The notes under the pieces: generated by a model
Told to the model about the DNA's origin: nothing
Database searches by the model: none
Seen by the model: only the letters and a program-made list of their open reading frames with translations
UHGV virus genome: UHGV-1280367
DNA length: 29,457 bases
Source: a virus
Direction: 5' to 3' (one strand)
Shown here: positions 1-29,457 of the stretch, one piece after another
Layout: the number at the start of each line of letters is the position of its first letter
How positions within the stretch are numbered: position 1 is the first letter of the stretch
Position numbers and translations under genes: made by a program

Positions 1-446
1 CAGTTGACGTTGACAGAACAACTTTCCATGGTTCTCCTGCTGTAGCTATCTATGCAATGGATGGAGCAATAGTTAAATGTACCAATGGAGAGTCTCAGAC
101 AACTACAGGTACAACAATTATTGCTCAGAACGCAAAAGTCAGCGCCGACGGGTTTAAAGTTAGAGGAAAACCAAGCAATGGATTCAGAGCCACGGCATCA
201 GGAAGAATATCAGCCAGAAATTCAGTAGTAGAAGAATCGGGGCAATATTCATTTTCTGCAGAAGGACTTGGTTCATTTATTGACGCAACAAACTCAACAT
301 CAGGAAGCGCATTTACAGGCTATAAAGCGAGTGGGGGCGGACAAATAAACGCAACAGGCACGACAACGACGGGGTCATATGTTGATGCGCCATATAATCC
401 TGAAATCAACACTACTGACAATAAGTTAACACTGATTAGTAAATGA
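1..446 (+). CDS. Tail fibre protein, C-terminal part (5' end lies outside the window)
   Basis: The frame of ORF 57..446 stays open back to base 3 with no stop, so the gene is 5'-truncated by the window. Gly/Ser/Thr-rich low-complexity tail typical of fibre tips. Sits directly upstream of the lysis cassette. Confidence 0.45.
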   Translation, partial: VDVDRTTFHGSPAVAIYAMDGAIVKCTNGESQTTTGTTIIAQNAKVSADGFKVRGKPSNGFRATASGRISARNSVVEESGQYSFSAEGLGSFIDATNSTSGSAFTGYKASGGGQINATGTTTTGSYVDAPYNPEINTTDNKLTLISK

Positions 447-528
447 TACAAACAATGCGTATTAACCATATATGGTTGTTGTATATAATTTATCCGCCAG
501 TTAATTGATTATTTATGCATAATAAACG

Positions 529-942
529 GTGTTGGTTATGTCGATGCAAATTACTAATGAGTCTTTAAATCAGTGGCTTAGCATGAGTTCTCTGGCGGCA
601 GTTATAGCAGGAGCACCTCCTGAGGTTGCTTTGGGGTCTTTGGCTGGTGCAGTAATTTTTATTACCTCTGCGGTAGAGTACCCAATGCGTCGTCGCGTAC
701 TATTGTCGATGCTTAGCTTTATCTGCGGACTTCTTTTCTACAAACCAGCAGCATCAATTCTTATCGGCATAGCCAGCCTGATCCCTACCATTACGCAGGA
801 CTCGTTTGAGAAAGGGATTGTTTTCTCTGCTGGCGCTTTCGTGTCAGCAATTGTTGCAGTGCGAATTGGCATCTGGCTCTATCACCGTTCCGATAATCCA
901 CGCGAGCTAATTCCGGGGAGAAAAGACGATGGTAACGCATGA
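529..942 (+). CDS. Multi-pass membrane protein, possible holin or antiholin partner
   Basis: 137-aa ORF with 3-4 hydrophobic helices. GTG at 529, alternative ATG at 538. Its stop overlaps the start of the next membrane-protein gene, immediately upstream of the endolysin. Confidence 0.45.
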   Translation: MLVMSMQITNESLNQWLSMSSLAAVIAGAPPEVALGSLAGAVIFITSAVEYPMRRRVLLSMLSFICGLLFYKPAASILIGIASLIPTITQDSFEKGIVFSAGAFVSAIVAVRIGIWLYHRSDNPRELIPGRKDDGNA

Positions 943-1237
943 GCTTTTTTTGCTTATCACCAATGCAGTTATTTGTACTGGCATAGCAATTCGCGTTGTC
1001 AGTTTCCGGCGTAACGGTTCGCAACACCGAAGATGGGGTGGGTGGCTTGCTTATTTCCTGATTGTTGCTGCAGCCAGTATTCCAGTTCGTGTCGTCTATG
1101 CAATCTGGTTACGCATACCAATGGCTGTGGATTTATCTGAGGTCATTATCAATGCTGCCATGCTTGCTGCGGTTATTAAAACGCGCGGTAACGTCGTGCA
1201 GATTTTTAAAATAACGAGGTCTAAACATGGAGATTAA
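929..1237 (+). CDS. Holin-like membrane protein
   Basis: 102 aa with three hydrophobic segments and a charged C-terminal tail. Its stop (1235..1237) overlaps the first endolysin start codon (atggagattaa), the usual holin-endolysin coupling. Confidence 0.55.
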   Translation: MVTHELFLLITNAVICTGIAIRVVSFRRNGSQHRRWGGWLAYFLIVAAASIPVRVVYAIWLRIPMAVDLSEVIINAAMLAAVIKTRGNVVQIFKITRSKHGD

Positions 1238-1714
1238 ACAATTCCAGCGAGCTGCTGGTATTAGCGAGGCGCTGGCCGCACGCTGGTTCTCGCATATAAC
1301 TTCTGCGATGAAAGAGTTTGGTATCAGCAAAGCAGAAGATCAGGCAATGTTTATTGCTCAGGTCGGGCATGAGTCTGGTGGCTTGCTTATTTCCTGATTG
1401 TTGCTGCAGCCAGTATTCCAGTTCGTGTCGTCTATGCAATCTGGTTACGCATACCAATGGCTGTGGATTTATCTGAGGTCATTATCAATGCTGCCATGCT
1501 TGCTGCGGTTATTAAAACGCGCGGTAACGTCGTGCAGATTTTTAAAATAACGAGGTCTAAACATGGAGATTAAACAATTCCAGCGAGCTGCTGGTATTAG
1601 CGAGGCGCTGGCCGCACGCTGGTTCTCGCATATAACTTCTGCGATGAAAGAGTTTGGTATCAGCAAAGCAGAAGATCAGGCAATGTTTATTGCTCAGGTC
1701 GGGCATGAGTCTGG
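1041..1714. repeat. Perfect tandem duplication, 2 x 336 bp (1041..1376 and 1377..1712, identity extending two further bases to 1378/1714)
   Basis: Base-by-base comparison shows the two copies are identical. The six-frame track also shows identical antisense ORFs at 1133..1330 and 1469..1666. The unit covers the holin 3' two-thirds plus the first 50 codons of the endolysin. Confidence 0.95.
1227..1397 (+). pseudogene. Truncated 5' copy of the endolysin gene created by the duplication (56 codons then stop)
   Basis: ATG at 1227 gives MEIKQ...AQVGHESGG, identical to the first 52 residues of the full endolysin, then crosses the duplication junction out of frame (LLIS, stop at 1395..1397). Confidence 0.55.
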
Positions 1715-2192
1715 GGGCTTCACCCGGTTGCAGGAAAATTTCAACTACAGCGTCACCGGACTGGCTAACTTCGTTCGGGCTGGGCGTCTTACCCATGGAC
1801 AGGCTAATGCACTGGGTCGCCGTGCTGGTGAACCACCATTGCCACTCGAGCGCCAGCGCGCGATCGCAAATCTGGTGTACAGCAAACGCATGGGGAACGG
1901 TGCTCCCGGCGATGGCTGGAATTACCGTGGGCGCGGACTTATCCAGATTACCGGTTTGAATAACTATCGTGATTGCGGAAACGGTCTGAAGGTTGACCTG
2001 CTGGAGAGCCCTGAACTGCTGGCGCAGGACGAATATGCGGCTCGTAGCGCGGCGTGGTTCTTCGCCAGCAAAGGATGTATGAAGTATACCGGCGATATTG
2101 CACGTGTAACTCTGATTATCAATGGTGGCCGGAACGGCATCGACGACCGGCGCGCGCGATACATCAATGCCAGTAAGGTGCTGGCGGTATGA
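1563..2192 (+). CDS. Endolysin, glycoside hydrolase family 19 (chitinase-like) type
   Basis: 209 aa; the block [13 protein letters not shown]...GRGLIQITG...AAWFF is recognisable as GH19-type phage endolysin (recognition by eye). Start overlaps the second holin-tail copy; stop overlaps the Rz start (atga). Confidence 0.8.
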
Positions 2193-2686
2193 TCCTGACA
2201 TTCGTAAAAGCATATTGGAAACAGCTGCTTATCGTGTTGATGCTTGCTGCTCTGTTCATCGTCGGAGTGGTTGCCTGGAATATACACGGCAGCCGCCAGT
2301 ATGATGCCGGGTATGCGCAGGCACAGGAAGATCAGAAACAGGCTGATGATAAGGCCAGGTCACAACGTGATCAGGAGAAAACACAAATTGAACGTGAAGC
2401 ACAGTCCCGTATCGATGTGGCGCGTGTTGATGCTGAGCATGCTAATGCCGCTGCTGACAGCCTGCGCGCCGAGCTTGACAAAACCAAGCGACTCGCCGAA
2501 CACTATACCGGATCTTTCCCCACTGGCACGCCAGCCAGCAAGGTCATCGGTGTGCTCGCCGACATGCTTGAAGAAAGCAATCGAGTTTACAACGCAACAG
2601 CAGCTGAGGCTGAAAAGTATCGGATTGCAGGAGAATCCTGCGAACAGCAATACGATTCACTGAAGAAGCAAAAATCGTGGCACTGA
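2189..2686 (+). CDS. Rz: i-spanin (Rz-like)
   Basis: 165 aa with an N-terminal transmembrane helix followed by a charged coiled-coil-like region. Directly follows the endolysin with an ATGA overlap. Confidence 0.75.
2415..2663 (+). CDS. Rz1: o-spanin (Rz1-like lipoprotein) embedded in the +1 frame of Rz
   Basis: Internal ATG at 2415 gives [17 protein letters not shown]..., a signal peptide with lipobox LTAC followed by a Pro-rich mature part. Wholly embedded in Rz as in lambda. Alternative starts at 2430, 2439 and 2445. Confidence 0.7.
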   Translation: MWRVLMLSMLMPLLTACAPSLTKPSDSPNTIPDLSPLARQPARSSVCSPTCLKKAIEFTTQQQLRLKSIGLQENPANSNTIH

Positions 2687-2836
2687 TTTCCGGTGACGGT
2701 ATATAAAACGGTACAGTGAAAATCAGGTTGCAGAAAATTGTTATCAGTCAATTGGTTATGTATGTCGTAAATAATTGAGTGGGAATGATTAACAGCTAAC
2801 TCATAGCAACTCATTCCTATTCAGATACTAATTTAA

Positions 2837-2866
2837 CCCTCTGTTTTTACAGAGGGTTTTTTGTTT
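2837..2866 (+). terminator. Rho-independent terminator after the lysis cassette
   Basis: Hairpin ccctctgt / acagaggg followed by ttttttgttttt. Confidence 0.7.
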
Positions 2867-2924
2867 TTATGTATTCATTTCTATTCACTCTACACCATAT
2901 TTTTCGGCGGTACAGGTGACGGTA

Positions 2925-2939
2925 TTACCTTAAAGGTAT
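2925..2939. promoter_or_regulatory. Operator-like palindrome TTACC-ttaaa-GGTAT upstream of int
   Basis: A copy of the 15-bp TTACC-N5-GGTAA motif that recurs across the window, 43 bp upstream of the int start. Confidence 0.4.
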
Positions 2940-2981
2940 ACTCTCATACCGTCATGAAAATGGTTTCTATACGGGTGAATT

Positions 2982-4232
2982 GTGCTTACCGATACAAAAT
3001 TAAAGAACCTCAAGCCACAGGACAAACTGTACAAAGTTTCCGATCGTGACGGGCTGTATGTAGCTGTGCTTACGTCAGGTACGGTCTCGTTTCGCTATGA
3101 CTACCGTATCAACGGTCGCCGCGAAACACTGGTAATCGGGCAGTATGGGCGTGACGGTATCAGCCTGGCAGAAGCGCGAGAAGAACTGATTGCTGCAAAG
3201 AAGCTGCTTAAAGCAGGCCAGTCGCCGGCTGCGGCTAAACGTGACGGTATCAAAAAGATTCGTGGTGCCGAGACGTTTGCGGTACATACCGACAGTTATA
3301 TGAAACACGTCATCCTGGCTGAAAGTACCCGCGCAATGAAGCAGGCAGTGATCGACCGTGACATACTTCCTGTTCTTGGCAACAAAATGATGACTGAAAT
3401 TACCACATCGATGGTTCGTGATTTGTGTGACCGGATTGTCGAACGCGGTGGTCGGGCAACAGCTGTACAGGCCAGGGAGATCATCAGCAGCGTATACCGT
3501 CACGCCAATGACCGTGGTCATGGTTTGTTTAATCCTGCGGCTGACATTAAACCTTCGTCTATCGCCATATTTAAACCACGAGAGCGAACACTGACACCAG
3601 AAGAAATTGGCCTGTTCTTCCGCACGCTGGATGCCATTGGTGCTATGGGCACTATGAAAATGGCTTTAAAGCTGGTGCTTATCACTATGGTTCGTAAAGG
3701 CGAATTCACCAACGCAACGTGGGATGAAATAGATTTTAAAAAATGGACATGGACAATTCCTTCAGACCGCATGAAGGGAAGCCGGGCGCACGTTATTTAC
3801 CTGCCTAAACAGGCTCAGGATATATTGATCGGGTTGCAGATGTGCGCTGGTGGAAGTGAATATCTGGTTCCTGGTCGTTACAATTTCCGGAAGCCATTAT
3901 CTAATGCCGCGCTGAACTCTCTGATCGACAGAACGGTGAAAATAATAAATGAAGATGGTGAGCATATTCAGGGCTTCACCGTACACGATATGCGCCGTAC
4001 AGCCAGTACGTTGTTGCATGAGGCTGGTTATCCTTCAGACTGGATTGAAAAGGCTCTGGCACATGAGCAGAAAGGTGTGCGCGCCGTATATAACAAAGCG
4101 GAATACGCCAGACAGCGCGCCTACATGTTGCAGCAGTGGGCCGATATGATCGATTCCTGGATTGACGGGGAGCATACGGATCTGATTCCGTTCTCCCCGT
4201 CGAAGTTTGAGAAGTGGATGGCGGGGGAATAA
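2982..4232 (+). CDS. int: Tyrosine integrase (P4-like, with N-terminal arm-binding domain)
   Basis: 416 aa, GTG start. The N-terminus MLTDTKLKNLKP...DGLYVAV and a C-terminal catalytic region with conserved R, H-x-x-R and Y residues fit the phage integrase family. Confidence 0.85.
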   Translation: MLTDTKLKNLKPQDKLYKVSDRDGLYVAVLTSGTVSFRYDYRINGRRETLVIGQYGRDGISLAEAREELIAAKKLLKAGQSPAAAKRDGIKKIRGAETFAVHTDSYMKHVILAESTRAMKQAVIDRDILPVLGNKMMTEITTSMVRDLCDRIVERGGRATAVQAREIISSVYRHANDRGHGLFNPAADIKPSSIAIFKPRERTLTPEEIGLFFRTLDAIGAMGTMKMALKLVLITMVRKGEFTNATWDEIDFKKWTWTIPSDRMKGSRAHVIYLPKQAQDILIGLQMCAGGSEYLVPGRYNFRKPLSNAALNSLIDRTVKIINEDGEHIQGFTVHDMRRTASTLLHEAGYPSDWIEKALAHEQKGVRAVYNKAEYARQRAYMLQQWADMIDSWIDGEHTDLIPFSPSKFEKWMAGE

Positions 4233-4235
4233 CGT

Positions 4236-4430
4236 TTAATTATTCTGCTGATTTTCTTCCATCTCGGCTTCTGCTGCCAGTGATTCAATTTTATCTGTGA
4301 ATATTGCTGACAGTGTTGCAAATTCAGCATCAGTGACAGCGGGAATTGGAACAAACCTGATCCCGCTGTGTGCAAGCATGTTTGCAGTTTCAAGGCATTT
4401 TCTTAAATCTGCTGGTGATGCCCTGTTCAT
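4236..4430 (-). CDS. Small hypothetical protein (64 aa), translationally coupled to the methyltransferase
   Basis: Internal ATG at 4430 of ORF 4236..4550 overlaps the methyltransferase stop (ATGA). Acidic C-terminus. It converges on the int stop with a 3-bp gap. Confidence 0.4.
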   Translation of the reverse strand: MNRASPADLRKCLETANMLAHSGIRFVPIPAVTDAEFATLSAIFTDKIESLAAEAEMEENQQNN

Positions 4431-5077
4431 GCTGCACGCTCCCGCCCCTGGTTGTCTGTTGGTGACAGCGGAGTATTGCTGAATGCATTTGTTAATCTGG
4501 CAATATCCAACGCGTATCCAGGGTGTAGTTGCACTGCCGGGTCTTCGCACTGATTACCCCAAACATCGAAACCATGAGACGACTGGCGGGCGAACAGTTC
4601 AATGCGAGAAACATCGCCTAACAATTGCACAAGTTTTTCACGAACGATATCTGGTTTTCTTGAATGCTCAAGCCGCGGTGCGGTAAATGACTGAACGATC
4701 CCTGCATTAATGCGCGTAGGTAGTTTTCCCTTTACCGCAAACAGGCAATCTTCACTATTGGCGCGAGTCATGTGCCCCATACCCATAACCAGTTTATCTG
4801 GTTGTCGACTACCACATTTTATCCACGTGAAGCCCTTCATGGTCATCAGACGGAATCCCCAGGATTCAACAACTTTTAGTGCTTCGAGTGGTTGTGTTGG
4901 CACCCACCACATGGCCAACAGACAGTTTTCATCGGCCAAATCCCACACAGGAAGGCGGCAGATATCCAGCACACTCATAACCGGATATTTAAAACCGGCA
5001 CCGCGATTACCATCTGCGGCTTTGTCCCGGTATACCCAGGGTGGATCTGCATAGATTAGTGTGTATTTCTTAGTCAT
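4427..5077 (-). CDS. MT-A70 family N6-adenine DNA methyltransferase
   Basis: 216 aa. N-terminal YADPPW catalytic motif and overall pattern typical of phage orphan Dam-like methylases. Confidence 0.75.
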   Translation of the reverse strand: MTKKYTLIYADPPWVYRDKAADGNRGAGFKYPVMSVLDICRLPVWDLADENCLLAMWWVPTQPLEALKVVESWGFRLMTMKGFTWIKCGSRQPDKLVMGMGHMTRANSEDCLFAVKGKLPTRINAGIVQSFTAPRLEHSRKPDIVREKLVQLLGDVSRIELFARQSSHGFDVWGNQCEDPAVQLHPGYALDIARLTNAFSNTPLSPTDNQGRERAA

Positions 5078-5369
5078 AAACCACCCCGCAACATCCTATG
5101 CCGCTATAGTCGCCACGGCGAAGGCCGTTACCTTTTGTGATACATTGGTCCCTGCGAACCGCGATCCTTGCACGCTCAACATCACCAGAAGCAACATCCA
5201 TACACTGAAGCCAAAGGTGGGCGGCAATGCGGAACTGCCCTTTTTTCTCTCTTTCAATCGCGCGTTTTTCGATCTCTATCGCCGCAGGAGTAACGGCAAC
5301 AACCTTTGAAGGGCTGCGCATTGAAACCTTGTTCATGTGATATTTTTCAAGTCGGCTTAACTTTCTCAC
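5070..5369 (-). CDS. Hypothetical protein
   Basis: ORF overlapping the methyltransferase start by 8 nt; start is uncertain (GTG at 5369 or ATG at 5336). No recognisable motif. Confidence 0.35.
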   Translation of the reverse strand: MRKLSRLEKYHMNKVSMRSPSKVVAVTPAAIEIEKRAIEREKKGQFRIAAHLWLQCMDVASGDVERARIAVRRDQCITKGNGLRRGDYSGIGCCGVVYD

Positions 5370-5478
5370 TTAATCCAACCCTCTCTGAAAATTAATGCCA
5401 GCAGATAAAGCCATGCAGAAACAGAGGCCAGGAATAAGTACCATCCTGACCATTTGCTCCAGTGCCTTAGCAGCACAC

Positions 5479-5727
5479 TCATGCCGCGTTGCTCACGGGA
5501 CGATATACACGTTGCTGAACAGGAGGTTTTTTACCCTGGAACTCTGCCGGGCTTGCTGCCTGACGTTCATCAAGCCAACGCTCAACTTCATCACGGTTCC
5601 ATGCGCAGCGTTTATCGGTGATATACCAGCGTTTAGGAAATTCCCCTGCGCGCTCCATACGGTCGATAGTGCTCCATGACAGTGGCACCACCGCCATGAG
5701 TTCCTTCTTACCTAATGCACCTTTCAT
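5479..5727 (-). CDS. AlpA-family DNA-binding protein (putative excisionase or regulator)
   Basis: 82 aa; the segment LSWSTIDRMERAGEFPKRWYITDKRCAWNRDEVERWL matches the AlpA/Xis-like helix-turn-helix pattern. Confidence 0.65.
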   Translation of the reverse strand: MKGALGKKELMAVVPLSWSTIDRMERAGEFPKRWYITDKRCAWNRDEVERWLDERQAASPAEFQGKKPPVQQRVYRPVSNAA

Positions 5728-5776
5728 AAATACCTCTCTTGGTTGCAGTGCGGCGCGCGTGGCGCCGCGGTGGTGG

Positions 5777-6799
5777 TTACTCGAATTCTGGACGCATATC
5801 GTTAAGCGTCATCATGAATTTTTGGTGATATTCATCACCGAGCTTGTCAGCCATGGTGTTAATTTCATTTTCAGCGCGCTTGAACATCGTTTTTGCATCT
5901 TCAGCAGATGGATCCAGGCTATTAAGTATCGCGATGATATATTCTCGAGCTTCTTCTCGTTCTGAATCTGAAATTGGCGATAGGTGTTGACGCTCATCGT
6001 CAACTACGGAATATTCACCAGTGATAACAGCTGCGTTATCTTGGCTAAGTCCAGCTTCAGCGCGCTCATCCATAACAACAGCCTTCTGCATTTCAATAGA
6101 AACAGGAAGATATTTGAACAGTCGGCGAATTACTGTTTTTTTAGCCATCTCATCGAAGTGATCAACCCATGGGCCACTGCTACCGGCTTTGCTCAGTGCA
6201 CGAACTTTCTCAACGTCTGCCCGGCTCATAACTTCAAATTGGACTCCGCCATCTTTCAGTCGTGCAACGGCGTAAACGTGCGTTAATTCTCCGCGGTCAC
6301 CTGTTTCGCAAGGTAAATGCTCGAGCGTTTCTTCCAGGCCGTATGAGTAGCTGAATTTGTCGTTTGTATGTACGGTACGAGCCGAGATACTCAGGATCTG
6401 CCCAGAGCGGCGGGCAAGGTCAATCATTCCGCGATAGCCGATAATCAGCTGTGCTTCTGTAGATACGGTTTCCCATCTTCCATTTACTTTCTGGCGTTTG
6501 TCGAACGGTATCAGGTAAGCGTGTCCAAGAGCTCCGCCTGGTTCAAGACCCAATTGGGCACATTGCATAATTGCCCCCAGGAAGCTGGCTTGGTCGCATG
6601 ATGCAAGTTTTGGAACCTTTCGGATCTCTGTGGTTGCTATGCGCGCCAGACGGTCTGCTGTCATGTGCTTTGGAAGTGCCAAAGCCATCTGAGCTTTAAT
6701 TTTTGGGTCTGCCAGAAGTCCGGCCAGAGTTGTTGGTTTCTCATTATGATGTGCAACTTGGTTACCGGTAGCCGCTGCCTTAAGTGCATTGATAGACAT
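5777..6799 (-). CDS. recT: RecT-family single-strand annealing recombinase
   Basis: 340 aa; blocks such as HMTADRLARIATTEIRKVP, QLIIGYRGMIDLARRSGQI, THVYAVARLKDGG.QFEVM and AKKT.IRRLFKYLPVSIE closely follow E. coli Rac RecT as I recall it. Confidence 0.85.
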   Translation of the reverse strand: MSINALKAAATGNQVAHHNEKPTTLAGLLADPKIKAQMALALPKHMTADRLARIATTEIRKVPKLASCDQASFLGAIMQCAQLGLEPGGALGHAYLIPFDKRQKVNGRWETVSTEAQLIIGYRGMIDLARRSGQILSISARTVHTNDKFSYSYGLEETLEHLPCETGDRGELTHVYAVARLKDGGVQFEVMSRADVEKVRALSKAGSSGPWVDHFDEMAKKTVIRRLFKYLPVSIEMQKAVVMDERAEAGLSQDNAAVITGEYSVVDDERQHLSPISDSEREEAREYIIAILNSLDPSAEDAKTMFKRAENEINTMADKLGDEYHQKFMMTLNDMRPEFE

Positions 6800-6808
6800 T
6801 TTTTCTCC

Positions 6809-7708
6809 TTACTTCATTCTGAAGACGCGTTGTGTCGTTGTTGTTTTGAATTTTTCGAATAACTCAGGGTGTACTGACTGGAATAGCTTCTGGTCGAATC
6901 TGTTGCTGATCTGAGATTTCCATGTGCAGAGCGGCTTTCCGTCCAGGGTCAGGACTGAGTGCTCTTGCATGTACATCTTCAGCTTCTCTTCTGATATAGC
7001 TATTTCTTCTTCCAGTGATTTTCTGCGTGACTTCATGTCTCGTAGATCGTTGAATAGTGCGAGTGCCTTTCCGTCAGCCTCGATACTTGTACCGGCATCT
7101 TTCTCAAACATCAGTGATACATCGCTTACGCTGGTAGCTTCCGGCGGGTTAAGATTTTTCACTCGGTCCCAGAAAGCGATTTCTTTTTCTAAGATCGCCT
7201 GGATAGTTTCTTCATCACGCTCAACCCGATAGATTCGGAAGTCGTCGCCACCGATAAGCACACCGAAAACGCATACCTGTTTGTTTGTAACCATCAACCC
7301 GTGCATGGCCTGGGCCGTGTAATGCACAGGAATTGCATCTGTCTGGATTTCTCCCCATTCTTTGGCTTTGAACGGACTAACTGTTTTGATCTCAATGTTC
7401 TCGCCTGACGCTGCTTCTGCATCGATCTCAGCTGCAATAAAATCGTAATCACGGTGGATATAGCGGTTTCCGCGATGAACGATTTCCATCCCTGTTTCCT
7501 CAGAAAGCAGGTCTATTACGTATGGCTCCATACGCTGGCCACGCGTGAAAACTTTCTGCTTGCTTGGGTCTACTGGTTTGACACGTGGCTGGACCTTATC
7601 CAGATAAACCTCAAGCGGGGTGCGCCATGGGCTAATTCCAAGAATCCCTGCAACATCGCTTCCTCCGATGTATTTTGTTCTATCCATGATTCCAGCGTTC
7701 CGCATCAT
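6809..7708 (-). CDS. YqaJ-like (lambda-Exo fold) recombination exonuclease
   Basis: 299 aa. N-terminal IGGSDVAGILGISPWRTPLEVY is the YqaJ hallmark. Sits immediately upstream of recT as the expected exo/annealase pair. Confidence 0.7.
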   Translation of the reverse strand: MMRNAGIMDRTKYIGGSDVAGILGISPWRTPLEVYLDKVQPRVKPVDPSKQKVFTRGQRMEPYVIDLLSEETGMEIVHRGNRYIHRDYDFIAAEIDAEAASGENIEIKTVSPFKAKEWGEIQTDAIPVHYTAQAMHGLMVTNKQVCVFGVLIGGDDFRIYRVERDEETIQAILEKEIAFWDRVKNLNPPEATSVSDVSLMFEKDAGTSIEADGKALALFNDLRDMKSRRKSLEEEIAISEEKLKMYMQEHSVLTLDGKPLCTWKSQISNRFDQKLFQSVHPELFEKFKTTTTQRVFRMK

Positions 7709-8004
7709 GCCGCGTCCCTCTGCCCATCAATCTGATCAGCCAGATCCCAGCGGGCGATAATTGCCATTGCCTCGCGACGGTAGGCATCCATCAGTTCTTC
7801 GAACTCAGGGCTGTCTTTAGCAGCCTCCAGTACTTCCTGACGAACGCCTTTGCCTGTTACAACGTCGAAAGTTGAGGACAGTTGATGAAGTCGGATGCTC
7901 TCAATCAGTTCAACTTGTCGGTCATATAGCTGTTCTGACAGGCGGTAGTCCTTGTCGAATGCCAGCATGATTTTTTGAAGATTTTTCTGCTGATTAACGT
8001 TCAT
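7705..8004 (-). CDS. Hypothetical early protein
   Basis: About 100 aa from the ATG at 8004 (the track ORF extends to 8019). Overlaps the exonuclease start; no recognisable motif. Confidence 0.4.
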   Translation of the reverse strand: MNVNQQKNLQKIMLAFDKDYRLSEQLYDRQVELIESIRLHQLSSTFDVVTGKGVRQEVLEAAKDSPEFEELMDAYRREAMAIIARWDLADQIDGQRDAA

Positions 8005-8007
8005 TAT

Positions 8008-8159
8008 CAGCCCTCCCATATCTCGTTATCGTTGGCCACATCGCGAGCTTCTTTGCTGACGAAAGCCCACTTAATGCCTTCCTGTAAGGTGCGGAACTTC
8101 CAGCTCATGAATCCGCATGCAGTAACGCAGTACCAACCGTTGATGATTTTCCACTGCAT
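8008..8159 (-). CDS. Small hypothetical protein (50 aa), first gene of the leftward early operon
   Basis: Found by manual translation of the minus strand: MQWKIINGWYCVTACGFMSWKF..., stop 3 nt before the next gene's start. Below the ORF-track length cutoff. Confidence 0.3.
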
Positions 8160-8178
8160 AACTTGTTACCTCGGTCTG

Positions 8179-8255
8179 TTACCGTTGAGGTAATAATTAT
8201 GCTTATTTGGTTTGGTGTCAATAGATATGAGTTAAAAAAATTACCCGTAAGGTAA
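8179..8255. promoter_or_regulatory. Leftward early promoter/operator region with two TTACC-N5-GGTAA palindromes (8179..8193, 8241..8255)
   Basis: Two exact copies of the palindrome lie between the repressor terminator and the first leftward gene. Confidence 0.5.
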
Positions 8256-8265
8256 TCTATCTGGC

Positions 8266-8292
8266 AATAAAAAAGCCGCCATGAGGCGGCTT
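8266..8292 (-). terminator. Rho-independent terminator of the repressor gene
   Basis: Hairpin gccgcc-atga-ggcggc with an A6 run on the + strand, giving a U-run on the minus-strand transcript. Lies just downstream of the repressor stop. Confidence 0.7.
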
Positions 8293-8312
8293 ACTTGCTG
8301 AAAACTATAGTT

Positions 8313-8897
8313 TTATTGTTTGCTTTTTTCGTTCTGGTTGATGACAAATTCAATGTAACTTTCGATCTTTGCTTTCTCGGTTTCGGGTAACAATGCGTAG
8401 CGCGAGCGGTCATAGTTGATGGTCGCAGGGTCGTGCGGGTGAATCAGTAATTCATAGCCGTGACGCCCGAATGCGGATGCCACATTCTCCAGGGTGGAAA
8501 TGGAAACGCTAACCTCATTGTTTAACAGGCGGCTGATTGTCACCTGGGCGACGCCGGATGCGCGGTGAAGTTTTCCCTGTGTTGAAAGGTCGCGGCTTTC
8601 GCTCATCCAGCGTTCCAGGTTGTGAGCCGCCAGCTGACCAATGTCGCTTGGGCCGACAGGCTGAAAACCTTCCTGAGAAAGCGAGCGATCGATATCAAGC
8701 CAGTTACGGGGTTTATTGGCGGCAGCTTCAATTTTTCGCGCAACCTGGTCGCCGATAACCTTCTTGCCAAGAGCCCAGCGGTTTACCAGATTTGCCTGAG
8801 TTCCAAGTTTTTCTGCCATCCGCGTCTGAACACCATTGAATTCACGGTCGATCAAGTCGTTGAGATTTTGCCTGCGGACGTCCTGGATACTTTTCAT
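8313..8897 (-). CDS. Phage repressor (CI-like), two helix-turn-helix regions, no S24 peptidase domain
   Basis: 194 aa. XRE-type HTH pattern near the N-terminus and a second HTH-like segment around residues 110-150. Divergent from the Cro-like gene across an operator-rich intergenic region. Confidence 0.65.
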   Translation of the reverse strand: MKSIQDVRRQNLNDLIDREFNGVQTRMAEKLGTQANLVNRWALGKKVIGDQVARKIEAAANKPRNWLDIDRSLSQEGFQPVGPSDIGQLAAHNLERWMSESRDLSTQGKLHRASGVAQVTISRLLNNEVSVSISTLENVASAFGRHGYELLIHPHDPATINYDRSRYALLPETEKAKIESYIEFVINQNEKSKQ

Positions 8898-8952
8898 TTT
8901 CTGGAAAATCGCCTCATATATGAATCAGTAGATGATTCAATTTAAAGCAATA

Positions 8953-9015
8953 TTACCCAACAGGTAAATGCACCTCATAGGTAACTATCCTTGATTTTTG
9001 TTACCTTATGGGTGA
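8953..9015. promoter_or_regulatory. Immunity-region operator cluster, three palindromes (8953..8967, 8970..8984, 9001..9015)
   Basis: TTACC-caaca-GGTAA, GCACC-tcata-GGTAA and TTACC-ttatg-GGTGA in the 154-bp repressor/cro intergenic region, arranged like an OR1-OR2-OR3 set. Confidence 0.55.
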
Positions 9016-9051
9016 ATATTTATTATCTGAAATAAATATCAGGCAATAGCT

Positions 9052-9282
9052 ATGAGCGATAACGGACATTTCGATTTCAAAAAGCACTGGCTTGCACTTA
9101 CTCCGGATGAGCGTGAAGCCTTCGCACAGGAAGCCGGAACGACGAGTCACTATATCCAGACTCACTTAACAGGTAAGCGCAAAATGCCAGGTAAAGTATT
9201 GATGAATGGGCTTTTTAAAGCCTGTAAAACAAGACAATGGCTGCGCTCAAAAGCAGAACTGGCATACTTCTTCTACTCATGA
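9052..9282 (+). CDS. Cro-like (YdaS/Cro family) DNA-binding protein
   Basis: 76 aa divergent from the repressor. HTH-like segment LTPDEREAFAQEAGTTSHYIQTHLTGKRKMP. Confidence 0.6.
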   Translation: MSDNGHFDFKKHWLALTPDEREAFAQEAGTTSHYIQTHLTGKRKMPGKVLMNGLFKACKTRQWLRSKAELAYFFYS

Positions 9283-9304
9283 TATCCAGCCACAACCCTC
9301 TGTA

Positions 9305-9328
9305 GACCGCCATCCGGCGGTCTTTTCA
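9305..9328 (+). terminator. Rho-independent terminator downstream of the cro-like gene (tR1-like position)
   Basis: Hairpin gaccgcc-atcc-ggcggtc followed by ttttcat. Confidence 0.6.
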
Positions 9329-9337
9329 TATCTATTC

Positions 9338-9352
9338 GCACCTTAAAGGTAA
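9338..9352. promoter_or_regulatory. Operator-like site GCACC-ttaaa-GGTAA
   Basis: Shares the core accttaaaggta with the site upstream of int. Lies between the tR1-like terminator and the zinc-ribbon gene. Confidence 0.4.
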
Positions 9353-9432
9353 CAAAAAACCAAATATGGTTGATCTTTTTTTTGTGTCAGCACAAAATAA
9401 CCGTAATCCCAATACTAATAACAGGGATTACC

Positions 9433-9633
9433 ATGGAAATCATTACACGTATTGATGCCGCAAAGCGCGGACTTAAACGCTACTACACCGGAAAAACATG
9501 TAAGCACGGACATGACAGTGAACGCTGGGTTTACAACGGACACTGTGTTGAGTGCACCATGGAATCAAACCGTCGTATCAGGGCAGAGATTAAGCAGATC
9601 ATGATTAATTCCTCCCCACAACATTCAAGCTGA
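9433..9633 (+). CDS. Small zinc-ribbon protein (Cys/His cluster), possible cII-like regulator
   Basis: 66 aa from the ATG at 9433, with an AGGGA-type ribosome-binding site upstream. Motif C-x-H-G-H ... C-x-x-C. Assigned by position between cro and O; function unproven. Confidence 0.4.
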   Translation: MEIITRIDAAKRGLKRYYTGKTCKHGHDSERWVYNGHCVECTMESNRRIRAEIKQIMINSSPQHSS

Positions 9634-9648
9634 TAGCGGAGATTAATC

Positions 9649-10464
9649 ATGAGCAGACATGCAACAGATTGGGCCTGGGAGACAGATCCAGGTAGCTCGT
9701 CATTAAAGCTCATACTGCTCTCGATGGCTGACAGAGCCGATGAATATAACCTCTGCTACCCCAGCATAGAACGCCTCGTTAAAGACACTTGCCTGAATAA
9801 AAAAACCGTGCAGGCCGGGCTTATATCGCTCATGAAAATGGGGCTTATTTCAGATACCGGAGAGAGAAAGGGAGCGACGAAAAGAGTGCGGGTTTTCTCT
9901 CTTAATATAACCAAAAACGGGAACATTAAAGGCAACCGGGAAGGGGGTAATGAACCCGAAAACGGTAATGTTACCGAAAACGGGAATATACCCAAAAACG
10001 GGATGTTGAATGATCCCAAAAACGGGATGTTGAATGATCCCAAAAACGGGATCCAGAACCAGTCATATAACCAGTCATTTAACCAAGAGAGGGAGAGCAG
10101 GACAAAAACCGGGGATTCTGTTCCTCATGACCCCGGCGCAAACAACGCCGTGATGAATAACTTTGTTCCTCCTGGTGGGCCAGGGCAATTAGGCAAATTT
10201 GTCATGCATGAACAATGGCAGCCATCAGATGACTTTCTTCGGAAAAGCTCATTGCAGGGGATCTACCTGGACAGTCTGCCAACGGCACAGGAACTTGCAG
10301 AGTTCAGAATTTACTGGATGGCTGAGGGTAAGGCATACCATCAGGCACAGTGGGAGCAGAAGCTGGCAAGGCGGCTGCAGATTAGCAGACAGAAGCAATC
10401 AACATTACCTGATAACAACGTTCCGCACTGGAACAGCCCTGAAGCGTGGGAGGATTTCTTGTGA
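9649..10464 (+). CDS. Replication initiator (lambda O-like, N-terminal HTH, DnaT-like C-terminus)
   Basis: 271 aa. The N-terminus resembles the phage replisome-organiser N-domain; the gene contains DNA iterons; it is followed by a lambda P-like gene. Confidence 0.7.
   Translation: MSRHATDWAWETDPGSSSLKLILLSMADRADEYNLCYPSIERLVKDTCLNKKTVQAGLISLMKMGLISDTGERKGATKRVRVFSLNITKNGNIKGNREGGNEPENGNVTENGNIPKNGMLNDPKNGMLNDPKNGIQNQSYNQSFNQERESRTKTGDSVPHDPGANNAVMNNFVPPGGPGQLGKFVMHEQWQPSDDFLRKSSLQGIYLDSLPTAQELAEFRIYWMAEGKAYHQAQWEQKLARRLQISRQKQSTLPDNNVPHWNSPEAWEDFL
9911..10049. repeat. Origin-like iteron array: six direct repeats of CC(A/G)AAAACGG
   Basis: Copies start at 9911, 9956, 9974, 9992, 10016 and 10040 (spacings 45, 18, 18, 24, 24 bp). 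They encode the peptide repeats PKNGMLND and lie inside the initiator gene, as in lambda ori. Confidence 0.7.
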
Positions 10465-11246
10465 ACAACGTTTTTACCGCGATACAAAACCGTGACGGAG
10501 AAGCCCTTTCTCGCATGTCAGGTTATGAGCATCAGTACGTCAACAATGACAATGTGGTGAACATGTCAGCAGAGAGGCTTGTTGATGCCCTTTTCAAACA
10601 GCTGAAACAACTGTTTCCGGCGGCAGTGGTAACCAACCTGAAGACGCCAGAGCAGGAAGTTGCTGCAAAACAGCAGTGGATTGCTGCGTTTGCCGAAGGG
10701 GGAATACGTACCCGTGAACAGGTTTCTGCTGGTATGCGCCACGCCCGCGCCAGTGAATCTCCGTTCTGGCCGTCGCCAGGGCAATTCATCAAGTGGTGTA
10801 AAGACAGCAAGATGGTTCTTGGCGTCACCATTGACGATGTGATGGCGGAGTTTCACCGGTACAGCAAGGAAAAAAGTTTATATCCTGGTGGTCCCGAAAG
10901 ATTCCCGTGGCGGCATCCGGTTATGTACTGGGTCGTATGTGATACACGCCGTGCAATGTATCAGCGCCAGCTTAGCGAGATTGAGGTTGAGAAACACGCG
11001 CGCAGGCTGCTCGATGATTGGGCGAAAAAGGTGGCTTCCGGACAGCAGATACCCGATCCGGTGATCAGCATACAGGCAAAGCCAGAACCCATGAGTACAC
11101 CTCCGGACACAGGGAGAGACGTTTACCATCCACCAGGGCGAAGTTTCGGGTGCATGCCTAACGCCGCCACCCTGGGGGGAATAACACCGGCGCAGTGGCT
11201 GATGGAGGAATACAGGCGGGGAAAGGCGGCAGGATTTATCAAGTAA
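10446..11246 (+). CDS. Replication protein P-like helicase loader
   Basis: The block FPAAVVTNLK...QQWIAAFAEGGIRTREQVSAGMRHARASESPFWPSPGQFIKWC parallels lambda P (FPAS...RRQWVLAFRENGITTMEQVNAGMRVARRQNRPFLPSPGQFVAWC) as I recall it. Start could be GTG at 10446 or GTG at 10461 overlapping the O stop. Confidence 0.8.
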   Translation: MGGFLVNNVFTAIQNRDGEALSRMSGYEHQYVNNDNVVNMSAERLVDALFKQLKQLFPAAVVTNLKTPEQEVAAKQQWIAAFAEGGIRTREQVSAGMRHARASESPFWPSPGQFIKWCKDSKMVLGVTIDDVMAEFHRYSKEKSLYPGGPERFPWRHPVMYWVVCDTRRAMYQRQLSEIEVEKHARRLLDDWAKKVASGQQIPDPVISIQAKPEPMSTPPDTGRDVYHPPGRSFGCMPNAATLGGITPAQWLMEEYRRGKAAGFIK

Positions 11247-11251
11247 TACCA

Positions 11252-11271
11252 GCGCGATGGCGCATTTTTTT
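11252..11271 (+). terminator. Weak terminator-like hairpin plus T-run after the P-like gene
   Basis: gcgc-gatg-gcgc followed by a T7 run; the stem is only 4 bp. Confidence 0.3.
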
Positions 11272-11283
11272 ACGTCTCGATGA

Positions 11284-11360
11284 TTACCTTCTAGGTAATA
11301 AAATATTCTAAAATCTATTGATTTCGTGTCTTATGTGGTTTTTAATTACCTCAGAGGTAA
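11284..11360. promoter_or_regulatory. Two TTACC-N5-GGTAA palindromes (11284..11298, 11346..11360) upstream of the DUF1064-like gene
   Basis: TTACC-ttcta-GGTAA and TTACC-tcaga-GGTAA. The second overlaps the ribosome-binding region of the gene starting at 11364. Confidence 0.5.
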
Positions 11361-11363
11361 ATC

Positions 11364-11708
11364 ATGAGAAAACAGATACAGGCTCTTGGTCGACTCAAAA
11401 CAGGCCAGATGAACAAAACAGAATCTGCGTATTGCCAGCACCTTGAGCAGCGTAAACGTGCAGGGGAAATCGCCTGGTATCGATTCGAGGGTATCAAGCT
11501 GCGGTTAGCTGACAACACGTTCTATACGCCCGATTTTGCTGTGATGCTCGCCACCGGCGAGATGGAACTGCACGAAGTGAAAGGTTTCTGGACCGACGAC
11601 GCCAGAGTGAAAACCAAAGTCGCCGCAGATCAGTATCCGTTCCGAATCATCGGGGTAACGGTTAAACCAAAGAAAGCAGGTGGTGGCTGGAACATCGAAG
11701 AGTTCTGA
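11364..11708 (+). CDS. DUF1064-like small protein
   Basis: 114 aa; pattern AGEI...Y.PDF.V...E.HEVKG resembles the DUF1064 family common in lambdoid early regions (recognition by eye). Confidence 0.5.
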   Translation: MRKQIQALGRLKTGQMNKTESAYCQHLEQRKRAGEIAWYRFEGIKLRLADNTFYTPDFAVMLATGEMELHEVKGFWTDDARVKTKVAADQYPFRIIGVTVKPKKAGGGWNIEEF

Positions 11709-11769
11709 ATCGACGATCTTTTTAGTTATCAATGTAATCAATAAGTTATGTGGATAAGCGAGGGTAAAG

Positions 11770-12330
11770 ATGGAAAGTAATATCAAAGGGTTAGTTTACG
11801 CCGGGCATGAGATGGCTTCGGAACTGAAAGCAGAATGTGGTGCCGTTGATATGCGTAGTGTGGCAAAGCTGATCAGCGATTTGGCAACGCAACTGGAAGT
11901 GCAACTGGTGCGTGCTAATGCGATGGCGTCGGAGAATGAGGCGTTGAAGTCGAACCTGATTTACTGGGGCGGCGAAGATTCAGGGGCTGTCAGAAGTCCG
12001 CTTGATTACGCCCGTGCAGCCGGGCTGGAATCTGGAGAGGAGTTTGAGATGCAAGTGGCAGCCAGAATGCCGAACCTGACTTATCGCGTTGTGTCGAATT
12101 CCCGATTCAGAACAACAATAGAACTGGTTGACGGATCATTGCCGGAAACCCCAGCCACCGATGCTTTTCTGGCTGAAGTACGGGCGCAGGCGTTTAATGA
12201 CCTTTGCTCGGCGTTCGTTAAACACGCGAATCTCGCGGGAATGGATGATGGTGAGCTAGTGAGTCTTAAATATGCGACGGACGCCCTGCTGCATTGTGCG
12301 GAACAGCTTCGCAAAGGAGGCAACCAGTGA
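11770..12330 (+). CDS. Hypothetical protein
   Basis: 186-aa ORF with compact spacing to its neighbours; no recognisable motif. Confidence 0.4.
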   Translation: MESNIKGLVYAGHEMASELKAECGAVDMRSVAKLISDLATQLEVQLVRANAMASENEALKSNLIYWGGEDSGAVRSPLDYARAAGLESGEEFEMQVAARMPNLTYRVVSNSRFRTTIELVDGSLPETPATDAFLAEVRAQAFNDLCSAFVKHANLAGMDDGELVSLKYATDALLHCAEQLRKGGNQ

Positions 12331-12872
12331 GTGTAACGGTTGAAAAGATTGATGTGTTGTCATTCGTTATAACCGGTGCAGAGCGACTAGATCCGGTTCG
12401 AGTGATGATTGAAAACTACGAACCTGGTAAGGGAAGAATCACCATCACCAGCTACGGAAAAGCGTGGACTGCGGCTTGGTTTGCTATGGGCGGTGATGAT
12501 GTGCAGACGTTCATTAAGCGAGTCAGCAACGACTATCTAATCGACAATTTCGACCCTCAACTGCTAAGCACGGTCGACGATGACAACGATGCAAATCTGC
12601 TTTTCGTGAAGTCAGAAATCATAAAGTTACGAAGAGAGAGAGAAATCGACGCTGTACAGGCTCGCGAAATGTGGGACGAGGCGGAAAACGCCGATGACGT
12701 AAAAGAAAGCTGCTGCTGTTTCGGCGTCGGTAACAAACTACTGAATCTCTTTGGTGATGATCCGTGGTATGCCAACTGGCCAACGATACCAAACCCGAAA
12801 TACCAGTATCTGGAACGCGTACTTAATGCAGTGAGAGACGGTCTTAAGCAAATAGAGAAGGTGGAACCATGA
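12327..12872 (+). CDS. Hypothetical protein
   Basis: GTG start at 12327 overlaps the upstream stop (GTGA), with a strong AAAGGAGG ribosome-binding site 7 nt upstream. Confidence 0.45.
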   Translation: MSVTVEKIDVLSFVITGAERLDPVRVMIENYEPGKGRITITSYGKAWTAAWFAMGGDDVQTFIKRVSNDYLIDNFDPQLLSTVDDDNDANLLFVKSEIIKLRREREIDAVQAREMWDEAENADDVKESCCCFGVGNKLLNLFGDDPWYANWPTIPNPKYQYLERVLNAVRDGLKQIEKVEP

Positions 12873-13168
12873 CTGTATGTCTTATTGATAAACGTCGACG
12901 TGGGCAACAAATACCATCTGTTGAAATGCCGAATCACACATGGTTTTGCGTACTTGATATCGATGGTATGGATACGTTGGTTGACACTCGTCATTACTGC
13001 GATACCGCAACAGCTACTCCGGCGAAAGCAAAGAAAATGGCTGCTCTGATAGAAAACTGGACTCCACCTGATGGTTGGTGCAATGGGAATGATCGAGATT
13101 GGCACGAAAAAATGAAGGGCTATATCTGCGATTTTTTACGTAAATGCAACGGCTTCAGGGTGATGTGA
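12869..13168 (+). CDS. Hypothetical protein
   Basis: 99-aa ORF overlapping the upstream stop. Confidence 0.4.
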   Translation: MTVCLIDKRRRGQQIPSVEMPNHTWFCVLDIDGMDTLVDTRHYCDTATATPAKAKKMAALIENWTPPDGWCNGNDRDWHEKMKGYICDFLRKCNGFRVM

Positions 13169-13169
13169 C

Positions 13170-13454
13170 ATGAGCAAGATTGACTATCAGGCACTGCGTG
13201 AAAAGGCAGAGAAAGCAACGTGTGGTGTGTGGTCGCTCGAATATGGAGAGGGCCGATTTGATGGTGATGATGCACTAATTCATCGCGAGGCTGCTGGGTA
13301 TATTCCCATTTGCAGAATTGAAGGAGCGCATCCAGAAAGCGGTTTCGATGAAGATTTCCAAATGGATTCGAAAGAATGCATTGACGTAATTCGTGAAGAA
13401 GTAAAGCGATGGAATGATTCCCGCGCCGCTGGTATTCGCATCAAAGGAGAGTGA
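13170..13454 (+). CDS. Ea22-like small protein
   Basis: N-terminal DYQALREKAEKATCGVW resembles the ead/Ea22-like family motif (recognition by eye). Confidence 0.45.
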   Translation: MSKIDYQALREKAEKATCGVWSLEYGEGRFDGDDALIHREAAGYIPICRIEGAHPESGFDEDFQMDSKECIDVIREEVKRWNDSRAAGIRIKGE

Positions 13455-13455
13455 G

Positions 13456-13647
13456 ATGAACGGACAAATATCAATTGTTCGACCAGGAGCATGTGACGAT
13501 CGCGAAATACGAATGATTATTCGTCTGGCGAGGGGGAAAACAATAACTGCTCTCATTACTCCAGAAAATCTCGCATTAGCATTAACCGGAAAGTCAGACC
13601 TGCCAGTAGAGCTAAAGCTGCGAAATGTTGAGATTAAGGTGAAATAG
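13456..13647 (+). CDS. Hypothetical small protein (63 aa)
   Basis: ATG at 13456 with a GGAGAG ribosome-binding site, directly after the upstream stop. Confidence 0.35.
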   Translation: MNGQISIVRPGACDDREIRMIIRLARGKTITALITPENLALALTGKSDLPVELKLRNVEIKVK

Positions 13648-13649
13648 TT

Positions 13650-14402
13650 ATGAATACTCTTACCAAAGAATGGTTACAGAACACGATTACCGGAATTGAG
13701 TCGATAATAGACGATAAATCGTTTGTATGTAGTGAAATAGCATTCGAAATAGGTGTGGTTAACAACATACTTACCGCATTTAAAATTGCACTGGCATCGC
13801 TGGCAGCAGTATCGGATGAACGGGCAGCCTATGAATTATTTATGGAGAAGCGTTTCGGGGAATCTGTAGATCGCCGCAGGGCAAAAAATGGTGATAGAGA
13901 ATACATGGCATGGGATATGGCGCTTGGCTGGATTATCTGGTGTCACCGCGCCGCCATGCTTCAGGGAGGCCAACCTGTAAACCAAACTTACAACTTGCCA
14001 GAATTAATCGAAGGCATGGAAGTTTCCATTGATGTAAGCACTTGTGATGCTGATTTAGGTAATCGCTATTTCGGCACCGTCACCGAGGCGTTAGAACTTG
14101 ATACTGCCAAGAATGGTTACATCCTCCTGGTTCAGGACGCAGAGCCAAACTTCGATGTAAATGGCAACTCTCCGGCAACTCCGGATAGTTGGATAAGCTG
14201 TAGTGAGCGAATGCCGGAAGACACCAAAATGTTACTGGCATTTAGTCAAGGTGAAATCGTGGCCGCATATTGGAACTGGGTTGTAAATCCAATTGATTAC
14301 AAAAAATACAGAGCTTTCACGTATTTATCAGGAAATATCCTAGATGACGTAACCCACTGGATGCCGCTGCCAGAACCGCCGCAGGAGGTTAACCGTGGCT
14401 AA
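13650..14402 (+). CDS. DUF551-domain protein
   Basis: C-terminal ...SERMPED...THWMPLPEPP is the characteristic DUF551 ending (recognition by eye). Confidence 0.55.
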   Translation: MNTLTKEWLQNTITGIESIIDDKSFVCSEIAFEIGVVNNILTAFKIALASLAAVSDERAAYELFMEKRFGESVDRRRAKNGDREYMAWDMALGWIIWCHRAAMLQGGQPVNQTYNLPELIEGMEVSIDVSTCDADLGNRYFGTVTEALELDTAKNGYILLVQDAEPNFDVNGNSPATPDSWISCSERMPEDTKMLLAFSQGEIVAAYWNWVVNPIDYKKYRAFTYLSGNILDDVTHWMPLPEPPQEVNRG

Positions 14403-14676
14403 CCTGCAACTTGCCGTCAAAGGTGAATACTTCGATGCCATGATTCGCGGAGATAAAACGGAAGAGTATCGCCTGTGTAATGACTACTGGGAAAAGCGAA
14501 TTATGTTCCGGGAATATGACCGCCTGATTATCACAAAGGGATATCCGAAGCGTGACGATTCCAGCCGCAGAATTGACGTTCCGTATGGCGGCTATGAAAT
14601 CAAGACAATCACACATCCGCACTTCGGCGATAAACCGGTAAAGGTATACGCGATAAAGGTAAATATTGATGGCTAA
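14395..14676 (+). CDS. DUF3850/ASCH-like small protein
   Basis: 93 aa; the start of the protein, LAVKGEYFDAMIRGDKTEEYR, resembles the DUF3850 fold family (recognition by eye). Confidence 0.4.
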   Translation: MANLQLAVKGEYFDAMIRGDKTEEYRLCNDYWEKRIMFREYDRLIITKGYPKRDDSSRRIDVPYGGYEIKTITHPHFGDKPVKVYAIKVNIDG

Positions 14677-15007
14677 ATCAGCAGCAGAGCGCAAAGCCGC
14701 TCAGAGAGCCAGACAAGCTGCATCTGGTGTACGTAAGCTGGAGATTGTGCTTGATGCTCAGGAAATTGAAATGCTGGAGCGTAACTGTGCCACACGTCGC
14801 CCCGGGCGTGCGCCTTACGAATTTGGTGAGTATATAGCGTTACTGATCCGCCAGGATGATGCACGCGTGCGCGGGCGTATAAAATCGATCAGCAGAAAAC
14901 GTTGCGGTAAGTGCGGCGAGAGAGTTCCTGTGAATTCATGCCCGTGTAATGGTGACTCGCAATGCTGGGTAACCAAAGGCTGGCATGAAACGAAATTAAT
15001 AGTGTGA
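14669..15007 (+). CDS. Putative ribbon-helix-helix-like DNA-binding protein with C-terminal Cys-rich zinc finger; candidate late-gene regulator
   Basis: N-terminal ERKAAQRARQAASGVRKLEIVLDAQEIEMLER resembles RHH regulators; C-terminal CGKCGER...CPCNGDSQC cysteine cluster. ATG at 14669 (the track starts at a TTG at 14666). Confidence 0.35.
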   Translation: MAKSAAERKAAQRARQAASGVRKLEIVLDAQEIEMLERNCATRRPGRAPYEFGEYIALLIRQDDARVRGRIKSISRKRCGKCGERVPVNSCPCNGDSQCWVTKGWHETKLIV

Positions 15008-15024
15008 CATGTCACGAAGGTGTT

Positions 15025-15237
15025 ATGCCAAAAATACGCTACGACCTTGAAGATATGAGAGATAACTCAGCAAATTTTCCGAAAGAGGTTAAATTTCTCA
15101 TGCATAAGTATGGTTGCGCCAGGAGGGATATAGTTATCGACAGTCAGCACCCTTGCGGCGAGGATGTAATTTTCATTCGCGGTAAATGGGAAGGGTATCT
15201 TGACGAGAGTTTTTACGATGAATTTGATGGACTTTGA
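15025..15237 (+). CDS. Hypothetical small protein
   Basis: ATG at 15025 preceded by a GAAGGTG ribosome-binding site (the track ORF starts at a GTG at 15004). Confidence 0.35.
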   Translation: MPKIRYDLEDMRDNSANFPKEVKFLMHKYGCARRDIVIDSQHPCGEDVIFIRGKWEGYLDESFYDEFDGL

Positions 15238-15279
15238 ATACTGCCGCCAACTATGGCGGCTTTATTTTGCATGGTACTA

Positions 15280-15312
15280 TTACCACAACGGTAACTATTA
15301 CCACGGTGGTTA
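15280..15312. promoter_or_regulatory. Two operator-like palindromes immediately upstream of terS (15280..15294, 15298..15312)
   Basis: TTACC-acaac-GGTAA and the weaker variant TTACC-acggt-GGTTA, ending at the terS start codon. Confidence 0.4.
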
Positions 15313-15908
15313 TGATGCCTGCTGAACCTAAAACCTATAAACGCAAATCAACGCAATTTAAGCCACTAACAGCAATGCAGGAGGCTTATTGCCAGTCATA
15401 CATCAAAACGCCTGAAAACCAGACTCAGGCAGCGATTAACGCAGGATTCTCCCCAAATACAGCGGCAGTTAAAGCCAGTGTCATGATGCGCGATGAACGC
15501 ATTCAAAAACGGATTGCCGAGCTGATGGAAGAGCGCAACAAACGAATGCGCGTCAGTGCTGATTACGTTCTCATGCGCCTGGTGGAGATCGACCAGATGG
15601 ACGTGATCGACATCCTCAACGACGATGGGAGCCTTAAGCCAATCCGCGAGTGGCCGAAAATCTGGCGCACTACGCTTAGCGGCTTTGATCTGTCATCGAC
15701 CATCATGAACATGAACGAGGATTCGATAGAGACAATCCTCAAAAAAATTAAATGGCCTGACAAGGTGAAGAACCTCGAACTGATTGGTAAGCACGTCGAC
15801 GTCAACGCATTCAAAGAACGCCTGGATGTTAATGTGAATGTGACAATTGCTGATCGCATAGCAGCAGCCAGGAAGCGACTCAAAGAACGTCAGGATGGTA
15901 ATCAGTGA
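15312..15908 (+). CDS. terS: Terminase small subunit
   Basis: From the ATG at 15312 (MMPAEPKT...): QEAYCQSYIKTPENQTQAAINAGFSPNTAAVKASVMMRDERIQKRI is a typical small-terminase N-terminal DNA-binding region. The track's longer N-terminal extension is low-complexity. Confidence 0.7.
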   Translation: MMPAEPKTYKRKSTQFKPLTAMQEAYCQSYIKTPENQTQAAINAGFSPNTAAVKASVMMRDERIQKRIAELMEERNKRMRVSADYVLMRLVEIDQMDVIDILNDDGSLKPIREWPKIWRTTLSGFDLSSTIMNMNEDSIETILKKIKWPDKVKNLELIGKHVDVNAFKERLDVNVNVTIADRIAAARKRLKERQDGNQ

Positions 15909-17380
15909 CAGATACAGCGTTATCTCCTGAAGAGCAGTTGATCGAGGATATTGCAGGGTTCACTCACGATCCGCTTGGCTATGCTCTCTATGCGTTCCCG
16001 TGGGGGGAAGAGGGGACTGAACTGGCACATGCTACCGGCCCACGTCAATGGCAGGCTGATGCGTTCCGAGAGATACGTGATCACCTGCAGAATCCAGAGA
16101 CGCGCTATCAGCCGCTTATGCTGGCACGCGCTTCTGGTCACGGTATTGGTAAATCCGCATTTATCTCAATGCTGATCAACTGGGGCATGTCCACTTGCGA
16201 GGATTGTAAGGTCGTGGTGACCGCCAACACCGACAACCAGCTACGAACGAAGACCTGGCCGGAAATTATCAAGTGGTCAAACCTTGCTATCACGAAAGAC
16301 TGGTTTACCTGTACCGCTACCGCGATGTACAGCAATGACCCTGGGCACGACAAGCGGTGGCGAGCTGACGCAATCCCCTGGTCTGAGCACAACACTGAGG
16401 CATTCGCCGGACTACACAACGAGCGCAAACGCATCATCGTGGTATTCGATGAAGCGTCGAATATTGCCGATCTTGTGTGGGAGGTAGCAGAGGGTGCGCT
16501 GACGGACGAAGACACCGAAATCATCTGGGTGGCGTTCGGGAACCCGACGCGTAACACCGGGCGTTTCCGTGAATGTTTCCGCAAGTACAAACACCGCTGG
16601 AAGTGTGCGCAGATTGACAGCCGGACGGTGGAAGGCACTAACAAACAGCAGTTGCAGAAATGGGTTGATGACTACGGGGAAGACAGCGACTTCGTTAAAA
16701 TCCGTGTGCGCGGCATATTCCCTGATGCATCTGAATTGCAGTTTATCCCTACCGGTCTTACTGATGAGGCAATGAAACGGGTGGTAACCGCTGCGCAGGT
16801 TGCACATGCTCCGGTGATAATCGGCGTTGACCCGGCATACTCAGGCGTTGATGACGCGGTGATATACCTGCGGCAGGGGCTGCACAGTAAGGTGCTGTGG
16901 ACTGGCAACAAGACTACTGACGATCTGATTATGGCGAAGCGTATCGCTGACTTTGAAGACCAGTACCAGGCTGACGCAGTGTTCATCGACTTCGGTTACG
17001 GAACTGGTCTGAAGTCAATCGGTGACGGCTGGGGTCGTACATGGCAACTTGTTCCGTTCGGTGGCGCGTCTACTGACCCGCAGATGCTCAATAAGCGCGG
17101 GGAGATGTTCAACTCATGCAAGACATGGCTGAGGCTGGGCGGCATGCTGGATGACCAGGAAACAGCGGACGACCTGTCGGCGGCAGAGTACAAAGTTCGA
17201 GTGGACGGTAAAATCGTTATCGAACCGAAGGAAGATATCAAGGAGCGGCTTGGGCGCTCGCCGGGTAAAGGCGATGCGCTACTGCTGACGTTTGCTTTCC
17301 CTGTGTCGAAGCGTCTGCGAATTCCCGGGCAGCAGAACCAGCAAGGCAAGGCCATCACAGATTACGATCCCTATGATTAA
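15905..17380 (+). CDS. terL: Terminase large subunit
   Basis: 491 aa. Walker A-like ARASGHGIGKS and Walker B-like IIVVFDEAS, with a nuclease-like C-terminal half. GTG start overlaps the terS stop. Confidence 0.85.
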   Translation: MTDTALSPEEQLIEDIAGFTHDPLGYALYAFPWGEEGTELAHATGPRQWQADAFREIRDHLQNPETRYQPLMLARASGHGIGKSAFISMLINWGMSTCEDCKVVVTANTDNQLRTKTWPEIIKWSNLAITKDWFTCTATAMYSNDPGHDKRWRADAIPWSEHNTEAFAGLHNERKRIIVVFDEASNIADLVWEVAEGALTDEDTEIIWVAFGNPTRNTGRFRECFRKYKHRWKCAQIDSRTVEGTNKQQLQKWVDDYGEDSDFVKIRVRGIFPDASELQFIPTGLTDEAMKRVVTAAQVAHAPVIIGVDPAYSGVDDAVIYLRQGLHSKVLWTGNKTTDDLIMAKRIADFEDQYQADAVFIDFGYGTGLKSIGDGWGRTWQLVPFGGASTDPQMLNKRGEMFNSCKTWLRLGGMLDDQETADDLSAAEYKVRVDGKIVIEPKEDIKERLGRSPGKGDALLLTFAFPVSKRLRIPGQQNQQGKAITDYDPYD

Positions 17381-17430
17381 TCCGCTGGTGGGGATAATGT
17401 CGTTGATATCCTCTGATGAGGATAAAACAA

Positions 17431-17450
17431 AGCCAGCTCATCGGCTGGCT
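17431..17450. terminator. Hairpin after terL and downstream of the reverse cargo gene, possible bidirectional terminator
   Basis: agccagc-tcatcg-gctggct; on the minus strand it is followed by a T-rich tract (ttgtttta). A second hairpin lies at 17407..17424. Confidence 0.4.
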
Positions 17451-17470
17451 GTTTGTGACATGTCACAGAG

Positions 17471-17893
17471 CTAGAAAATAATTTCATCAAATGCAGCATT
17501 TATTGCCTTTGCTTCGCTAATGGCGCCTTGTTTATCGACAATAGCTTTTTTACCAAGCACCTCGGCAAGGCACTGTAGCTTCATGTTGTATAAGTGTTCG
17601 CTCATGTAATCATTATCACTTTTTGCTTTAGCGCAAACAGAGCGAGAAATATCAAACACATCGCCTTTTTCCATTTCAGAACGTTGTGCTGTTATCCAGT
17701 CATGGAACGTAACGCTAGTACCATGGTCTTCTCTAAGAGTTAACCCGGTCAGCCCCTCACTCTGAATTACTTCGTAATGCATTTCATTACCAGCAAAAAC
17801 GCCATAAAAAATGCAGTCTTCAGCCTGAACGATACGAGAATATTTTAATGGCCATTCATTTAGATACTTAGCCAACATATCAATTGTCTTCAT
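17471..17893 (-). CDS. Reverse-oriented cargo gene of unknown function (140 aa)
   Basis: The only minus-strand gene inside the late region. Visibly more AT-rich than its flanks. Ribosome-binding site AAGGTGAG ahead of the ATG. No motif I recognise; soluble, no transmembrane segment. Confidence 0.6.
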   Translation of the reverse strand: MKTIDMLAKYLNEWPLKYSRIVQAEDCIFYGVFAGNEMHYEVIQSEGLTGLTLREDHGTSVTFHDWITAQRSEMEKGDVFDISRSVCAKAKSDNDYMSEHLYNMKLQCLAEVLGKKAIVDKQGAISEAKAINAAFDEIIF

Positions 17894-17904
17894 AATCTCA
17901 CCTT

Positions 17905-17930
17905 AAAAAAATGCCCGGCGAACCGGGCGA
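17905..17930 (-). terminator. Intrinsic terminator (minus strand) between the tRNA and the cargo gene
   Basis: Minus-strand reading gcccgg-ttcg-ccgggc followed by ttttttt, then the cargo-gene ribosome-binding site and ATG. Confidence 0.65.
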
Positions 17931-18092
17931 ACTGGAAGCAATGAGTTATGCCTTCCGTGGCTGTACTGGTTTACAGCATGAAGTCATCGCAATGGCGTCC
18001 TGCTGTAAAAAGGGCGGTGATAGTCCTTCAAGGGAAACCATCACCGCCAAGCCCCCTGGAACTTCTGGCATCACGGTCCTTAGGCGTGATTC

Positions 18093-18169
18093 TGGCGTGG
18101 CATGCAGGATTCGAACCTGCGACCAACCGCTTAGAAGGCGGTTGCTCTGTCCAGCTGAGCTAATGCCAC
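18093..18169 (-). tRNA. tRNA-Arg, anticodon UCU
   Basis: Minus-strand sequence GTGGCATTAGCTCAGCTGGACAGAGCAACCGCCTTCTAAGCGGTTGGTCGCAGGTTCGAATCCTGCATGCCACGCCA folds by eye into a cloverleaf: 7-bp acceptor stem, D arm GCTC/GAGC, anticodon loop CTTCTAA, T arm GCAGG-TTCGAAT-CCTGC, encoded CCA. Close to E. coli argU as I recall it. Confidence 0.85.
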
Positions 18170-18491
18170 AACGCTGAGAGCACTTAGCCTGTTAAGGCGC
18201 CACACTTTGTCGCGGCTCCATAAATGCTCTCATCGTTGTACCCTCGTCTCTTCCGAGGTGTCACACCGAATCGCCTGGATGGTGAATCCCCGTGCGCGGA
18301 ATAAAACCGCTCGACTTGCACATTCCGGCTACCTGGTTCGTTTGCCCGAGCAAGGGAGGGTGCCCCTTAAACGTATCCAGACCGCTATCGGCGCATGTGC
18401 CATACGCCGTACTGCTCAAAATAAAAGCTCACTCCACCTGTTCAATTTAACGACAAGCCAGTCAGGTTAGTAACCGGAATGAACTCTTTGG

Positions 18492-18506
18492 TTACCTGAA
18501 AGGTAA
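18492..18506. promoter_or_regulatory. Operator-like palindrome TTACC-tgaaa-GGTAA upstream of the portal region
   Basis: Exact copy of the recurring motif, about 90 bp before the small ORF at 18597. Confidence 0.4.
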
Positions 18507-18596
18507 TAATTCGTGCGTTAAATGTCAACTGTCTACGATAAATAAATCATATGTGGTTAAATTGGTAATAATTTAATTGCGTACGGAGTCATTGAT

Positions 18597-18803
18597 ATGT
18601 GCATGGGTAGCTCACCATCAGTGCCTGCAACACCAGAAGTTCAGGCAGCACCACAGGAGCAGGATGCCGCCGTTGTTGATGCCCGCGACGAAGAAACTCG
18701 TCGCCGTCGCGCTGCTGCTGGTCGTAGTTCTACGCTGCTTACCGGTTCTCAGGGCGACACATCAACCGCTAATACCAGCGGTAAAACGCTGCTTGGTCAG
18801 TAA
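18597..18803 (+). CDS. Small low-complexity protein upstream of the portal gene (68 aa)
   Basis: ATG preceded by ggagtcattga, the same ribosome-binding context as the portal start (ccggagtcattga). Ala/Arg/Thr-rich. The overlapping ORF 18577..18816 in another frame is the less likely alternative. Confidence 0.35.
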   Translation: MCMGSSPSVPATPEVQAAPQEQDAAVVDARDEETRRRRAAAGRSSTLLTGSQGDTSTANTSGKTLLGQ

Positions 18804-18817
18804 CCGGAGTCATTGAA

Positions 18818-20497
18818 ATGGCGGAAACAACTAAAGAGCGATTGAACAAACAGTTCGCACAACTTGAAAGCGAGCGTCAGTCGTTCGAGCCGCACTGGCG
18901 CGAGTTGAGTGATTACATCAACCCGCGTGGTTCCCGCTTTCTGACTTCTGAGGTCAACCGTAACGATCGACGCAATACACGCATTATTGATTCGACCGGG
19001 ACTATGGCGGCGCGCACTCTCGCCAGCGGCATGATGTCAGGCATCACAAGCCCCGCGCGTCCGTGGTTTCGCCTGGCTACGCCAGATCCTGAAATGATGG
19101 ATTATGGCCCTGTTAAGTTGTGGCTTGAGGCGGTGCAGAACCGCATGAACGATATGTTCAATAAGTCGAATCTCTATCAGTCGCTGCCGCAGTTATACGG
19201 AAGCCTCGGCACATACAGCACTGGTGCAATGGCAGTGCTGGAGGATGACGAGGACATCATTCGCACAATGCCATTCCCGATAGGAAGTTACTACCTGGCT
19301 AACTCACCTCGTGGCAGTGTGGACACCTGTTTTCGCAAGTTCTCTATGACTGTTCGTCAGCTTGTTCAGGAGTTCGGGCTAAATAACGTCAGCGAATCCG
19401 TAAAAAGCATGTGGGAAAGCGGCACCTACGAGAAGTGGATTGAAGTGATGCATTCGGTTTACCCGAACATTGACCGCGATACATCGAAGCTGGATAGCAA
19501 GAACAAGCCATTCAAATCGGTTTATTACGAGGTTGGTGGCGATAACGACAAGTTGTTGCGTGAGTCCGGATTCGATGAGTTTCCAATTATGGCTCCGCGC
19601 TGGGAAGTTAACGGCGAAGATGTTTATGGATCATCATGCCCGGGTATGCTGGCGCTTGGACCTGTTAAGGCATTGCAGCTTCTCCAGAAGCGCAAGTCGC
19701 AGTTGATTGATAAAGCCACCAATCCGCCGATGGTTGCTCCGACTTCCCTCAAGAATCAGCGCGCCTCCCTTCTTCCTGGCGACATCACGTATATCGATCA
19801 GATTACTGGTCATGATGGTTTCAGGCCTGCTTATCTGGTTAACCCCAGTACAGCAGATTTGGTGGCAGACATTCAGGACACTCGTCAAATCATTAACAGC
19901 GCCTACTTTGTCGATCTGTTCATGATGTTGCAGAACATCAATACCCGCTCGATGCCTGTTGAAGCGGTGATCGAAATGAAAGAAGAAAAACTTCTGATGT
20001 TGGGGCCGGTTCTGGAGCGTCTGAACGACGAATGTCTTAATCCTCTCATTGACCGCGCTTTCTCGATGATGGTGCGTAAAAACATGCTGCCGCCACCGCC
20101 TGACGCGATGGAAGGTATGCCCCTGAAGGTCGAATACATTTCCGTCATGGCTCAGGCGCAGAAGTCTATCGGCCTGTCCAGTCTGGCGTCTACGGTCAAC
20201 TTCATTGGTCAACTTGCGCAAGCGAAACCAGAAGCTCTCGACAAACTCAACGTTGATCAGGCGATCGATGCATTCGCTGATATGTCCGGAGTGTCTCCAA
20301 CCGTCATTGTTCCGCAGGAACAGGTTGAGCAGGCTCGCCAGCAACGGGCACAGCAACAACAGCAGCAACAAATGATGGAGATGGGGATGGCGGCGGCACA
20401 GGGTGCCAAGACGCTAAGCGAAGCTAAAACTTCGGATCCGAGTGTTTTGTCAGCTATGGCGAATGCAGTTAGTGGTCAGGGTGGGCAATCACAATGA
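18818..20497 (+). CDS. Portal (head-to-tail connector) protein, T7 gp8-like
   Basis: 559 aa. The C-terminal Gln-rich tail QARQQRAQQQQQQQMMEMGMAAAQGA parallels the T7 gp8 C-terminus (QKQQKMAQQSMQMGMDNGAAALAQG) as I recall it. Size and position fit. Confidence 0.75.
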   Translation: MAETTKERLNKQFAQLESERQSFEPHWRELSDYINPRGSRFLTSEVNRNDRRNTRIIDSTGTMAARTLASGMMSGITSPARPWFRLATPDPEMMDYGPVKLWLEAVQNRMNDMFNKSNLYQSLPQLYGSLGTYSTGAMAVLEDDEDIIRTMPFPIGSYYLANSPRGSVDTCFRKFSMTVRQLVQEFGLNNVSESVKSMWESGTYEKWIEVMHSVYPNIDRDTSKLDSKNKPFKSVYYEVGGDNDKLLRESGFDEFPIMAPRWEVNGEDVYGSSCPGMLALGPVKALQLLQKRKSQLIDKATNPPMVAPTSLKNQRASLLPGDITYIDQITGHDGFRPAYLVNPSTADLVADIQDTRQIINSAYFVDLFMMLQNINTRSMPVEAVIEMKEEKLLMLGPVLERLNDECLNPLIDRAFSMMVRKNMLPPPPDAMEGMPLKVEYISVMAQAQKSIGLSSLASTVNFIGQLAQAKPEALDKLNVDQAIDAFADMSGVSPTVIVPQEQVEQARQQRAQQQQQQQMMEMGMAAAQGAKTLSEAKTSDPSVLSAMANAVSGQGGQSQ

Positions 20498-20790
20498 CAG
20501 ATTACGAAGACGATCAACTGAAAGAAGAAAACGCCCGTAAGCAACGTGACATGGCGCAGCGTGAAATTGATGACATTCGCTTTGTCATGAGCAGTGAACA
20601 GGGGCGTCGCGTTGTCTGGTCTGTGCTGGAGAAAGGCCGGGTGTTTTCCGCTATCTCTCCGATGGACGCTATGGCAATGGCATTTTATGAGGGGCAACGC
20701 AATCTGGCGCTGGAGCTGTTTCAGCGCGTTATGGCGCATTGCCCTGAACAGTATTTGAAGATGGCCAAAGAGGCCAGTGAACAGGAGTGA
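20494..20790 (+). CDS. Hypothetical head-assembly protein
   Basis: 98-aa ORF translationally coupled between the portal and scaffold genes. Confidence 0.4.
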   Translation: MTDYEDDQLKEENARKQRDMAQREIDDIRFVMSSEQGRRVVWSVLEKGRVFSAISPMDAMAMAFYEGQRNLALELFQRVMAHCPEQYLKMAKEASEQE

Positions 20791-20792
20791 TC

Positions 20793-21500
20793 ATGAATTT
20801 ATTTGAGCGTTTGCTGTATCGCCGTCTTTGCAATGAGCAATCCACTGAAGGTGGCCAGGCAGATACAGCTTCAACGGGAGCAACTGAAACCACTCAGGGC
20901 TCGGGTGAAATGCAGGAGCAAACCCAGTCGCAGGATAACTCCCAGGGGACTGACTCTGAGAAAGGTTCTGAAGCTCAGAAAACTGAGGGAGAGCTTGCTG
21001 CTGAAAAAGCCAATACCGAAGAAGCAGAAAAGGATAAGAAGCCAGAGGGTGCGCCTGAGAAGTACGAGTTTCAGGCTGCCGAAGGCGTAGAGCTGGATAC
21101 AGAAGCGTTGAAGGAATTCGAGCCGGTGGCGCGAGAACTTAACCTGACCAACGAGCAAGCGCAAAAGCTGGTTGATGCTTATCCGAAGATTCTGGCAGGT
21201 GTTCAGCAGCGCCAGGCAGAAGCCTGGCAGAAAACAACCGAGCAGTGGGCTGCGGATGTAAAAGCTGACAAAGAAATCGGTGGCGACAAGTTGATTTCTA
21301 ACCTTAGCGCCGCACAGCGTGCGCTTGACCAGTTCGGGACACCTGAACTCAAAGAATATCTGAACACCACCGGGCTGGGTAATCACCCTGATCTGGTCAA
21401 AACGTTCGTGAAAATCGGAAAGGCGATGTCTGAAGATGGCATGGTCACCGGTGGTAATGAAGGCCAGCGTAGTGCGGCCGAAGTGCTCTATGGCAAATAA
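20793..21500 (+). CDS. Scaffolding protein
   Basis: Highly acidic, Glu/Gln/Lys-rich, predicted-helical protein between the portal and capsid genes. ATG at 20793 with an AGGAG ribosome-binding site. Confidence 0.65.
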   Translation: MNLFERLLYRRLCNEQSTEGGQADTASTGATETTQGSGEMQEQTQSQDNSQGTDSEKGSEAQKTEGELAAEKANTEEAEKDKKPEGAPEKYEFQAAEGVELDTEALKEFEPVARELNLTNEQAQKLVDAYPKILAGVQQRQAEAWQKTTEQWAADVKADKEIGGDKLISNLSAAQRALDQFGTPELKEYLNTTGLGNHPDLVKTFVKIGKAMSEDGMVTGGNEGQRSAAEVLYGK

Positions 21501-21514
21501 GAGAGGAAATGACA

Positions 21515-22501
21515 ATGGCTGTTAAAGGCTTAACTGCGCTAACGCTGGCTGACTGGGGTAAGCGCGTCGATCCAAACGGGAAAGTCGATAAGATTATCGA
21601 GCTTCTCGGTCAAACTAACCCGATCCTTCAGGATATGCCTTTTGTCGAAGGGAACCTTCCTACCGGACACCGAACCACCATTCGTTCTGGTTTACCTTCA
21701 GCTACCTGGCGTTTGCTGAACTATGGCGTACAGCCAAGCAAATCAACCACAGTGCAGGTCACCGACTCCGTTGGCATGCTGGAAACCTATGCTGAAGTCG
21801 ATAAGTCACTGGCTGATCTGAACGGTAATACCGCCGAATTCCGCCTGTCTGAAGACCGCGCATTTATTGAAGCGATGAATCAGCAGATGGCGCAGACGCT
21901 GTTTTATGGTGATTCCAGCGTTAACCCTCAGCAGTTTATGGGACTGTCCTCCCGCTATTCCAGCCTGTCTGCGGGTAATGCTCAGAACATCATTGATGCT
22001 GGTGGCACGGGTACAGATAACACCTCAATCTGGTTAGTGGTGTGGGGCGAAAACACCGTGCATGGCATCTTCCCGAAAGGGCAGAAGGCTGGCATCCAGA
22101 TGGAAGATAAAGGCCAGGTGACACTGGAAGATGCTAATGGCGGCAAGTACGAAGGCTATCGCACCCATTACAAATGGGATAACGGACTTGCTCTGCGTGA
22201 CTGGCGTTATGTTGTTCGCATTGCAAACATCGATGTCAGCAATCTTTCAGAACCTTCCTATGCCGCAAATATTGCGAAGTTGATGGTTAAAGCACTGCAT
22301 CGCATTCCAAACCGTGGCATGGGCCGCCCGGTGTTCTACATGAACCGCACTGTAGGCCAGGCTCTTGATCTGCAGTCTCTGGAGAAAACATCTCTGGCTA
22401 TCAGCGTAAAGGAGACTGAAGGCGAGTGGTGGACTTCATTCCGTGGTGTACCAATCCGTGAAACTGATGCGCTTCTGGAAACAGAAGCCCGCGTGGTGTA
22501 A
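21515..22501 (+). CDS. Major capsid protein
   Basis: About 330 aa directly after the scaffold gene, with a GAGAGGA ribosome-binding site 7 nt upstream of the ATG at 21515. Assigned by position and size only. Confidence 0.65.
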   Translation: MAVKGLTALTLADWGKRVDPNGKVDKIIELLGQTNPILQDMPFVEGNLPTGHRTTIRSGLPSATWRLLNYGVQPSKSTTVQVTDSVGMLETYAEVDKSLADLNGNTAEFRLSEDRAFIEAMNQQMAQTLFYGDSSVNPQQFMGLSSRYSSLSAGNAQNIIDAGGTGTDNTSIWLVVWGENTVHGIFPKGQKAGIQMEDKGQVTLEDANGGKYEGYRTHYKWDNGLALRDWRYVVRIANIDVSNLSEPSYAANIAKLMVKALHRIPNRGMGRPVFYMNRTVGQALDLQSLEKTSLAISVKETEGEWWTSFRGVPIRETDALLETEARVV

Positions 22502-22552
22502 CGCCTGTTATTAACCTGTGGGTCGTAACAGACCCACTAATGGAGAAAGAAG

Positions 22553-22990
22553 ATGATCACCGACAAACTGTTGATGTTCTCCGAAGCACAGGCGGTAACT
22601 GATACCGCTGCTTCTACTGACGTAATCGATCTCGGTCCAATTGACGGAAAACGTCGTGATATCGGCGTGGGTTACCCGCTTGAGTTTTGGGCGCTGGTTA
22701 ACACAGCCGCCGCAGCAAGCGGTGATGCAACTGTAAACATCCAGTTGCAGACGAGTGAGGATAACAGATCATGGACCACTATTTATGATAGTGGTGCACT
22801 GGCAAAGACCACCCTGACAGCAGGTAAACGAGTTGTTTCTGCAAAGGTGCCTGCCGGTGTTCAGCGATATCTGCGTGTTAACTACTCCGTCGCAACTGGC
22901 CCACTAACGGCTGGCGAATTCACTGCTGGTATCAGTCTTGATGTTGATGCCAATACGCCGTATCCGATCCGCTCAAAAGTAACTGGTTAA
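22553..22990 (+). CDS. Putative capsid decoration or accessory structural protein
   Basis: 145 aa with a good ribosome-binding site (GGAGAAAG), directly after the capsid gene. Function inferred from position only. Confidence 0.35.
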   Translation: MITDKLLMFSEAQAVTDTAASTDVIDLGPIDGKRRDIGVGYPLEFWALVNTAAAASGDATVNIQLQTSEDNRSWTTIYDSGALAKTTLTAGKRVVSAKVPAGVQRYLRVNYSVATGPLTAGEFTAGISLDVDANTPYPIRSKVTG

Positions 22991-23000
22991 GGTGATATCG

Positions 23001-23336
23001 ATGTCAGGTGAGAAACCAAGATACCGCGTTCTGCGCCTCTCTCATATCCATAACACTCTGTGGCCGGAGGGGGCAGAAATCGAATACGAAGGTGAGCCTG
23101 GTAGCGCACTGGAACCTGTTAACGATGCAGCCAGACAGGCAAAAGCAAAAGTTGCAGGAAAAGTGTCAATGGCAGCAACCAGCACCAAAATCATCAACGA
23201 TGTGTCAGATGATGGTGAACTGGATAAGCTCCGTGAAGAGTACGAATTGCTCTTTAACGAGAAGCCACACCATAACGCCAAAGCCGAAACGCTCCGCGAG
23301 AAGATCGCAGATAAGCGTAAAGAACTGGGCGTGTAA
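23001..23336 (+). CDS. Hypothetical structural-module protein
   Basis: ATG at 23001 with an AAGGTGA ribosome-binding site (the track ORF starts at a GTG at 22992). Charged, helix-prone. Confidence 0.35.
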   Translation: MSGEKPRYRVLRLSHIHNTLWPEGAEIEYEGEPGSALEPVNDAARQAKAKVAGKVSMAATSTKIINDVSDDGELDKLREEYELLFNEKPHHNAKAETLREKIADKRKELGV

Positions 23337-23352
23337 GCCTCGCGGATCAGAC

Positions 23353-23376
23353 AAGGGGCTTCGGCCCCTTTATTGC
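23353..23376 (+). terminator. Terminator-like hairpin after the capsid block
   Basis: aaggggc-ttcg-gcccctt (UUCG tetraloop) followed by tattg; the T tract is short. Confidence 0.5.
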
Positions 23377-23386
23377 AGGAGTGTAT

Positions 23387-23710
23387 ATGGAACTCGTAAA
23401 CCTCAAAACCGGCACTGACAGCTACCAGGATGAGAGCGGAGAAACCAGAACTCGCGATGAATACCCGTGGGGGCTGTGCATCACTCTTAATAACGACACA
23501 TTGAATAAGCTGAAGGCGCAACCTCAGGGCGTCGGAACAGAAGTGATGATAACTGCAAAGGCTGTTATTCGAGGCCTGTCTGCCAGAGAAACTGACGATG
23601 GTGTTAATCGCAGCGCCGATCTGCAGATCACTGATATGGCAATCGCTCCTGTTTCCGGTGATGTAGAAAAATCAGCGGCTGAAACTCTGTACGGCAATGG
23701 GGGTGAGTAA
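23387..23710 (+). CDS. Hypothetical virion protein
   Basis: ATG at 23387 with an AGGAG ribosome-binding site; stop overlaps the next gene's start. Confidence 0.35.
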   Translation: MELVNLKTGTDSYQDESGETRTRDEYPWGLCITLNNDTLNKLKAQPQGVGTEVMITAKAVIRGLSARETDDGVNRSADLQITDMAIAPVSGDVEKSAAETLYGNGGE

Positions 23711-24315
23711 TGGCCTCTGTAGTAGAGATCTGCAATCGTGCGCTGTCCAATATTGGCAACAGCCGCAGCATTAACAGCCTGACGGAAGCCAGCAAGGAAG
23801 CGGGGGAATGTTCGCTGCACTTTGAGGCCTGCCGTGATGCTGTGCTTTCTGATTTTGACTGGAACTTTGCTACCAAACGCGTGGCGCTTGCAGATACGAG
23901 CAATCCACCGCCTGACTGGGAATATGCGTACCAGTACCCGTCCGATTGTCTGCGCATTACTGAAATTATGCTTCCTGGTGTACGCAATCCAACAGCAGCA
24001 ATGCGCGTTCAGTACGAAGTTGGTGCAGACACCAACGGAACAGGAAAGTTGATCTACACAGACCAGCCGCAGGCATGGCTCAAGTATGTATCTCGCGTTT
24101 CAGATGTGAACATGTTTGATGCCATTTTTATGGAGGCGTTGGCCTGGCGTCTTGCGGCAGCTATTAACATGGCGCTGACTGGGAATGCAGACCTCGGTAC
24201 GTTTGCCCTCAATATGTACAATCGCGTGATTCTTAGTGCTGGCTCGCATAGCCAGAATGAATCACAGGAACCACAGCCACCGGTTGACGAGTTTACCATT
24301 GCGAGGTTGTCCTGA
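23710..24315 (+). CDS. Tail tubular protein A / adaptor (T7 gp11-like)
   Basis: 201 aa. Size, position before a gp12-like gene and an N-terminal pattern (ICNRALSNIGNSRSINSL) resembling T7 gp11. Confidence 0.5.
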   Translation: MASVVEICNRALSNIGNSRSINSLTEASKEAGECSLHFEACRDAVLSDFDWNFATKRVALADTSNPPPDWEYAYQYPSDCLRITEIMLPGVRNPTAAMRVQYEVGADTNGTGKLIYTDQPQAWLKYVSRVSDVNMFDAIFMEALAWRLAAAINMALTGNADLGTFALNMYNRVILSAGSHSQNESQEPQPPVDEFTIARLS

Positions 24316-26786
24316 TGGCTATCAGTTGGATCCAGCCCAGCTTTGCCGGTGGTGAGATTGGACCGTCGTTGTACGGTCGTATCGACATGGCGAAGTACCA
24401 GGTGGCATTGCGCAAGTGCGATAACTTTATCGTGCGGCAGTATGGCGGCGTTGAGAATCGACCTGGTACGCGTTTTGTCGGTGCCGCCAAATACCCAAAT
24501 CGGAAATGCCGCCTGATCCCGTTCCAGTTCTCGACTGTTCAGACCTATGCTCTGGAGTTCGGACACCAGTACATGCGCGTTATCAAAGATGGTGCGTTGG
24601 TGCTGAACAGCAGCAATGTTATTTATGAAATTGCCACGCCATATACTGAAGCCGATCTGTTCCGAATTAAATTTACGCAAAGCGCCGACGTGCTTACGCT
24701 GGTTCACCCGGCATACCCGCCGAAAGAGTTGCGCCGCTATGCGCATGACAACTGGCAACTGGTTGATGTGGTAACGAAGAACGGGCCATTTGAAGATATC
24801 AATATTGACGAGTCAGTGACGGTTTATGCCAGCGCCAGCACCGGGACAATTACGTTAACGGCAAGCGCCTCTATTTTTGGCGCGGAGCAGGTAGGCAAAT
24901 TGTTCTATCTGGAACAGCCTGCAGTGGATTCAGTGCCGGTATGGGAAACCAGTAAGAGTACGTCGATTGGCGATATTCGCCGTGCAGACAGTAACTACTA
25001 TCGCGCCGTTACAGCAGGCAAAACAGGCACTTTGCGCCCTTCGCATACAGAAGGCACATCATGGGATGGCTGGGGCGGATCCGGTGATGATGATACTGGC
25101 ATTGAGTGGGAGTATCTGCACAGTGGTTTTGGCATTGCCCGTATCACTGCTGTAAACGGCACTACTGCAACTGCCGAGGTGATTTCCTATATCCCTTCGC
25201 AGGTCGTTGGCGAGGATAATGCCAGCTATAAATGGGCTAAATATGCCTGGAACAGTGTTAATGGTTATCCTGGCACTGTTGTTTATTATCAACAACGTCT
25301 TTACTTCGCCGCATCGACTGCGTTCCCTCAGACTATCTGGGCCAGCCGTACCGGGGATTATAAGGATTTTGGCAAAAGCAATCCTACGCAGGATGACGAC
25401 AGAATTATCTACACCTATGCCGGACGTCAGGTTAATGAGATCCGCCACCTGATTGATGTCGGTTCGCTGGTGGCGCTGACTTCCGGAGGTGAGTACGTCA
25501 TCACCGGCGACCAGAACAAAGTGTTAACCCCATCATCATTTGCATTCAGCTCTCAGGGATCAAATGGCTCAAGCAACGTCCCACCAATTGCTGTGGCGAA
25601 TATTGCTCTGTTTGTCCAGGAGAAAGGCAGCGTTGTCCGTGATCTGGCCTACTCATTCGATGTTGACGGCTATCAGGGGAACGACCTGACCATCCTTGCC
25701 AATCATCTTTTTCAGAAGCACAGCATTGTTGACTGGTGCTTCTCGATAGTCCCTTACTCCAGCGCCTTCTGCATCCGTGATGACGGTAAATTACTGGTGA
25801 TGACCTATTTGCGTGATCAACAGGTTTTTGCATGGGCACCACAGTCCAGTACCGGAAAATATGAAAGCACATGCAGTATCAGCGAAGGCAATGAAGATGC
25901 GGTGTATTTCGTCGTTAACCGAACCGTTAACGGGCAAACAGTGAGATACATCGAGAGACTGTCTAGCCGTTTATTTACCAGCGATGAAGATGCTTTCTTT
26001 GTTGATTCTGGCCTTAGCTATGATGGAAGAAATACGTCTGACAGAACGATGACCATCACTGGTGGTTCTGGCGAATGGGATTATCGCGCGGAATATACAA
26101 TCAGTGTTTCTGGTGGTGCGTACTTCACCAGTAGTGATGTCGGCGCGCAACTACAGTTCCCTTATGTCGGAACTGATCCTGATACTGGCGATGAAGTGTC
26201 AAAAGAATTACGTTGCGACATTATTTCTGTAACCAGCAATACCGCTGTAGTGGTTCGTGCTAACAGGAACGTCCCGCCATCCCTCAGGAATGTGGCCACC
26301 ACGAACTGGCAGATGGCGCGCCGGACATTTGGAGGCCTGTCTCATCTTGAAGGCCAGACCGTAAACATTCTCTCTGATGCGAACGTGGAGCCACAGAAAG
26401 TGGTTTCCGGAGGTGCCGTCACGCTGGAATCTCCGGGGGCTGTAGTGCACATCGGCCTGCCAATAACTGCTGAATTCGAAACACTGGATATCAACATTAA
26501 CGGACAGGAAACGCTGCTGGACAAAAAACAGGTGATCCCGTCCGTTACTCTGGTTGTGAATGCCAGTCGCGGCATCTGGGCGACTACGCCCGGCGGTAAA
26601 TGGTACGAATATCCACAGCGTGAATTCGAGTTCTACGATGATCCTGTTGATGATGCTACCGGAAAAGTAGAAGTGAAACTGGACAGTAACTGGGGCAAAA
26701 ACGGACGTGTAAAAATCCGTCAGCTTGACCCGTTGCCGCTGTCTGTTCTTGCCGTTATTCCTCGCCTTACTGTTGGGGGATTCTGA
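24315..26786 (+). CDS. Tail tubular protein B / nozzle (T7 gp12-like)
   Basis: 823 aa. N-terminus MAISWIQPSFAGGEIGPSL parallels T7 gp12 MALISQSIKNLKGGISQQP as I recall it. Size and gene order are consistent. Confidence 0.55.
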   Translation: MAISWIQPSFAGGEIGPSLYGRIDMAKYQVALRKCDNFIVRQYGGVENRPGTRFVGAAKYPNRKCRLIPFQFSTVQTYALEFGHQYMRVIKDGALVLNSSNVIYEIATPYTEADLFRIKFTQSADVLTLVHPAYPPKELRRYAHDNWQLVDVVTKNGPFEDINIDESVTVYASASTGTITLTASASIFGAEQVGKLFYLEQPAVDSVPVWETSKSTSIGDIRRADSNYYRAVTAGKTGTLRPSHTEGTSWDGWGGSGDDDTGIEWEYLHSGFGIARITAVNGTTATAEVISYIPSQVVGEDNASYKWAKYAWNSVNGYPGTVVYYQQRLYFAASTAFPQTIWASRTGDYKDFGKSNPTQDDDRIIYTYAGRQVNEIRHLIDVGSLVALTSGGEYVITGDQNKVLTPSSFAFSSQGSNGSSNVPPIAVANIALFVQEKGSVVRDLAYSFDVDGYQGNDLTILANHLFQKHSIVDWCFSIVPYSSAFCIRDDGKLLVMTYLRDQQVFAWAPQSSTGKYESTCSISEGNEDAVYFVVNRTVNGQTVRYIERLSSRLFTSDEDAFFVDSGLSYDGRNTSDRTMTITGGSGEWDYRAEYTISVSGGAYFTSSDVGAQLQFPYVGTDPDTGDEVSKELRCDIISVTSNTAVVVRANRNVPPSLRNVATTNWQMARRTFGGLSHLEGQTVNILSDANVEPQKVVSGGAVTLESPGAVVHIGLPITAEFETLDININGQETLLDKKQVIPSVTLVVNASRGIWATTPGGKWYEYPQREFEFYDDPVDDATGKVEVKLDSNWGKNGRVKIRQLDPLPLSVLAVIPRLTVGGF

Positions 26787-27250
26787 TGATCGACGTTCAA
26801 ATTATTCCCGCTACCGAAGAGCATCTTCAGATGATTTTGCCGGATGTTCGTCAAGCTGATATTGACGAACTGTATGCGGTATCACTGATGACTACCGAAG
26901 ATGCGCTGCGTGTTGGTCTTCGCACTGCGACTATGGCCTGGTCAGGGTTCGCGAACGGAGAACTGGTAACCATGTTTGGTGTATCTCCGGCGTCAATGAT
27001 CGGTGGCAATGGTACGCCCTGGCTGGTCGGTACCAGCCATATTGAAAAATATCAGAAGACATTTCTGCGCCACTGCCGCCCTGTATTGCACCAGATGCTG
27101 GCAGTTTATCCGCGCCTGGAAAACTACGTCGACGAGCGAAACCATGTTGCCAAATCATGGCTGCACTGGCTTGGATTCAGGCTTGAAGAAGCCGCGCCTT
27201 ATGGTGCTCTTGGTCTTAATTTCCACAGATTTCACATGGAGAGAAAATAA
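26786..27250 (+). CDS. Internal virion protein (gp13-like position)
   Basis: 154-aa ORF between the gp12-like and gp14-like genes, translationally coupled (ATGA). Assigned by position. Confidence 0.35.
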   Translation: MIDVQIIPATEEHLQMILPDVRQADIDELYAVSLMTTEDALRVGLRTATMAWSGFANGELVTMFGVSPASMIGGNGTPWLVGTSHIEKYQKTFLRHCRPVLHQMLAVYPRLENYVDERNHVAKSWLHWLGFRLEEAAPYGALGLNFHRFHMERK

Positions 27251-27828
27251 TGTGTAACCCAGCCATCGCTTTGGTTGCCGTCACAGTGGCATCCACAGCC
27301 GCGTCAATGTACAGCCAGAGCAAGCAGGCAAAATACCAGTCAGCCATAGCTGATCGGAATGCTGAAATTGCTGAAGCTCAGGCACAGGATTCAATCAATC
27401 GTGGGAATATTGAAGCGGATCAGCGTCGTCGTGAAATGCGTCAACGCTCAGGTACTGCGGCGGCCACTATGGGGGCTACCGGTGCGGAATTAAGTAGCGG
27501 AACAGCTCTTGACGTTTTTGCGGATAATGCTCAGTTCGGCACTCTTGATGCGTTAACGACAGTGAATAATGCTCAGCGTGAGGCATATGGGTATCAGGTT
27601 CAGGGAATGAATGCTCAGGCACAGGGGGCTGCTGCTCAGTCGGCTGCTAAATCATCGATGACCAGCACTTTGTTAACGGCACCACTAAAAGCATACGGTG
27701 CATACCAGATGGGCGGCGGAACGTGGAGCCCGTTCTCTAAAGGAAGTACATCTGGTGGTGGGACGCCAATGCTATCTAACTCAGGTTTTATGAATTCTGA
27801 CTCCCGATTCAAAATAGGAGGTTACTGA
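27250..27828 (+). CDS. Internal virion protein B (T7 gp14-like)
   Basis: 192 aa. N-terminus MCNPAIALVAVTVASTAAS...QAK parallels T7 gp14 MCWAAAIPIAISGAQAISGQNAQAK as I recall it. Ala/Gln-rich. Confidence 0.55.
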   Translation: MCNPAIALVAVTVASTAASMYSQSKQAKYQSAIADRNAEIAEAQAQDSINRGNIEADQRRREMRQRSGTAAATMGATGAELSSGTALDVFADNAQFGTLDALTTVNNAQREAYGYQVQGMNAQAQGAAAQSAAKSSMTSTLLTAPLKAYGAYQMGGGTWSPFSKGSTSGGGTPMLSNSGFMNSDSRFKIGGY

Positions 27829-29457
27829 TGCCTGTTGTTCCTACTACATCCGGACGCCAGGTGCAAAGTCGTGGTGTGCAAACCGGTGGTTTTCAGACCT
27901 TCGATGTTCCTCAAGCAGGTCAGGTGCTGGCGAATGTCGCAGATCAGTATGCGGTGGCATATGGTGAAGCCAGGCAGAAAGCGAATGTTGCTATGGCCCA
28001 GGAGGCGTTACTGCAATTTAACCAATTTGCAGATGACCAGATTAACAACCCTGAAAATGGGCTGATTTCTAAACAGGGTAAAAACGCTCTTGGTCAGAGT
28101 GACGCTGTTATGAAAAATATGCAGGAAAGGGCTCAGGCATTATTAGGCTCAATCCCTGAAAGTGAGGAAAGGAATAAATTATCCTTTCAACTCCAGCAGT
28201 CTATGCAGTCTTATTACAATCAGGCACGTCGATATGAAGTTGGGCAGTTTCAGCAATTCCAAGATCAAACGTATTTGTCAGGAAATGCATTGGCTGTCAC
28301 TCAGTCTGCGGGGCTATATAGCGATAACCAAGCATTTGTCGATTTAGCCAAGCAGCGATTTGAATCTATTGATCAATACGCTGATGCGCATGGGCTTCCT
28401 GATGAGTGGCGTGTTCAGCAGAAAACTCAGCTCAAGGAACAAATGGGGCAGCAAGCATGGATAGGAAATATCGCTCAAAAATACAACGAGTTTCTTCAGG
28501 TTAATGGAGAGCCAGGGGATCTTGGTGGTGTGAGTCGTGCAATATCACATGGTAATTCATTGGATGCTCGTGGTTTACGTAATAATAACCCTGGTAATAT
28601 TGAAGCGAGCAAATCTAACCCGTGGGAAGGTCAGATCGGTAGCGATGGACGTTTTGCAACGTTTGCTACCCCTGAGCATGGAATCCGCGCGTTGGGTAAA
28701 AATATGTTGTCTTACCAGCGTCAAGGCTATGACACCGTTAGCGAGATTGTTAATCGCTATGCTCCGGCTAGTGATGGTAATAATACTGATGCTTATATTA
28801 GGGCATTGTGTGGTGAGCTTGGTGTTGGGGAGAATGATCAGCTTGATATCTCTAACCCAAAGACACTAGCTGCTTTATGTGCTGGGATTATTAAACACGA
28901 AAATGGCAGTATGCCTTATAGCACCGAACAGCTTGAAACTGGTATCTCGGCAGCCCTTGGTCTAACTAACCTTGATTCACCTAAGCGTTATACGGGCAAT
29001 GCGGCATTTGATGCTATGAGCCCTCAAATGCAAATACAGGCATTGAGGCAGGCTAATGAGCTGAGAAATCAGTACCGCCAGCAGTATGCGGACCAGCTTA
29101 GCACCGTAGTTAAAGATGCATATTCAGCCCTTGATGAAGGATTGAAACCTGAGAAGTTACCTTCTGAGGACGATTTTATCCGGGCCAATGGTCCGCGCAT
29201 TGGCGCTATGAAGTGGAAGGATATGCAGGCGCAGATACAATATGGAGGTGTCATTGGTGCCGCTAAAGACCTCACTCCAGAAGGACGACAAGACATTCTT
29301 GAACGTTTACGTCCACAGGATCCAAACGCTCCTGGATTTGCTGCTAACCAGCAACGCTGGGAGAAAATGCAGGCCAAATTTAAAGAGATGGATAGGGAGT
29401 GGGAGATTCAGCAGGGAAGAAACAGGTTCGTGTCTTCAATGCAAAATAACTTCCCGC
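27828..29457 (+). CDS. Internal virion/ejection protein (gp15-like), 3' end outside the window
   Basis: ATG at 27828 overlaps the gp14-like stop. I translated this frame by hand and found no stop before the window end (at least 543 codons). It is absent from the ORF track because it lacks a stop. Confidence 0.55.
   Translation, partial: MPVVPTTSGRQVQSRGVQTGGFQTFDVPQAGQVLANVADQYAVAYGEARQKANVAMAQEALLQFNQFADDQINNPENGLISKQGKNALGQSDAVMKNMQERAQALLGSIPESEERNKLSFQLQQSMQSYYNQARRYEVGQFQQFQDQTYLSGNALAVTQSAGLYSDNQAFVDLAKQRFESIDQYADAHGLPDEWRVQQKTQLKEQMGQQAWIGNIAQKYNEFLQVNGEPGDLGGVSRAISHGNSLDARGLRNNNPGNIEASKSNPWEGQIGSDGRFATFATPEHGIRALGKNMLSYQRQGYDTVSEIVNRYAPASDGNNTDAYIRALCGELGVGENDQLDISNPKTLAALCAGIIKHENGSMPYSTEQLETGISAALGLTNLDSPKRYTGNAAFDAMSPQMQIQALRQANELRNQYRQQYADQLSTVVKDAYSALDEGLKPEKLPSEDDFIRANGPRIGAMKWKDMQAQIQYGGVIGAAKDLTPEGRQDILERLRPQDPNAPGFAANQQRWEKMQAKFKEMDREWEIQQGRNRFVSSMQNNFP

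Follow-up and report, generated by a model that had tools for sequence, protein, structure and literature searches.

A perfect 336-nt tandem repeat across the holin-endolysin junction of a Uetakevirus genome: a recent duplication weighed against an assembly artefact

The DNA considered here, a 29,457-nt stretch of virus genome UHGV-1280367 referred to below as the window, belongs to a phiV10/epsilon15-like temperate E. coli podophage of the genus Uetakevirus. Over most of its length it is 96-98% identical to Escherichia phages PAS61, ZX5, phiv142-3, HEMP4, TL-2011b, and phiV10. Downstream of the tailspike gene lies a lysis cassette in the order Phage_holin_8, Phage_holin_3_7, GH19 endolysin, and DUF2514 spanin, matching the Uetakevirus cassette. 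With the cassettes of epsilon15, phiV10, and SPN1S-like phages it shares two membrane proteins, a GH19 endolysin, Rz/Rz1 spanins, and an endolysin start that overlaps the holin stop. The genes of the cassette and the repeat that interrupts their usual arrangement are as follows.

538..942, + strand: first membrane protein of the cassette, 134 aa, Phage_holin_8 (PF16931, E 5.9e-11); outside the duplication
929..1237, + strand: intact holin, 102 aa, Phage_holin_3_7 (PF05449, E 2.6e-25), with three predicted membrane helices
1041..1376, + strand: copy 1 of the repeat, comprising holin codons 38-102, less the first base of codon 38, and endolysin codons 1-50
1227..1397, + strand: endolysin stub, 56 codons, comprising 52 native N-terminal residues followed by LLIS, with the stop at 1395-1397
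1377..1712, + strand: copy 2 of the repeat, with the novel junction between 1376 and 1377
1379..1573, + strand: duplicated holin tail, codons 39-102, comprising helices 2 and 3 and the C-terminal tail; start-less
1563..2192, + strand: intact endolysin, 209 aa, GH19 (PF00182)
1713..1714, + strand: shared GG, a 2-nt exact microhomology common to both breakpoints and also the right flank
2189..2686, + strand: Rz-like inner-membrane spanin, 165 aa, DUF2514 (PF10721, E 6.1e-26)
2415..2663, + strand: candidate Rz1-like outer-membrane spanin, 82 aa, in the +1 frame inside the DUF2514 gene, with a putative lipobox (LLTAC) and a proline-rich sequence

The individual proteins are ordinary members of their families. 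The first membrane protein is also called as 134 aa in sibling prophages, and the exact holin and endolysin proteins were found in 65 and 63 blocks, respectively, of a public collection. The SPN1S endolysin, whose structure is solved (PDB 4OK7), is closely homologous to that of the window (E 1.9e-114), and the counterpart of the DUF2514 gene is annotated as 'Rz-like spanin' in phiV10, epsilon15, and Tyrion. Positions 462-489, between the tailspike gene and the cassette, resemble a promoter (TTAACC, 16-nt spacer, TATAAT). The cassette region (500-2700) is 87-94% identical to relatives among complete genomes and phage records, against 96-98% for the rest of the window, and draft E. coli assemblies carry it at 100%; the lower identity is ordinary mosaicism of the lysis/tailspike module. 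Every Uetakevirus member examined has one holin-endolysin junction, whereas the window has two.

The second junction results from two back-to-back 336-nt copies on the + strand, 1041-1376 and 1377-1712, that are 100% identical. These are direct head-to-tail copies with a spacer of 0 and a single novel junction. The longest run in which every base equals the base 336 positions further on is 338 nt, so that 1041-1378 equals 1377-1714, and Tandem Repeats Finder reported 1041-1720 as 2.0 copies of period 336 with 0 indels. Repeat finding, Tandem Repeats Finder, and the exact scan therefore all uphold the perfect 336-bp tandem duplication at 1041-1714 proposed in the first-pass annotation. Chance can be excluded as its origin because the 336-nt unit is the sole repeat of at least 25 nt in the 29,457-nt window, in which no other oddities were seen.

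The open reading frame listing likewise gave exactly the anatomy first described: an intact holin, a 56-codon endolysin stub, a start-less holin tail, and an intact endolysin. The same annotation had called the duplication in-frame with a unit of 112 codons. The arithmetic stands (336 = 3 x 112), but at the junction the endolysin frame runs into the holin +1 frame and no fusion results, so 'in-frame' has no functional meaning where the differing frames of two genes are put together. A fusion protein across the junction is ruled out by these differing frames, by the stop after 4 codons, and by the lack of a slippery sequence. The stub start overlaps the holin stop in the same arrangement as the native endolysin start, and a Pfam search of the 56-codon stub returned no match. 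The holin tail (1379..1573) contains no start codon before its sole internal ATG at 1457 and has no ribosome-binding site, and no Shine-Dalgarno motif precedes that ATG. The intact endolysin keeps its own GAGG ribosome-binding site at 1552-1555, as before the native start, and begins 166 nt past the nearest upstream stop codon. Every lysis gene thus keeps one intact copy, leaving a complete, ordinary epsilon15/phiV10-type cassette whether the repeat is real or not.

All relatives examined are single-copy at the holin-endolysin junction. Among 33 phage and 538 E. coli records, every match listed falls into two pieces, with a record span about 336 nt shorter than the query. An 80-nt junction probe gave only two-piece matches about 340 nt apart in 5426 complete E. 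coli genomes, with no contiguous match to the junction in any of them. The exact junction 30-mer, GGGCATGAGTCTGGTGGCTTGCTTATTTCC, was found in none of the genome, viral, and metagenome contig collections searched and is missing from all 52 fetched loci, and 10 IMG/VR and metagenome contigs that contain a 30-mer from inside the unit carry it once each. None of the peptides that the duplication would encode, the 56-aa stub and the 38-aa and 64-aa holin-tail products, was on record in exact look-ups.

The single-copy form is known at base resolution. Deleting one copy from the window gives a sequence that matches prophages in GCA_014486175.1 and GCA_052969615.1 at 100.000% identity over 2454 nt, and eight further E. 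coli prophages differ from this one-copy version by 1-7 bases. Logan contig SRR2298102_799, which is read-derived, in excised order, and single-copy, matches the one-copy window over 9684 nt with 0 mismatches and assembles straight through both breakpoints. These 100% matches mean that the parent sequence is known exactly, that not one substitution has been gained since the event, and that the same phage circulates in single-copy form. The earlier view of the repeat as either a very recent event or an assembly artefact fits this comparison, in which single-copy relatives match at 100% and the junction turned up in nothing else that was searched. A true duplication would be expected to break a k=31 read graph at 1041 and 1685, with partial products starting at 1043 (holin) and 1686 (endolysin); neither product is on record, a result that is informative only if the source run is in the collection. 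A second Logan contig, SRR2298124_13, covers window positions 5647..1744 at 100% identity and stops 30 nt beyond the right repeat edge (1714). This end at 1744 differs from the 1685 expected of a k=31 duplication break and may reflect low coverage.

Several features downstream of the cassette bear on the form in which the genome was recovered and on the recombination functions it encodes.

2774..2790, + strand: attP core, ATTGAGTGGGAATGATT; attR-side identity stops at 2790 and attL-side identity starts at 2774
2982..4232: tyrosine integrase, downstream of the lysis cassette
5777..6799: RecT
6809..7708: YqaJ exonuclease

Because the attR-side and attL-side identities meet over 2774-2790, the order of the window is the excised one (circular or virion) and not that of a prophage. 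The core is identical to the 3′ end of E. coli guaA, covering its last codons (..IEWE stop). In sibling prophages, guaA borders the integrated phage on one side and a DUF5384 gene on the other, and ppx, ppk, and purN follow further downstream. The lysis genes, attP, and the integrase are contiguous in the window, pointing to the excised form, and a strong terminator follows attP at 2835-2858.

The breakpoints fall at holin codon 38 on the left and endolysin codon 51-52 on the right, and by inspection the left breakpoint appears to lie at the start of the second holin membrane helix. An imperfect 8-nt match on the + strand links the two sites.

1041-1048, + strand: GGTGGCTT, in the holin gene
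1713-1720, + strand: GGGGGCTT, in the endolysin gene, matching the holin site at 7/8 positions (GGKGGCTT)

The microhomology had been put at 2-5 bp; the exact component is 2 nt, and it lies inside this longer 7/8 match. Among all pairs of window sites with a spacing of 336 nt, 0.86% reach an equal or better local match score, as do 0.69% of random site pairs; these figures are discounted because the statistic was picked post hoc, with the junction already seen. The exact 2-nt homology alone is not significant. The breakpoint homology exceeds chance, contrary to the arbitrary ends of an end-overlap artefact, and is suggestive but not decisive.

The reading preferred here, with a probability of roughly 0.55, is a real and very recent tandem duplication produced by microhomology-mediated template switching or unequal exchange. 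A nascent 3′ end or a resected DNA end at GGGGGCTT (endolysin codons 51-53), arising as the phage replicates or as its concatemers recombine, would pair with the near-identical GGTGGCTT (holin codons 38-40) 336 nt upstream. The partner site could lie on a sister duplex or a concatemer, or the strand could slip along its own template; in each case the 336-nt interval would be copied twice. The RecT/YqaJ pair of the phage is a plausible helper. The 7/8 homology favours a real event because illegitimate recombination uses short homologies, which arbitrary contig ends should not show. In T4, tandem amplifications start at microhomologies, typically of 6-10 bp (PMC9391042). Packaging would not be limiting, because the genome with the extra 336 nt measures about 38.9 kb, below the sizes of phiV10 (39,104 bp) and epsilon15 (39,672 bp). 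Homologous recombination would be expected to collapse a perfect 336-nt direct repeat often, and this would account for the absence of the duplication from relatives. Against a real event, the junction has no independent support from any other sequence: it is missing from roughly 570 related records, from 52 loci, and from three contig collections.

In its workings the feature would resemble the classical tandem duplications that arise spontaneously in phage and bacterial genomes. Tandem duplications and amplifications at short homologies in phages, such as those at T4 rII, Hp17, and dmd-tifA and those of lambda, offer the closest comparison. Shared with the window are the head-to-tail repeat with one novel junction, the breakpoint homology kept once at the junction, and a parent form present in relatives (PMC9391042). 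Their units range from a few hundred bases to a few kb, and the 336-nt unit is of this kind. Unlike the typical 6-10 bp of homology in T4, the window has 2 nt of exact homology (7/8 imperfect) and only two copies, and no selective pressure is known to act on it. The feature has the sequence hallmarks of a tandem duplication and would be either a fresh instance of a well-known type of event or an assembly error.

An assembly or finishing artefact is a serious contender, falling short of even odds. If the genome is circular or circularly permuted in the reads, a linear contig, or two contigs, could have overlapped by about 336 nt and been joined, rotated, or wrapped with the overlap left untrimmed, in which case the perfect repeat would be present in no DNA molecule. 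The perfect identity of the copies and their uniqueness among all relatives are what such an error would leave behind, and the same phage is single-copy in SRR2298102. The excised or circular order of the window also makes it probable that its source was handled as a circle. Overlap-layout assemblers give read-length overlaps in a range that includes about 338 nt. Against this reading, 336-338 nt, to our knowledge, fits no common de Bruijn k value and is not a usual k-mer size. Also against an artefact, arbitrary contig ends should lack breakpoint homology, and a 7/8 match is reached by about 0.8% of random pairs; the window is free of further repeats or oddities; and the repeat is internal, 1 kb from the window start, which would require an extra rotation step if the window was simply cut from a linear record. 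Internal duplicated regions and over-extended contigs are documented as common errors in phage assemblies, and the Phage Annotation Guide cautions that a contig can come out longer than 100% of the genome and that repeats may land internally (PMC8785237). An untrimmed circular or permuted contig overlap of this kind would share with the window a perfect repeat, uniqueness to one record, and a genome handled as a circle (PMC8785237). Short breakpoint homology, the unusual k-mer length, and a repeat away from the window ends are the points of difference.

If the duplication is real, its consequences for expression can be outlined from the gene arrangement. The late transcript would lengthen by 336 nt. 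The stub would take over the start that overlaps the holin stop, and ribosomes ending the holin could re-initiate only on the stub, while the intact endolysin, 336 nt downstream, would rely on its own GAGG. The added holin tail would be untranslatable. The endolysin is a soluble enzyme that awaits holin action. No RNA structure tying the endolysin start to holin translation was found beyond shuffled controls. At most a small change in lysis would be expected, because the endolysin waits for the holin and no start-controlling RNA structure was found, and an effect on lysis timing is conceivable. The expected phenotype would be neutral or mildly deleterious, with perhaps slightly less endolysin.

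It is very unlikely that a real duplication was selected for changed lysis timing, whether by uncoupling endolysin translation from the holin, so that the intact gene would be translated independently and at another level, by doubling a weak terminator-like hairpin, or by supplying a small peptide that modulates holin triggering. Lysis timing is governed by the holin and its partners, as in the lambda S105/S107 system, which lends the idea some appeal. The stub does inherit the native start and a ribosome-binding site overlapping the holin stop, and the hairpin at 1183-1199 is duplicated at 1519-1535. The terminator-like matches barely exceed shuffle expectation, however, and RNA structure around the endolysin start is not significant (z -0.4 and 0.16). 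The duplication is present in one sequence with zero divergence and so gives no sign of persistence. The peptide acting in this way would be the N-terminal endolysin stub or a 38-aa third holin helix translated from the ATG at 1457. The holin tail is start-less and lacks a ribosome-binding site before 1457, with no Shine-Dalgarno sequence upstream of that codon. The stub holds 52 of the 209 endolysin residues and should be inactive, because in a close endolysin homologue the GH19 domain spans residues 12-208 (PMC12391199). A holin/antiholin pair arising from a second holin product was ruled out, as the holin tail has no start codon before the ATG at 1457 and no Shine-Dalgarno sequence ahead of that ATG. 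If it were true, a selected duplication would be a natural one-step route to a retuned phage lysis clock. In position, the weak terminator-like hairpin (1183-1199/1519-1535) sits just before the endolysin start.

The least credible explanation is a genuine direct terminal repeat that marks the virion DNA ends and was placed internally by circular assembly, even though the repeat length is within the range of short terminal repeats. Such repeats are sometimes left mid-record (PMC8785237), but this one is embedded in two essential lysis genes, with the terminase genes (15234..17380) about 14 kb away, and the explanation was dropped on its position and its absence from relatives, because physical ends would be conserved within the genus, yet the virion-derived records of phiV10, epsilon15, ZX5, and PAS61 are single-copy there.

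The biological weight of the repeat is small, and the finding is an ordinary one. A real event would be a fresh microhomology-mediated duplication caught before loss or divergence, in an operon that sets lysis timing. An artefact would be a quality flag for the source assembly, and the stub open reading frame and the extra 336 nt would not belong in annotations or protein databases.

Two further observations lie outside the lysis region. Positions 9946-10085, inside the open reading frame 9649..10464 of a DnaT-like replication protein, contain three short tandem arrays next to one another, with periods of 18, 24, and 12. The arrays include 2.6 perfect copies of CCCAAAAACGGGATGTTGAATGAT as reported by Tandem Repeats Finder, and they look like origin iterons inside a replication initiator gene, as in lambdoid phages. 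The window also carries a very rare allele of a 250-aa DUF551 protein (13650..14402), the only member of its 90% cluster (n = 1). The exact allele occurs only in Logan runs SRR36470062 and SRR11668377, each with a contig that matches the window at 100% and begins at window position 13172/13173; the shared start suggests a graph branch there.

Follow-up and report, generated by a model that had tools for sequence, protein, structure and literature searches.

The region between the Rz-like spanin gene and the integrase gene of this virus (positions 2687-2981) is the phage attachment site (attP) that phages of the phiV10/epsilon15 type use to insert at the end of the host gene guaA, a role already published for close relatives. 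The whole stretch of DNA analysed, referred to here as the window, comprises 29,457 nucleotides. It can be held with high confidence that this gap, probably together with ~310 bp further into int, constitutes a Uetakevirus attP for a P4-type integrase with two DNA-binding specificities. An original prediction, made from the sequence of the window alone, had proposed a probable attP with arm-type repeats at this place. That prediction is essentially correct, and the attP of phiV10/epsilon15-type phages is already in the literature.

The phage and its recombination module

The window is a Uetakevirus, a podophage similar to phiV10 and epsilon15. Its att-int region shows 98% identity with that of Escherichia phage phiV10 and 81-85% with the corresponding regions of Tyrion (Enterobacter), epsilon15 (Salmonella) and other Uetakevirus members, and the genes follow the order of phiV10: holin, endolysin, Rz/Rz1, terminator, int, DUF1382, methyltransferase, PerC, AlpA-family protein and RecT. 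The last of the late genes encodes the Rz-like spanin (2189..2686, plus strand; Pfam DUF2514, E 6e-26), whose phiV10 homologue carries the same annotation, and its stop codon at 2686 is the left edge of the gap. The right edge is set by the GTG start, at 2982, of int (2982..4232, plus strand), a gene of 416 codons with 98% nucleotide identity to the phiV10 int and with the Pfam domains Arm-DNA-bind_3, Phage_int_M and Phage_integrase in its product. Measured from the Rz stop to the int GTG, the gap, which exists as predicted, comes to 295 bp rather than the 296 bp first given.

On the minus strand, a small DNA-binding protein of the AlpA family is encoded at 5479..5727 (Pfam Phage_AlpA, 1e-5; phiV10 homologue annotated as AlpA family), which is a candidate for the excisionase (directionality factor). 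Elsewhere in the window there is a phage-borne tRNA-Arg (anticodon TCT; 18093-18169, minus strand), annotated at the equivalent spot in the prophage of E. coli 2015C-4944.

The common core and the host target

The gap contains a common core of 17 bp, ATTGAGTGGGAATGATT (2774..2790), which is an exact match to the 3' end of E. coli guaA. This core comprises the last four codons and the stop codon of guaA (I-E-W-E-stop) plus TT and, consequently, integration does not truncate GuaA. The gap was aligned with attL and attR of E. coli 2015C-4944 and with MG1655, whose site is empty. The four sequences share exactly ATTGAGTGGGAATGATT and nothing beyond, and they diverge on either side of the core, in agreement with the Campbell model. 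Strain 2015C-4944 carries a related prophage between guaA and yfgI, oriented with int beside guaA and Rz beside yfgI. The same limits are observed in ~560 of 5426 complete E. coli genomes, in which matches on the int side begin at position 2774 and those on the Rz side stop at 2790. The crossover must fall inside 2774-2790.

The core ends ~190 bp upstream of the start of int (2790 and 2982). An identical 17-bp core, also ~190 bp upstream of int, has been reported for the 97%-identical phage vB_EcoP_ZX5, for which attB, attL and attR were verified by PCR and sequencing, with attL and attR being Sanger-sequenced (PMC9782041). A passage of that paper states that this core sequence had been shown to be the attP of phiV10 and epsilon15 (PMC9782041). 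The phage of the window itself is predicted to integrate at the 3' end of guaA, as was shown by PCR and sequencing for its relative ZX5.

According to the original prediction, a host locus sharing a core with the gap should exist, often at the 3' end of a tRNA gene. Such a locus has been found, but it is the end of a protein-coding gene, guaA. A tRNA target was rejected, as the core is the coding end of guaA and the sole tRNA of the window, the phage tRNA-Arg at 18093-18169, is far from the gap. The 17 bp identical to host guaA had been overlooked in that prediction, together with a terminator at 2835-2868 and two exact motif copies in int, which are described below.

Predicted arm-type sites in the gap

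A repeated motif, distinct from the core sequence, is present on both sides of the core, at 2693/2705 in the P arm and at 2904-2955 in the P' arm. Searched with at most one mismatch, GTGACGGTAT gives 9 matches in the window versus 1.30 expected, a number that 0 of 100 shuffles reached, and six of the nine lie within 2693-3503.

In the P arm, site P1 (2693..2702, plus strand) is an exact GTGACGGTAT, invariant in nine Uetakeviruses, annotated as integrase-binding in its epsilon15 homologue and kept at the attR of a lysogen. Site P2, AAAACGGTAC (2705..2714, plus strand), follows 12 bp after P1, holds ACGGTAC at 2708-2714 and is inside the invariant block GTGACGGTATATAAAACGGTA. The P' arm contains four sites that are near-invariant in the nine phages: P'1, TCGGCGGTAC (2904-2913, direct); P'2, an exact GTGACGGTAT (2916-2925, direct); P'3, TTAAAGGTAT (2930-2939), which is degenerate and reads a perfect ACGGTAT in a K. 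pneumoniae relative; and P'4, ATACCGTCAT (2946-2955, inverted). Placed in register, each arm shows a pair of direct sites 12 bp apart, to which the P' arm adds a degenerate site and, after it, an inverted one.

The four sequence features listed in the original prediction are all present at the places it gave. GGTGACGGTAT does occur twice in direct orientation (2692-2702 and 2915-2925), and its claimed inverted copy is present with 9 of 11 bases only, as ATACCGTCA at 2946-2955. The second repeat, CGGTACAG, is found twice as claimed, at 2709-2716 and 2908-2915. The inverted repeat given as 2782-2817 also exists, in an imperfect form with arms at 2776-2788 and 2811-2823 that are 85% complementary.

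Nine Uetakeviruses, from Escherichia, Salmonella, Enterobacter and Klebsiella, were aligned for footprinting; invariant or near-invariant blocks stand out amid variable flanks, namely GTGACGGTATATAAAACGGTA at 2693-2713 and CGGTACAGGTGACGGTATTACC...GGTATAC...ATACCGTCA at 2908-2954. To the left of the P arm there is a mosaic breakpoint, at ~2675-2690 and ~18 bp from P1, since phiV10-type phages align with the window only from ~2675 rightward, and the Rz gene, including its 3' end, belongs to the Tyrion/PAT1 type (165 aa versus 160 aa in phiV10). The position of this breakpoint, just left of P1, fits P1 as the left end of the functional module.

The arm-type nature that had been proposed for the repeats agrees with the GenBank record of epsilon15, in which the same 10-mer is annotated as integrase-binding. 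This record holds four 'integrase' binding sites, all of them GTGACGGTAT, homologous to window positions 2693, 2916, 3151 and 3241; the epsilon15 assignment is itself a prediction. Moreover, the N-terminus of Int carries an Arm-DNA-bind_3 domain (PF13356, residues 2-87, E 4e-20), followed by the central and catalytic domains, so that arm sites are expected. It is predicted that this N-terminal domain binds the repeats of the gap. The literature searched for this phage and its close relatives contained no binding, footprint or cleavage results for Int, and a query with the motif matched nothing but primer sequences of unrelated work.

Conservation among guaA-targeting integrases

A scan of one genome per species yielded 47 loci with relatives of the integrase. 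The 33 examined, with identities of 90-47%, come from Enterobacterales, Aeromonadales, Neisseriales, Rhodocyclales, Burkholderiales and Caulobacterales, and therefore from Alpha-, Beta- and Gammaproteobacteria. A match to guaA is found upstream in 28 of these 33 loci, ending 195-571 nt before the int start, and in each of the 28 the guaA end reads ATCGAGTGGGA or a close variant. For three of the five remaining loci, the upstream sequence is too short to judge.

In 27 loci, the spacer between guaA and int contains 13.9 GACGGTA per kb, and the initial 330 nt of int contain 4.6 per kb; in the controls, the densities are 0.44 per kb for guaA and 0.29 per kb for the remainder of the loci. Relative to the guaA stop, the copies have nearly fixed offsets, with direct copies at +119 and +131, an inverted copy at +160 or +171 and a direct copy at +196, and longer spacers hold further copies at +266 and +289. 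The P' arm arrangement is thus repeated in 27 attL loci from three proteobacterial classes, in which the flanking preference extends the consensus to TGACGGTA(T/A). These comparisons strongly support a role for the motif as the arm site throughout the guaA-targeting integrase family.

A more distant system with the same target, the 3' end of guaA, is GIsul2, a non-phage island, unlike the phage of the window. Its integrase is 54% identical to the Int of the window over 396 residues, and an AlpA-family gene adjoins its int. The region upstream of the GIsul2 int (locus L061, A. baumannii pAB3) lacks GACGGTA and shows instead repeated units similar to CATGG(T/C)AT, for which reason the arm-site specificity seems to have diverged. 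This suggests that a switch of arm-site specificity may have taken place within the guaA-targeting family.

Copies of the motif inside int

Two exact copies of the arm-type motif are located inside int, both on the plus strand and both annotated in epsilon15. The first (3151..3160) coincides with the codons R-D-G-I, is part of a 12-nt invariant run and carries the integrase-binding annotation in epsilon15; the second is at 3241..3250. A third element, CGGTACATACCGAC (3280..3293), combines a direct and an inverted half-motif. A sixth copy, at 3494-3503 on the minus strand, is not conserved among phages and is probably due to chance.

Comparison of the first 717 nt of int in eight phages revealed 172 codons with an invariant degenerate amino acid, 36 of which are nucleotide-invariant. 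The invariant codons are concentrated in the motif (9 of 12, versus 27 of 160 elsewhere; Fisher p = 4e-5), and the three longest invariant runs are CGGTACATACCGAC at 3280-3293, which is the longest, GTGACGGTATCA at 3151-3162 and GACGGTAT at 3243-3250. This nucleotide invariance of the motif codons indicates that the copies in the coding sequence are under constraint at the DNA level. At 3151, TGACGGTAT is kept while the residue preceding it varies among R, C, I, P, A and S, being Cys in epsilon15 and Ile, Pro, Ala or Ser in genomic relatives. At the position equivalent to 3286, distant relatives hold TACCGTCA, the exact reverse complement of the motif.

In four alphaproteobacterial, high-GC loci (L041, L044, L045 and L052), a perfect arm motif, CGTGACGGTAT, is formed by the conserved DRDG(M/I) codons close to the start of int, versus CGTGACGGGCT at the D-R-D-G codons of the enterobacterial phages (window 3045-3054). 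In-gene copies of the motif are consequently found at different codons in different lineages.

Co-variation between the arm motif and the copies in the coding sequence could not be followed in the sampled guaA family, because the motif hardly varies in it. GIsul2, with a different upstream repeat and no copies in its int, is consistent with co-variation as a single case. The copies inside int may serve the intasome, the autoregulation of int or something else. That they are real Int-binding sites and that, in addition, a single family-wide arm motif, TGACGGTAW, with a fixed P'-arm geometry extends from Alpha- to Gammaproteobacteria is put forward tentatively, with slightly less than an even chance of being right. 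If the copies are real, the functional attP, or an int autoregulatory region, would reach ~500 bp past the core, into the part of the gene that encodes the arm-binding domain. If the shared motif and P'-arm geometry hold, they could serve as a signature for delimiting guaA-inserted elements.

RNA structure in the gap

A different explanation for the inverted repeats of the gap (2776-2823 and 2917-2954) is that they form RNA hairpins, for instance RNase III sites on the late or int transcript, and are not DNA bound by a recombinase. The epsilon15 record indeed labels the homologous stretches as 'RNaseIII', and the RNA folds better than shuffled sequences (-18.8 kcal/mol, z -4.6; -18.7 kcal/mol, z -2.7). 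However, the pairs exhibit no compensatory changes: Tyrion and BUCT554 alter the right arm of the 2917/2954 pair with the left one unchanged, and in the 2776/2823 pair the left arm is fixed by its identity as core and guaA coding sequence. Hairpins would also leave unexplained the direct copies at 2693, 2708, 3151 and 3241, as well as the presence in distant relatives of a motif at fixed offsets in which the spacing of the inverted copy is altered (+160 versus +171). In addition, all matches to Rfam families in 2500-3300 are far below the gathering scores, with nothing near threshold. As a replacement for recombinase sites, hairpins are therefore improbable; the two roles are not mutually exclusive.

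Origin of the window

The original prediction regarded the sequence as a phage or an excised form. The window does hold only phage genes, with no host sequence at either end, and its intact attP excludes a simple prophage junction. A phage or excised form is, however, only one of the possibilities, since a tandem double lysogen also carries an attP. In such a case, the window would be the internal junction of two prophages in a bacterial chromosome, with the intact attP between Rz and int. This arrangement does exist in E. coli GPEC1186 (NZ_CM142789.1), in which guaA-attL-int is followed 41.7 kb downstream by Rz-attP-int with the same integrase protein accession. Furthermore, 4 to 9 E. coli records, depending on the stretch of the gap used as query, have a place that covers at least 80% of the query across the core. 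The arrangement is nevertheless rare compared to the ~560 genomes with split matches of the attL/attR type, and the phage-only content of the window, without host sequence at its ends, also argues against it. This origin is thus very unlikely, and it would alter only where the window comes from, not the identity of the element as an attP.

Two of the core-spanning E. coli records are 41-kb entries filed as plasmids (HL15 and SF10). Three GenBank 'phage genomes', MN187550 (phiv142-3), JQ011317 (TL-2011b) and OQ921333 (PAS61), have start points that coincide with, or adjoin, the core or the gap (window 2774, 2790 and 2687), and appear to be prophage sequences excised at the attachment site and not genomes defined by virion ends.

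Position of the crossover

Around the left part of the core, a core-type dyad can be proposed (2767..2793), formed by C, GTAAATAATT (2767-2776), the overlap GAGTGGG (2777-2783) and C', AATGATTAAC (2784-2793). It is the sole 10-bp dyad in the gap that matches at 8 or more of 10 positions with a 7-bp spacer, and ~0.007 such dyads would be expected by chance at positions compatible with the 17-bp identity. In epsilon15, as read from the nine-phage alignment, the dyad matches at 9 of 10 positions, and all nine phages have the same 7 bases immediately left of the host identity.

For the GIsul2 integrase, a crossover with experimental support, GAGTGGGA, has been proposed at the guaA end, and its secondary sites retain TGGG or GGGA (PMC9376610). 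This crossover corresponds to window 2777-2784, that is, to the proposed overlap. The overlap is likely to be GAGTGGG, and cleavage would take place at its borders as deduced from the dyad. The inverted repeat 2782-2817 of the original prediction is not a core-type dyad, and 2767-2793 is a better candidate. In its actual form (2776-2788/2811-2823) that repeat was rejected because its arms are 22 bp apart and the right one is outside the attB identity and varies without compensation.

Terminator and other elements of the gap

To the right of the core there is a rho-independent terminator (2835..2868, plus strand), detected in a terminator scan, with a 10-bp stem, a 4-nt loop and a T run (fold -15.9 kcal/mol, z -6.2), which is also annotated in phiV10 and epsilon15. 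This phage terminator, AACCCTCTGTTTTTACAGAGGGTTTTTT, is near-identical to the terminator of host guaA, AACCCTCTGTTACTACAGAGGGTTTTTT (guaA-yfgI spacer of MG1655, locus L003), the difference being in the loop only. The spacers between core and terminator are unrelated, with 44 bp in the phage versus 24 bp in the host. It appears that the phage carries a captured or mimicked copy of the guaA terminator, which would replace the host one behind guaA after integration. Once integrated, the phage copy is located behind guaA and the host copy behind Rz, a swap that would preserve the termination of guaBA and of the late operon and would shield int from guaBA read-through.

Although a naive host search could pick up the terminator (2835-2864), which is nearly identical to host sequence, a true crossover elsewhere, such as in this shared terminator, with repeats that are due to chance or composition, can be dismissed as having almost no probability: attL holds the phage-type loop (TTTTT) and the phage-type 44-bp spacer and attR the host-type loop (TTACT), which places the exchange left of 2791 and rules out the terminator, and shuffles never reached the motif count seen.

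The terminator is flanked by a direct repeat, TCAWWWCTATTCA, with copies 64 bp apart. The first, within TCATTCCTATTCA (2811..2823, plus strand), is also the right arm of the inverted repeat discussed above, and the second, within TCATTTCTATTCA (2875..2887, plus strand), runs into the invariant CTATTCACTCTA. The repeat is conserved in 8 of 9 Uetakeviruses, with CTATTCA of the first copy kept in 8 of 9 and BUCT711 showing one substitution (CTACTCA for CTATTCA). It could be a site for the AlpA-family protein (candidate excisionase) or an element of the int promoter. No consensus sigma-70 promoter for int was found on the plus strand of the gap.

Between the P arm and the core, TATCAGTCAATTG (2742..2754, plus strand) is the sole match in the gap to the IHF consensus WATCARNNNNTTR. 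The window holds 5 matches to this consensus versus 2.2 expected, which is not significant on its own. The block 2742-2754 is largely conserved in the nine phages, and epsilon15 annotates IHF sites at the homologous place; IHF may take part in the reaction.

Proposed mechanism of integration

According to the model proposed here, the core-binding and catalytic domains of Int would carry out recombination between the 17-bp core and its identical counterpart at the 3' end of host guaA, with the dyad GTAAATAATT/AATGATTAAC around the 7-bp overlap GAGTGGG as the likely substrate. The N-terminal arm-binding domain would bind sites of the TGACGGTA(T/C) type, of which the P arm contains two (2693-2714) and the P' arm four (2904-2955); additional copies are probable at 3151, 3241 and 3280-3293. 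Intasome assembly would be assisted by bending proteins, for which the gap offers one IHF-like site (2742-2754). The core would supply again the last four codons and the stop of guaA, leaving the gene intact, and the phage copy of the guaA terminator would be placed behind guaA, insulating int. The expected product is a prophage bounded by int and Rz. Within this model, the core and its junctions, the enriched and conserved motif and the domains of Int are observed, whereas the binding of Int to the motif, the points of cleavage, the part of IHF and the excisionase function of the AlpA-family protein are inferred.

The main value of this analysis is the correct annotation of the prophage ends (int and Rz), of the host target (the 3' end of guaA, which stays intact) and of the orientation of the recombination module. 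What it adds to the published attP is modest and consists of minor refinements: the family-wide geometry of the arm sites, the constraint at synonymous sites of the copies within int, a proposed C-O-C' dyad in agreement with the GIsul2 data and the terminator mimicry. The arm motif at fixed offsets, the copies in int and the terminator copy could aid the annotation of guaA-inserted phages and of resistance islands of the GIsul2 family. They also offer a clean, sequence-defined system for the arm-site architecture of P4-type integrases. These observations refine known biology and do not overturn it.

Comparison with known attachment sites

The closest systems are the attP sites of phiV10, epsilon15 and ZX5, which share with the window an identical 17-bp core at the same ~190 bp upstream of an int that is 97-98% identical, the same terminator, and GTGACGGTAT repeats at homologous positions, including two within int. 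The differences are at the strain level, with 94-96% identity across the gap, the mosaic breakpoint and an Rz of the Tyrion/PAT1 and not of the phiV10 type.

The attP of lambda (P1, P2, the core COC', P'1-3, and sites for IHF and Xis) is used by a dual-specificity integrase with arm sites flanking the core, a 7-bp overlap between inverted core-type sites, and sites for bending proteins. The attP of the window matches the general logic, with predicted arm sites on both sides, a proposed 7-bp overlap in an inverted core-type dyad and a putative bending-protein site. In contrast to lambda, an inserted terminator separates the P' sites of the window from the core by 120-170 bp, one of these sites is inverted, there are probable extra sites inside int, and Int belongs to the P4/Arm-DNA-bind_3 group.

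The lambda attP is downstream of int, whereas that of the window is upstream, as in P4. In this satellite phage, att is immediately upstream of int, the integrase shows the same domain architecture, and a small protein of the AlpA/Vis type is the likely excision factor. The arm motifs of P4 are not known to be related to those of the window. P4 targets a tRNA-Leu gene; the element described here, unlike P4, targets the end of a protein-coding gene.

Follow-up and report, generated by a model that had tools for sequence, protein, structure and literature searches.

Left end and attachment site

The window, by which we mean the whole analysed stretch of viral DNA (29,457 nucleotides), opens within a tailspike-like gene, which is followed by a lysis cassette and a phage attachment site. 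The cassette and the tailspike-like 3' end lie at the left end of the window, outside the part covered by the first-pass annotation (2982-29457).

1..446, plus strand: 3' end of a tailspike-like receptor-binding gene, 147 codons, frame open from base 3 at the window start
529..2686, plus strand: lysis cassette (Pfam) with holin 529-942, holin 929-1237, GH19 endolysin 1563-2192 and DUF2514 Rz-like gene 2189-2686
2774..2790: attP core ATTGAGTGGGAATGATT, the same sequence as at the guaA 3' end in E. coli

The tailspike-like fragment shares 62.6% amino acid identity with orf523 of coliphage K5 over all 147 aa (tblastn, E 1e-44), and a nucleotide search of the phage collection gave no match. The lysis genes, which are annotated alike in E. 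coli prophages, belong to the Pfam families Phage_holin_8, Phage_holin_3_7, Glyco_hydro_19 and DUF2514. A perfect 336-bp tandem duplication within the cassette (1041-1376 / 1377-1712) could be an assembly artefact and is silent on viability.

The 17-mer attP core is common to attL and attR of the MINF_2E prophage, which is located between guaA and yfgI; its attL is matched by window positions 2774-3000 and its attR by 2682-2790. One might read the window as an integrated, possibly defective prophage with bases 1-2981 as chromosomal host flank, as the finding of the first-pass annotation begins at the integrase, resembling a prophage end, and near-identical modules are mostly chromosomal. However, bases 1-2686 comprise the tailspike end and the phage lysis cassette, positions 2682-3000 join attR-side and attL-side phage arms via the 17-bp core in the arrangement of an attP, and every gene examined is intact, so that this reading is very unlikely. 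The intact attP indicates the phage form of the genome and not an integrated prophage, and we are highly confident that this form is presented here circularly permuted, starting in the tailspike gene and ending in the third internal-protein gene.

Early region

2982..4232, plus strand: tyrosine integrase (Int); Pfam Arm-DNA-bind_3, Phage_int_M and Phage_integrase, phrog_1
4236..8019, minus strand: leftward early operon of seven genes (Pfam and PHROG matches), as follows
4236-4550, minus strand: DUF1382 gene
4427-5077, minus strand: MT-A70 methyltransferase
5070-5369, minus strand: PerC-like gene
5479-5727, minus strand: AlpA-like HTH gene, possible excisionase
5777-6799, minus strand: RecT
6809-7708, minus strand: YqaJ exonuclease
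7705-8019, minus strand: unknown gene
8313..9282: immunity switch of repressor, Cro-like gene and operator-like 15-mers (HTH_3, phrog_8, phrog_35)
8313-8897, minus strand: repressor; HTH_3, phrog_8
9052-9282, plus strand: Cro-like gene, 76 aa, divergent from the repressor; phrog_35
8971-8985, 9000-9014 and 9339-9353: operator-like 15-mers CACCYNWWAGGTAAC (motif count)
9649..11246, plus strand: replication module of initiator and helicase loader (Pfam)
9649-10464, plus strand: initiator; HTH_36 (PF13730) and DnaT domain (PF17948)
10446-11246, plus strand: lambda-P-family helicase loader; PF06992

The sequence CACCYNWWAGGTAAC occurs three times, only at 8971-9353 (0.02 copies expected by chance), and six CCVAAAACGGKA iterons lie within the initiator gene, all at 9911-10051 (0.01 expected by chance). 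The first-pass annotation had described a lambda-like early order of Int, RecT/YqaJ, repressor/Cro, initiator with iterons and P, which is borne out by Pfam and PHROG. The window and lambda have in common the order int, recombination genes, repressor, cro, initiator with internal iterons and P, as well as the P family PF06992 and, with lambdoid phages in general, the accessory genes Ea22, DUF551, DUF1382 and DUF1064.

The term lambdoid module holds for the layout and for the P homologue, but the lambdoid set is incomplete: the initiator with its HTH_36 and DnaT domains lies outside the O family of lambda, the repressor is devoid of an S24 peptidase (autocleavage) domain, and no homologue of the N or Q antiterminators was found in Pfam and PHROG searches of the window genes. 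In addition, the recombination genes are RecT/YqaJ in contrast to the lambda-type Bet/Exo, and the virion genes are entirely different from those of lambda.

Accessory genes, terminase and minus-strand insert

11364..15237, plus strand: accessory and late-regulator genes (DUF1064, DUF7739, Ead/Ea22, DUF551, phrog_536 regulator); Pfam/PHROG
14666-15007, plus strand: phrog_536 regulator (PHROG)
15234-15908, plus strand: terS
15905-17380, plus strand: terL; the terS-terL pair matches Pfam Terminase_2, phrog_51, phrog_2 and phrog_5902
17471..18169, minus strand: insert between terL and portal (ORF and tRNA)
17471-17893, minus strand: 140-aa ORF; phrog_4846
18093-18169, minus strand: tRNA-Arg(UCU); ARAGORN, Rfam

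About 2.5 kb of the accessory genes (~12145-14670) are exchanged with Stx, HK620 and P22-like phages, with which this segment shares more than 90% nucleotide identity. The position of terS and terL upstream of the portal, as first annotated, is confirmed (15234-17380 versus 18818-20497); in T7 the terminase genes follow the fibre. Neither subunit belongs to any T7 terminase family (gp18, gp19). Both the 140-aa ORF and the tRNA-Arg(UCU) of the insert are kept in the MINF_2E prophage.

Head genes

18818..20497, plus strand: portal, T7 gp8 family; PF12236
20494-20790, plus strand: Bbp19-like small protein; PF25181
20787-21500, plus strand: scaffold-like protein; phrog_458, labelled 'protease'
21509..22501, plus strand: major capsid protein, epsilon15 gp7 / BPP-1 type; PF20911, E 5e-149
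22553..23710, plus strand: three capsid accessory genes; PF21190 and PF21628 cover cement and staple
22553-22990, plus strand: Bbp16-type cement protein
22992-23336, plus strand: unknown capsid-accessory gene between the cement and staple genes
23381-23710, plus strand: epsilon15 gp10-type staple protein

The portal shares one family with T7 gp8 (PF12236; 623 bits for the window protein, 379 bits for gp8), and among PDB entries it matches the portals of Carin-1 (E 2.6e-179) and cyanophage P-SCSP1u (E 2.5e-6). For the scaffold-like protein there is neither a Pfam match nor similarity to T7 gp9; we infer its role only from its position and its acidic, helical composition.

Among solved structures in the PDB, the capsid protein is most similar to BPP-1 (3j4u, E 3e-128; 431 bits), followed by Carin-1 (8cjz, E 2e-87) and epsilon15 gp7 (3j40, E 6e-85; 289 bits). 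Its family PF20911 and the staple family PF21628, named after epsilon15 gp7 and gp10, are thus found in epsilon15 and the window alike, and the Bbp16 and Bbp19 families are common to BPP-1 and the window. BPP-1 (Bordetella) and Carin-1 (Cobetia marina), for which solved virions exist, differ in host and were compared by their virion genes. The cement and staple assignments agree with the RefSeq names in relatives. [quoted passage not shown]

23710..24315, plus strand: tail adaptor, T7 gp11-like fold (PDB, AF2/Foldseek)
24315..26786, plus strand: tail nozzle, T7 gp12-like fold (PDB, AF2/Foldseek)
26786..27250, plus strand: weak candidate for internal virion protein A, gp13-like; phrog_308 'internal virion protein'
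27250..27828, plus strand: internal virion protein B, T7 gp14 family; PF24072, phrog_418
27828..29457, plus strand: large internal (ejection) protein, 5' 543 codons, frame open to the window end; phrog_1044, phrog_992

Neither the adaptor nor the nozzle is matched by the corresponding Pfam families, Tube (PF17212) and Phage_nozzle (PF25675). The adaptor matches the Carin-1 connector 8ck1_E (E 2.9e-26), and its AF2 model (pLDDT 83.6) resembles Carin-1 (TM 0.82) and T7 gp11 (7box_M, E 5.6e-7, TM 0.56-0.58) in Foldseek. The nozzle matches the Carin-1 'Tail Nozzle' 8ck1_A (E 1.4e-217) and, in profile comparison at 5e-10, the tail tubular protein B of cyanophage A4; the model (pLDDT 90.2) aligns with T7 gp12 at E 1e-20 to 1e-24 and TM 0.51-0.55, and with Carin-1 at 45% identity and TM 0.91. 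Both folds match Carin-1, LME-1 and T7.

Position and weak signals point to the gp13-like assignment: PF11090 is matched with 13.7 bits, where the cut-off lies at 25, and an equally weak match is obtained in 22 of 40 family members, and hhalign against T7 gp13 gives E 2.4e-4 at a probability of 44%. The gp14-like protein exceeds the cut-off of PF24072 (T7_gp14; 34.9 versus 27 bits), and its homologue is named 'virion core protein, T7 gp14 family' in RefSeq. The third internal-protein gene is cut by the window end (27828->29457); its product matches 9vvp_L Gp29 (1295-aa chain, E 2e-35) and the endolysin 7q47 (E 2e-15). A muralytic domain spans aa 247-399 of this product (nt 28566-29024). It lies in the first large internal protein, unlike the SLT domain of T7, which is located at the N-terminus of a gp16-type protein.

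Relation to T7 and origin of the virion module

The genes listed by the first-pass annotation, from the early modules over terS/terL to the portal and internal proteins, are all present where it had placed them. It was real and right in outline, and its interpretation is partly supported. The order portal, scaffold, capsid, adaptor, nozzle, gp13, gp14 and large internal proteins is common to T7, and the sizes are close (window/T7 for gp8 to gp14, in aa: 559/536, 237/307, 330/345, 201/196, 823/794, 154/138, 192/196), although the window has three extra capsid-accessory genes. The proposed T7-like sequence patterns hold at the profile or fold level but not in pairwise alignment, as neither BLASTP nor phmmer gave a significant match to T7 gp7.3 or gp8-gp19. 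Searches with the portal, gp12-like and gp14-like proteins revealed distant kinship to T7 gp8, gp12 and gp14. Portal, adaptor, nozzle, the gp14-like and weakly the gp13-like protein are thus on the T7 side, but the virion module as a whole is not, because the capsid belongs to PF20911 and T7 gp10 to PF21703, and the scaffold-like protein and the terminases share no T7 family. T7 likeness is limited to the genes for portal, tail and ejection, and there to profiles and folds.

A recent chimera, in which recombination had joined a lambdoid siphophage to a lytic phage of T7 type (Autographiviridae), would account for the lambda-like early gene order with its lambda-P homologue, for the segment at ~12.1-14.7 kb shared with Stx, HK620 and P22-like phages, and for the portal and gp14 in T7 families. 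However, pairwise similarity to T7 virion proteins is absent; the identity of adaptor and nozzle to T7 gp11/gp12 in the structure matches is only 11-14%, so the relationship is ancient. Besides the capsid, scaffold-like and terminase differences, searches of the window revealed no phage RNA polymerase, unlike in T7, which also differs from this temperate phage in life style, and the listed records of relatives (all of PAS61, TL-2011b up to 33.6 kb and the MINF_2E prophage) have none annotated. Many phages and over 500 E. coli genomes keep this architecture in full. A recent chimera is extremely unlikely and, for practical purposes, already refuted.

An origin of the structural module from siphoviruses, myoviruses or P22-like podoviruses finds some backing in the grouping of epsilon15 terminase and capsid with siphoviruses reported by Hardies et al. 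(PMC4819975), and in the P22 gp10 fold among the nozzle matches (8eap_D, E 4e-9). The latter is far weaker than the T7-type matches, and the post-capsid adaptor, nozzle and internal proteins strongly match solved podophage tails. Tape-measure, tail-tube and sheath genes were not found in the window, and the PAS61 record, TL-2011b as listed up to 33.6 kb and the MINF_2E prophage likewise lack any tape-measure or major-tail gene. Such an origin has next to no probability.

The combination of a lambda-like early region with a portal, tail and ejection apparatus that is distantly related to T7 does exist, but it is already published and neither rare nor new. For epsilon15, homologues of T7 gp12 (tubular tail B, epsilon15 gp12) and of internal virion proteins (IVP-A, IVP-B and, as epsilon15 gp17, IVP-D) were described (Hardies et al. 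2016, PMC4819975), and these homologies match the window layout in a comparison of families and literature.

Proposed life cycle

The stoichiometries and mechanistic steps given here are those suggested by the protein families. The integrase would recombine the 17-bp attP core with the guaA 3' end, and a two-HTH repressor would compete with the Cro-like protein at three operator sites. The initiator would bind to the six iterons that lie within its coding sequence, and the lambda-P-type loader would bring in host DnaB. The capsid, of HK97 fold and epsilon15/BPP-1 type, would be filled with DNA by TerS and TerL and strengthened by cement and staple proteins. The gp8-type portal probably bears an adaptor (12-mer) and a nozzle (6-mer) of T7 gp11/gp12 fold. 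The gp13-like, gp14-like and large internal proteins, one with the muralytic domain, may be ejected to give a trans-envelope channel. Cells would be lysed by the holins, the GH19 endolysin and the Rz-like protein.

Closest relatives and frequency

Within the region 2982-27900, megablast revealed 97.5-98% nucleotide identity over 71-80% to PAS61, phiv142-3, ZX5, HEMP4 and TL-2011b, and the same identity over 46% to phiV10. The near-identity to isolated phages is, like the gene identities, family and fold memberships, repeats and attP core, a direct observation. Escherichia phages vB_EcoP_PAS61 (PAS61), which is described as temperate, and vB_EcoP_ZX5 (ZX5) are assigned to the genus Uetakevirus. 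Gene by gene, PAS61, TL-2011b and the MINF_2E prophage are collinear with the window; PAS61, phiv142-3, ZX5, TL-2011b and phiV10 resemble it in gene order from int to the gp13-like gene, and in this group, too, the lysis cassette adjoins int across attP. The window thus almost certainly represents ~29.5 kb, about three quarters, of a ~39-40 kb temperate podophage genome of the epsilon15/phiV10 group, genus Uetakevirus; the roughly 10 kb outside it hold the remaining ejection proteins and the tailspike N-terminus.

The architecture is the conserved standard layout of this group of well-known short-tailed coliphages, with no noteworthy recent mosaic junction. The virion module is carried by 504-557 of 5426 complete E. 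coli genomes (~10%). With this frequency, the published isolates of 97-98% identity and the work of Hardies et al. 2016 (PMC4819975), the first-pass annotation was wrong to call such phages comparatively rarely characterised. Among Salmonella phages, 65FD and PAT1 were the nearest relatives found, with ~78% identity over 40% of the region.

Any single closest relative leaves ~20-29% of the region uncovered, and the uncovered stretches are the accessory genes, the gp14-like gene with the next gene, and the tailspike end. Compared with its closest relatives, the window differs partly in the accessory genes at 11.4-15 kb, has a tailspike C-terminus which is without nucleotide match, and contains the extra 336-bp duplication in the lysis cassette; its RecT and exonuclease are longer than those of TL-2011b. 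The gp14-like gene and the following internal-protein gene represent another allele than in the closest relatives, with 98.6% identity to EC.W1-9; for Enterobacter phage Tyrion the identity is 78%.

Relationship to isolated phages

The window derives from a temperate podophage of the epsilon15/phiV10 type, a known kind, and is a near-identical relative of isolated and published phages. In a megablast search of 50,697 phage records, vB_EcoP_PAS61 matched bases 2982-27900 with 97.5% identity at 80% coverage. The phages phiv142-3, vB_EcoP_ZX5, HEMP4 and TL-2011b align at 97.5-98% identity over 71-77% of the same interval, and phiV10 at 98.1% over 46%. PAS61, whose record is classed under Uetakevirus, has been described as temperate, with a genome of 39,287 bp and with phiV10 and phiv142-3 as its closest relatives (PMC11522302). 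According to the annotation tables, the window is collinear gene for gene with PAS61, TL-2011b and the chromosomal prophage of E. coli MINF_2E. The first-pass annotation had called temperate podoviruses of this organisation comparatively rarely characterised, which is wrong in view of these near-identical isolates.

Genus-level membership in Uetakevirus was judged by nucleotide similarity to classified members, with about 70% or more (coverage multiplied by identity) as the threshold. The comparison with PAS61 (80% x 97.5%) lies above this value and refers to the genome part inside the window only. The capsid and staple are of the Uetakevirus type (PF20911, E 5e-149; PF21628, E 1e-51), and a temperate phage is indicated by the integrase domains and a 17-bp attP core. 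Members of the genus have a short non-contractile tail and O-antigen-specific tailspikes.

Of 5426 complete E. coli genomes, 557 match the 8.4-kb segment from the portal gene to the gp13-like gene, 504 of these over 80% or more of its length and nearly always at 95-99% identity. The nozzle family alone comprises 18,311 cluster representatives (E <= 0.001) among the 1.84 billion searched.

Early region

The early genes had been described as lambdoid. The gene order obtained with Pfam and PHROGs bears out a lambda-like layout, but not the full set of lambdoid hallmarks. Pfam assigns a tyrosine integrase, DUF1382, an MT-A70 methyltransferase, PerC-like and AlpA-like HTH proteins, RecT, a YqaJ exonuclease, an HTH_3 repressor, an initiator carrying HTH_36 and DnaT domains, a protein of the lambda-P family and, as accessory genes, Ea22, DUF551 and DUF1064. 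Divergently from the repressor runs a 76-aa gene that matches phrog_35. Integrase, recombination, immunity and replication genes thus follow each other in the same order as in lambdoid phages. The P family is shared with lambda (PF06992, E 1.5e-56), and as in lambda O, iterons are located inside the initiator gene: all six copies of the 12-mer CCVAAAACGGKA fall within 9911-10051 (0.01 expected). The 15-mer CACCYNWWAGGTAAC occurs three times, exclusively within 8971-9353 (0.02 expected).

Three lambdoid hallmarks are lacking. The initiator has no match to a lambda-O-type family in Pfam, its domains being HTH_36 and DnaT instead; the repressor shows HTH domains in Pfam without a LexA-like S24 peptidase domain; and no ORF has an N or Q antiterminator homologue in Pfam or PHROGs. 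Since the S24 domain is missing from the repressor sequence, RecA-stimulated autocleavage is probably not the route of induction. The repressor gene (8313-8897, minus strand) encodes a YdaS-like HTH region at aa 21-61 and an HTH_3 domain at aa 106-147. In TL-2011b, an Arc-like repressor and an Ant anti-repressor are encoded in the genome part that is missing from the window. A promoter and terminator scan gave nothing above chance.

The only DNA in common with lambdoid, Stx and P22-like phages is a stretch of accessory genes of about 2.5 kb (12145-14670), which is 91-96% identical to HK620, ST104, Stx1/Stx2 phages and BP-4795. By this near-identical segment the phage belongs to the recombining lambdoid gene pool.

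Portal, tail and ejection proteins

For the virion module, T7-like sequence patterns had been claimed. These are not visible in pairwise alignment: when 16 virion proteins of the window were compared with 13 proteins of the T7 late region, neither BLASTP nor phmmer found anything significant. The support is found at the level of profiles and folds.

Virion proteins of the window and their matches at profile or fold level

Portal, 559 aa: PF12236 with 623 bits; T7 gp8 reaches 379 bits with this family
Adaptor, 201 aa: AF2 model with pLDDT 83.6; Foldseek matches to the Carin-1 connector (TM 0.82), LME-1, then T7 gp11 (E 5.6e-7, TM 0.56-0.58, 13% identity)
Nozzle, 823 aa: Carin-1 'Tail Nozzle' (E 1.4e-217); by profile, tail tubular protein B of cyanophage A4 (5e-10); AF2 pLDDT 90.2
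gp13-like protein, 154 aa: PF11090 (T7 gp13) with 13.7 bits, below the cut-off of 25; hhalign against T7 gp13 E 2.4e-4, probability 44%
gp14-like protein, 192 aa: PF24072 (T7_gp14) with 34.9 bits, cut-off 27
Large internal protein, from 27828, partial: muralytic domain (residues 247-399) with homology to the N-terminus of the 1295-aa Gp29 chain (9vvp_L, E 2e-35)

The adaptor is predicted to have the T7 gp11 fold, yet it stands outside the sequence family of tail tubular protein A, as PF17212 is not matched even at E 10. T7 gp11 was found by the fold search only; a search of the PDB with a profile built from the adaptor alignment missed it. The nozzle likewise has no Pfam match (PF25675, tail tubular protein B); its profile matches two other podophage nozzle proteins, and its model aligns with T7 gp12 entries in Foldseek (E 1e-20 to 1e-24, TM 0.51-0.55, 11-12% identity). 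For entry 8CK1 a literature search by code returned nothing, and its identity was taken from the Foldseek description. The weak, sub-threshold match to PF11090 recurs in 22 of 40 relatives of the gp13-like protein. Pfam searches relaxed to E <= 10 on the adaptor, nozzle, scaffold-like protein, large terminase subunit and large internal protein gave nothing meaningful, the gp13 match being the only weak signal. No NCBIfam match was found for 10 proteins, both virion proteins and unknown ones, and no PDB sequence match for the gp14-like protein. The gene of the large internal protein is cut by the end of the window.

Taken together, the proteins for portal, tail and ejection share an ancient relationship with those of T7. 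The phage itself differs from T7 and the Autographiviridae, which encode a phage RNA polymerase and are strictly lytic: it carries an integrase and a repressor, and no gene for a single-subunit RNA polymerase could be identified among the 50-odd ORFs scanned in the window, nor is one annotated in the listed records of relatives (PAS61, TL-2011b up to 33.6 kb, and the MINF_2E prophage).

The end of the module (27250-29457) has a separate affiliation. Identity to PAS61, phiV10 and the other closest relatives ends at about 27254, and the genes for the gp14-like and muralytic proteins are a different allele, 98.6% identical to EC.W1-9 and 78% to Enterobacter phage Tyrion. Position ~27254 is a mosaic breakpoint inside the ejection-protein module.

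Capsid and terminase

For the capsid and terminase, the T7 label given to the virion module does not hold. The capsid protein (21509-22501) belongs to PF20911, the epsilon15 gp7 family, while T7 gp10 belongs to PF21703; its nearest solved counterparts are those of the Bordetella phage BPP-1 (3e-128), the Cobetia marina phage Carin-1 (2e-87) and epsilon15 (gp7, PDB 3j40, 6e-85). Despite the classification with epsilon15, it scores 431 bits against BPP-1 and 289 bits against gp7 of the Salmonella phage epsilon15. Three further genes, for which T7 has no counterpart, lie between capsid and adaptor.

Order of genes from capsid to adaptor, as assigned by Pfam

First: cement protein of the Bbp16 type
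Second: unknown protein
Third: staple protein of the epsilon15 gp10 type

The small terminase subunit (15234-15908) is a PF03592 protein, and the large subunit (15905-17380) matches neither a Pfam family nor a PDB sequence; the families of T7 gp18 and gp19 (PF11123 and PF22530) are both absent from the terminase of the window. The terminase genes are situated upstream of the portal, with a minus-strand ORF and a tRNA-Arg(UCU) in between. These two features (17471-18169, minus strand; the ORF has 140 aa, phrog_4846) are flanked by terminator-like hairpins and are both kept in the MINF_2E prophage; a search of the whole window with Rfam found the tRNA alone.

No Pfam family matches the 237-aa scaffold-like protein, and it does not resemble T7 gp9, the T7 scaffold (PF05396); by its position it would be the scaffold. 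The phrog_458 label 'protease' was dropped, as no protease family or motif was found in it.

The gene content and layout noted in the first-pass annotation could thus be confirmed. Its interpretation holds for the lambda-like early layout and for the ancient T7 relationship of the portal, tail and ejection set, and fails for the capsid and terminase, which are not of the T7 type. This architecture is not new, as it is the one reported for epsilon15: gp12 is a homologue of tubular tail protein B with a strong HMM-HMM match to the T7 group, gp17 is a homologue of IVP-D, gp15 and gp16 are candidates for IVP-C, and the terminase and capsid group with siphoviruses, which reflects inter-family transfer (Hardies et al. 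2016, PMC4819975). In podophages, the portal, tail and ejection set is an old, vertically coherent unit to which a capsid, a terminase and early modules from elsewhere have been joined, a point already in the literature. Beyond correct annotation the result matters little; the label of an epsilon15/phiV10-type temperate podophage is secure. RefSeq already uses the names 'Bbp16 family capsid cement protein', 'capsid staple protein' and 'virion core protein, T7 gp14 family' in relatives, and several genes entered as 'hypothetical' for relatives can now be named: the adaptor, nozzle, IVP-A candidate, IVP-B and muralytic-domain ejection protein.

Tailspike end, lysis cassette and attachment site

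Features at the start of the window

1-446: end of a tailspike-like gene, open from the first base; 147 codons, all of this gene that lies inside the window
Up to 2686, 3' of the tailspike-like end: lysis cassette with two holins, a GH19 endolysin and a DUF2514 Rz-like protein (Pfam)
929-1237: holin
1041-1376 and 1377-1712: perfect 336-bp tandem duplication
1227-1397: truncated endolysin ORF
1563-2192: endolysin
2774-2790: attP core ATTGAGTGGGAATGATT, 17 bp, identical to the guaA 3' end and containing the guaA stop codon

A lysis cassette behind the tail fibre had been proposed by the first-pass annotation within 2982-29457; it does follow the tailspike-like gene, but at bases 1-2686, outside that range. 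Over its last 147 residues, the tailspike-like protein shares 62.6% identity with coliphage K5 orf523 (AF322018), an orphan tail protein, whereas distant blastn with bases 1-560 gave no match among phages. This suggests that the tailspike receptor-binding domain was exchanged with another coliphage. Whether the phage is a new species-level Uetakevirus, with an orf523-related tailspike domain and with gp14-like and muralytic genes of a non-standard allele, which might target a surface polysaccharide so far unlinked to the genus, is a tentative and rather doubtful proposition.

The tandem duplication covers the 3' end of the holin gene and the 5' end of the endolysin gene, leaves both genes intact and yields the truncated endolysin ORF. 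The 336-bp insert is absent from relatives and is either a very recent event or an assembly artefact.

The core ATTGAGTGGGAATGATT is common to attL and attR of the MINF_2E prophage, in which the integrase gene adjoins guaA and the lysis cassette adjoins yfgI. Bases 2774-3000 of the window align with attL and bases 2682-2790 with attR. As the 17-bp core joins the attL-side and attR-side arms, the window carries attP and thus represents the genome in its excised or virion form, not an integrated prophage. A reading of bases 1-2981 as host flank was ruled out by the tailspike-like 3' end, the phage lysis genes and the attP junction found there.

Related arrangements were seen in sequenced E. coli strains. 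NADC1036 (NZ_CP076267.1) has the same phage module (18818-27250) in the chromosome and in a separate replicon record of 38,709 bp, which suggests an excised circular copy assembled beside the prophage. In the chromosomes of the chicken isolates GPEC1258 and GPEC1186, found via bases 464-3100 of the window, the lysis cassette directly adjoins the start of the integrase gene. This junction is of the attP type and suggests prophages in tandem or another arrangement of integration.

Follow-up and report, generated by a model that had tools for sequence, protein, structure and literature searches.

The short genes adjoining the integrase gene (int) of the virus genome UHGV-1280367 are best read as the int-proximal end of an early-left operon that carries a solitary DNA methylase together with a PerC-like and an Orf63-like gene, the latter two being separate cassettes whose products are not methylase subunits. 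We assign this reading a probability of about 70%. The analyzed stretch of 29,457 nt, referred to below as the window, is a phiV10/epsilon15-like Uetakevirus genome of the temperate podovirus type. It aligns to phiV10 over most of its length and is presented in virion gene order, in which the lysis genes are followed by a terminator and an AT-rich stretch and then by int. By megablast, 17 phage records covered positions 4100-5800 at 95.8-98.9% identity, including phiV10, the O157 typing phages 9 and 10, TL-2011b, ZX5, and phiv142-3; more distant matches included epsilon15, SPN1S, and Enterobacter phage Tyrion.

The three ORFs of interest correspond to PhiV10p34, p33, and p32 (96-99% identity, identical gene order), which are annotated in phiV10 as a PerC-family activator, an adenine methylase, and a DUF1382 protein. 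In the two phages the genes, their overlaps, and their position relative to the converging int are all alike, and the methylase proteins are 97% identical. Differences were found in the PerC gene, which in the phiV10 RefSeq record starts at an internal ATG (88 aa) and was read here from a GTG (99 aa), and in the RecT and exonuclease genes, which in the window are of the epsilon15/EC21 type and not of the phiV10 type. The cluster is therefore already known, having been in GenBank since the phiV10 and epsilon15 deposits with each gene assigned to a family, and it consists of ordinary accessory genes for temperate phages. Its significance as it stands is small, since it is annotated, its families are known, and the 1.7-kb stretch was found in 565 of 5426 complete E. 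coli genomes (~10%).

Layout of the cluster and its place in a probable early-left operon

The methylase gene (4427..5077, minus strand; 216 aa) lies between two small ORFs on the same strand, and all coordinates proposed for this arrangement by the initial annotation matched the sequence, as did the junctions. The methylase start reads MTKKYTLIYADPPWVY, and its DPPW motif was located at residues 11-14 by a sequence check. Upstream, the 3′ end of the PerC-family ORF (5070..5369, minus strand; a small basic protein of 99 aa from the GTG, orthologous to PhiV10p34 and epsilon15 gp31) overlaps the methylase start by 8 nt (ATGACTAA); the ORF ends ...GGGGTGGTTTATGACTAA, and its final 8 nt also open the methylase gene. 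Downstream, the methylase stop shares the tetranucleotide ATGA with the start codon of the DUF1382 ORF (4236..4430, minus strand; PhiV10p32 orthologue), and a Shine-Dalgarno-like GGGAG is found 8 nt upstream of that start. The product of the latter ORF has 64 aa and is indeed acidic (10 D/E versus 5 K/R; pI 4.5). A gap of 3 bp (CGT) separates the DUF1382 stop from the stop of the converging int (2982..4232, plus strand), a tyrosine integrase with P4-type arm-binding and catalytic domains (Pfam PF13356, PF22022, and PF00589). The GC content across the cluster was 0.48-0.51, and the composition profile showed no anomaly. A search with Rfam yielded no RNA family in the cluster region.

The overlaps do not end at the PerC-family ORF. 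It is coupled via GTGA to an ORF for a predicted membrane protein of 38 aa (5366..5482, minus strand; PhiV10p35 orthologue by the phiV10 annotation, phrog_17484 at 4.7e-27), which in turn is coupled via ATGA to an AlpA-like gene (5479..5727, minus strand; PhiV10p36 orthologue). The AlpA-family HTH protein is a likely excisionase or regulator (Pfam PF05930, 1.1e-05; phrog_66, "excisionase and transcriptional regulator"). Since the overlaps extend upstream in this way, the methylase gene is the fourth of five chained genes rather than a gene with two special satellites. The five short genes (AlpA/Xis-like, 38-aa, PerC-like, methylase, and DUF1382), linked by start/stop overlaps of 4-8 nt, would probably be translated in a coupled fashion from a single leftward mRNA subject to repression in the lysogen.

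Farther upstream in the putative leftward operon, genes for RecT (5777..6799, minus strand) and a YqaJ-type exonuclease (6809..7708, minus strand) were identified from their ORFs and from the RefSeq annotation of a 99.2%-identical E. coli EC21 locus. A consensus scan detected a candidate early-left sigma-70 promoter-like site at 8193..8221 on the minus strand (TTGACA-17-AATTAT, 10/12 matches). This site follows the terminator of the repressor gene, and epsilon15 has annotated repressor-binding sites at the matching position, upstream of gp37. Between the promoter-like site and position 4236, no terminator-like sequence was detected on the minus strand. The earlier placement of the cluster at the distal end of an early-left operon is thus supported by the leftward overlapping run, which lies downstream of the promoter-like site adjoining the repressor gene, and judged from the sequence it appears reasonable to regard the cluster as the int-proximal end of that operon. 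The region would then be the counterpart of the lambda exo-xis accessory region.

The methylase, PerC-like, and DUF1382 ORFs are real genes and not chance ORFs, because all three exceed the thresholds of curated families and show low dN/dS values. Against diverged orthologues, purifying selection was apparent for all three (dN/dS 0.05-0.13 overall), with values of 0.05-0.09 for the methylase, 0.12-0.13 for the PerC-like gene, and 0.08-0.10 for the DUF1382 gene. Nonconservation of the small ORFs, which would have spoken against the original proposal, was not observed.

Identity, target, and role of the methylase

The methylase matched the Pfam MT-A70 model (PF05063) from end to end (model positions 1-172 of 172; 1.8e-22, 80.5 bits, cut-off 23.9) and also matched phrog_359 (1e-119) and PADLOC MTase_II (2.5e-77). 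The best PDB sequence match was Tetrahymena MTA1 (1.4e-13), and human METTL3 was matched at 7.6e-06. An AF2 model reached a pTM of 0.77, and METTL3 (E 4e-13, TM 0.66-0.70) and MTA1 were the top Foldseek matches of this model. The Pfam score and the METTL3/MTA1 fold together support the earlier assignment of the protein as an MT-A70 adenine methyltransferase, an N6-adenine enzyme of the beta class. Motif IV (DPPW) lies N terminally, ahead of the AdoMet-binding region, and the motifs are thus in permuted order; SRKP (residues 139-142) and ELFAR (160-164) have their aligned counterparts in SQKP and EIFAR of MTA1. All three motifs were invariant or nearly so in 37 methylase homologues. Residues 19-29 and 95-106 were modelled with low confidence, and we take these loops to match the METTL3 substrate loops by position. 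No separate target-recognition domain was recognized by Pfam or in the AF2 model, according to which the protein is little more than an MT-A70 catalytic core. To our knowledge, all solved MT-A70 relatives are heterodimers with an inactive paralogue.

The orphan status proposed for the methylase was upheld. Its neighbors are the PerC, DUF1382, and int genes, with no cognate restriction endonuclease gene adjoining, and no restriction enzyme is present in the complete phiV10 annotation. In the window segments that do not match phiV10, only DUF and phage domains and no REase domain were detected; three ORFs there, together with 57-446 and 7705-8019, gave no Pfam match and might in principle encode a novel nuclease.

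According to our preferred reading, the methylase would be made early after infection or induction and would methylate phage DNA during replication, at a short motif that contains adenine. The progeny genomes, fully methylated as a result, would be either protected from methylation-blocked restriction systems or marked correctly for Dam-dependent host processes. The two genes that share the operon would have roles of their own, the PerC-like gene being a backbone gene of the phage group and the Orf63-like protein, by analogy, a pro-lytic developmental factor of the lambda type.

If a single target has to be named, GATC is the best guess, at about even odds, because it is the specificity of the only tested relatives. 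With the MT-A70 enzyme p32 of Serratia phage vB_SspM_BZS1, the closest of the tested relatives, in a dam- host, plasmid DNA was resistant to MboI and sensitive to DpnI, from which it follows that p32 methylates GATC, and the enzyme of Tn1549, with which the prokaryotic MT-A70 subfamily was defined as its prototype, has the same GATC specificity (PMC7556043). BZS1 p32 resembles the window methylase in being a DPPW orphan of ~220 aa that belongs to the same prokaryotic MT-A70 subfamily, and its gene likewise closes an early operon close to int and follows a small ANR/PerC-like gene; homologues of p32 occur in HK639, phiES15, and Klebsiella prophages. However, the window methylase is 40-44% identical to BZS1 p32 and HK639 gp35, and a ~23-residue insertion that these enzymes carry after TW(I/V)K is missing from it. 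The loop in question corresponds by position to the METTL3 interface loop and was disordered in the AF2 model of the window methylase. Given the low identity and the missing insertion, the specificity of BZS1 p32 is not simply transferable, and that of the window methylase may differ from GATC.

In the literature searched, we found no report of activity, target, or expression for the methylase or for relatives of more than 45% identity, nor a target sequence for the short-form phage MT-A70 methylase as a group, and the methylome papers on STEC O111 and ST131 contained no assignment for an MT-A70 prophage enzyme. The short form is widespread and is also found in an int-proximal position in many Shiga-toxin phages. 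Knowledge of the target would tell whether the methylase of phiV10-type and Shiga-toxin phages amounts to a second Dam, has a new specificity, or is promiscuous.

An anti-restriction role would be a reasonable generic expectation, and the motif would decide between this benefit and Dam-like housekeeping. With GATC as the target, the mark would already be supplied by host Dam, and it would be less evident that the enzyme simply protects from E. coli restriction. It is thus conceivable that the enzyme is mainly a Dam-like regulatory or replication enzyme and not an anti-restriction device, keeping phage GATC sites fully methylated during rapid replication with possible effects on SeqA/MutH, expression, packaging, or the lysis-lysogeny balance. 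We regard this as unlikely. The GATC specificity of both tested prokaryotic MT-A70 enzymes (PMC7556043) is in its favor, and, as the host has Dam already, a second GATC methylase would add dose and not a new mark. Furthermore, the accessory region that houses the gene corresponds to exo-xis of lambda, which modulates the lysis-lysogeny decision (PMC5575149; PMC10869804), and stable lysogeny of the Stx phage 933W reportedly needs host Dam (as cited in PMC3342100). Nevertheless, the GATC assignment for the short subgroup would have to be carried over from the 40-44%-identity relatives with the extra loop, and the methylase is dispensable in many relatives, being split or pseudogenised at three loci (L130, L185, and L201) and absent from several others. 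Counts of tetranucleotide palindromes showed a mild under-representation of GATC in the window (O/E 0.75), a value that is uninformative and argues neither way.

We give very little credence to the idea that the methylase acts on RNA (m6A) or on single-stranded nucleic acid instead of duplex phage DNA. Several sources automatically annotate the protein as "N6-adenosine-specific RNA methylase IME4", but this name is an automatic COG label. Similarly, the mRNA methyltransferase METTL3 is among the closest solved folds of the model, but by sequence the protein matched the DNA 6mA enzyme MTA1 best in the PDB. The absence of a recognizable DNA target-recognition domain would fit an RNA substrate, and the orphan methylases M.EcoGII and M.EcoGIX, of prophage and plasmid origin, do act on RNA or ssDNA; these, however, belong to a different (DPPY) family, and those MT-A70 enzymes from bacteria and phages that have been tested act on duplex DNA, which they methylate at GATC (PMC7556043).

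Other orphan adenine methylases were considered as relatives of the window enzyme and rejected. M.EcoGI and M.EcoGII are nonspecific prophage enzymes of the DPPY beta class with 349 aa. M.EcoGIX and M.BceJIII are DPPY enzymes acting on ssDNA, of which M.EcoGIX is plasmid borne, and Hia5 and Hin1523 are Dam-like alpha-class enzymes, Hia5 being Mu-like. M.EcoGII and M.EcoGIX have ~350 aa and a TRD, and none of M.EcoGII, M.EcoGIX, and Hia5, the familiar promiscuous orphan methylases, is an MT-A70 enzyme. As solitary adenine methylases of mobile elements, M.EcoGI/M.EcoGII, M.EcoGIX, and Hia5 may nevertheless work like the window methylase; they are silent in the lysogen or donor and are thought to protect incoming or progeny DNA.

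The two small proteins and their relation to the methylase

Both small ORFs had initially been described as uncharacterised, which did not hold for either. A homology search matched each of them to a curated family, although an assignment of the 99-aa protein to the ANR (AraC negative regulator) family failed. This protein matched the Pfam PerC model (PF06069) at 6e-07 (30.1 bits, cut-off 22.6) over model positions 5-50 of 90 only, so that the match covers only the central helical part of the family model. It further matched phrog_868 ("transcriptional activator") over its full length (6.5e-62). With the NCBIfam ANR model (NF033650), it scored 23.6 bits, below the cut-off of 32, compared to 50.9 bits for BZS1 p33. 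We therefore consider it, on the basis of these matches, a PerC-family member. EPEC PerC and the ANR regulators are likewise small, basic, helical, and encoded on mobile elements. By tblastn, close relatives were found only in 36 Uetakevirus-type phage records. The GTG start is supported by epsilon15-type orthologues, which start with ATG at the same residue (MSKLTRLEKYH vs MRKLSRLEKYH).

The 64-aa protein is a homologue of lambda Orf63, a member of the DUF1382 family, for which an NMR structure and published phenotypes exist. It matched Pfam PF07131 over model positions 1-60 of 60 (1.4e-30, 105.7 bits, cut-off 27), phrog_292, and lambda Orf63 in the PDB (8DSB; 5.8e-13 across 61 residues, ~49% identity). 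The 64-aa start is favored over a GTG-started form of 104 aa because the Pfam model covers positions 1-60 and because at one locus (L026) only the 64-aa ORF is open. Residues 24-30 read IRFVPIP, of which F, V, and both P residues were invariant in a six-sequence alignment; in lambda Orf63, the dimer is bridged by the central-strand residues F28, V29, and P32 (PMC10869804). Lambda Orf63 is a dimeric early protein of the exo-xis region whose structure was solved by NMR and for which a pro-lytic effect on phage development was reported, the effect having been shown only in lambda and Phi24B (PMC10869804; PMC5575149). Both the DUF1382 gene of the window and lambda orf63 belong to the early leftward genes that separate the recombination genes from int, but the lambda gene is flanked by orf61 (DUF1317) and orf60a and has no methylase gene nearby, whereas the window gene adjoins the methylase gene.

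The initial annotation had presented the small ORFs as partners of the methylase, and we scored the neighbors at 102 methylase-homologue loci and 102 DUF1382-homologue loci. The DUF1382 sampling comprised the best 80 matches, among which phiV10-like phages dominate, and it gives no unbiased co-occurrence statistic. Because the sampled loci are mostly near-identical relatives, the adjacency counts are not independent events. In the Uetakevirus-type group, the trio of AlpA, the 38-aa protein, and PerC formed a fixed backbone. The interval between PerC and int was variable and contained the methylase followed by DUF1382 (phiV10 type), DUF1382 followed by the methylase, or DUF1382 alone. In PAS61, a NinI-like phosphatase gene occupies the DUF1382 position after the methylase, and in epsilon15 and SPN1S unrelated ORFs of 60 aa replace DUF1382 beside the methylase. 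A DndB/DGQHR gene overlaps the methylase start in SPN1S and E. coli EC21; among the small ORFs on either side of the methylase genes of HK639, BZS1, epsilon15, and SPN1S, Pfam matched only SPN1S_0033, as DndB. Elsewhere, methylases of 65-85% identity were placed differently: lambdoid phages carry them in the NinB-NinD slot, Klebsiella prophages next to an HTH_ParB gene, and other phages after the lysis genes. In Stx2a phages such as TL-2011c, such a methylase lies in the exo-xis region and is followed by a DUF1382 gene (TL-2011c gp14 is DUF1382 by Pfam), and in lambda and 434 Orf63 is next to DUF1317 and the methylase is absent. Neither small gene is thus a dedicated partner of the methylase. 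Since any one of the three genes can be found in related phages without the other two, the simplest reading of these arrangements is that the methylase, PerC, and DUF1382 genes represent three independent cassettes in one accessory slot and not an obligate module.

A functional module, in which the methylase is regulated, targeted, or read out by the Orf63-like dimer, the PerC/ANR-like protein, or both, would resemble the eukaryotic MT-A70 enzymes that need noncatalytic partners. Start/stop overlaps do connect all three genes; however, the phosphatase of PAS61 holds the DUF1382 slot with the identical 4-nt overlap, and tight coupling therefore characterizes the operon rather than this pair. 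In favor of a module, DUF1382 adjoins MT-A70 genes in at least three or four arrangements and in both orders, with the methylase first in the phiV10 and Stx2a-phage types and DUF1382 first, with a 4-nt overlap, at loci L042/L043 and L064/L067. In addition, an ANR/PerC-like gene lies directly upstream of the distant (40-45% identity) MT-A70 gene in Serratia phage BZS1 and at locus L095. Against this stand the relatedness of the sampled loci noted above, the methylases without the other two genes in the nin-region, ParB-adjacent, and lysis-adjacent slots, and the DUF1382 genes without a methylase in lambda, 434, and five further loci (L189, L193, L194, L203, and L204). Moreover, PerC keeps its place where the methylase has moved 150-1200 nt away. 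The modelled methylase is a bare catalytic core with two disordered loops, and the solved METTL3 and MTA1 are known only in complexes, but BZS1 p32 cloned by itself in a pET vector showed activity (PMC7556043). We therefore consider a module very unlikely and retain the reading of a solitary methylase with independent cassettes.

Likewise, we think it highly improbable that the recurrent methylase-DUF1382 joins reflect a functional link in which the small proteins target, restrain, or read out the bare-core methylase. If they did, the pro-lytic Orf63 of lambdoid and Shiga-toxin phages would act via DNA adenine methylation. Work on the methylase target would also bear on any role of the Orf63-like or PerC-like protein in methylation. 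Methylase and DUF1382 genes were found joined by 4-nt overlaps, in both gene orders, among Uetakeviruses and among Stx2a phages, of which more than 100 sequenced genomes show such a join, and ANR/PerC-like or DndB-like genes recurred directly upstream of MT-A70 methylase genes.

Methylase decay and neighboring genes

Among the loci collected for neighbor comparison, three (L130, L185, and L201) were found to carry a methylase frame that is broken into two ORFs, although the prophages in question are otherwise phiV10-like or related. The methylase gene is thus dispensable and decays at times. In some relatives, a gene for a DndB/DGQHR (ParB-like) protein of 331 to 355 amino acids is inserted between the PerC and methylase genes, sharing 4 nt with the start of the latter. 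Such genes lie on the minus strand in phage SPN1S (SPN1S_0033; L003, 2286-3281) and in E. coli EC21 (L004, 2972-4039). Assignment to DndB was obtained with Pfam (1.3e-42) and PADLOC (up to 5.8e-38), and no other dnd genes were present at these two loci near the DndB-like gene coupled to the MT-A70 methylase.

For the PerC gene itself, alternative starts at 5369 (GTG) and 5336 were compared in the window. The RefSeq annotation of phiV10 places the start at an internal ATG, resulting in a product of 88 amino acids (L001, 12971-13237). Because orthologues of the epsilon15 type have an ATG start codon where the window has its GTG, and because the N-terminal residues (xKL[ST]RLEKYH) are conserved, the 99-amino-acid form is the likelier product. 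This form is GTGA-coupled to the ORF upstream.

Int-proximal region and genome order

A small DUF1317 gene adjoins the PerC gene in epsilon15, SPN1S, Tyrion, and related phages. DUF1317 is the family of lambda orf61 and was assigned by RefSeq annotation (L002, 3719-3826; NC_016761 and NC_031077). With this gene and the DUF1382/Orf63 gene, the Uetakevirus region next to int is a counterpart of the lambda exo-xis region. The part of the window ahead of int (1-2980) contains lysis genes, followed by a terminator at 2835-2858 and a stretch rich in AT (GC content of 0.38), and the window therefore displays the gene order of the unintegrated form (virion/attP). The same int adjoins guaA in E. coli EC21.

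Mosaicism and accessory segments

The RecT and exonuclease genes (window 5781-7704) share 83.5% identity with epsilon15 and 99.2% with the EC21 prophage, whereas the differing phiV10 allele at this position is annotated as a RecE-RecT fusion. These identities demonstrate mosaic exchange directly upstream of the methylase cluster. The late-early accessory segment at 11954-14370, for which phiV10 has no counterpart, codes for DUF7739, an Ead/Ea22-like fragment, and a DUF551 protein; two further ORFs of this segment (186 and 192 amino acids) had no Pfam match. A tRNA-Arg gene (anticodon TCT; 18093-18169, minus strand; ARAGORN; Rfam, 71.7 bits) is placed between the terminase and portal genes. In this part of the window, the phiV10 alignment is interrupted, with 17467-17894 unmatched and the match resuming from 17895.

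Follow-up and report, generated by a model that had tools for sequence, protein, structure and literature searches.

Dispersed palindromic operators, probably of the prophage repressor Rep, in a phiV10-like Uetakevirus genome

INTRODUCTION

For Uetakevirus, the dispersed operator set of a Rep/Ant-type repressor is already known from databases and the literature. The RefSeq record of phage ε15 (NC_004775.2) labels seven sites of the kind studied here as "protein_bind: repressor, lysogeny," including those at terS, at gp3/portal, and at the tail-fiber gene. In phage SPC32H, according to secondary sources, the repressor Rep is a noncleavable tetramer that binds palindromic sites, and the antirepressor Ant breaks this tetramer. 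Overexpression of the ZX5 repressor abolished free phage and lowered holin and endolysin transcripts by >99.9%; the ZX5 paper gives no operator sequence. Outside phages, Rco of the Bacillus plasmid pLS20, which has a TetDloop tetramerization domain, loops DNA between operators (PMC9986798).

We analyzed a 29,457-nt stretch of the virus genome UHGV-1280367 (here, the window), which belongs to a phiV10-like Uetakevirus (97 to 98% identity). A sequence-only reading had noticed that the palindrome TTACC-N5-GGTAA recurs in front of most operons; this observation is correct yet not new, because the same site is already annotated for the prophage repressor of the ε15/phiV10 group. The window shares with the ε15 gp38 system the palindrome, its syntenic positions, the genus, and an orthologous repressor. 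The two differ in their repressors, which are 43% identical overall (54% in the N-terminal domain), and in their operators: ε15 carries three leftward operators instead of two, and the middle and right operators of its switch are exact. The ε15 record labels 7 of its 15 sites, none of them in the rep–cro region, and the phiV10 record labels none. With SPC32H, the window has in common a full-length homologous repressor and the operator motif (10 exact copies in the SPC32H genome); repressor identity is again 43%, and the antirepressor gene lies outside the window, the phiV10 Ant homolog being 88% identical to SPC32H Ant. Rco resembles Rep in combining an N-terminal helix-turn-helix (HTH) with a C-terminal tetramerization domain whose fold is that of SPC32H Rep, whereas Rep has an extra middle dimerization domain, and the loop proposed for it, at 62 bp, would be much tighter than those described for Rco. 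Looping of the Rco type would fit the conserved 62-bp operator pairs described below.

As in the CI/Cro system of λ, the divergent repressor and cro-like genes are separated by a row of three palindromic operators, one operator overlaps the rightward promoter, and the leftward promoter has operators of its own. In contrast to λ, Rep lacks a RecA-stimulated S24 self-cleavage domain, the leftward promoter is flanked by two operators 62 bp apart instead of three adjacent ones, and operators occur beyond OL/OR (at 9338, 11284/11346, 15280/15298, and 18492), where they precede packaging, morphogenesis, and other units. Dispersal of the sites of one repressor over a genome is also a property of the phage P1 C1 operators and the mycobacteriophage L5 gp71 stoperators, which are asymmetric; L5 has some 30 stoperators, which share one orientation and are found within transcription units. 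The abstract of a paper on phage L1 mentions multiple asymmetric operators. The window would share with P1 and L5 the direct control of many units through many dispersed sites of one prophage repressor, but its sites are symmetric and promoter-proximal, with about 12 to 15 per genome. Being perfect palindromes in intergenic DNA, they are not stoperators of the L5 type.

RESULTS

The exact palindrome (TTACCNNNNNGGTAA) occurs seven times in the window (8179, 8241, 8953, 11284, 11346, 15280, and 18492), and none of 100 dinucleotide-preserving shuffles contained any exact TTACC-N5-GGTAA (0 expected). When up to one mismatch was allowed, which added 2925, 9001, 15298, and 662, 11 sites were found versus 0.31 expected, with a shuffle maximum of 2. 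Two-mismatch stringency had a high background (31 found versus about 12 in shuffles); the sites at 8970 and 9338, both GCACC-N5-GGTAA, are each two mismatches from TTACC-N5-GGTAA. Phage λ (48.5 kb) and 50 kb of Escherichia coli K-12 contained no exact copy; a similar density in unrelated sequence, which would have spoken against the sequence-only reading, was thus not found there. All 12 coordinates in that reading were confirmed, 8970 and 9338 at two mismatches.

Intergenic DNA makes up 8.6% of the window and holds all 12 of these copies (7 of 7 exact sites; 10 of the 11 sites with up to one mismatch), given a terS start at the ATG at 15312/15315, as in ε15. The remaining one-mismatch site, at 662, is inside a phage lysis-cassette gene and is best explained by chance, consistent with the 0.31 expected. 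The left end of the window, considered as possible host DNA (guaA), proved to belong to the phage and consists of the end of the tail spike and the lysis cassette; this cassette lacks the operator that relatives carry there.

Among all 5-Nk-5 palindromes (k = 0 to 11), TTACC-N5-GGTAA topped the list in the window as well as in five relatives, making it the most overrepresented palindrome of this form in six Uetakevirus genomes. The extended consensus from 46 exact sites in five genomes is the 17-mer A-TTACC-W5-GGTAA-T, in which the stem is fixed and the spacer freely variable. The ε15 genome paper by Kropinski in 2007 reportedly gives a 17-bp consensus of the form A-TTACC-N5-GGTAA-T. Taken as an operator set of this form, the window has seven exact and three one-mismatch copies.

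The palindrome stands at syntenic positions in six genomes from phages of four host genera (Escherichia, Salmonella, Enterobacter, and Klebsiella), and the operator spacings of 62, 17 to 18, and 30 to 31 bp are conserved among the relatives. The OL1–OL2 spacing is 62 bp in phiV10, Tyrion, ε15, and SPC32H and 63 bp in BUCT711. The sites at terS (the first of which is annotated as repressor binding at 12 to 27 in ε15), at gp3/portal (2931 to 2947 in ε15), at the leftward-promoter pair, and in the replication region match the repressor-annotated sites of ε15 one to one. The 8970 slot is the middle of three operators in 5 of 5 aligned genomes, and 9338 aligns with GTACC/ACACC/ATACC-N5-GGTAA in 6 of 6; judging from these alignments, both are positionally conserved operator slots despite their two mismatches.

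Table 1. Putative operators, promoters, and associated genes in the window
Feature	Coordinates	Strand	Description
Doubtful operator upstream of int	2925..2939	.	TTACC-N5-GGTAT; between inverted integrase arm-type sites GTGACGGTAT (2916–2925) and ATACCGTC (2946–2953)
OL1 operator	8179..8193	.	Exact; abuts −10 of leftward early promoter, covers about −7 to +8
Leftward early promoter	8193..8221	-	TTGACA-17-AATTAT; 10/12 matches; last T of −10 is first T of OL1
OL2 operator	8241..8255	.	Exact; 62 bp from OL1; 19 nt upstream of −35
Prophage repressor Rep	8313..8897	-	194 aa; N-terminal HTH, middle HTH-like dimerization, and C-terminal tetramerization/antirepressor-binding domains
Rep-proximal operator, rep–cro switch	8953..8967	.	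Exact
Middle switch operator	8970..8984	.	GCACC-N5-GGTAA, 2 mismatches; slot exact in ε15, SPC32H, and BUCT711
Cro-proximal operator	9001..9015	.	TTACC-N5-GGTGA; in spacer of rightward promoter
Cro-like small HTH protein	9052..9282	+	76 aa; HTH-like segment AGTTSHYIQTHLT invariant in five genomes
Weak operator	9338..9352	.	GCACC-N5-GGTAA; after cro terminator
Upstream operator, DUF1064 gene-block promoter	11284..11298	.	Exact
DUF1064-block promoter	11318..11346	+	TTGATT-17-TTTAAT; read from alignment; CTATTGA and −10 conserved in six genomes
Downstream operator, DUF1064 block	11346..11360	.	Exact; 62 bp from 11284; contains ribosome-binding site of 11364 gene
First terS operator	15280..15294	.	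Exact; abuts conserved extended −10 TGgTACTAT (15272–15280)
Second terS operator	15298..15312	.	TTACC-N5-GGTTA; 18 bp from first; ends at terS ATG
tRNA-Arg(UCU)	18093..18169	-	Followed by terminator 18048→18013
tRNA/portal divergent-region operator	18492..18506	.	Exact; between leftward tRNA-Arg unit and rightward gp3/portal operon
Candidate leftward promoter	18500..18528	-	TTGACA-17-TACCTT; −10 within 18492 operator; GTCAA invariant in six genomes; promoter putative

Conserved core-promoter elements overlap or interlock with the operator sites (Table 1). At three promoters (leftward early, DUF1064 block, and terS), the last T of the −10 element is also the first T of an operator, so that bound Rep would, judging from position, cover the start site. 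The leftward early and DUF1064-block promoters have the same geometry (operator, 19 nt, −35, 17 nt, −10, operator), and in five genomes the −35 of the former (GTCAATAG on the + strand) does not vary. The latter was missed by the promoter scan because position 2 of its −10 is T. In the switch region, the conserved rightward −35 TTGATT (8993 to 8998) directly precedes the operator at 9001. A terminator (15243 to 15260) precedes the first terS operator; the σ70 scan called no promoter at terS or int, and the terS promoter is based on the conserved extended −10 read from the alignment.

The operators at 9338 and 18492 are located about 60 to 80 bp upstream of rightward promoters (for 9338, about 60 bp from the start of the conserved TTGATC-17-CAAAAT promoter of the 9433–9633 gene) and could not alone occlude RNA polymerase at these promoters. 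The site described in the sequence-only reading as lying in front of the portal block is indeed an exact operator, although the region proved to be divergent, with a leftward tRNA-Arg. This tRNA is likely the product of the leftward unit at 18492, and the site probably also gates the leftward tRNA-Arg promoter.

A site had also been placed upstream of int, and a one-mismatch copy does occur there (2925), but it is confounded with integrase arm sites. We see about an even chance that this site, and only this one, belongs to the P' arm of attP (integrase/excisionase binding) and is not a Rep operator. It is flanked by GTGACGGTAT and inverted ATACCGTC; the GGTAT of its right half is identical to the end of the arm-type site, and this mismatch is fixed in 6 of 6 genomes. 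Moreover, the ε15 record lists four copies of GTGACGGTAT as integrase sites but gives the equivalent palindrome no repressor label. The left half, however, is a perfect TTACC with the correct N5 spacing, and the int start codon lies 43 bp downstream of the site, a distance at which an int promoter under repressor control would be plausible.

Rep matches SPC32H Rep (PDB 5D50) over its full length (E value, 3.5e-42), its residues 89 to 190 align with the tetramer fragment 5D4Z, and it shares 99.5% identity with the phiV10 and ZX5 repressors. The recognition helix, NLVNRW, does not vary among five genomes, though overall identity drops to 43%; this helix and the 5D50 match give the window the orthologous repressor and conserved helix expected of an ε15-type operator set. 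The Pfam matches of Rep were HTH families only, with HTH_3 at residues 106 to 147, and there was no Pfam match to Peptidase_S24. Rep is accordingly classed here, by homology, as a putative noncleavable repressor with a C-terminal tetramerization and Ant-binding domain, and its N-terminal HTH is predicted to be the sole DNA-binding domain. The proposal that a dual-HTH repressor binds the sites is supported as to the repressor; dual DNA binding is not, since HTH_3 (106 to 147) falls in the crystallized dimerization/tetramerization-core fragment. The Cro-like protein had no Pfam match and may share some operators with Rep.

We estimate a probability of about 0.85 that the palindromes serve as operators for Rep, the lysogeny repressor that the phage itself encodes and the ortholog of ε15 gp38 and SPC32H Rep. 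The ε15 annotation, the homology of Rep, the overlap with promoters, the ZX5 overexpression result, and Pseudomonas phage PseuP_224 all favor the proposed operator network, placed before most units and under one DNA-binding protein. Within the genus, the recognition helices of Rep and the Cro-like protein are as invariant as the motif, which leaves no covariation to tell the two proteins apart; the cI of PseuP_224 was used as the comparison instead. This distant siphovirus encodes a cI whose N-terminal domain is of the Rep type (E value, 1e-12) and has four TTACC-N4-GGTAA sites (0.28 expected), on both sides of cI. Its recognition helix is ANYISRC, versus ANLVNRW here; the half-site is nevertheless the same. 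The open reading frame (ORF) adjoining cI showed no similarity to the Cro-like protein. Because such sites flank this cI, the TTACC half-site appears to go with the Rep-type N-terminal domain and not with a Cro-like protein or host factor. Full-text searches of the literature on this motif and on operators of ε15 or its genus yielded no useful result.

DISCUSSION

The sequence-only reading had kept the Cro-like protein and a host factor as alternative binders, and PseuP_224 points away from both, toward the Rep-type domain, although the Cro-like protein may still bind a subset of sites. We regard it as improbable that this protein, in place of Rep, recognizes the palindrome as a genome-wide lytic regulator. 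Its gene adjoins the triple operator, its HTH-like segment is invariant in 5 of 5 genomes, and λ Cro and CI share operators; yet the ε15 curators gave the sites to the repressor, the half-sites in PseuP_224 accompany a Rep-type domain next to a small ORF unlike the Cro-like protein, and repressor overexpression by itself shuts the phage down (ZX5). Still less credible is an enterobacterial transcription factor that the phage borrows to tie its promoters to host physiology. Such a factor would account for the same motif in phages of Escherichia, Salmonella, Enterobacter, and Klebsiella, hosts that share many regulators, but the 50 kb of E. coli K-12 and λ hold no exact site, every motif-bearing genome encodes a repressor with the conserved recognition helix, and the half-site is also found beside the Rep-type cI of a Pseudomonas phage. 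To our knowledge, no E. coli regulator has a TTACC-N5-GGTAA consensus.

A role of the palindromes as hairpins in RNA or DNA, for example as processing sites, attenuators, or cruciforms, instead of as protein operators has a probability close to nil in our estimate. Each palindrome does fold into a 5- to 7-bp hairpin, and the ε15 annotation includes predicted RNase III sites for some of these intergenic regions. These hairpins are weak, however (−3.3 to −7.2 kcal/mol), the spacer varies freely around the fixed stem in the 46 exact sites, degenerate copies carry uncompensated mismatches (GCACC…GGTAA and TTACC…GGTGA), and several palindromes, located upstream of promoters, would escape transcription. 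The RNA-hairpin reading was rejected on the weak folding energies and uncompensated mismatches; stems that are invariant, with mismatches never compensated, argue for protein–DNA recognition over RNA pairing.

With Rep as the binder, the half-sites of each 15- to 17-bp site, one helical turn apart, would be read by paired N-terminal HTH domains. Because Rep is a tetramer in SPC32H, and presumably here, one molecule would offer two HTH pairs, which would fit the occurrence of sites in twos. At the leftward early and DUF1064-block promoters, where the second operator is exactly 62 bp upstream (about six helical turns), a tetramer could clamp both operators, with the promoter enclosed between them. 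The −35/−10 spacer of the rightward promoter is filled by an operator, and two more are located upstream over the rep promoter region. The genome is divided into terminator-bounded units, nearly every one of which has at least one operator; we therefore propose that one repressor silences the early, replication, packaging, and morphogenesis units directly. Induction would proceed through a LexA-controlled antirepressor, as is known for SPC32H, and not through repressor cleavage.

A broader reading, which we put forward tentatively and consider rather doubtful, is that Rep is the single direct gatekeeper of essentially all units, with a 62-bp clamp loop, and that lytic timing is set by differences in operator occupancy and a second factor on AACCATATATGGTT, not by a λ-like antitermination/late-activator cascade. 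The units concerned would be the early, replication, tRNA, packaging, and morphogenesis units and, in relatives, those of the tail fiber, antirepressor, and lysis. In the clamp loop, one tetramer would bridge both operators, with the RNA polymerase site inside a very tight loop. The ε15 annotation anticipates that the sites are dispersed, but neither their common geometry nor looping nor the second motif.

A real regulatory code was thus recovered by a reader with the sequence alone, and the ε15 operator annotation is carried over to phiV10-like E. coli phages, whose records lack such labels. According to reviews, phiV10 derivatives serve as O157 reporter phages, and knowledge of the Rep-gated promoters is therefore useful for engineering. 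Two features may go beyond the record, namely the second palindrome and the conserved 62-bp geometry of the operators that flank a promoter. The 8-mer ATGTGGTT was not enriched by itself (2 found versus 1.2 expected); it is the right half of an enriched 14-bp palindrome. The palindrome AACCATATATGGTT colocalizes with the operators.

Palindrome enrichment and location

The palindrome TTACC-N5-GGTAA (TTACCNNNNNGGTAA) was found in seven exact copies in the 29,457-base window (8179, 8241, 8953, 11284, 11346, 15280, and 18492), compared with none in any of 100 dinucleotide-preserving shuffles. With at most one mismatch allowed, there were 11 matches versus 0.31 expected, the additional sites being at 2925, 9001, 15298, and 662. 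TTACC-N5 also ranked first in an unbiased tally of all palindromes in the window (X5-Nk-rc(X5); k = 0 to 11), and no exact TTACC-N5-GGTAA was found in phage λ or in 50 kb of E. coli K-12. The enrichment proposed by the sequence-only reading was thus borne out against both shuffled and unrelated sequences. The same holds for the proposed intergenic location: intergenic DNA constitutes 8.6% of the window (as computed from a gene list built on the phiV10 annotation) but holds all seven exact sites and 10 of the 11 with at most one mismatch. The match at 662 lies within a gene of the lysis cassette and is what chance allows, given the expectation of 0.31.

Ten of the 12 positions originally listed are within one mismatch of the palindrome. 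The other two (8970 and 9338) each read GCACC-N5-GGTAA, two mismatches away, a level at which the background is high (31 matches in the window versus approximately 12 in shuffles); these two are therefore upheld by conserved position, counts aside. Site 8970 occupies the middle operator slot of the switch, which is conserved in alignments, and 9338 is aligned to an xxACC-N5-GGTAA site in every genome.

Conservation across the genus and existing annotation

Across bases 7000 to 12000, the window shares 97 to 98% identity with three members of the genus Uetakevirus, namely, Escherichia phage phiV10 and the closely related ZX5 and PAS61. We compared the window with the whole genomes of ε15, SPC32H, phiV10, Enterobacter phage Tyrion, and Klebsiella phage BUCT711. 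In each of these five relatives, TTACC-N5-GGTAA was the commonest 5-Nk-5 palindrome (8 to 11 exact copies per genome), and positional classes of sites were common to all six genomes (see the table). The extended consensus of 46 exact sites was A-TTACC-W5-GGTAA-T, with a core, ACC-N5-GGT, that showed no variation.

The RefSeq record of ε15 contains seven protein_bind features labeled "repressor" (note, "lysogeny"), every one of which coincides with a TTACC-N5-GGTAA site. Both the dispersed palindrome set and its attribution to the repressor were therefore already on record for ε15, the type phage of this genus. In the phiV10 record, repressor sites are not annotated (terminators only). Judged by motif, synteny, and cognate repressor, the set in the window belongs, at the sequence level, to the ε15/SPC32H family of Rep operators. 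Its working would partly resemble that of λ OR/OL; unlike in the λ system, however, Rep lacks a self-cleavage domain, and the sites extend beyond the immunity region. The P1 C1 and L5 gp71 networks are likewise genome-wide, whereas the sites in the window are symmetric and promoter proximal.

Operators, promoters, and associated features in the window and related genomes
Genome	Feature	Position	Strand	Description
ε15	Repressor feature	12–27		Upstream of terS
ε15	Repressor feature	2931–2947		Upstream of gp3/portal
ε15	Repressor feature	19895–19911		Upstream of tail fibre gene
ε15	Repressor features	32479–32494, 32554–32570, 32616–32632		Leftward promoter
ε15	Repressor feature	35906–35922		Replication region
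All six	int			One-mismatch site upstream
All six	Leftward early promoter			Site pair, spacing 62 bp (63 bp in BUCT711)
All six	rep/cro-like interval			Three sites, spacings 17 and 30–31 bp
All six	cro terminator			Weak site downstream
All six	DUF1064/resolvase block			Site pair upstream, spacing 62 bp
All six	terS			Site pair, spacing 18 bp, ending at start
All six	gp3/portal block			One site upstream
Relatives	Antirepressor, tail-fibre genes, lysis cassette			Upstream sites, outside this window
Window	Leftward early promoter	8221→8193	−	TTGACA-17-AATTAT; 10/12 matches
Window	DUF1064-block promoter	Operators 11284–11298, 11346–11360		Operator, 19 nt, TTGATT, 17 nt, TTTAAT, operator; layout as leftward early promoter
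Window	Rightward promoter	−35 8993–8998; operator 9001–9015		TTGATT, conserved; operator in spacer
Window	terS unit	Terminator 15243–15260		Followed by conserved extended −10 TGgTACTAT
Window	tRNA-Arg(UCU)	18093–18169	−	ARAGORN; Rfam 71.7 bits; leftward of 18492
Window	Strong terminator	18048→18013	−	Downstream of tRNA-Arg
Window	AACCATATATGGTT sites	464–477, 9358–9371, 18545–18558, 4643–4656

Gene order of the window

The reported attP core of ZX5 (ATTGAGTGGGAATGATT) is present at 2775–2791. Given this position and the matches, the window runs in the order lysis, attP, int, leftward early genes, rep, cro-like, replication, nin-like, terS/terL, tRNA region, portal, and structural genes. A host origin of the left end was considered and rejected: bases 1–446 hold the terminal part of a tail-spike-like gene, followed at 513–2790 by sequence that matches a phage lysis cassette (holins, GH19 endolysin, and DUF2514). 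No nucleotide match to the tail-spike-like gene end was found in the phage collection searched. This gene end adjoins the lysis cassette, and the O-antigen acetylase module is missing, unlike in phiV10 and ε15. The cassette is without the upstream operator that relatives possess because the tail-spike gene runs straight into it.

Promoter architecture

Operator and promoter positions were observed directly, and from them we infer the mechanism outlined here. The leftward early promoter and operator 8179–8193 overlap by a single T (the last in the promoter, the first in the operator), and operator 8241–8255 starts 19 nt upstream of the −35 element; every element of this promoter and of both its operators is conserved. 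At this promoter and at that of the DUF1064 block, the operators are 62 bp (approximately 5.9 helical turns) apart and so lie on the same face of the helix. One Rep tetramer could grip both operators, enclosing the promoter between them. Operators 8970 and 8953 are upstream of the rightward promoter, over the region where rep transcription must originate. In the terS unit, the final T of the extended −10 is the first base of operator 15280, and the second operator, 18 bp further, ends at the ATG. With the RefSeq phiV10 terS start (TTG, equivalent to 15234), the coding region would cross the terminator and both operators; that start is probably wrong, the likely start being ATG 15312/15315, as in ε15.

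Operators 9338 and 18492 each precede a rightward promoter by 60 to 80 bp, a distance at which neither alone could block RNA polymerase; they may act via a partner half-site, looping, or the opposite strand. Operator 18492, noted earlier as preceding the portal block, does so, but within a divergent region that probably also serves a leftward unit. A leftward TTGACA, kept in all six genomes, is separated by 17 nt from a TACCTT that lies within the operator, and leads toward a tRNA-Arg gene and terminator; phiV10, SPC32H, and BUCT711 carry this tRNA in the equivalent position. On the basis of these features, operator 18492 probably gates the tRNA unit in addition to, or in place of, the portal operon. 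The tRNA gene lies beneath a plus-strand ORF (17911–18177) that is the counterpart of the "hypothetical protein" phiV10p04 and has probably been miscalled.

The site upstream of int (2925) is present with one mismatch in all six genomes, its GGTAT "mismatch" being fixed, but a repressor role for it is confounded by integrase sites. It sits between GTGACGGTAT (2916–2925) and an inverted copy, ATACCGTC (2946–2953). In the ε15 record, GTGACGGTAT is annotated four times as an integrase binding site, and the palindrome before int is not labeled a repressor site. Site 2925 may be a component of attP, a site through which Rep controls int, or both at once. Repeats of the arm-type site (GACGGTAT at 2695, 2918, 3153, and 3243; inverted at 2946) are arranged around the attP core, with two copies within the int coding region.

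The repressor and its probable assignment to the palindrome

The 194-aa ORF at 8313–8897 matched the Salmonella phage SPC32H repressor over its full length (PDB 5D50; E = 3.5e-42), and residues 89–190 matched the tetrameric fragment 5D4Z. Pfam detected a clear HTH_3 at residues 106–147, inside the 5D4Z-matching part, and a weak HTH-like match at 21–61. According to a secondary source, SPC32H Rep has an N-terminal DNA-binding domain, a middle dimerization domain, and a C-terminal tetramerization domain that also binds the antirepressor. The "dual-HTH repressor" of the sequence-only reading is therefore a repressor, but with one DNA reader and one dimerization module. A second secondary source describes a tetramer that binds palindromic DNA, with paired DNA-binding domains supplied by different dimers, and that is broken by the antirepressor; the dimer binds poorly. 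Overexpression of the ZX5 repressor, 99.5% identical to Rep, has been reported to abolish free phage and to decrease transcripts of endolysin by 99.99% and of holin by 99.97%.

Rep identity drops to 43% over the five genomes (window versus ε15: N-terminal domain, 54%; middle domain, 36%; C-terminal part, 48%). The helix NLVNRW showed no variation, which fits a constant half-site. The antirepressors of phiV10 (20543–20800) and SPC32H (19676–19936) are 88% identical, though the repressors share only 43%; the few residues that are invariant in the C-terminal part of Rep may be where Ant makes contact, and the two phages may be capable of cross-induction.

Sequence comparisons favor Rep, the candidate originally named, over the Cro-like protein (9052–9282) and a host factor. 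The HTH-like segment of the Cro-like protein is also invariant, and so comparison within the genus cannot tell the two proteins apart. The distinction comes from Pseudomonas phage PseuP_224, a λ-like siphovirus in whose cI (10906–11820) the N-terminal domain is of the Rep type (39% identity over 71 residues; E = 1e-12) and the remainder, judged from its sequence, is probably a LexA-like self-cleavage domain. TTACC-N4-GGTAA occurs four times in this genome (0.28 expected), twice on either side of cI and nowhere else. The half-site therefore tracks the Rep-type domain across host, virion type, and repressor architecture. The comparison also shows that genome-wide dispersal is a trait of the genus Uetakevirus and not of the Rep-type domain. 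An unannotated 76-aa ORF begins approximately 100 bp to the right of cI, and no similarity to the Cro-like protein was found in the small ORF beside cI. The Cro-like protein is thus unlikely to be the sole reader of the palindrome; it may share some operators, by analogy with λ, in which Cro shares operators with the repressor.

Binding by a host factor is also unlikely, with the λ and K-12 controls empty and the half-site recurring in a Pseudomonas phage. If the palindromes instead acted as RNA hairpins, these would be weak (−3.3 to −7.2 kcal/mol); moreover, a compensatory stem change was never seen, and degenerate copies keep uncompensated mismatches. Recognition by Rep remains the favored reading.

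A second palindrome

A second palindrome, AACCATATATGGTT (core, ACC-N6-GGT), had four matches in the window at up to two mismatches, compared with 0.05 expected. It was not found in λ, in 50 kb of K-12, or in the rep–cro region, and it is not annotated in the ε15 record. The sites are in or beside the lysis, p42, and portal promoters, at 20, 41 to 44, or 53 nt from a Rep operator. Two details possibly extend beyond the existing record: this second palindrome, colocalized with the operators, and the 62-bp spacing of the flanking operators, which is identical at two promoters. Copies of AACCATATATGGTT were also present in phiV10 (five), Tyrion (five), SPC32H (three), ε15 (two), and BUCT711 (one).

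Follow-up and report, generated by a model that had tools for sequence, protein, structure and literature searches.

The locus analyzed here comprises a repressor gene, rep, which corresponds to the open reading frame (ORF) at positions 8313-8897 (−), together with its flanking control elements, in a stretch of 29,457 nucleotides of the virus genome UHGV-1280367 that was studied as a whole and is called the window in the following. The gene starts with an ATG, ends with the stop codon at 8313-8315 and encodes a protein of 194 amino acids (Rep). Directly downstream of rep there is a terminator-like hairpin (8273-8292, −), an equivalent of which is annotated in phiV10. Divergently oriented from rep, a cro-like gene encoding 76 amino acids (9052-9282, +) is the first of the rightward early operon; its product matched phrog_35 (transcriptional repressor) with an E-value of 5.6e-13, and the gene is followed by a terminator (9304-9323) and then by an operator-like site (9338-9352).

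The window belongs to a phiV10-like Uetakevirus, with 96-98% nucleotide identity over 60-77% of a 25-kb query, and covers about 29.5 kb of a genome of roughly 39.5 kb. When it was mapped on PAS61, it began with the lysis genes, included int, the early region and the head genes, and ended within the first large injection-protein gene. According to the same map, the remaining injection proteins, the antirepressor gene ant, the tailspike gene and oac lie in the approximately 10 kb outside the window. At positions 1-2980, holin-like, endolysin and Rz-like lysis genes lead straight into attP/int and guaA is absent, unlike in the prophages L016-L025. This continuity between the lysis genes and attP/int, together with the lack of guaA, indicates that the window derives from a virion-type or circularly permuted assembly and not from an integrated prophage junction. 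The lysis region also contains an extra holin-like ORF of 137 amino acids (529-942, +; phrog_198), located after a membrane-protein gene and before the 102-amino acid ORF 929-1237, which is taken to be the holin; the equivalent interval of PAS61 does not carry the 137-amino acid holin-like gene.

The domain organization of Rep was analyzed by profile searches and by structure prediction. Its first four residues (M1, K2, S3, and I4) were unchanged in all of 38 homologues aligned. Pfam HTH_3 matched Rep with 38.5 bits (cut-off, 23 bits) in two stretches, the best one at residues 106-147, and a Cro/YdaS-like helix-turn-helix (HTH) was matched at residues 21-61 with 20.9 bits, a value under the cut-off of the Cro/YdaS-like family. 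An AlphaFold2 model built with 38 homologues (mean pLDDT of 73.5) was all-helical, with two domains at residues 4-59 and 84-193, and a pLDDT below 50 for the intervening residues 65-83. Accordingly delimited on the DNA, the N-terminal domain (residues 1-64; AlphaFold2 helices and YdaS/Cro-like match) is encoded at 8706-8897 (−) and includes an HTH at residues 24-43 (8769-8828, −) with ANLVNRWAL as the probable recognition helix; the flexible, low-pLDDT linker (residues 65-83) is encoded at 8649-8705 (−); and the C-terminal domain (residues 84-194; HTH_3-like fold according to Pfam, the PDB 5d4z match and Foldseek) at 8316-8648 (−), with its HTH at residues 107-125 (8523-8579, −). A previous reading of this DNA made from the letters alone (the sequence-only reading) had described a repressor of 194 amino acids with two HTH-like regions, and both the exact limits of the ORF and the two helical domains agree with that description. 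A toxin-antitoxin reading of Rep was discarded, since the NCBIfam matches to RstR, HigA, and HipB were all far under their cut-offs.

In a phmmer search against the PDB, residues 1-190 of Rep matched entry 5d50_A, named 'Repressor', with an E-value of 3.5e-42, and the C-terminal part of the protein matched 5d4z_A, which covers residues 92-198 of the Rep protein of Salmonella phage SPC32H, with an E-value of 3.6e-20. The entries 5D4Z and 5D50 correspond to SPC32H Rep solved alone and in complex with the antirepressor Ant, respectively. They were also the top matches of the Rep model in a Foldseek search against the PDB, where SPC32H Rep entries alone reached significant E-values (TM of 0.79 and rmsd of 2.5 for 5d4z_H) and the lower-ranked matches were XRE-type HTH proteins such as SinR, DdrO, Stl, and HigA. 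By tblastn, Rep showed 42.7% identity to SPC32H rep over 99% of its length; analyzed by parts, the N-terminal domain was 53% and the C-terminal domain 41% identical, and residues 73-88, the linker as delimited for this sequence comparison, were 25% identical, with indels.

Among phage genomes, tblastn identified the repressor of Escherichia phage HEMP4 as identical to Rep (100%), and those of phiV10, vB_EcoP_ZX5 (ZX5), PAS61, phiv142-3, and the O157 typing phages 9 and 10 as 99.5% identical. Repressors of Enterobacter phages were 75-78% identical, and those of Klebsiella phages, epsilon15 and the SPC32H/SPN1S group about 43-45% identical. The homologues of Rep fell into 86 clusters with full-length members of about 190-235 amino acids, and Pfam domains other than HTH types were listed in none of them. 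The exact Rep sequence was present in 11,962 blocks of the assembly collection, with the prophages integrated beside guaA. The Rep family is common in prophages of Enterobacteriaceae, and this type of E. coli prophage is very common. The GenBank record of phiV10 describes PhiV10p40 as 'putative transcriptional repressor; two helix-turn-helix motifs', and that of epsilon15 cites 5d50_A for gp38, the orthologue of Rep. Furthermore, overexpression of ZX5 ORF21, the 99.5% identical repressor, blocked the lytic cycle, abolished free phage and decreased endolysin and holin transcripts by more than 99.9% (PMC9782041). Hence Rep is already known: phiV10/epsilon15-type E. coli phages use it as their ordinary repressor of lysogeny, and the system has been solved structurally.

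We also analyzed whether Rep carries the architecture of a self-cleaving repressor. Searches against Pfam, NCBIfam, and PHROGs returned neither an S24 domain nor any other peptidase for Rep, the S24/peptidase fold was absent among the Foldseek matches in the PDB, and no Ala-Gly or Cys-Gly dipeptide occurs in the whole protein of 194 amino acids. The AlphaFold2 model consists of helices throughout, in contrast to the beta fold of S24 domains. The proposal that Rep is a cryptic self-cleaving protein of the LexA/CI kind, or a direct target of RecA, would account for the response of phiV10-type prophages to DNA damage (see below), but this response is equally explained by a LexA-controlled ant, and the lack of an S24 match in Pfam or NCBIfam, the helical model without peptidase relatives in Foldseek, the missing dipeptides, and the full-length alignment of Rep to a solved non-peptidase repressor all argue against it. 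At the level of sequence and fold this proposal is effectively refuted, and we consider its probability to be negligible. The sequence-only reading had regarded RecA-stimulated self-cleavage as unlikely; the two findings named there as refuting it that can be searched for in silico, a hidden S24 fold and a site for cleavage, did not turn up, which, together with the homology to the Ant-inactivated Rep of SPC32H, strengthens that judgment.

The functions of the two domains can be proposed by analogy with SPC32H. A DNA-binding role of the N-terminal domain of SPC32H Rep is summarized in PMC9638917, and the equivalent domain of the Rep protein studied here is probably the operator-binding one. 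Residues N36, R40, and W41 were invariant across the family, and the recognition helices of Rep (ANLVNRWAL) and SPC32H Rep (QNLVNRWCT) have NLVNRW in common. The C-terminal HTH-like region of Rep corresponds to the SPC32H Rep fragment that was crystallized as a homotetramer and that is bound by Ant. By the same analogy, the C-terminal domain would serve for oligomerization and for docking of Ant and would not read the operator, so that its HTH fold is best read as one re-used for these purposes and not as a second operator reader.

In order to locate candidate binding sites, the 15-bp palindrome TTACC-N5-GGTAA was counted over the whole window with up to one mismatch allowed. There were 11 such sites, starting at positions 662, 2925, 8179, 8241, 8953, 9001, 11284, 11346, 15280, 15298, and 18492, in comparison with 0.31 expected, and none of 100 shuffles reached 11; all but one of the 11 were promoter-proximal. 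On the left of rep, two perfect palindromes (8179-8193 and 8241-8255), 62 bp apart, flank a PL-like promoter on the minus strand (−35 TTGACA at 8216-8221, −10 at 8193-8198). Between rep and the cro-like gene, a right cluster (8953-9015) contains three 15-bp palindromes with spacings of 17 and 31 bp, namely a perfect one (8953-8967), one with two mismatches (8970-8984) and one with a single mismatch (9001-9015), the last of which overlaps the −35 and the spacer of a PR-like promoter (8998-9026, +). Another pair of perfect palindromes that are 62 bp apart (11284-11298 and 11346-11360) lies upstream of the gene starting at 11364, a pair 18 bp apart (15280-15312) is located at the start of the small-terminase gene, a single perfect site (18492-18506) is found upstream of the head-gene operon, and a one-mismatch site (2925-2939) is placed 57 bp upstream of the integrase start (2982).

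The genome of SPC32H carries TTACC-N5-GGTAA at syntenic places and with spacings nearly those of the window. Its right cluster has the same layout (palindromes at 34390, 34407, and 34437, with spacings of 17 and 30 bp), the pair at 11284/11346 has equivalents at 35972 and 36034, the pair at 15280 has equivalents at 12 and 30, and the palindrome before the integrase gene, at 26960, has the identical sequence and the same offset as that at 2925-2939 of the window. In the epsilon15 record, sites syntenic to the left pair are annotated as 'protein_bind: repressor; lysogeny', and positions 12-27 (compare the 15280 pair) and 2931-2947 (compare 18492) are annotated as repressor sites; a further annotated repressor palindrome separates gp19, the homologue of ant, from the tailspike gene. 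On the basis of position, conservation and database annotation, the TTACC-N5-GGTAA sites are probable operators of Rep. Palindromes precede almost every transcription unit, and their pairs are often 17-18 bp or exactly 62 bp apart. This arrangement, with spacings conserved in SPC32H, suggests that Rep acts directly on the entire genome to silence it, and it might do so by bridging the members of a pair.

An antirepressor was searched for in the window by tblastn with SPC32H Ant, ZX5 Ant, and the Bro-N antirepressor of ZX5 as queries, and nothing significant was obtained. Likewise, none of 20 small ORFs scanned in the window matched an antirepressor PHROG, so that by tblastn and by PHROG scans of these 20 ORFs the window contains no antirepressor of the Bro-N, ANT, KilAC, or P22 type. 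The absence of a recognizable antirepressor gene from the window, already stated in the sequence-only reading, was thereby confirmed. The C-terminus of ORF 11770-12330 (HCAEQLRK) was considered as Ant-like and rejected, as its match to the Ant C-terminus comprises 8 residues only and is too short. The pattern CTGT-N8-ACAG occurs twice in the window (17961-17976 and 22516-22531) versus 0.40 expected, and 7 of 100 shuffles did as well. Neither occurrence was retained as the promoter site of an SOS-controlled antirepressor. The site at 17961, which is located between a tRNA-Arg gene (18093-18169, −) and a terminator-like hairpin upstream of ORF 17471-17893 (−), agrees by eye with about 12 of the 20 consensus positions, has a poor spacer, and is cut off by that hairpin from the ORF, which belongs to phrog_4846, of unknown function. 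The site at 22516 also has a poor spacer, and both sites are probably due to chance.

The region beyond the window was approached through its close relatives. An exact-protein look-up with the product of ORF 27250-27828, the last complete one in the window, retrieved ten prophage loci. One of them, L007, differs from positions 17250-29457 of the window by one mismatch in 12,208 bases (99.99% identity). Past the point where the window ends, L007 carries genes for two large injection proteins, followed by three small genes, and then encodes a Bro-N protein of 236 amino acids and an Ant protein of 85 amino acids before the tailspike gene is reached. The ant gene occupies positions 19521-19778 of this locus, and its start codon is about 7.57 kb past the last base of the window. 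It is preceded by TACTGTATAAACATACAGTT, which agrees with the LexA consensus TACTGTATATATATACAGTA at 17 of 20 positions, and slightly further upstream of this LexA box there is the palindrome TTACCTTTCAGGTAA. At least one ORF with an Ant domain was present in each of the ten related prophage loci. As read from these near-identical relatives, the ant gene of the genome studied here would lie off the right end of the window.

In SPC32H, ant (86 amino acids; 19676-19936, −) is flanked by the last of the injection-protein genes and by the tailspike gene. Along the genome map, its distance from rep is about 14 kb in one direction and about 25 kb in the opposite one, and the LexA box CTGTATAAACATACAG is found just upstream of ant. 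In HEMP4, which encodes an identical Rep, ant is preceded by TACTGTATATTTATACAGTT, and ZX5 has TACTGTATAAATATACAGTT at the same place. In fact, a LexA box before ant was conserved wherever the ant locus was readable. The deposited genomes of SPC32H and SPC32N, the latter of which we take to be a clear-plaque variant of the former, differ by two bases, and one of the two changes converts CTGT into CTTT in the LexA box of ant. Homologues of Ant were found in 35 phage records, essentially those that carry Rep, and, counted by phage record, a full-length Rep homologue was accompanied by an Ant homologue in 35 of 36 cases; the exceptions between both sets were a Pseudomonas phage, with a partial match to the N-terminal part of Rep, and BP9, whose prophage-like segment reaches the end of the record. 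The sequence-only reading had proposed that induction might depend on an antirepressor encoded outside the window behind a LexA box, and in HEMP4 and L007 a near-consensus box followed by ant is what was found.

With these data, we consider it highly likely that the product of rep is the master repressor of a phiV10-like Uetakevirus prophage and that it is switched by SOS-induced Ant without cleavage of Rep. As summarized in PMC9638917, SPC32H Rep is a tetramer on palindromic sites, with the DNA-binding pairs formed across dimers, and SPC32H Ant is itself a tetramer that binds two Rep dimers and breaks the Rep tetramer; further summaries of this mechanism are given in a 2025 bioRxiv paper and in a review on Salmonella prophages (PMC7380047). 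Transferred to the present genome, a Rep tetramer joined via its C-terminal domains would bind the palindromes by its N-terminal domains and keep lytic transcription silent. Upon DNA damage, active RecA would promote the self-cleavage of LexA, and ant would be derepressed. The Ant tetramer would then dock on the C-terminal domains of two Rep dimers, break the DNA-binding tetramer and free the operators, and the prophage would be induced. Inactivation of Rep would consist of a reversible sequestration in which the protein stays uncleaved, and the SOS response would induce the prophage without Rep cleavage because LexA represses ant. Tetramerization and Ant binding are extrapolated to this Rep, given that only 43% of its residues, and 41% of those in the C-terminal domain on which Ant would dock, are identical in SPC32H Rep. 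In accordance with the LexA/Ant route, a DNA-damaging microcin induced prophages of the phiV10 species 21- and 47-fold (bioRxiv 10.64898/2026.05.26.727859).

That 21- to 47-fold induction, the LexA box conserved before ant, and the position in this box of one of the two differences between SPC32H and SPC32N argue against the alternative that induction is largely independent of SOS and Ant and stems from spontaneous derepression, from the Cro-like protein as a competitor or from some other host signal, the role of Rep being confined to setting immunity. Such an alternative would agree with the spontaneous release of about 10^7 PFU/mL by ZX5 lysogens (PMC9782041) and with the Cro-like protein of 76 amino acids that is encoded divergently across the same operator cluster. 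We nevertheless consider it very improbable.

A further question is which protein of the ant locus inactivates Rep. The phiV10-like phages encode, downstream of ant, a larger antirepressor of the Bro-N type (ORF4 in ZX5, PhiV10p23 in phiV10, and 18495-19205, −, in L007), which could be the main inactivator of Rep, with the Ant protein of 85 amino acids being accessory or redundant. The antirepressor tested in the ZX5 study was this Bro-N protein and not the small Ant, and its overexpression decreased lysogens from 10^9 to 10^6 and repressor transcripts by 75% (PMC9782041). The C-terminal approximately 75 residues of ORF4 are 42% identical to Ant (E-value of 8e-16), so ORF4 could dock on Rep as Ant does; moreover, the Bro-N gene lies downstream of the LexA box on the same strand, and the PHROG families of its product are labeled anti-repressor. 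However, no antirepressor other than the small Ant is encoded at this locus in epsilon15 or in SPC32H, the phage that served to define the switch, and the effect of ZX5 ORF4 was partial. In addition, an annotated terminator separates PhiV10p24 (ant) from PhiV10p23, which makes their co-transcription uncertain. We therefore regard a leading role of the Bro-N protein as unlikely, and retain the small Ant as the probable switch of Rep, although both proteins are not mutually exclusive.

The sequence of Ant recurs as the C-terminal 75-80 residues, approximately, of 'antirepressor' proteins with Bro-N, P22_AR_N, or ORF6N domains, with 40-42% identity and E-values of 1e-12 to 8e-16. Fusions of this kind were observed in L007 (18495-19205, −), L004, which corresponds to ZX5 (1078-1773, −), L010 (17768-18706, +), and L014 (18415-19134, −), in the variable locus that separates the injection-protein genes from the tailspike gene. 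That ZX5 ORF4 is such a fusion is not mentioned in PMC9782041. L010 and L015 carry, at 16976-18706, a set of genes similar to P22 immI, consisting of an Arc-family repressor, a small ORF, and a P22_AR_N antirepressor with an Ant-like end, and in part of the family the antirepressors may thus be subject to a second layer of control that does not involve LexA. Ant is about 87% identical between SPC32H (L001) and the phiV10-type loci (L002 and L007), while the corresponding Reps are only about 43% identical, which implies either that the interface is a small conserved patch or that Ant works across lineages. As a tentative idea, which we hold to be possible but rather less than probable, Ant could be a portable Rep-docking module, free or fused, so that one SOS locus would supply several Rep-binding proteins, and, in view of its high conservation between phages with divergent Reps, it might cross-induce co-resident Uetakevirus prophages that belong to different lineages.

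The relevance of these observations resides mainly in correct annotation. A repressor without a peptidase domain need not be puzzling in this family, where induction is known to proceed through an antirepressor under LexA control. Ant has no Pfam family, is assigned to PHROG 450 (phrog_450) as 'unknown function', and is named 'hypothetical protein' in most of the phage records listed; for these reasons, automated pipelines will keep missing the antirepressor in this type of prophage. A partial window can also conceal a partner gene, ant being about 26 kb from rep along the genome map.

Compared with known systems, Rep is closest to its counterparts in phiV10 (PhiV10p40), ZX5 (ORF21), and HEMP4, which are effectively the same protein (99.5-100% identity) and differ from it in nothing of substance; epsilon15 gp38 belongs to the same family, with 43% identity. 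The resemblance to SPC32H Rep comprises the size (194 versus 198 amino acids), the two helical domains, and the homology over the full length, as well as the same genome position of rep, divergent from a cro-like gene, the syntenic TTACC-N5-GGTAA sites, and the conserved NLVNRW helix, and relatives with an identical Rep have an 87% identical Ant behind a LexA box. The differences with respect to SPC32H are the overall identity of 43%, the diverged linker with indels, operator spacers that are less A/T-rich in the window, and the presence in phiV10-like phages of a second Ant-domain protein, the Bro-N fusion, downstream of ant. Gifsy-1, Gifsy-2, Gifsy-3, and Fels-2 (Lemire et al., 2011; PMC3121763), as well as the CI/Tum pair of phage 186, share the same logic of an uncleavable repressor, a small LexA-repressed antirepressor, and sequestration, but their repressors and antirepressors are unrelated in sequence, with no homology detected in PHROG and Pfam scans. 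Finally, Rep resembles lambda CI, P22 C2, and LexA in having an N-terminal HTH and, like a master repressor of lysogeny, in acting on divergent early promoters, whereas it differs from them in that it has no S24 domain, Ala-Gly site, or Ser/Lys dyad, its C-terminal domain being an HTH-like helical bundle.

Follow-up and report, generated by a model that had tools for sequence, protein, structure and literature searches.

Iterons within a winged-helix initiator gene as the probable replication origin of phiV10-like prophages

Analysis of a short direct-repeat array with the core CCRAAAACGG suggests that these repeats, which are embedded in a replication initiator gene, are iterons bound by the winged-helix N-terminal domain encoded by the same gene, and that together with the adjacent GAAYC repeats they constitute the origin of replication of a phiV10-like prophage (rough probability, 0.8). 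The window, that is, the whole stretch of DNA that was analyzed (29,457 bp; UHGV virus genome UHGV-1280367), is 97 to 99% identical to phiV10, phiv142-3, and PAS61 (Uetakevirus, epsilon15-like phages) and is, judged by its sequence, a phiV10-like prophage of Escherichia coli. Its gene order is that of the early-right region of phiV10 (Table 1), and a promoter scan placed a promoter-like site at 8998 to 9026, upstream of the gene in the cro position. Among the complete E. coli genomes examined (n = 5,426), 424 contained the initiator gene.

Table 1. Features of the putative origin and of the genes around it (positions are those of the window)
Feature	Position	Strand	Basis
Repressor-like HTH gene, immunity region, divergent from the rightward operon through the putative origin	8313..8897	-	Pfam HTH_3; PHROG 8; phiV10 annotation
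First gene of rightward early operon, cro position	9052..9282	+	PHROG 35 transcription regulation
Replication initiator gene, 271 aa, holding the repeats	9649..10464	+	ORF listing, PHROG 1032, Pfam
N-terminal winged-helix domain, ~aa 1-87, presumed iteron-binding	9649..9909	+	AF2, Foldseek, co-occurrence with motif
Left AT-rich flank, the gene's least stable 40-mer	9891..9931		dG -47.5 kcal/mol, top 1.8% of window; GC 0.325
Putative iteron 1, TAACCAAAAACGGGAA	9908..9923	+	4 mismatches to 16-mer consensus
Disordered linker, aa 90-190, containing all repeats	9916..10218	+	AF2 pLDDT <50, without secondary structure
Putative iteron 2, AACCCGAAAACGGTAA	9953..9968	+	4 mismatches to 16-mer consensus
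Putative iteron 3, TTACCGAAAACGGGAA	9971..9986	+	4 mismatches to 16-mer consensus
Putative iteron 4, TACCCAAAAACGGGAT	9989..10004	+	2 mismatches to 16-mer consensus
Putative iteron 5, ATCCCAAAAACGGGAT	10013..10028	+	5-bp inverted arms ATCCC/GGGAT
Putative iteron 6, ATCCCAAAAACGGGAT	10037..10052	+	5-bp inverted arms ATCCC/GGGAT
Phased second repeat GAACC..TAACC..TAACC, 12-bp period	10056..10086	+	Tandem Repeats Finder 12-bp array; homolog conservation
Possible degenerate iteron 7, GGACAAAAACCGGGGA	10102..10117	+	2 core mismatches; reading frame differs
DnaT-like C-terminal domain, aa 184-252	10198..10404	+	Pfam PF17948, E 1e-15
Lambda-P-like helicase loader gene, overlaps initiator gene end	10446..11246	+	PF06992 E 1.5e-56; PHROG 109 'P-like helicase loader'

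The window contains exactly six matches to CCRAAAACGG, all of them on the + strand and between 9911 and 10049, against a chance expectation of 0.14, and none of 100 dinucleotide-preserving shuffles reached six. This motif count and the ORF listing agree with the first-pass annotation, which had described six CC(A/G)AAAACGG direct repeats inside the initiator ORF at a spacing of 18 to 24 bp with one outlier. The cores start at 9911, 9956, 9974, 9992, 10016, and 10040, giving start-to-start steps of 45, 18, 18, 24, and 24 bp, and the 45-bp step makes the first copy the simplest candidate for the outlier. Tandem Repeats Finder returned an 18-bp array at 9946 to 10001, a 24-bp array at 9991 to 10052 (2.6 copies, 100% matches), and a 12-bp array at 10057 to 10085, and the second of these bears out the earlier statement that the last two 24-bp units are identical. 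In full, the unit spans 16 bp and forms the dyad ATCCC-AAAAAC-GGGAT; relatives carry GGACAAAAAACGGGGA in place of the degenerate seventh unit. All six units share one frame within the initiator ORF, encode the peptide (T/P)(K/E)NG, and correspond to aa 88 to 134 of the protein. Terminator-like matches on the minus strand (10042 to 10023 and 10018 to 9999) were dismissed because the 24-bp units give rise to them. GATC occurs three times between 10012 and 10053, the window's maximum for any 60 bp.

The number of units varies among close relatives. Near-identical viral contigs (n = 78) hold from 4 to 9 exact cores, with a mode of 6, and the repeat layout of the window is the commonest, being found in 44 of the 78. 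Such relatives differ from one another by whole 18- or 24-bp units; initiator ORFs of 792 to 888 nt were seen among them, and lengths of 279 to 311 aa among the closely related proteins listed.

The initiator matched PHROG 1032, 'replication initiation protein,' over aa 1 to 269 (E 1.2e-108) and the Pfam family HTH_36 (PF13730) at aa 18 to 67 (E 1.8e-10). In an AlphaFold model for which 119 relatives were aligned, the winged helix (aa 1 to 88) was predicted with a pLDDT of 94 to 98 and comprised four helices with a beta-hairpin wing at aa 67 to 85, and the C-terminal domain was helical. A Foldseek search with this model returned generic winged helices only, none with an E value of <1e-3, and pointed to no specific structural relative; the matches were winged-helix DNA binders alone, including the N-terminal domains of plasmid RepA proteins (4pql and 5kbj, both DNA complexes). 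Nearly all matches in a full-length protein search were E. coli variants that were >90% identical. The HTH_36 domain was matched by all 119 aligned relatives, the DnaT C-terminal domain by 18 of them, and the lambda-O C-terminal domain by 2. On these sequence matches, the protein belongs with the HTH_36-type phage replication initiators (PF13730; PHROG 1032).

Residues 180 to 265 of the initiator align with the C-terminal domain of E. coli DnaT (residues 85 to 170; 9zbt, 4ou6, and 2ru8; E 1e-19 to 1e-21), and this alignment, at an E value of ∼1e-20, is what the two proteins share; E. coli DnaT has neither a winged-helix origin-binding domain nor iterons. The possibility that the initiator is a full-length DnaT was rejected, as only these residues align and the N-terminal two-thirds consist of a winged helix and a linker. 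'Primosomal protein' and 'DnaT,' under which databases list the phage protein, fit only its C-terminal third and are corrected here.

To place the array in a broader context, 80 loci from species-representative genomes and four phage loci were compiled, giving 82 distinct loci with GC contents of 0.34 to 0.64 from Vibrio, Pseudoalteromonas, Acinetobacter, Marinomonas, Providencia, Edwardsiella, Desulfovibrio-type bacteria, and beta- and alphaproteobacteria. The winged-helix domain and the repeat motif co-occur in these 82 diverse loci. For instance, the Edwardsiella GF-2, Vibrio H20, Acinetobacter AP22, and PPompW prophages, with N-terminal domains of 35 to 50% amino acid identity, carry CCCAAAAACGG-type repeats directly past the winged helix. 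Moreover, the core variant tracks the clade of the N-terminal domain, with CCAACAAYGG in one Acinetobacter clade and CCGAAAACGG in Vibrio, and the homolog repeats include the perfect palindrome CCCAAATTTGGG. In GF-2, the same N-terminal domain and repeat type are joined to a lambda-O-like C-terminal domain and a P gene, and in AP22 the initiator gene is followed by a DnaB-like helicase gene. The N-terminal domain and the repeats thus move as one module, with the C-terminal domain and the partner changing among relatives, as is known for lambdoid origins.

An origin made of dyad-symmetric iterons inside the initiator gene is textbook lambda biology, and in lambdoid origins the specificity resides in the N-terminal part of O. 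The lambda record has four annotated iterons in the middle of gene O (ATCCCTCAAAACGAGGGA, ATCCCCTAAAACGAGGGA, ATCCCTCAAATTGGGGGA, and ATCCCTCAAAACAGGGGG), followed by an A-rich, AT-rich tract. Shared with lambda are the dyad direct repeats in the same orientation between the N- and C-terminal domains of the initiator, the ATCCC and GGGA(T) arms around an AAAAC center, the spacing of ∼18 to 24 bp, a purine-rich, less stable stretch downstream, and a P-type helicase loader as the next gene. However, the unit here is 16 bp rather than 18 to 19 bp, about 3 bp shorter than that of lambda; there are six or seven units instead of four; the N-terminal domain is HTH_36 instead of Phage_rep_O; the C-terminal domain is DnaT-like, whereas that of lambda O is Phg_2220_C; and the downstream tract is much less AT-rich and carries phased GAAYC repeats.

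The initiator gave no significant BLASTP match to lambda O, and PF04492 (Phage_rep_O), for which lambda O scores 1.6e-36, had no match in it even at an E value of ≤10. PHROG 678 and PHROG 345 were matched by the N-terminal halves of both proteins, and these weak shared profiles are the sole links, so membership of the initiator in the lambda O family (PF04492) was rejected. The earlier description of the initiator as 'O-like' thus stands for its architecture and distant profile links and fails for membership in the Pfam family Phage_rep_O. The reading of the region as a lambda-like origin is itself upheld by the initiator gene, the P-like loader gene next to it, the position of the repeats between the two domains, and the conservation at the DNA level described below.

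The origins of lambda and the Stx phages, located centrally in O, combine an AT-rich tract with either four or six iterons, and O is longer where there are extra iterons (PMC7466680). Six iterons are present in Stx phages 933W and P27; their number differs from one related phage to another, and those that are distal are the weaker sites (PMC7466680). Similarly, lengthening of the linker with the iterons, a variable number of units (here 4 to 9), and degenerate distal units (here units 1 to 3) were observed in the phiV10-like array. The two Stx phages differ in having a true lambda O, 18-bp lambda-type iterons, and experimentally shown binding and function, whereas the units here are putative binding sites.

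The duplex stability of the flanks was estimated as the nearest-neighbor dG over 40-mers. Directly after the last unit, at 10051 to 10091, the DNA is ∼58 to 60% AT with a dG40 of -50.0 kcal/mol, which places it among the 5.7% least stable 40-mers of the window; the AT-rich tract of lambda is clearly softer, at -44.4 kcal/mol. Among the homologs, the AT content at +30 to +59 was 0.62, compared with a background of 0.54. An AT-rich unwinding element had been anticipated just downstream of the array, and what was found there is a modest dip in stability at ∼60% AT, not a strong AT-rich tract. A scan of the window found no DnaA boxes in or near the array, the nearest DnaA-box-like 9-mers being at 7596 and 11749.

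The same flank carries the second, phased repeat. Across the 78 loci analyzed, the density of GAAYC was 29/kb in the 50 nt past the last unit versus 2.4/kb elsewhere, and the first GAAYC lies exactly 6 nt past the last core in 40 of them. GAAYC is repeated two or three times in homologous loci, with the copies 11 to 13 bp apart, and the copies occupy more than one reading frame in 31 of the 78. Our best guess is that these repeats are a candidate helically phased element for unwinding or second-site binding. The idea that GAAYC is the right half-site of an iteron was dropped; although it suits some loci (such as L162, with CGGAACC), the iteron arm of the window, GGGAT, does not agree with it.

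The most serious rival explanation is that the repeats are sites at which the initiator exerts control, through autoregulation of the early operon, copy-number 'handcuffing,' or titration, with unwinding and helicase loading taking place elsewhere, e.g., in an AT-rich intergenic region. In plasmids, winged-helix initiators and iterons often play such regulatory roles. The weakness of the unwinding element by the array also fits this explanation, as the window has several intergenic regions whose stability is far below that of 10051 to 10091 and below that of the lambda tract as well, and one nearby, far less stable than the array flank, holds the one perfect DnaA box found in the window (11749 to 11757). 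However, the array accompanies the N-terminal domain through many C-terminal domains and gene neighborhoods, which is the prediction for a cis-acting origin tied to the domain that gives it specificity, and a conserved, phased GAAYC element 6 nt past the last unit suits an origin core better than an operator. In addition, the lambda precedent has its origin at the same position. We therefore regard a purely regulatory role as unlikely.

That the repeats are merely a slippage-prone (P/T)(K/E)NG peptide linker without a DNA function is the obvious rival because the six units of the window share one frame. The regular peptide repeat that they encode, the predicted disorder of the linker, and the variation of copy number among close relatives, as slippage predicts, all speak for it. 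However, the comparison across the 82 loci argues that it is the DNA that is kept. In the 360 nt past the N-terminal domain, the coding strand has 134 copies of the strict motif and the opposite strand has one, at a density of 4.8/kb compared with 0.02/kb in 189 kb of flanks. The 134 coding-strand copies fall in three frames (96 read as PKNG, 27 as QKR, and 11 as PKT), and more than one frame is used in 25 of the 40 loci having exact copies. An exhaustive HMMER search supplied independent cluster representatives (n = 125), of which 119 had peptides derived from the unit at aa 81 to 200 and 58 showed them in two or more frames. Moreover, the middle residues of the peptide differ among the GF-2, H20, AP22, and PPompW homologs (KN, KI, EN, IY, and KF), whereas CCC-W6-GGG in the DNA stays constant.

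The arms of the unit also vary together. Of 289 distinct units, 159 show Watson-Crick complementarity for the pair (-3,+12) versus 96 expected from the column make-up, and 181 for the pair (-2,+11) versus 134 expected, with shifted control pairs at expectation. The versions that keep the dyad include ATCCC..GGGAT, GTCCC..GGGAC, GTACC..GGTAC, CACCC..GGGTG, and CCCCC..GGGGG. In the units of the window, CCC serves as 4 of 4 Pro codons and GGG as 5 of 6 Gly codons, whereas the respective shares in 19 long ORFs of the window are 7% and 17%, figures that are supportive only and overstate independence because the unit copies are partly recent duplications. Taken together, the three frames, the strand bias, the dyad covariation, and the rare codons indicate that the repeats are kept as DNA and not as peptide; they contradict the mere repetitive linker, which the first-pass annotation had named as the outcome that would undo its proposal, and leave it very improbable.

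A further rival casts the dyads as hairpins formed by single-stranded DNA or mRNA, for instance as primosome assembly sites or translational pause signals. DnaT acts in PriA-type primosomes, which are assembled on hairpins, and the DnaT-like C-terminal domain matches that role. This explanation, to which the 5- to 6-bp stem and A-rich loop allowed by the consensus units and the covariation of their arms would also be suited, is nevertheless highly improbable, given that the stems are short, units 1 to 3 are self-complementary at only 6 of 16 positions, the single-stranded DNA of 9900 to 10125 folds no better than shuffled sequence (z = -0.44; folding was equal or better in 67 of 200 shuffles), and the dyad iterons of lambda, which have the same form, are bound as duplex DNA (PMC7466680).

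Iterons of plasmids (R6K pi, F RepE, pPS10 RepA, and the staphylococcal RepA_N type) lie outside the rep gene and are usually accompanied by DnaA boxes and a clear AT-rich region. In these systems, as is proposed here, winged-helix initiators bind direct repeats beside an unwinding region, and N-terminal domains of RepA are among the fold matches; the sites here differ in lying inside a coding sequence with no DnaA box nearby. With the repeats inside an ORF and the nearest DnaA-box-like 9-mers so distant, assignment to the iteron-type plasmid origin class was rejected.

A closer parallel is offered by DopC and DopE, a domesticated lambdoid pair encoded on the chromosomes of Cellvibrionales and Oceanospirillales (Brezellec et al. 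2017, PMC5509034). In HHpred searches, the homology of DopC to lambda O was confined to the N terminus, and iteron-like sequences were sought in dopC by the authors, who found none (PMC5509034). As in the window, a protein with an HTH_36 N-terminal domain and a DnaT C-terminal domain is followed by a P-like PF06992 protein, but the Dop pair is chromosomal and without iterons, whereas the pair here belongs to a phiV10-like prophage with a full array. The gene pair of the window thus resembles the phage form from which a DopC/DopE-type pair could derive. Moreover, the HTH_36 plus DnaT_C/P-like architecture, described so far as an iteron-free chromosomal pair (PMC5509034), also occurs in a phage as a complete module for replication, putative iterons included.

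Returning to the reading of the array as a phiV10-like origin, we propose the following mechanism by analogy with lambda (PMC7466680), each step of which is inferred, including the binding itself, the dimer stoichiometry, where the DNA unwinds, and which partners the C-terminal domain has. After induction, the rightward early transcript would supply the initiator and the P-like loader. Dimers of the initiator would then bind the 16-bp dyads, first or most strongly at the consensus units 4 to 6 by the GAAYC zone, and the array, which contains A-tracts, would be wrapped or bent into an O-some-like complex. The less stable flank in the GAAYC zone, at about 10051 to 10091, would open, and the DnaT-like C-terminal domain, tethered by a linker of ∼100 residues, may bind the opened single strand, the P-like loader with its host DnaB, or both. 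Loading of the helicase would be the last step. Such a scheme involves no new kind of biology, its logic being that of the lambda origin.

More tentatively, the winged helix, the CCC-A5C-GGG array, and the phased GAAYC repeats could form one ancient, portable origin cassette present in thousands of prophage lineages of alpha-, beta-, and gammaproteobacteria and Desulfovibrio-type bacteria. The core of the binding site would have stayed nearly constant in such a cassette, and the C-terminal domain and the helicase-loading partner would have been swapped repeatedly. The GAAYC repeats, with their 11- to 13-bp period, would serve as a sequence-specific element for unwinding or single-strand binding, like DnaA-trios or Rep-bound DUE repeats, in place of a generic AT-rich tract, and the cassette would be the phage ancestor of DopC/DopE. 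We consider this extension possible but clearly less probable than the origin assignment itself.

A literature search, in which few subscription journals were covered, returned no description of a phiV10/epsilon15-like origin or of the repeat sequence. In that search, CCGAAAACGG appeared among papillomavirus E2 sites and primers and CCCAAAAACGGG in no paper found, and Acinetobacter papers on iterons proved to concern unrelated ones of plasmids. The probable origin is located here for phiV10/epsilon15-like (Uetakevirus) prophages. As phiV10 appears in part of the literature on engineered and reporter phages, knowledge of its origin would help such work. In addition, the motif in any frame directly past an HTH_36 domain and then GAAYC repeats provides a sequence signature for a large family of putative prophage origins; the family of the N-terminal domain comprises 3,704 protein clusters at 50% identity.

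Beyond the iterons themselves, a second conserved DNA element was found immediately 3' of the last unit, composed of two to three GAAYC copies with a spacing of 11 to 13 bp, both in the window and in homologous loci (within L089-L168). Within this set, 40 loci had the first GAAYC beginning exactly 6 nt past the core of the final iteron, and the copies occupied more than one reading frame in 31 loci. Moreover, phiV10 carried one additional 12-bp copy of the GAAYC-type repeat. The last three units of the array each harbored one GATC (Dam) site, inside or at the unit edge. Counting GATC per 60 bp along the window and listing the first ten positions with the top count revealed that all ten fell in this region, which thereby has the highest count found, a maximum that other regions may equal.

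Features of the window discussed here
Feature	Position (nt)	Strand	Remarks
336-bp tandem duplication	1041-1720		2.0 copies, 99% identity; TRF score 1353
ORFs overlapped by the duplication	1557-2213
Variant core (A/C)CCGAAAACGG(T)	9956-9983
GATC sites (three)	10012, 10036, 10050		Span 42 bp
GAAYC element	10056-10086
AT-rich stretch	11716-11757		Intergenic; one of the window's least stable 40-mers
Sole perfect DnaA box, TTATCCACA	11749-11757	-	Inside the AT-rich stretch

The variant core was also present in Vibrio H20 (locus L005, 1859-1978) and, according to literature matches, is the same as the papillomavirus E2 binding-site type ACCG-N4-CGGT of viral origins. This match is presumably a coincidence, although the underlying logic, in which a dimer occupies a dyad within an origin, is shared; for the window it is a prediction. 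In the linker regions of some distant homologs (L162, L146, L153, and L167), the direct copies were interspersed with units in inverted orientation (CCCGTTTTTCC / GTACCGTTTTTCCC). As for DnaA, 15 box-like 9-mers with no more than one mismatch were detected in the window, with 6.7 being expected.

In the record of phage YDC107_2 (CP025713.1, locus L003, 1000-1290), the A-runs of the repeats contained indels of one base that fragmented the initiator ORF. These are probably sequencing errors, considering that the ORF was intact in this strain's chromosome record (NZ_CP025707). The record of a virulent rV5-like phage, the 138-kb Vequintavirus BP9 (PP488543.1), ended with a repressor-initiator-P module of the phiV10 type (134158-137010) that shared 97% identity with the window; the array of this module was one 24-bp unit shorter than that of the window, and the record is probably a chimeric assembly. 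In addition, the E. coli genome search recovered the initiator gene on a replicon-sized, 41-kb record (match H81; NZ_CP079768.1, strain SF10, 41,027 bp), suggesting a phiV10-like phage genome that was assembled as, or is maintained as, a separate circular molecule.

Follow-up and report, generated by a model that had tools for sequence, protein, structure and literature searches.

A hypervariable accessory segment and a candidate repressor-gated terminase promoter in a phiV10/epsilon15-like Escherichia coli phage

Phages of the Uetakevirus type carry an accessory region (phiV10 p45–p55; epsilon15 gp42–gp49) between replication protein P and terS, and the same position is occupied by the block studied here (11364–15237) in the window, meaning the whole 29,457-nt stretch of virus genome UHGV-1280367. 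By its sequence, we assign the window to a temperate podophage of the phiV10/epsilon15 type (Uetakevirus); phiV10, TL-2011b, ZX5 and others match it in pieces at 96–97% DNA identity and share its gene order. In these phages, as in the window, the first gene of the region is DUF1064-like, the last conserved gene is a p55/gp49 homologue and a terminator precedes terS, whereas the middle genes differ, and the window has one further gene (g10), absent from phiV10, TL-2011b and epsilon15.

The block also resembles the nin region of lambda, with small, overlapping, dispensable-looking genes running from replication to the late genes and a terminator before the late operon. It differs from lambda nin with Q, PR' and tR' in lacking Q, the NinB-to-NinH set and a lysis cassette afterwards. 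Furthermore, a repressor operator lies 3' of the terminator, and the promoter appears after the terminator, not before it. The window repressor belongs with the Rep/Ant immunity of SPC32H, an epsilon15-like Salmonella phage, being a full-length homologue of its Rep (PDB 5D50, E=3.5e-42); the Rep tetramer has been reported on palindromic sites (PMC9638917).

The accessory block between replication and packaging

All ten plus-strand ORFs of the block are present, with some starts refined by reading the sequence and by the point at which the PHROG profile alignment begins. They are listed with the flanking hairpins and with their occurrence among 57 close relatives, where counted.

11252–11271, + strand: tR2, weak terminator-like hairpin GCGC-GATG-GCGC followed by T7, read from the sequence
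11364–11708, + strand: g1, DUF1064/Holliday-junction-resolvase-like nuclease (PF06356 E=3.4e-7; phrog_190 E=6e-43); 54/57
11770–12330, + strand: g2, Eae-like protein (phrog_492 E=1e-45; phiV10 p46 is annotated eae-like); 51/57, at a median identity of only 45%
12327–12872, + strand: g3, phrog_3451, whose GTG start codon overlaps the g2 stop in the sequence GTGA; 3/57
12869–13168, + strand: g4, DUF7739 (PF24881 E=1.5e-21); 7/57
13170–13454, + strand: g5, short protein with an Ead/Ea22-like N-terminus (PF13935 E=1.1e-8, residues 2–43); 15/57
13456–13647, + strand: g6, 63 aa, phrog_1222, the PHROG alignment beginning at residue 15 of a longer ORF; 3/57
13650–14402, + strand: g7, C-terminal DUF551 domain (PF04448 E=3.9e-21)
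14395–14676, + strand: g8, small ASCH-like protein (phrog_625 E=1e-49); 38/57
14669–15007, + strand: g9, ribbon-helix-helix (RHH) DNA-binding protein with a C-terminal Cys4 zinc knuckle
15025–15237 (or from a GTG at 15004), + strand: g10, 70 aa, phrog_1541 by PHROG profile match; 18/57
15243–15268, + strand: tR3, strong intrinsic terminator at the end of the early-right transcription unit, GCCGCC-AACTAT-GGCGGC followed by UUUAUUUU

The preliminary description called these ten genes compact and coupled, which is true of seven of the nine junctions: a 4-nt overlap joins g2 to g3 and g3 to g4, an 8-nt overlap joins g7 to g8 and g8 to g9, and g4/g5, g5/g6 and g6/g7 are spaced by 1–2 nt. The two loose junctions are g1–g2 (gap of 61 nt) and g9–g10 (about 17 nt). 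Its family labels can be kept for g1 (DUF1064-like, 31.1 bits against a cutoff of 24.7) and g7 (DUF551), and Ea22-like fits the N-terminal 43 residues of g5 but not the rest of that protein. For g8, labelled DUF3850-like, the Pfam ASCH match is only sub-threshold (E=0.084), although the RefSeq homologue phiV10 p54 bears the name ASCH. The DUF7739 family of g4 was absent from that description.

The block is of an ordinary kind, the hypervariable accessory ("nin/ea-like") part of the rightward early arm in an E. coli phage. It is mosaic: only g1 and g9 are near-constant among the 57 relatives, the distance between them ranges from 2161 to 4559 nt, and the best relative covers only 54% of 11364–15237. 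Gene g10 is a presence/absence insert between a palindrome at the g9 stop codon (PAL1, below) and tR3; the gap between g9 and terS measures 308 nt with g10 and 122 nt without it in the relatives, and phiV10 retains only a 3' remnant.

The left edge of the block is the tR2 hairpin, 3' of replication gene P. Its fold reaches only -7.5 kcal/mol (z -1.2), and the same short hairpin with T7 also occurs in epsilon15, phiV10 and the relative L032. At the right edge, the tR3 hairpin (15243–15260) with its U-tract folds at -15.8 kcal/mol (z -4.4; 0/200 shuffles fold as well), and its equivalent is an annotated terminator in phiV10 and epsilon15.

Repressor operators and the candidate terS promoter

Regulatory features on either side of the block and the packaging genes that follow it are listed here.

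5070–5369, - strand: PerC-like activator
5479–5727, - strand: AlpA-family protein
8179–8193 and 8241–8255: operators on either side of the leftward promoter TTGACA-17-AATTAT
8313–8897, - strand: Rep, immunity repressor and predicted operator-binding protein, SPC32H Rep homologue
8953–8967, 8970–8984 (GCACC variant) and 9001–9015: operators at the rightward promoter
9052–9282: Cro-like protein
11284–11298: operator TTACCTTCTAGGTAA, exact TTACC-N5-GGTAA; the epsilon15 equivalent is annotated "repressor"
11318–11360, + strand: candidate restart promoter for the block, TTGATT-17-TTTAAT, with operator
15272–15294, + strand: candidate terS promoter, extended -10 with operator
15298–15312: degenerate second operator TTACCACGGTGGTTA, a one-mismatch match that overlaps both the Shine-Dalgarno sequence and the start codon of terS
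15312–17380, + strand: packaging operon, with terS at 15312–15908 (PF03592 E=1e-29) and terL at 15905–17380 (named by homology to phiV10 and TL-2011b)
17431–17450: bidirectional terminator hairpin

The operator motif TTACC-N5-GGTAA has 11 matches in the window against 0.31 expected, and none of 100 shuffles had as many. Copies are found at both early promoters, upstream of g1 and of terS, and close to the tRNA gene; all are intergenic apart from a one-mismatch match at 662–676 inside a holin gene. In the epsilon15 RefSeq record, equivalent sites at three positions are marked protein_bind "repressor", and in L032 the motif is unchanged although Rep is only 48% identical. This annotation and the statistics point to immunity-repressor sites, to which Rep probably binds. 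Operators reaching as far as the accessory block and the terS promoter were met with only as annotation, in the epsilon15 record, and not in the text of a paper.

Each rightward terminator is followed by an operator: tR1 by 9338–9352, tR2 by 11284 and 11346, and tR3 by 15280. The second site after tR2, TTACCTCAGAGGTAA (11346–11360), adjoins the -10 of the candidate restart promoter and ends 3 nt 5' of the g1 ATG, with the -10/operator junction arranged as in the leftward early promoter (AATTAT-TACC). tR2 is weak, so that transcripts from the early promoter probably continue through it into the block, and the restart promoter is uncertain.

Before terS, the extended -10 TG-G-TACTAT (TGGTACTAT, 15272–15280) is fused to the operator TTACCACAACGGTAA (15280–15294), in the layout of the leftward early and tRNA-side promoters, and transcription would start at about 15287. 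This -10/operator block precedes terS in all 57 close relatives. The wider sequence GCRTGnTAnTATTACC-N5-GGTAA is invariant in seven phages from four genera (Escherichia, Salmonella, Klebsiella and Enterobacter), although its surroundings vary, both in the hairpin upstream and in the 5' UTR. The candidate promoter has no recognisable -35, its -10 hexamer fits at only 4/6 positions, and it was absent from the output of a generic promoter scan. Operator-like sites before terS had been pointed out earlier, and they are present, as the tR3 hairpin and a direct repeat, ACTATTACCAC, at 15276 and 15294. The repeat is the product of the two terS-side operator copies, of which the second is not kept in Klebsiella or L032 relatives. 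These sites are not an orphan feature beside g9, being copies of a Rep operator that recurs at the early promoters, g1 and the tRNA gene.

With moderate confidence, we propose a model in which terS and terL are served by a sigma-70 promoter of their own, gated by the repressor and placed after the strong terminator tR3, and in which g9 belongs to a separate gene-plus-site module (below). The block would form one dense polycistronic unit, from the weak tR2 and its two operators to tR3, and the terminase operon would be transcribed from the extended -10 promoter at 15272–15280. The operator at 15280–15294 would cover the start region of this promoter, so that in a lysogen Rep would act directly to silence the packaging genes, as it would the early promoters and the accessory block. 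Inactivation of Rep (by an antirepressor in relatives) would then release every unit, with the terminators between them maintaining separate transcription. The preliminary view that the sequence does not show how the late genes are turned on was too pessimistic: the invariant extended -10, joined to a repressor operator just past the strong tR3, offers a concrete answer.

The operator at 18492 looks as if it goes with a leftward promoter, and no convincing promoter was found for the portal/head operon (18577 onward), so the model is limited to terS-terL. Counting against it, pure derepression leaves the early–late delay in infection of a naive cell without an obvious source; the Cro-like protein might occupy the Rep operators too.

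The g9 protein, its palindrome and rival late switches

The fold of g9 is a true ribbon-helix-helix with a Cys4 tail, as first described, and its gene is the last but one before terS. Homologues include phiV10 p55, epsilon15 gp49 and N15 gp46. It had been singled out as the only candidate regulator, which overlooks Rep and the PerC-like, AlpA-family and Cro-like proteins of the window.

The perfect 12-mer palindrome GTGACATGTCAC has two exact copies in the window.

15004–15015: PAL1, overlapping the g9 stop codon
17455–17466: PAL2, just 3' of terL, beginning 4 nt after the bidirectional terminator hairpin

Of the 57 relatives, 54 have an exact PAL1 at the g9 stop and 36 an exact PAL2, which has one mismatch in 7 more; PAL2 also follows terL in phiV10, epsilon15 and L082. 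The palindrome lies at or adjoining the stop codon of the homologue in epsilon15, Klebsiella phages, ZF40, Chlobot and N15. In a Mu-like phage it falls within the 3' end of the homologue gene, and L211 has a copy with one mismatch 3' of the stop. This linkage is kept by homologues with as little as 35% identity (N15) and across unrelated genome settings. Among 80 viral contigs with a 14-mer version, 20 also encode a g9 homologue, although the family is rare. In relatives with inserted genes the palindrome stays with g9 and the operator with terS. The probable target of g9 is GTGACATGTCAC and not the TTACC-N5-GGTAA operators.

Could g9 itself be the late switch, activating a nearby promoter from the palindrome or, Q-like, loading onto RNA polymerase so that early transcripts pass tR3 into terS-terL? 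The gene is the last one conserved in the early arm of all Uetakeviruses, its probable site is upstream of tR3, and its family carries the database label "transcriptional regulator". Lambda Q, too, has a zinc-binding tail, and in the distant relative L214 the homologue stands two genes before holin-lysozyme-terS-terL, a Q-like position. However, the RHH fold is unlike any Q fold and g9 matches no Q family. In ZF40 and Chlobot (the latter also with an N-like protein) its homologues occur alongside annotated Q-like proteins, in other genome arms and at a distance from the late operon; in the Mu-like phage the homologue precedes gemA. In the relatives, the palindrome and the terS promoter region lie anywhere from about 64 to about 790 bp apart, which is ill-suited to a fixed activator or loading geometry, and PAL2 sits after terL, where antitermination is unneeded. 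We consider this role unlikely. The gene-plus-site pair is found in ZF40, N15 and a lambda-like phage, all with annotated Q-like proteins, and in the Mu-like phage; given this coexistence, g9 is not a dedicated Q substitute. We read gene and palindrome as a portable pair of gene and site rather than as a late activator dedicated to that task.

The reported lack of a Q-type activator stands. No Q- or N-type family was matched in the scanned window ORFs (Pfam, PHROGs, NCBIfam), which among the large structural ORFs from 18818 onward comprised only 20494–20790 and 28537–28869. The annotation of the complete phiV10 genome contains no Q/N antiterminator, and Rfam found only the tRNA in the window and no known antiterminator RNA. 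Phages of the phiV10/epsilon15 type thus appear to be without a Q-type antiterminator.

Read-through from the early promoters might instead depend on unrecognised antitermination, by another phage protein such as the AlpA-family or PerC-like regulator, a host factor or an RNA element, with the operators acting as prophage-silencing roadblocks. An operator 3' of each rightward terminator would fit such roadblocks, both proteins are encoded in the window, and the Pseudomonas aeruginosa AlpA, unrelated despite the shared name, is a proven Q-like antiterminator (PMC7969949). The window protein, however, resembles PDB 8C3T ("AlpA family phage regulatory protein", E=3.5e-11), with no antitermination-complex chain among its PDB matches at E<=1; PHROGs groups it with excisionases, and its neighbour is a P4-type integrase. 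The Rfam result offers no RNA element of a known kind, and a roadblock alone leaves the invariance of TGnTAnTAT before the operator unexplained. This explanation, too, is improbable. That the repeats are packaging sites (pac, or terminase small-subunit recognition) rather than transcriptional operators is very doubtful: they lie directly 5' of terS, around where the phiV10 and epsilon15 records begin and end, but the 15-bp motif, unlike a pac site, recurs at both early promoters, upstream of g1 and close to the tRNA gene, and Klebsiella and L032 relatives keep the inverted repeat and not the direct one.

Comparison with dispersed-operator and RHH systems

For the dispersed operators of the window, parallels are P1 C1 and the "stoperators" of mycobacteriophage L5 gp71, in which one immunity repressor has genome-dispersed sites, also before non-early units. 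Compared with these, the window sites are few (about 10) and palindromic, each with a terminator and/or a -10 element, and a late activator such as the Lpa of P1 was not identified in the window.

The g9-palindrome module appears to be new to the literature, and the accessory block around it is ordinary. Compared with MatP/matS of E. coli, the g9 palindrome has a 2-bp spacer, not 3, and g9 has a Cys4 zinc knuckle that MatP lacks. No sequence relationship to MatP was detected (hhalign probability 0.2%), and no MatP family was among the matches listed for g9 (the first 25 of 38 Pfam families). The fold is shared with CopG/Arc/MetJ regulators and RHH centromere-binding proteins, and some family members give weak Pfam RHH_5 and RepB-RCR_reg matches. 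Relative to these proteins, g9 adds an N-terminal basic helix and the C-terminal zinc knuckle, and its site is at the 3' end or stop codon of the gene and not in the promoter. The tight linkage of site and gene is as in plasmid partition or copy-control cassettes.

Genome organisation and the accessory gene block

On nucleotide similarity and shared gene order, the window is a Uetakevirus, a phiV10/epsilon15-like podophage. The region 11364–15237 aligned piecewise, at 96–97% identity, to Escherichia phages EC.W1-9, PAS61, ZX5, phiV10, TL-2011b and the O157 typing phages 9 and 10, with the best single relative covering at most 54% of it. The gene order rep-cro-O-P-accessory-terS-terL-portal was identical to that of the annotated phiV10 and TL-2011b records, which run from repressor and cro-like gene through a DnaT-like initiator, a lambda-P-like gene and small genes to terS and terL. 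Pfam matches in the rest of the window included holins, endolysin, spanin, a P4-type integrase, an MT-A70 methylase, PerC-like, AlpA-like and RecT/YqaJ proteins, and also the HTH repressor, initiator, P and terS. The left end (region 1–2982) carries lysis genes for two holins, a GH19 endolysin and a DUF2514 spanin-like protein; a gap of ~300 bp separates them from the integrase. As the lysis genes adjoin the integrase at this end, the window represents the unintegrated, circularly permuted (virion) form and not an integrated prophage.

Within the initiator gene (DnaT/HTH), three adjoining tandem-repeat arrays were found at 9946–10085 (18 bp × 3.1; 24 bp × 2.6 with 100% identity; 12 bp × 2.4), which look like origin iterons lying within this gene, an arrangement seen in lambda O. 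The first gene past the terminator downstream of cro (9436–9633) encodes a small conserved protein that contains a CxHGH...HCxxC motif and belongs to phrog_1081 (unknown function). It is kept at 77% identity in L032, a further sequence with a g9 homologue, and could be a zinc-binding regulator.

Ten plus-strand ORFs (g1–g10) occupy 11364–15237, upholding the preliminary description of ten compact small genes between replication and packaging. Starts were revised from junctions and PHROG alignments for g3 (GTG at 12327, a GTGA overlap with g2), g6 (ATG at 13456) and g10 (ATG at 15025). Genes adjoin tightly at seven of the nine junctions, with a 4- or 8-nt overlap or a 1–2 nt gap, the exceptions being g1/g2 (61 nt) and g9/g10 (~17 nt).

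Family assignments of the block genes, all on the plus strand
g1: DUF1064; PHROG "Holliday junction resolvase"
g4: DUF7739
g5: Ead/Ea22, N-terminal 43 residues only
g7: DUF551, C-terminal
g8: phrog_625; ASCH match below threshold
g9 (14669–15007): phrog_536 "transcriptional regulator"
g2, g3, g6 and g10: PHROGs of unknown function

Gene content was highly variable even among 57 close relatives, near-identical prophages picked by g9 identity of at least 97%: g1 was present in 54, g8 in 38, g10 in 18, g5 in 15, g4 in seven, and g3 and g6 in three each. The distance from g1 to g9 ranged from 2161 to 4559 nt, with nearly one value per genome. The block is thus a routine hypervariable mosaic, and the corresponding region is known in sequence from phiV10, epsilon15 and dozens of prophages. 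The presence/absence polymorphism of g10 (15025–15237, phrog_1541, unknown function; 18/57) extends to other phages, as the gene is reduced to its last ~30 nt in phiV10 and TL-2011b, and other small genes stand in its place in Klebsiella and Enterobacter relatives.

Candidate regulators of late transcription

No match to a Q or N family was detected with Pfam, PHROGs or NCBIfam among the ten block proteins and the other scanned ORFs of the window, a set that took in 20494–20790 and 28537–28869 from the large structural ORFs from 18818 on. A Q/N antiterminator is likewise absent from the complete phiV10 annotation, and Rfam returned a tRNA-Arg as the sole match in the window, with no known antiterminator or other RNA family. 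The earlier statement that the window has no recognisable Q-type late activator therefore stands. Late-gene control in the phiV10/epsilon15 group was not described in the literature searched, including the ZX5 and epsilon15 packaging papers.

The g9 protein had also been put forward as the only candidate regulator, which proved too narrow, as the window additionally encodes PerC-like, AlpA-family, repressor and Cro-like proteins.

Candidate regulators encoded on the minus strand besides the repressor
5070–5369, minus strand: PerC-like "transcriptional activator" (phrog_868), early-left arm
5479–5727, minus strand: AlpA-family protein

PerC-family relatives are virulence-gene activators in pathogenic E. 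coli. A Pseudomonas aeruginosa protein named AlpA is a Q-like antiterminator (PMC7969949). This role was rejected for the AlpA-like protein of the window, which matched PDB 8C3T, "AlpA family phage regulatory protein" (E = 3.5e-11), had no antitermination-complex chain among its PDB matches at E ≤ 1, and falls into the PHROGs class "excisionase and transcriptional regulator". From these matches, it is probably an excisionase-type protein.

The g9 protein and its palindrome

At 50% identity, the small g9 family forms 177 clusters in a set of 1.84 billion representatives, and it has no Pfam model of its own. An alignment of 20 close homologues yielded a poor structure model, with a pLDDT of 60.8, which was replaced by one from 52 aligned sequences of distant members. 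By its predicted beta-alpha-alpha fold, which is not Q-like, g9 is a member of the ribbon-helix-helix (RHH; CopG/Arc/MetJ) superfamily. No Pfam RHH family scored above threshold, with RHH_5, RepB-RCR_reg and RHH_1 appearing below it in one or two of the 52 members, and a Foldseek search against viral structures gave no useful match. Assignment to the DksA/TraR C4 zinc fingers, which have a CxxC-x17-CxxC finger after a long helix, was rejected: profile searches of the C-terminal half against PDB reached TraR and YbiI at E ~0.1 only, short of a significant match, and the second CxxC is missing.

A perfect 12-bp palindrome, GTGACATGTCAC (GTGAC-N2-GTCAC), lies over the g9 stop codon at 15004–15015, and a second exact GTGACATGTCAC at 17455–17466, 4 nt past the terL terminator, so that the two copies bracket terS-terL in Uetakeviruses. 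Both are kept in phiV10, TL-2011b, epsilon15 and Klebsiella phages although their flanks have diverged. Of the 57 close relatives, 54 have an exact first copy; the second copy is exact in 36 and has one mismatch in seven more. The half-sites are conserved and the 2-bp spacer is variable, as fits a protein-binding palindrome. A g9 homologue was encoded in 20 of 80 viral contigs carrying a 14-mer version of the palindrome, and the pair occurs in podo-, myo-, lambda-like, Mu-like and N15-type phages.

Palindromes at g9 homologues outside the Uetakeviruses
ZF40 (myovirus): palindrome at or next to the stop of the g9 homologue; three exact palindromes in all (5125, 7622 and 14944), 0.14 expected
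Chlobot (lambda-like): palindrome directly after the g9 homologue
N15 (linear plasmid prophage): gp46, 35% identical to g9, has GTGACTGGTCAC at its stop (2767)
L212 (Mu-like): the g9 homologue contains GTGACTGGTCAC near its 3' end, at 5349
L211 (metagenomic contig): the stop is followed by GTAACGCGTCAC

In a P2-like Yersinia phage (vB_YenM_42.18, 2546–5279), a distant g9 homologue of 39% identity sits beside a gene annotated as "chromosome partition protein Smc"; the palindrome was not found near this homologue.

The linkage of palindrome and g9 homologues in unrelated contexts indicates that the two travel as a portable module, and on this co-occurrence the palindrome, rather than the repressor operator, is the likely target of g9. 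As to the preliminary idea that g9 may be the late-gene switch, gene position favours a role at the early/late boundary: in Uetakeviruses and in one other g9-bearing sequence (L214) the gene comes towards the end of the early arm and shortly ahead of the late genes. In other phages, however, its surroundings do not fit a dedicated late factor: the ZF40 homologue lies in the nin region alongside an annotated Q-like protein, that of Chlobot in the early-left arm alongside annotated Q-like and N-like proteins, and that of the Mu-like phage precedes gemA. Furthermore, palindrome and terS promoter lie from ~64 to ~790 bp apart among relatives, for which reason the palindrome was rejected as a fixed-geometry activator site for this promoter. 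The layout was also compared with that of a Q-type system, in which a constitutive promoter holding the factor-binding site is followed by a terminator ahead of the late genes; the terminator tR3 precedes terS and the palindrome lies upstream of tR3, with no convincing promoter found between the two. We consider the late-switch role improbable. The proposed regulator is an RHH protein, as had been noted, and is assigned here to a separate gene-plus-palindrome module; it is probably not a dedicated late factor.

The half-sites of the palindrome are identical to those of E. coli matS, which is 13 bp long (GTGAC[AG]N[TC]GTCAC, i.e. GTGAC-RNY-GTCAC), the palindrome being 12 bp with a 2-bp spacer and hence one base shorter. 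MatP, like g9, is an RHH protein. Genuine MatP proteins carry both PF06303 (N-terminal) and PF17414 (C-terminal), and g9 was rejected as a MatP, with an hhalign probability of 0.2% and no MatP family among the first 25 of 38 Pfam families matched by g9-family members; the likeness is one of mechanism at most, not of family membership. It is a long shot that g9, as an RHH/zinc-knuckle protein, and GTGAC-N2-GTCAC make up a cis-acting module that is undescribed and widely mobile, with the predicted site built into the g9 stop codon. By looping or insulating the packaging operon, such a module could provide the timing of late expression; alternatively it could, by analogy, act on phage DNA as MatP does at matS, e.g. 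as a place where SMC-type complexes are blocked or unloaded. The resemblance to matS lends this pair, found in many temperate phages, experimental interest.

Repressor operators and a candidate terS promoter

The inverted repeat TTACC-N5-GGTAA, allowing at most one mismatch, occurs 11 times in the window against 0.31 expected, and none of 100 shuffles had as many.

Operators and variant operators in the window
2925–2939: one mismatch, just before int
8179 and 8241: exact, flanking the leftward early promoter
8953 (exact) and 9001 (one mismatch): rightward early promoter
8970–8984: variant GCACC-N5-GGTAA, in the rep-cro region
9338–9352: variant GCACC-N5-GGTAA, directly after the strong terminator following the cro-like gene
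11284 and 11346: exact, before g1
15280 (exact) and 15298 (one mismatch): before terS
18492: exact, near the tRNA gene

An operator or variant thus follows each rightward terminator (9338–9352, 11284/11346 and 15280). In the RefSeq record of epsilon15, TTACCAAAACGGTAAT directly ahead of terS and two more positions outside the immunity region carry the annotation "protein_bind: repressor". We infer that these sites are targets of the immunity repressor (Rep, 8313–8897, minus strand), which is homologous over its full length to Rep of Salmonella phage SPC32H (PDB 5D50, E = 3.5e-42), a protein reported to act as a tetramer on palindromic sites (PMC9638917). The window shares with SPC32H/epsilon15 immunity both the Rep homologue and palindromic operators at the immunity region and at terS.

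The operator-like sites near g9 of the preliminary description turned out to merge two cis elements. The direct repeat ACTATTACCAC, present twice after tR3 and before terS, represents the flanks of the inverted-repeat operator, which is found at all repressor-controlled places, and was rejected as a g9 site; its second copy is not conserved in an alignment of seven phages.

The terminator tR3, between g10 and terS, is a strong intrinsic terminator with a stem at 15243–15260 followed by UUUAUUUU (−15.8 kcal/mol, z −4.4). Of the other two rightward terminators, the one following the cro-like gene (tR1) is strong, at −15.0 kcal/mol, and the one following P (tR2) is weak. An AATTAT −10 element adjoins the operator (AATTAT-TACC...) at both the leftward early promoter and the tRNA-side leftward promoter, and the same junction occurs before terS as TGG-TACTAT-TACC, an extended −10. 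Across seven phages of Escherichia, Salmonella, Klebsiella and Enterobacter, GC-R-TG-n-TA-n-TATTACC-N5-GGTAA is invariant, while the upstream hairpin, second repeat and leader are all variable; the third −10 position is C, G or T, fitting a non-critical position. This −10/operator block is kept in all 57 close relatives and, in L032, remains with terS despite two extra genes between g9 and terS.

The invariance of the block and its linkage to terS in L032 led us to read 15272–15294 as a candidate repressor-gated extended −10 promoter. The putative promoter lacks a −35 element and matches the −10 consensus at four of six positions; transcription would start near 15287, giving a 25-nt leader with a GGTGG Shine-Dalgarno sequence. 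The immunity repressor would then gate the terminase operon directly, acting at an operator that is joined to the extended −10 and lies behind a terminator. A possible restart promoter before g1 (TTGATT-17-TTTAAT-TACC) is a similar, weaker case. No convincing promoter for the portal/head operon was found by eye or by consensus scan.

A conserved non-coding stretch (18170–18540) separates tRNA-Arg(TCT) (18093–18169, minus strand) from the portal operon. Here, a leftward promoter (TAGACA-18-AATTAT, 18535–18506) adjoins the operator at 18492–18506, and an alignment of the minus strand from five relatives (~3 distinct sequences) contained helices with several compensatory changes. The epsilon15 annotation places an RNase III site in the equivalent stretch. 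The stretch may serve as a structured leader for a tRNA transcript under repressor control.

The earlier view that the late switch is not evident from the sequence holds as regards a Q protein and is revised for packaging, where the arrangement before terS suggests, by inference from sequence conservation, control of terS-terL by a repressor-gated promoter behind a terminator. This provides a concrete, testable scheme for late-gene control in this phage group. Compared with the N/Q cascade of lambda, direct gating by the repressor would be a simpler logic.

Follow-up and report, generated by a model that had tools for sequence, protein, structure and literature searches.

A conserved 14-bp palindrome at mosaic junctions of epsilon15-like phages as a putative operator of the gp49/gp46-family protein

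The DNA analyzed here (29,457 nucleotides, called the window throughout) is that of an epsilon15/phiV10-like phage (Uetakevirus) and contains two copies of a perfect palindrome that, judged by comparison across phage genomes, is a real and strongly conserved DNA signal shared by several unrelated temperate phages. These palindromes are copies of a 14-bp cis-element, most likely an operator of the phage's own gp49/gp46-family protein. A fuller reading, in which such an operator of this protein (phrog_536) would also play a boundary role at the ends of transcription units, has in our view an even chance of being correct. The features concerned are the following:

14669..15007, plus strand: gp49/gp46-family gene (phrog_536, labelled "transcriptional regulator"), encoding the proposed binding protein
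15003..15016 (core 15004-15015), no strand: site 1, tGTGACATGTCACg, within which the gp49-family gene ends (TGA)
15025..15237, plus strand: 70-aa ORF (phrog_1541, function not assigned), a variable insert downstream of site 1 and upstream of the terminator
15243..15260, plus strand: hairpin resembling an intrinsic terminator, GCCGCCAACTATGGCGGC and then TTTATTTT, separating site 1 from the terminase genes
15234..17380, plus strand: terminase genes, the module between the two palindromes
15234-15908, plus strand: terminase small subunit, its true start probably further downstream
15905-17380, plus strand: terminase large subunit (terL)
17431..17450, no strand: terminator hairpin, AGCCAGCtcatcgGCTGGCT, abutting site 2
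17454..17467 (core 17455-17466), no strand: site 2, TGTGACATGTCACA, a perfect 14-bp palindrome
17471..17893, minus strand: 140-aa cargo ORF (phrog_4846, function not assigned)

The 12-mer GTGACATGTCAC occurs exactly twice in the window, at 15004-15015 and 17455-17466, as a preliminary description of this DNA had claimed, apart from coordinates for the first copy (15005-15016) that were one base off; the string common to both copies extends to 13 nt (TGTGACATGTCAC). The first copy overlaps the upstream stop (TGA at 15005-15007, ending the ORF 14669-15007, with the site 9 nt upstream of the ATG at 15025) and the second lies between the hairpin at 17431-17450 behind terL and the stop of the minus-strand cargo gene at 17471-17893, 4 nt from each. 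The argument in that description that any 12-mer found twice in 29 kb exceeds chance is wrong as worded, because Markov simulations predict about 33 repeated 12-mers in a sequence of this length; in the window, 38 maximal direct repeats reach 12 nt or more. The unusual feature is the repetition of a perfect palindrome and not of a 12-mer. Only six perfect 12-bp palindromes are present in the window, a palindrome of this length occurred twice in 16 of 1,500 simulated sequences (about 1%), and the pattern GTGACNNGTCAC is found twice compared to 0.03 expected occurrences.

The same 12-mer is present at homologous places in the Uetakevirus relatives phiV10, eps15, Tyrion, BUCT711, and PAS61, where it is flanked by unrelated DNA, and the hosts of relatives that carry it include E. 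coli, Salmonella, Enterobacter, and Klebsiella. Site 1 coincides with the gene stop in 78 of 80 relatives from IMG/VR and likewise in eps15, Tyrion, BUCT711, and PAS61. Site 2 is kept in phiV10, eps15, Tyrion, and PAS61, and among the relatives it carries a point mutation in about seven loci and is absent from about nine; with about 20% of close relatives lacking it or carrying a mutated copy, it is dispensable. Beyond the window, a third copy is found where the structural operon ends, and BUCT711 has copies also inside virion genes. The center of the palindrome reads AT in 127 of 128 Uetakevirus-type sites. The motif is under strong purifying selection.

Its distribution extends well beyond this genus in the general form YGTGAC-NN-GTCACR (14 bp). 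Most motif-bearing lineages examined have two to four copies per genome, while 0.01-0.05 are expected by chance per stretch examined. Outside the Uetakeviruses, two to three copies per phage were found in ZF40, N15/phiKO2, and a Vibrio phage, and one in a P2-like Yersinia phage. Pectobacterium myovirus ZF40 has three, one of them 2 nt past the stop of its gp49/gp46 homologue; N15 and phiKO2 share three homologous copies each, with the stop of gene 46 inside one; and Vibrio K303 has two within 7.7 kb. Some of these copies lie within genes, i.e., repA of N15 and phiKO2 or gp08 and gp12 of ZF40. Nine genomes or stretches were tested, and the Poisson probability is 1e-5 to 1e-7 in seven of them, with phiV10 (6e-4) and the Yersinia phage (2e-2) as the remaining two. 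In 49 N15-type loci, we counted 110 sites compared to 0.87 expected, and 101 of these have TG/CA at their center. This conservation of the element in other phages removes the residual doubt about its reality. Among the matches listed in IMG/VR, which are short stretches, at least 31 of 120 stretches with the 14-mer carry a gp49/gp46-family gene within reach and about 45% have no recognizable neighbor; some of the latter may be chance matches or belong to phages lacking this gene.

The gp49/gp46-family product in the window is a protein of 112 aa with a pI of 9.8 and four conserved C-terminal cysteines. Its homologue gp49 is the sole eps15 ORF with homologues in all five motif-bearing phage groups, and PY54, a relative of N15, lacks the gene together with any site, even when one mismatch is allowed. 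Beyond presence and absence, the central dinucleotide of the sites follows the clade of the protein (AT for the Uetakevirus type versus TG for the N15 type), and the gene-plus-site cassette was found in at least six different genome architectures. The family has more than 1,100 database matches at E ≤ 0.001 (cluster representatives, 90% identity) and spans podo-, myo-, and siphoviruses as well as linear-plasmid prophages of Enterobacterales and Vibrio. Homologue searches started from the window protein and from its alignment added little diversity, the matches listed being near-identical proteins only. We also observed that the association of gene and site is partly plain physical linkage of site 1 to the gp49/gp46-family gene.

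Sequence searches of Pfam, NCBIfam, and the PDB returned no match for this protein, with a CopG-family PDB chain as a weak hit (E = 1.1), and Foldseek found no structural neighbor of its AlphaFold models. Confidence in the two models is low (pLDDT 56 and 66); as monomers, they place predicted helices at residues 30-43 and 52-67 (in the second model 52-74), with a non-helical, extended segment ahead of them at about 19-29. With neither a family nor a structure matched and with models of such low confidence, DNA binding by the protein itself is something that we infer.

We arrive at the operator reading from several observations combined, i.e., conservation of the element far beyond its flanks, its presence in two to four copies per genome in most lineages examined, its co-occurrence only with the gp49/gp46-family gene, the tracking of protein clade by the central bases, and the joint absence of both partners. 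The preliminary description had listed a regulator binding site among its candidate roles, and comparison favors this idea over the others, with selection on the motif and its exclusive pairing with one gene pointing in the same direction. A symmetric dimer of the gp49/gp46-family protein would bind the site, and the copy beside the protein's own gene could enable cis-proximal or autoregulatory loading.

What such binding might do is suggested by the position of the sites. In Uetakeviruses, all three lie 0-41 nt from intrinsic terminator hairpins at transcription-unit ends, i.e., where the early operon gives way to the terminase genes, where terL and the cargo gene converge, and where the structural operon ends, and from this we deduce a possible boundary role. 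In the window itself, insertion of the 70-aa ORF, which is missing from about two thirds of close relatives, places site 1 and its hairpin 227 nt apart. This hairpin at 15243-15260 corresponds to the terminator annotated in eps15 at 39646-39672, and the one at 17431-17450, whose T-tract is good on the minus strand and weak on the plus strand, to a terminator annotated at 2238-2257 in the phiV10 record. These neighbors are the true terminator-like hairpins and not the palindrome, whose stem comprises just 4-5 bp and which lacks a T-tract. The bound protein would then act as an insulator or roadblock for transcription, setting a boundary and controlling read-through from one unit to another or into any of them, and selection would keep the element while adjoining DNA is exchanged, which would match its position at mosaic breakpoints. 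No such adjacency to terminators is seen in N15, ZF40, and Vibrio, whose sites are located within genes or close to promoters; a boundary role may hence be limited to certain lineages or be mistaken. The sites in the window, N15, ZF40, and K303 share no common promoter geometry, and at none of them did we find an operator overlapping a regulated promoter. The annotated repressor sites of eps15 are a different motif (ATTACC-N5-GGTAAT). A literature search on the motif strings returned nothing relevant, and a paper on Uetakevirus regulation covers repressor, antirepressor, and integrase but not the gp49/gp46-family protein.

The preliminary description had alternatively proposed a recombination junction marking the cargo insertion, and its suggestion to look for the motif at mosaic boundaries of related phages was followed: the motif is present at equivalent places between divergent flanks. 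Both copies sit exactly at mosaic breakpoints, with divergence to the right beginning at the palindrome edge; at site 1, the palindrome comprises the final conserved bases before variable DNA begins. At least four classes of right flank are found at site 1 among the relatives and at least eight at site 2, where the cargo ORF 17471-17893 is one of at least eight alternative minus-strand genes. The palindrome might thus be a junction or hot spot, kept because phages exchange or insert modules and cargo genes there, and the unrelated right-hand classes that begin 0-7 nt past it at both sites as well as the spread of the cassette across architectures would fit this explanation. However, the palindrome accompanies every cargo class and also insert-free loci, no recombinase or nuclease co-occurs with it, and its copies are not confined to gene boundaries but also lie inside the conserved repA of N15/phiKO2, gp08 and gp12 of ZF40, and virion genes of BUCT711. 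Twelve bases are moreover short for homologous exchange, and a mere scar would not stay identical across genera by selection on the individual phage. We therefore consider this explanation unlikely: right-side divergence at the palindrome edge holds for both copies, but the palindrome is independent of any given cargo. Since it occurs with or without cargo and inside conserved genes and has no travelling recombinase, the junction position looks like a by-product of the retained element and not its function. A related idea, that the palindrome marks genome ends or a pac site, arose from the phiV10 and Tyrion records, which end inside or at it, and was rejected: Tyrion is circularly permuted, so that the ends of its record are arbitrary, and a single packaging site does not fit with three sites per genome.

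An action at the RNA level seems distinctly unlikely to us. Transcribed into mRNA 3′ ends, the palindrome would form a small hairpin affecting termination, mRNA stability, or the coupling to a following gene; Uetakevirus sites indeed lie in 3′ untranslated stretches beside terminators, a hairpin of 4-7 bp with a CAUG loop is predicted, and a ribosome-binding site directly follows the palindrome in three contexts. Nevertheless, the stem is invariant across all lineages without compensatory change while the would-be loop varies, site 1 shows no significant folding z-score, and an Rfam scan matched no family at the palindrome (its only match was a tRNA). The symmetric Y/R flanks and the use of either orientation rather fit a two-fold symmetric DNA site.

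Other explanations start from the likeness to matS, the host site bound by MatP. The matS consensus is GTGACRNYGTCAC and one laboratory matS site is GTGACAGTGTCAC; dropping the central base of matS yields the phage motif. One could imagine that the phrog_536 protein and its two to four dispersed sites form a phage counterpart of MatP/matS that organizes or bridges phage DNA or disturbs the handling of the host chromosome, but we regard this as distinctly improbable. The sites would in that case deliberately copy matS half-sites and interfere with machinery that reads matS-bound MatP, e.g., MukBEF unloading, and would not merely regulate transcription. The protein itself shows no relationship to MatP in direct comparisons (BLASTP E = 13; hhalign probability 0.1%). 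Direct recruitment of MatP or a similar host protein is, in turn, very unlikely. The half-sites GTGACA/TGTCAC are those of matS, and MatP is generally present in the hosts concerned (Enterobacterales and Vibrio). However, the spacer is two bases and never three in all of the more than 200 phage sites, and the 13-bp matS form (GTGAC-RNY-GTCAC) was not found: among the first eight reference loci examined, GTGAC-N3-GTCAC and GTGACNNNGTCAC gave no match. N15-type (TG) and Uetakevirus-type (AT) centers furthermore differ though both phage types use E. coli, and such clade-specific centers in a shared host speak against a host protein as the reader, as does the lack of a site in PY54 of Yersinia. 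Even so, MatP might cross-bind the sites.

Back-to-back -35 promoter elements are a most improbable explanation. GTGACA resembles TTGACA in both directions, and at 17455-17482 on the plus strand it is followed after a 16-nt spacer by AATAAT (10 of 12 positions match), but this -10 element lies in window-specific cargo DNA that is not conserved in the other classes, and sites 1 and 3 have no -10 element at the right distance. The consensus of CRP sites is TGTGA-N6-TCACA, and a CRP site was rejected given that the palindrome has a spacer of four bases (TGTGA-CATG-TCACA) instead of six. Finally, chance repetition of a short word, unremarkable for 12-mers as such in a window of this size, has virtually no prospect of being true in light of the rarity of repeated palindromes in simulations and is refuted by exact conservation across genera and a distribution linked to the gp49/gp46-family gene.

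If the pairing of operator and gp49/gp46-family protein is true, a widespread protein family whose annotation so far is a guess would gain a defined and directly testable DNA target. For epsilon15-like phages, an element at the borders of early versus packaging and late genes is a concrete candidate for separating their transcription, and it serves as a landmark of cargo-gene exchange points in Uetakevirus prophages. Its near-identity to matS also raises the question of cross-talk with host chromosome organization.

Among known systems, the SopB centromere sites of N15 and phiKO2 are similar in that several palindrome copies are scattered over a phage genome, some within genes, but their sequence is different (phiKO2 annotates GTGCGACCACGGTCGCAC), and Uetakeviruses integrate into the chromosome, with no partition genes in the annotations of phiV10 and eps15. 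The boundary (linker) sequences at mosaic junctions of lambdoid phages are likewise short, conserved, and located between genes, and the DNA on one side of them is unrelated in different relatives, though the element described here is a strict palindrome common to unrelated virus types and tied to one protein family. Ribbon-helix-helix repressors such as P22 Arc/Mnt or the CopG family combine a short palindrome with a small basic protein encoded nearby, and their fold would be compatible with the predicted succession of an extended segment and two helices; in contrast to them, the phage sites lie at gene 3′ ends or within genes and not over a promoter, and the gp49/gp46-family protein has an extra Cys4 C-terminal module. 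Compared to matS of the E. coli terminus macrodomain, the element has a center of two bases instead of three (12 versus 13 bp), resides on phage DNA, and tracks a phage protein without detectable similarity to MatP, but both are short perfect palindromes with identical half-sites (GTGAC/GTCAC, usually GTGACA/TGTCAC) that are dispersed in few copies over one replicon and are not clustered at promoters.

The palindrome GTGACATGTCAC is present in exactly two exact copies in the window, as the preliminary description had noted, though the first starts at 15004 and not at 15005. The string common to both copies is 13 nt long, and copy 2 forms the perfect 14-bp palindrome TGTGACATGTCACA.

Copies of the palindrome and the genes around them
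15004-15015: site 1; the TGA stop of ORF 14669-15007 (+) is part of it, and the ATG of a 70-aa ORF (15025-15237, +) follows after 9 nt
15905-17380: large terminase gene (terL), after which comes the hairpin 17431-17450
17455-17466: site 2; 4 nt past the hairpin 17431-17450 and 4 nt from the stop of a minus-strand 140-aa ORF (cargo ORF, 17471-17893)

The argument that a 12-mer occurring twice in 29 kb exceeds chance does not hold, as around 33 repeated 12-mers are expected; the window contains 38 maximal direct repeats of at least 12 nt. What is unusual for the window is a repeat that is also a perfect palindrome: there are only six perfect 12-bp palindromes, any such palindrome occurred twice in just 16 of 1500 Markov simulations, and GTGACNNGTCAC is seen twice vs 0.03 times expected. 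A near-copy with two mismatches, GTGACATGGCGC, lies at 20546-20557 within ORF 20494-20790 (phiV10 and PAS61 have GTGACATGGCAC, with one mismatch, at the equivalent position) and could be a weak additional site or a coincidence.

In its membrane-protein/holin region, the window also carries a 336-bp tandem duplication (1041-1720; 2.0 copies, 99% identity), which lies directly upstream of an endolysin-sized ORF (1563-2192) and could duplicate a lysis gene or disrupt one. ORF 9649-10464, which aligns with the phiV10 replication-initiator gene, contains at 9993-10049 a 33-nt direct repeat with an offset of 24 nt that may be iteron-like. A tRNA-Arg gene (anticodon TCT; 18093-18169, minus strand) separates the cargo ORF from the portal gene, and some relatives have one annotated at the same place.

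The window represents an epsilon15/phiV10-like temperate podovirus (Uetakevirus) of E. coli with 95-98% identity to PAS61, phiV10, and others. At the equivalent boundaries of relatives, where the preliminary description had suggested looking, the exact 12-mer recurs: PAS61, phiV10, epsilon15 (Salmonella), and Tyrion (Enterobacter) have it at the two corresponding positions. A third copy (site 3) lies beyond the window at the end of the structural operon, 1-10 nt from a terminator hairpin, and either overlaps the stop codon of the last gene or comes directly after it. From genus to genus, the flanks of these sites are unrelated. Klebsiella phage BUCT711 has sites 1 and 3 plus two sites within virion genes. 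Of 80 IMG/VR relatives, 78 have an intact site 1, and the remaining two loci stop at the site. Most also have an intact site 2; ca. 7 show a point mutation in it, and ca. 9, which have other genes after terL, lack it.

The product of ORF 14669-15007 corresponds to epsilon15 gp49 and PhiV10p55, and this family is also found in unrelated phages. Pectobacterium myovirus ZF40 encodes a 67% identical protein and has TGTGACATGTCACA 2 nt past the stop of its gene, with two further copies within genes. N15 and phiKO2, with 35-37% identical proteins, have three homologous copies each of GTGAC-TG-GTCAC, i.e., one with the gene 46 stop codon inside it, one upstream of the antirepressor operon, and one within repA. 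One exact copy is present in a P2-like Yersinia phage, and GTGAC-AC-GTCAC occurs twice within 7.7 kb of Vibrio phage K303, in one case 30 nt before the phage's small terminase gene. With 0.007-0.05 copies expected per genome or stretch examined, the Poisson P is 1e-5 to 1e-7 in seven of nine, 6e-4 in phiV10, and 2e-2 in the Yersinia phage. Because Y at -1 and R at +13 recur in 25 independent contexts, we write the element as YGTGAC-NN-GTCACR. The palindrome is a real, conserved, previously unannotated cis-element, and the literature searched does not mention the motif.

Loci L079-L088 (about 10001-12353) encode an 88% identical gp49 homologue with the palindrome 10 nt past its stop. Next come a phrog_585 protein and an integrase instead of terminase genes, so the gene-plus-site cassette is present in one more prophage architecture. 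The N15 copy that precedes the antirepressor operon (record L007, 9494-9559, minus strand) is 25-36 nt upstream of a promoter-like TTGACG-18-TAGAGT and centered at about -66, a position that would also suit an activator.

When all six-frame ORFs of epsilon15 are considered, gp49 is the only one with homologues in each of the five motif-bearing groups. The 49 N15-type loci (913 kb) contain 110 sites vs 0.87 expected, in every case including one at the gene's stop. The center is TG/CA in 101 of these 110 sites and AT in 127 of 128 Uetakevirus-type sites, though E. coli is a host of both groups. The N15-like telomere phage PY54 lacks a gp49 homologue and has no site even when one mismatch is allowed. 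Part of this association simply reflects that site 1 and the gene are physically linked, but the remote sites, the clade-specific centers, and PY54 go beyond linkage, and judging from these sequence comparisons the element is most probably the operator of the gp49-family protein.

In the window, this protein (112 aa, pI 9.8, 23 Lys+Arg) belongs to phrog_536, labelled "transcriptional regulator", and had no match in Pfam or NCBIfam searches. Its core (M35-R61) is conserved, as are four C-terminal cysteines. AlphaFold monomer models are weak (pLDDT 56 and 66) and place helices at 5-18, 30-43, and 52-67 (52-74 in the second model); the non-helical stretch at ca. 19-29 would fit a ribbon-helix-helix unit. 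Since family, PDB sequence, and Foldseek searches gave no match backing any fold, DNA binding is something that we infer.

The role of the element can be assigned only tentatively. All Uetakevirus sites are found near terminator-like hairpins where transcription units end, which is why we favor a transcription boundary. Site 1 precedes its hairpin by 23-41 nt in most relatives and by 227 nt in the window, where the 70-aa ORF is inserted between them; at site 2 the distance is 4 nt. A bound protein might thus separate the early operon from the packaging genes, terL from the cargo gene that converges on it, and the structural operon from the leftward genes beyond. This role does not extend to N15, ZF40, and K303, whose sites are either within genes or separated from promoter-like sequences by distances that vary.

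The hairpin at 15243-15260 falls within the mechanically called start of the small terminase gene (15234-15300; phiV10 annotates the same start) and the Pfam match begins only at residue 45, so the true start is probably downstream of the terminator. In the epsilon15 record (L003), repressor operators ATTACC-N5-GGTAAT are annotated at 12-27 and at six further positions; one of them immediately precedes the small terminase gene, which suggests direct repressor control of the packaging genes.

The preliminary description had also considered a recombination junction marking cargo insertion. Relatives indeed diverge 0-7 nt past the palindrome at both sites, with at least four classes to the right of site 1 (70-aa ORF insert, 41-nt spacer, 23-nt spacer, or a different gene) and eight or more different minus-strand genes on that side of site 2. 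The element does not depend on any one cargo, however, and is found within conserved genes too; in our reading, it has been retained, and its place at the junctions follows from that. The promoter-like match seen at site 2 relies on window-specific cargo DNA. An RNA element is unlikely, as the would-be stem shows no covariation and variation is confined to the would-be loop.

The probable operator resembles matS (GTGACRNYGTCAC). No similarity between the gp49-family protein and MatP was found, nor was the 13-bp matS form in the phage loci checked. The half-sites of matS and the phage element are the same, but the center is one base shorter in every phage site.
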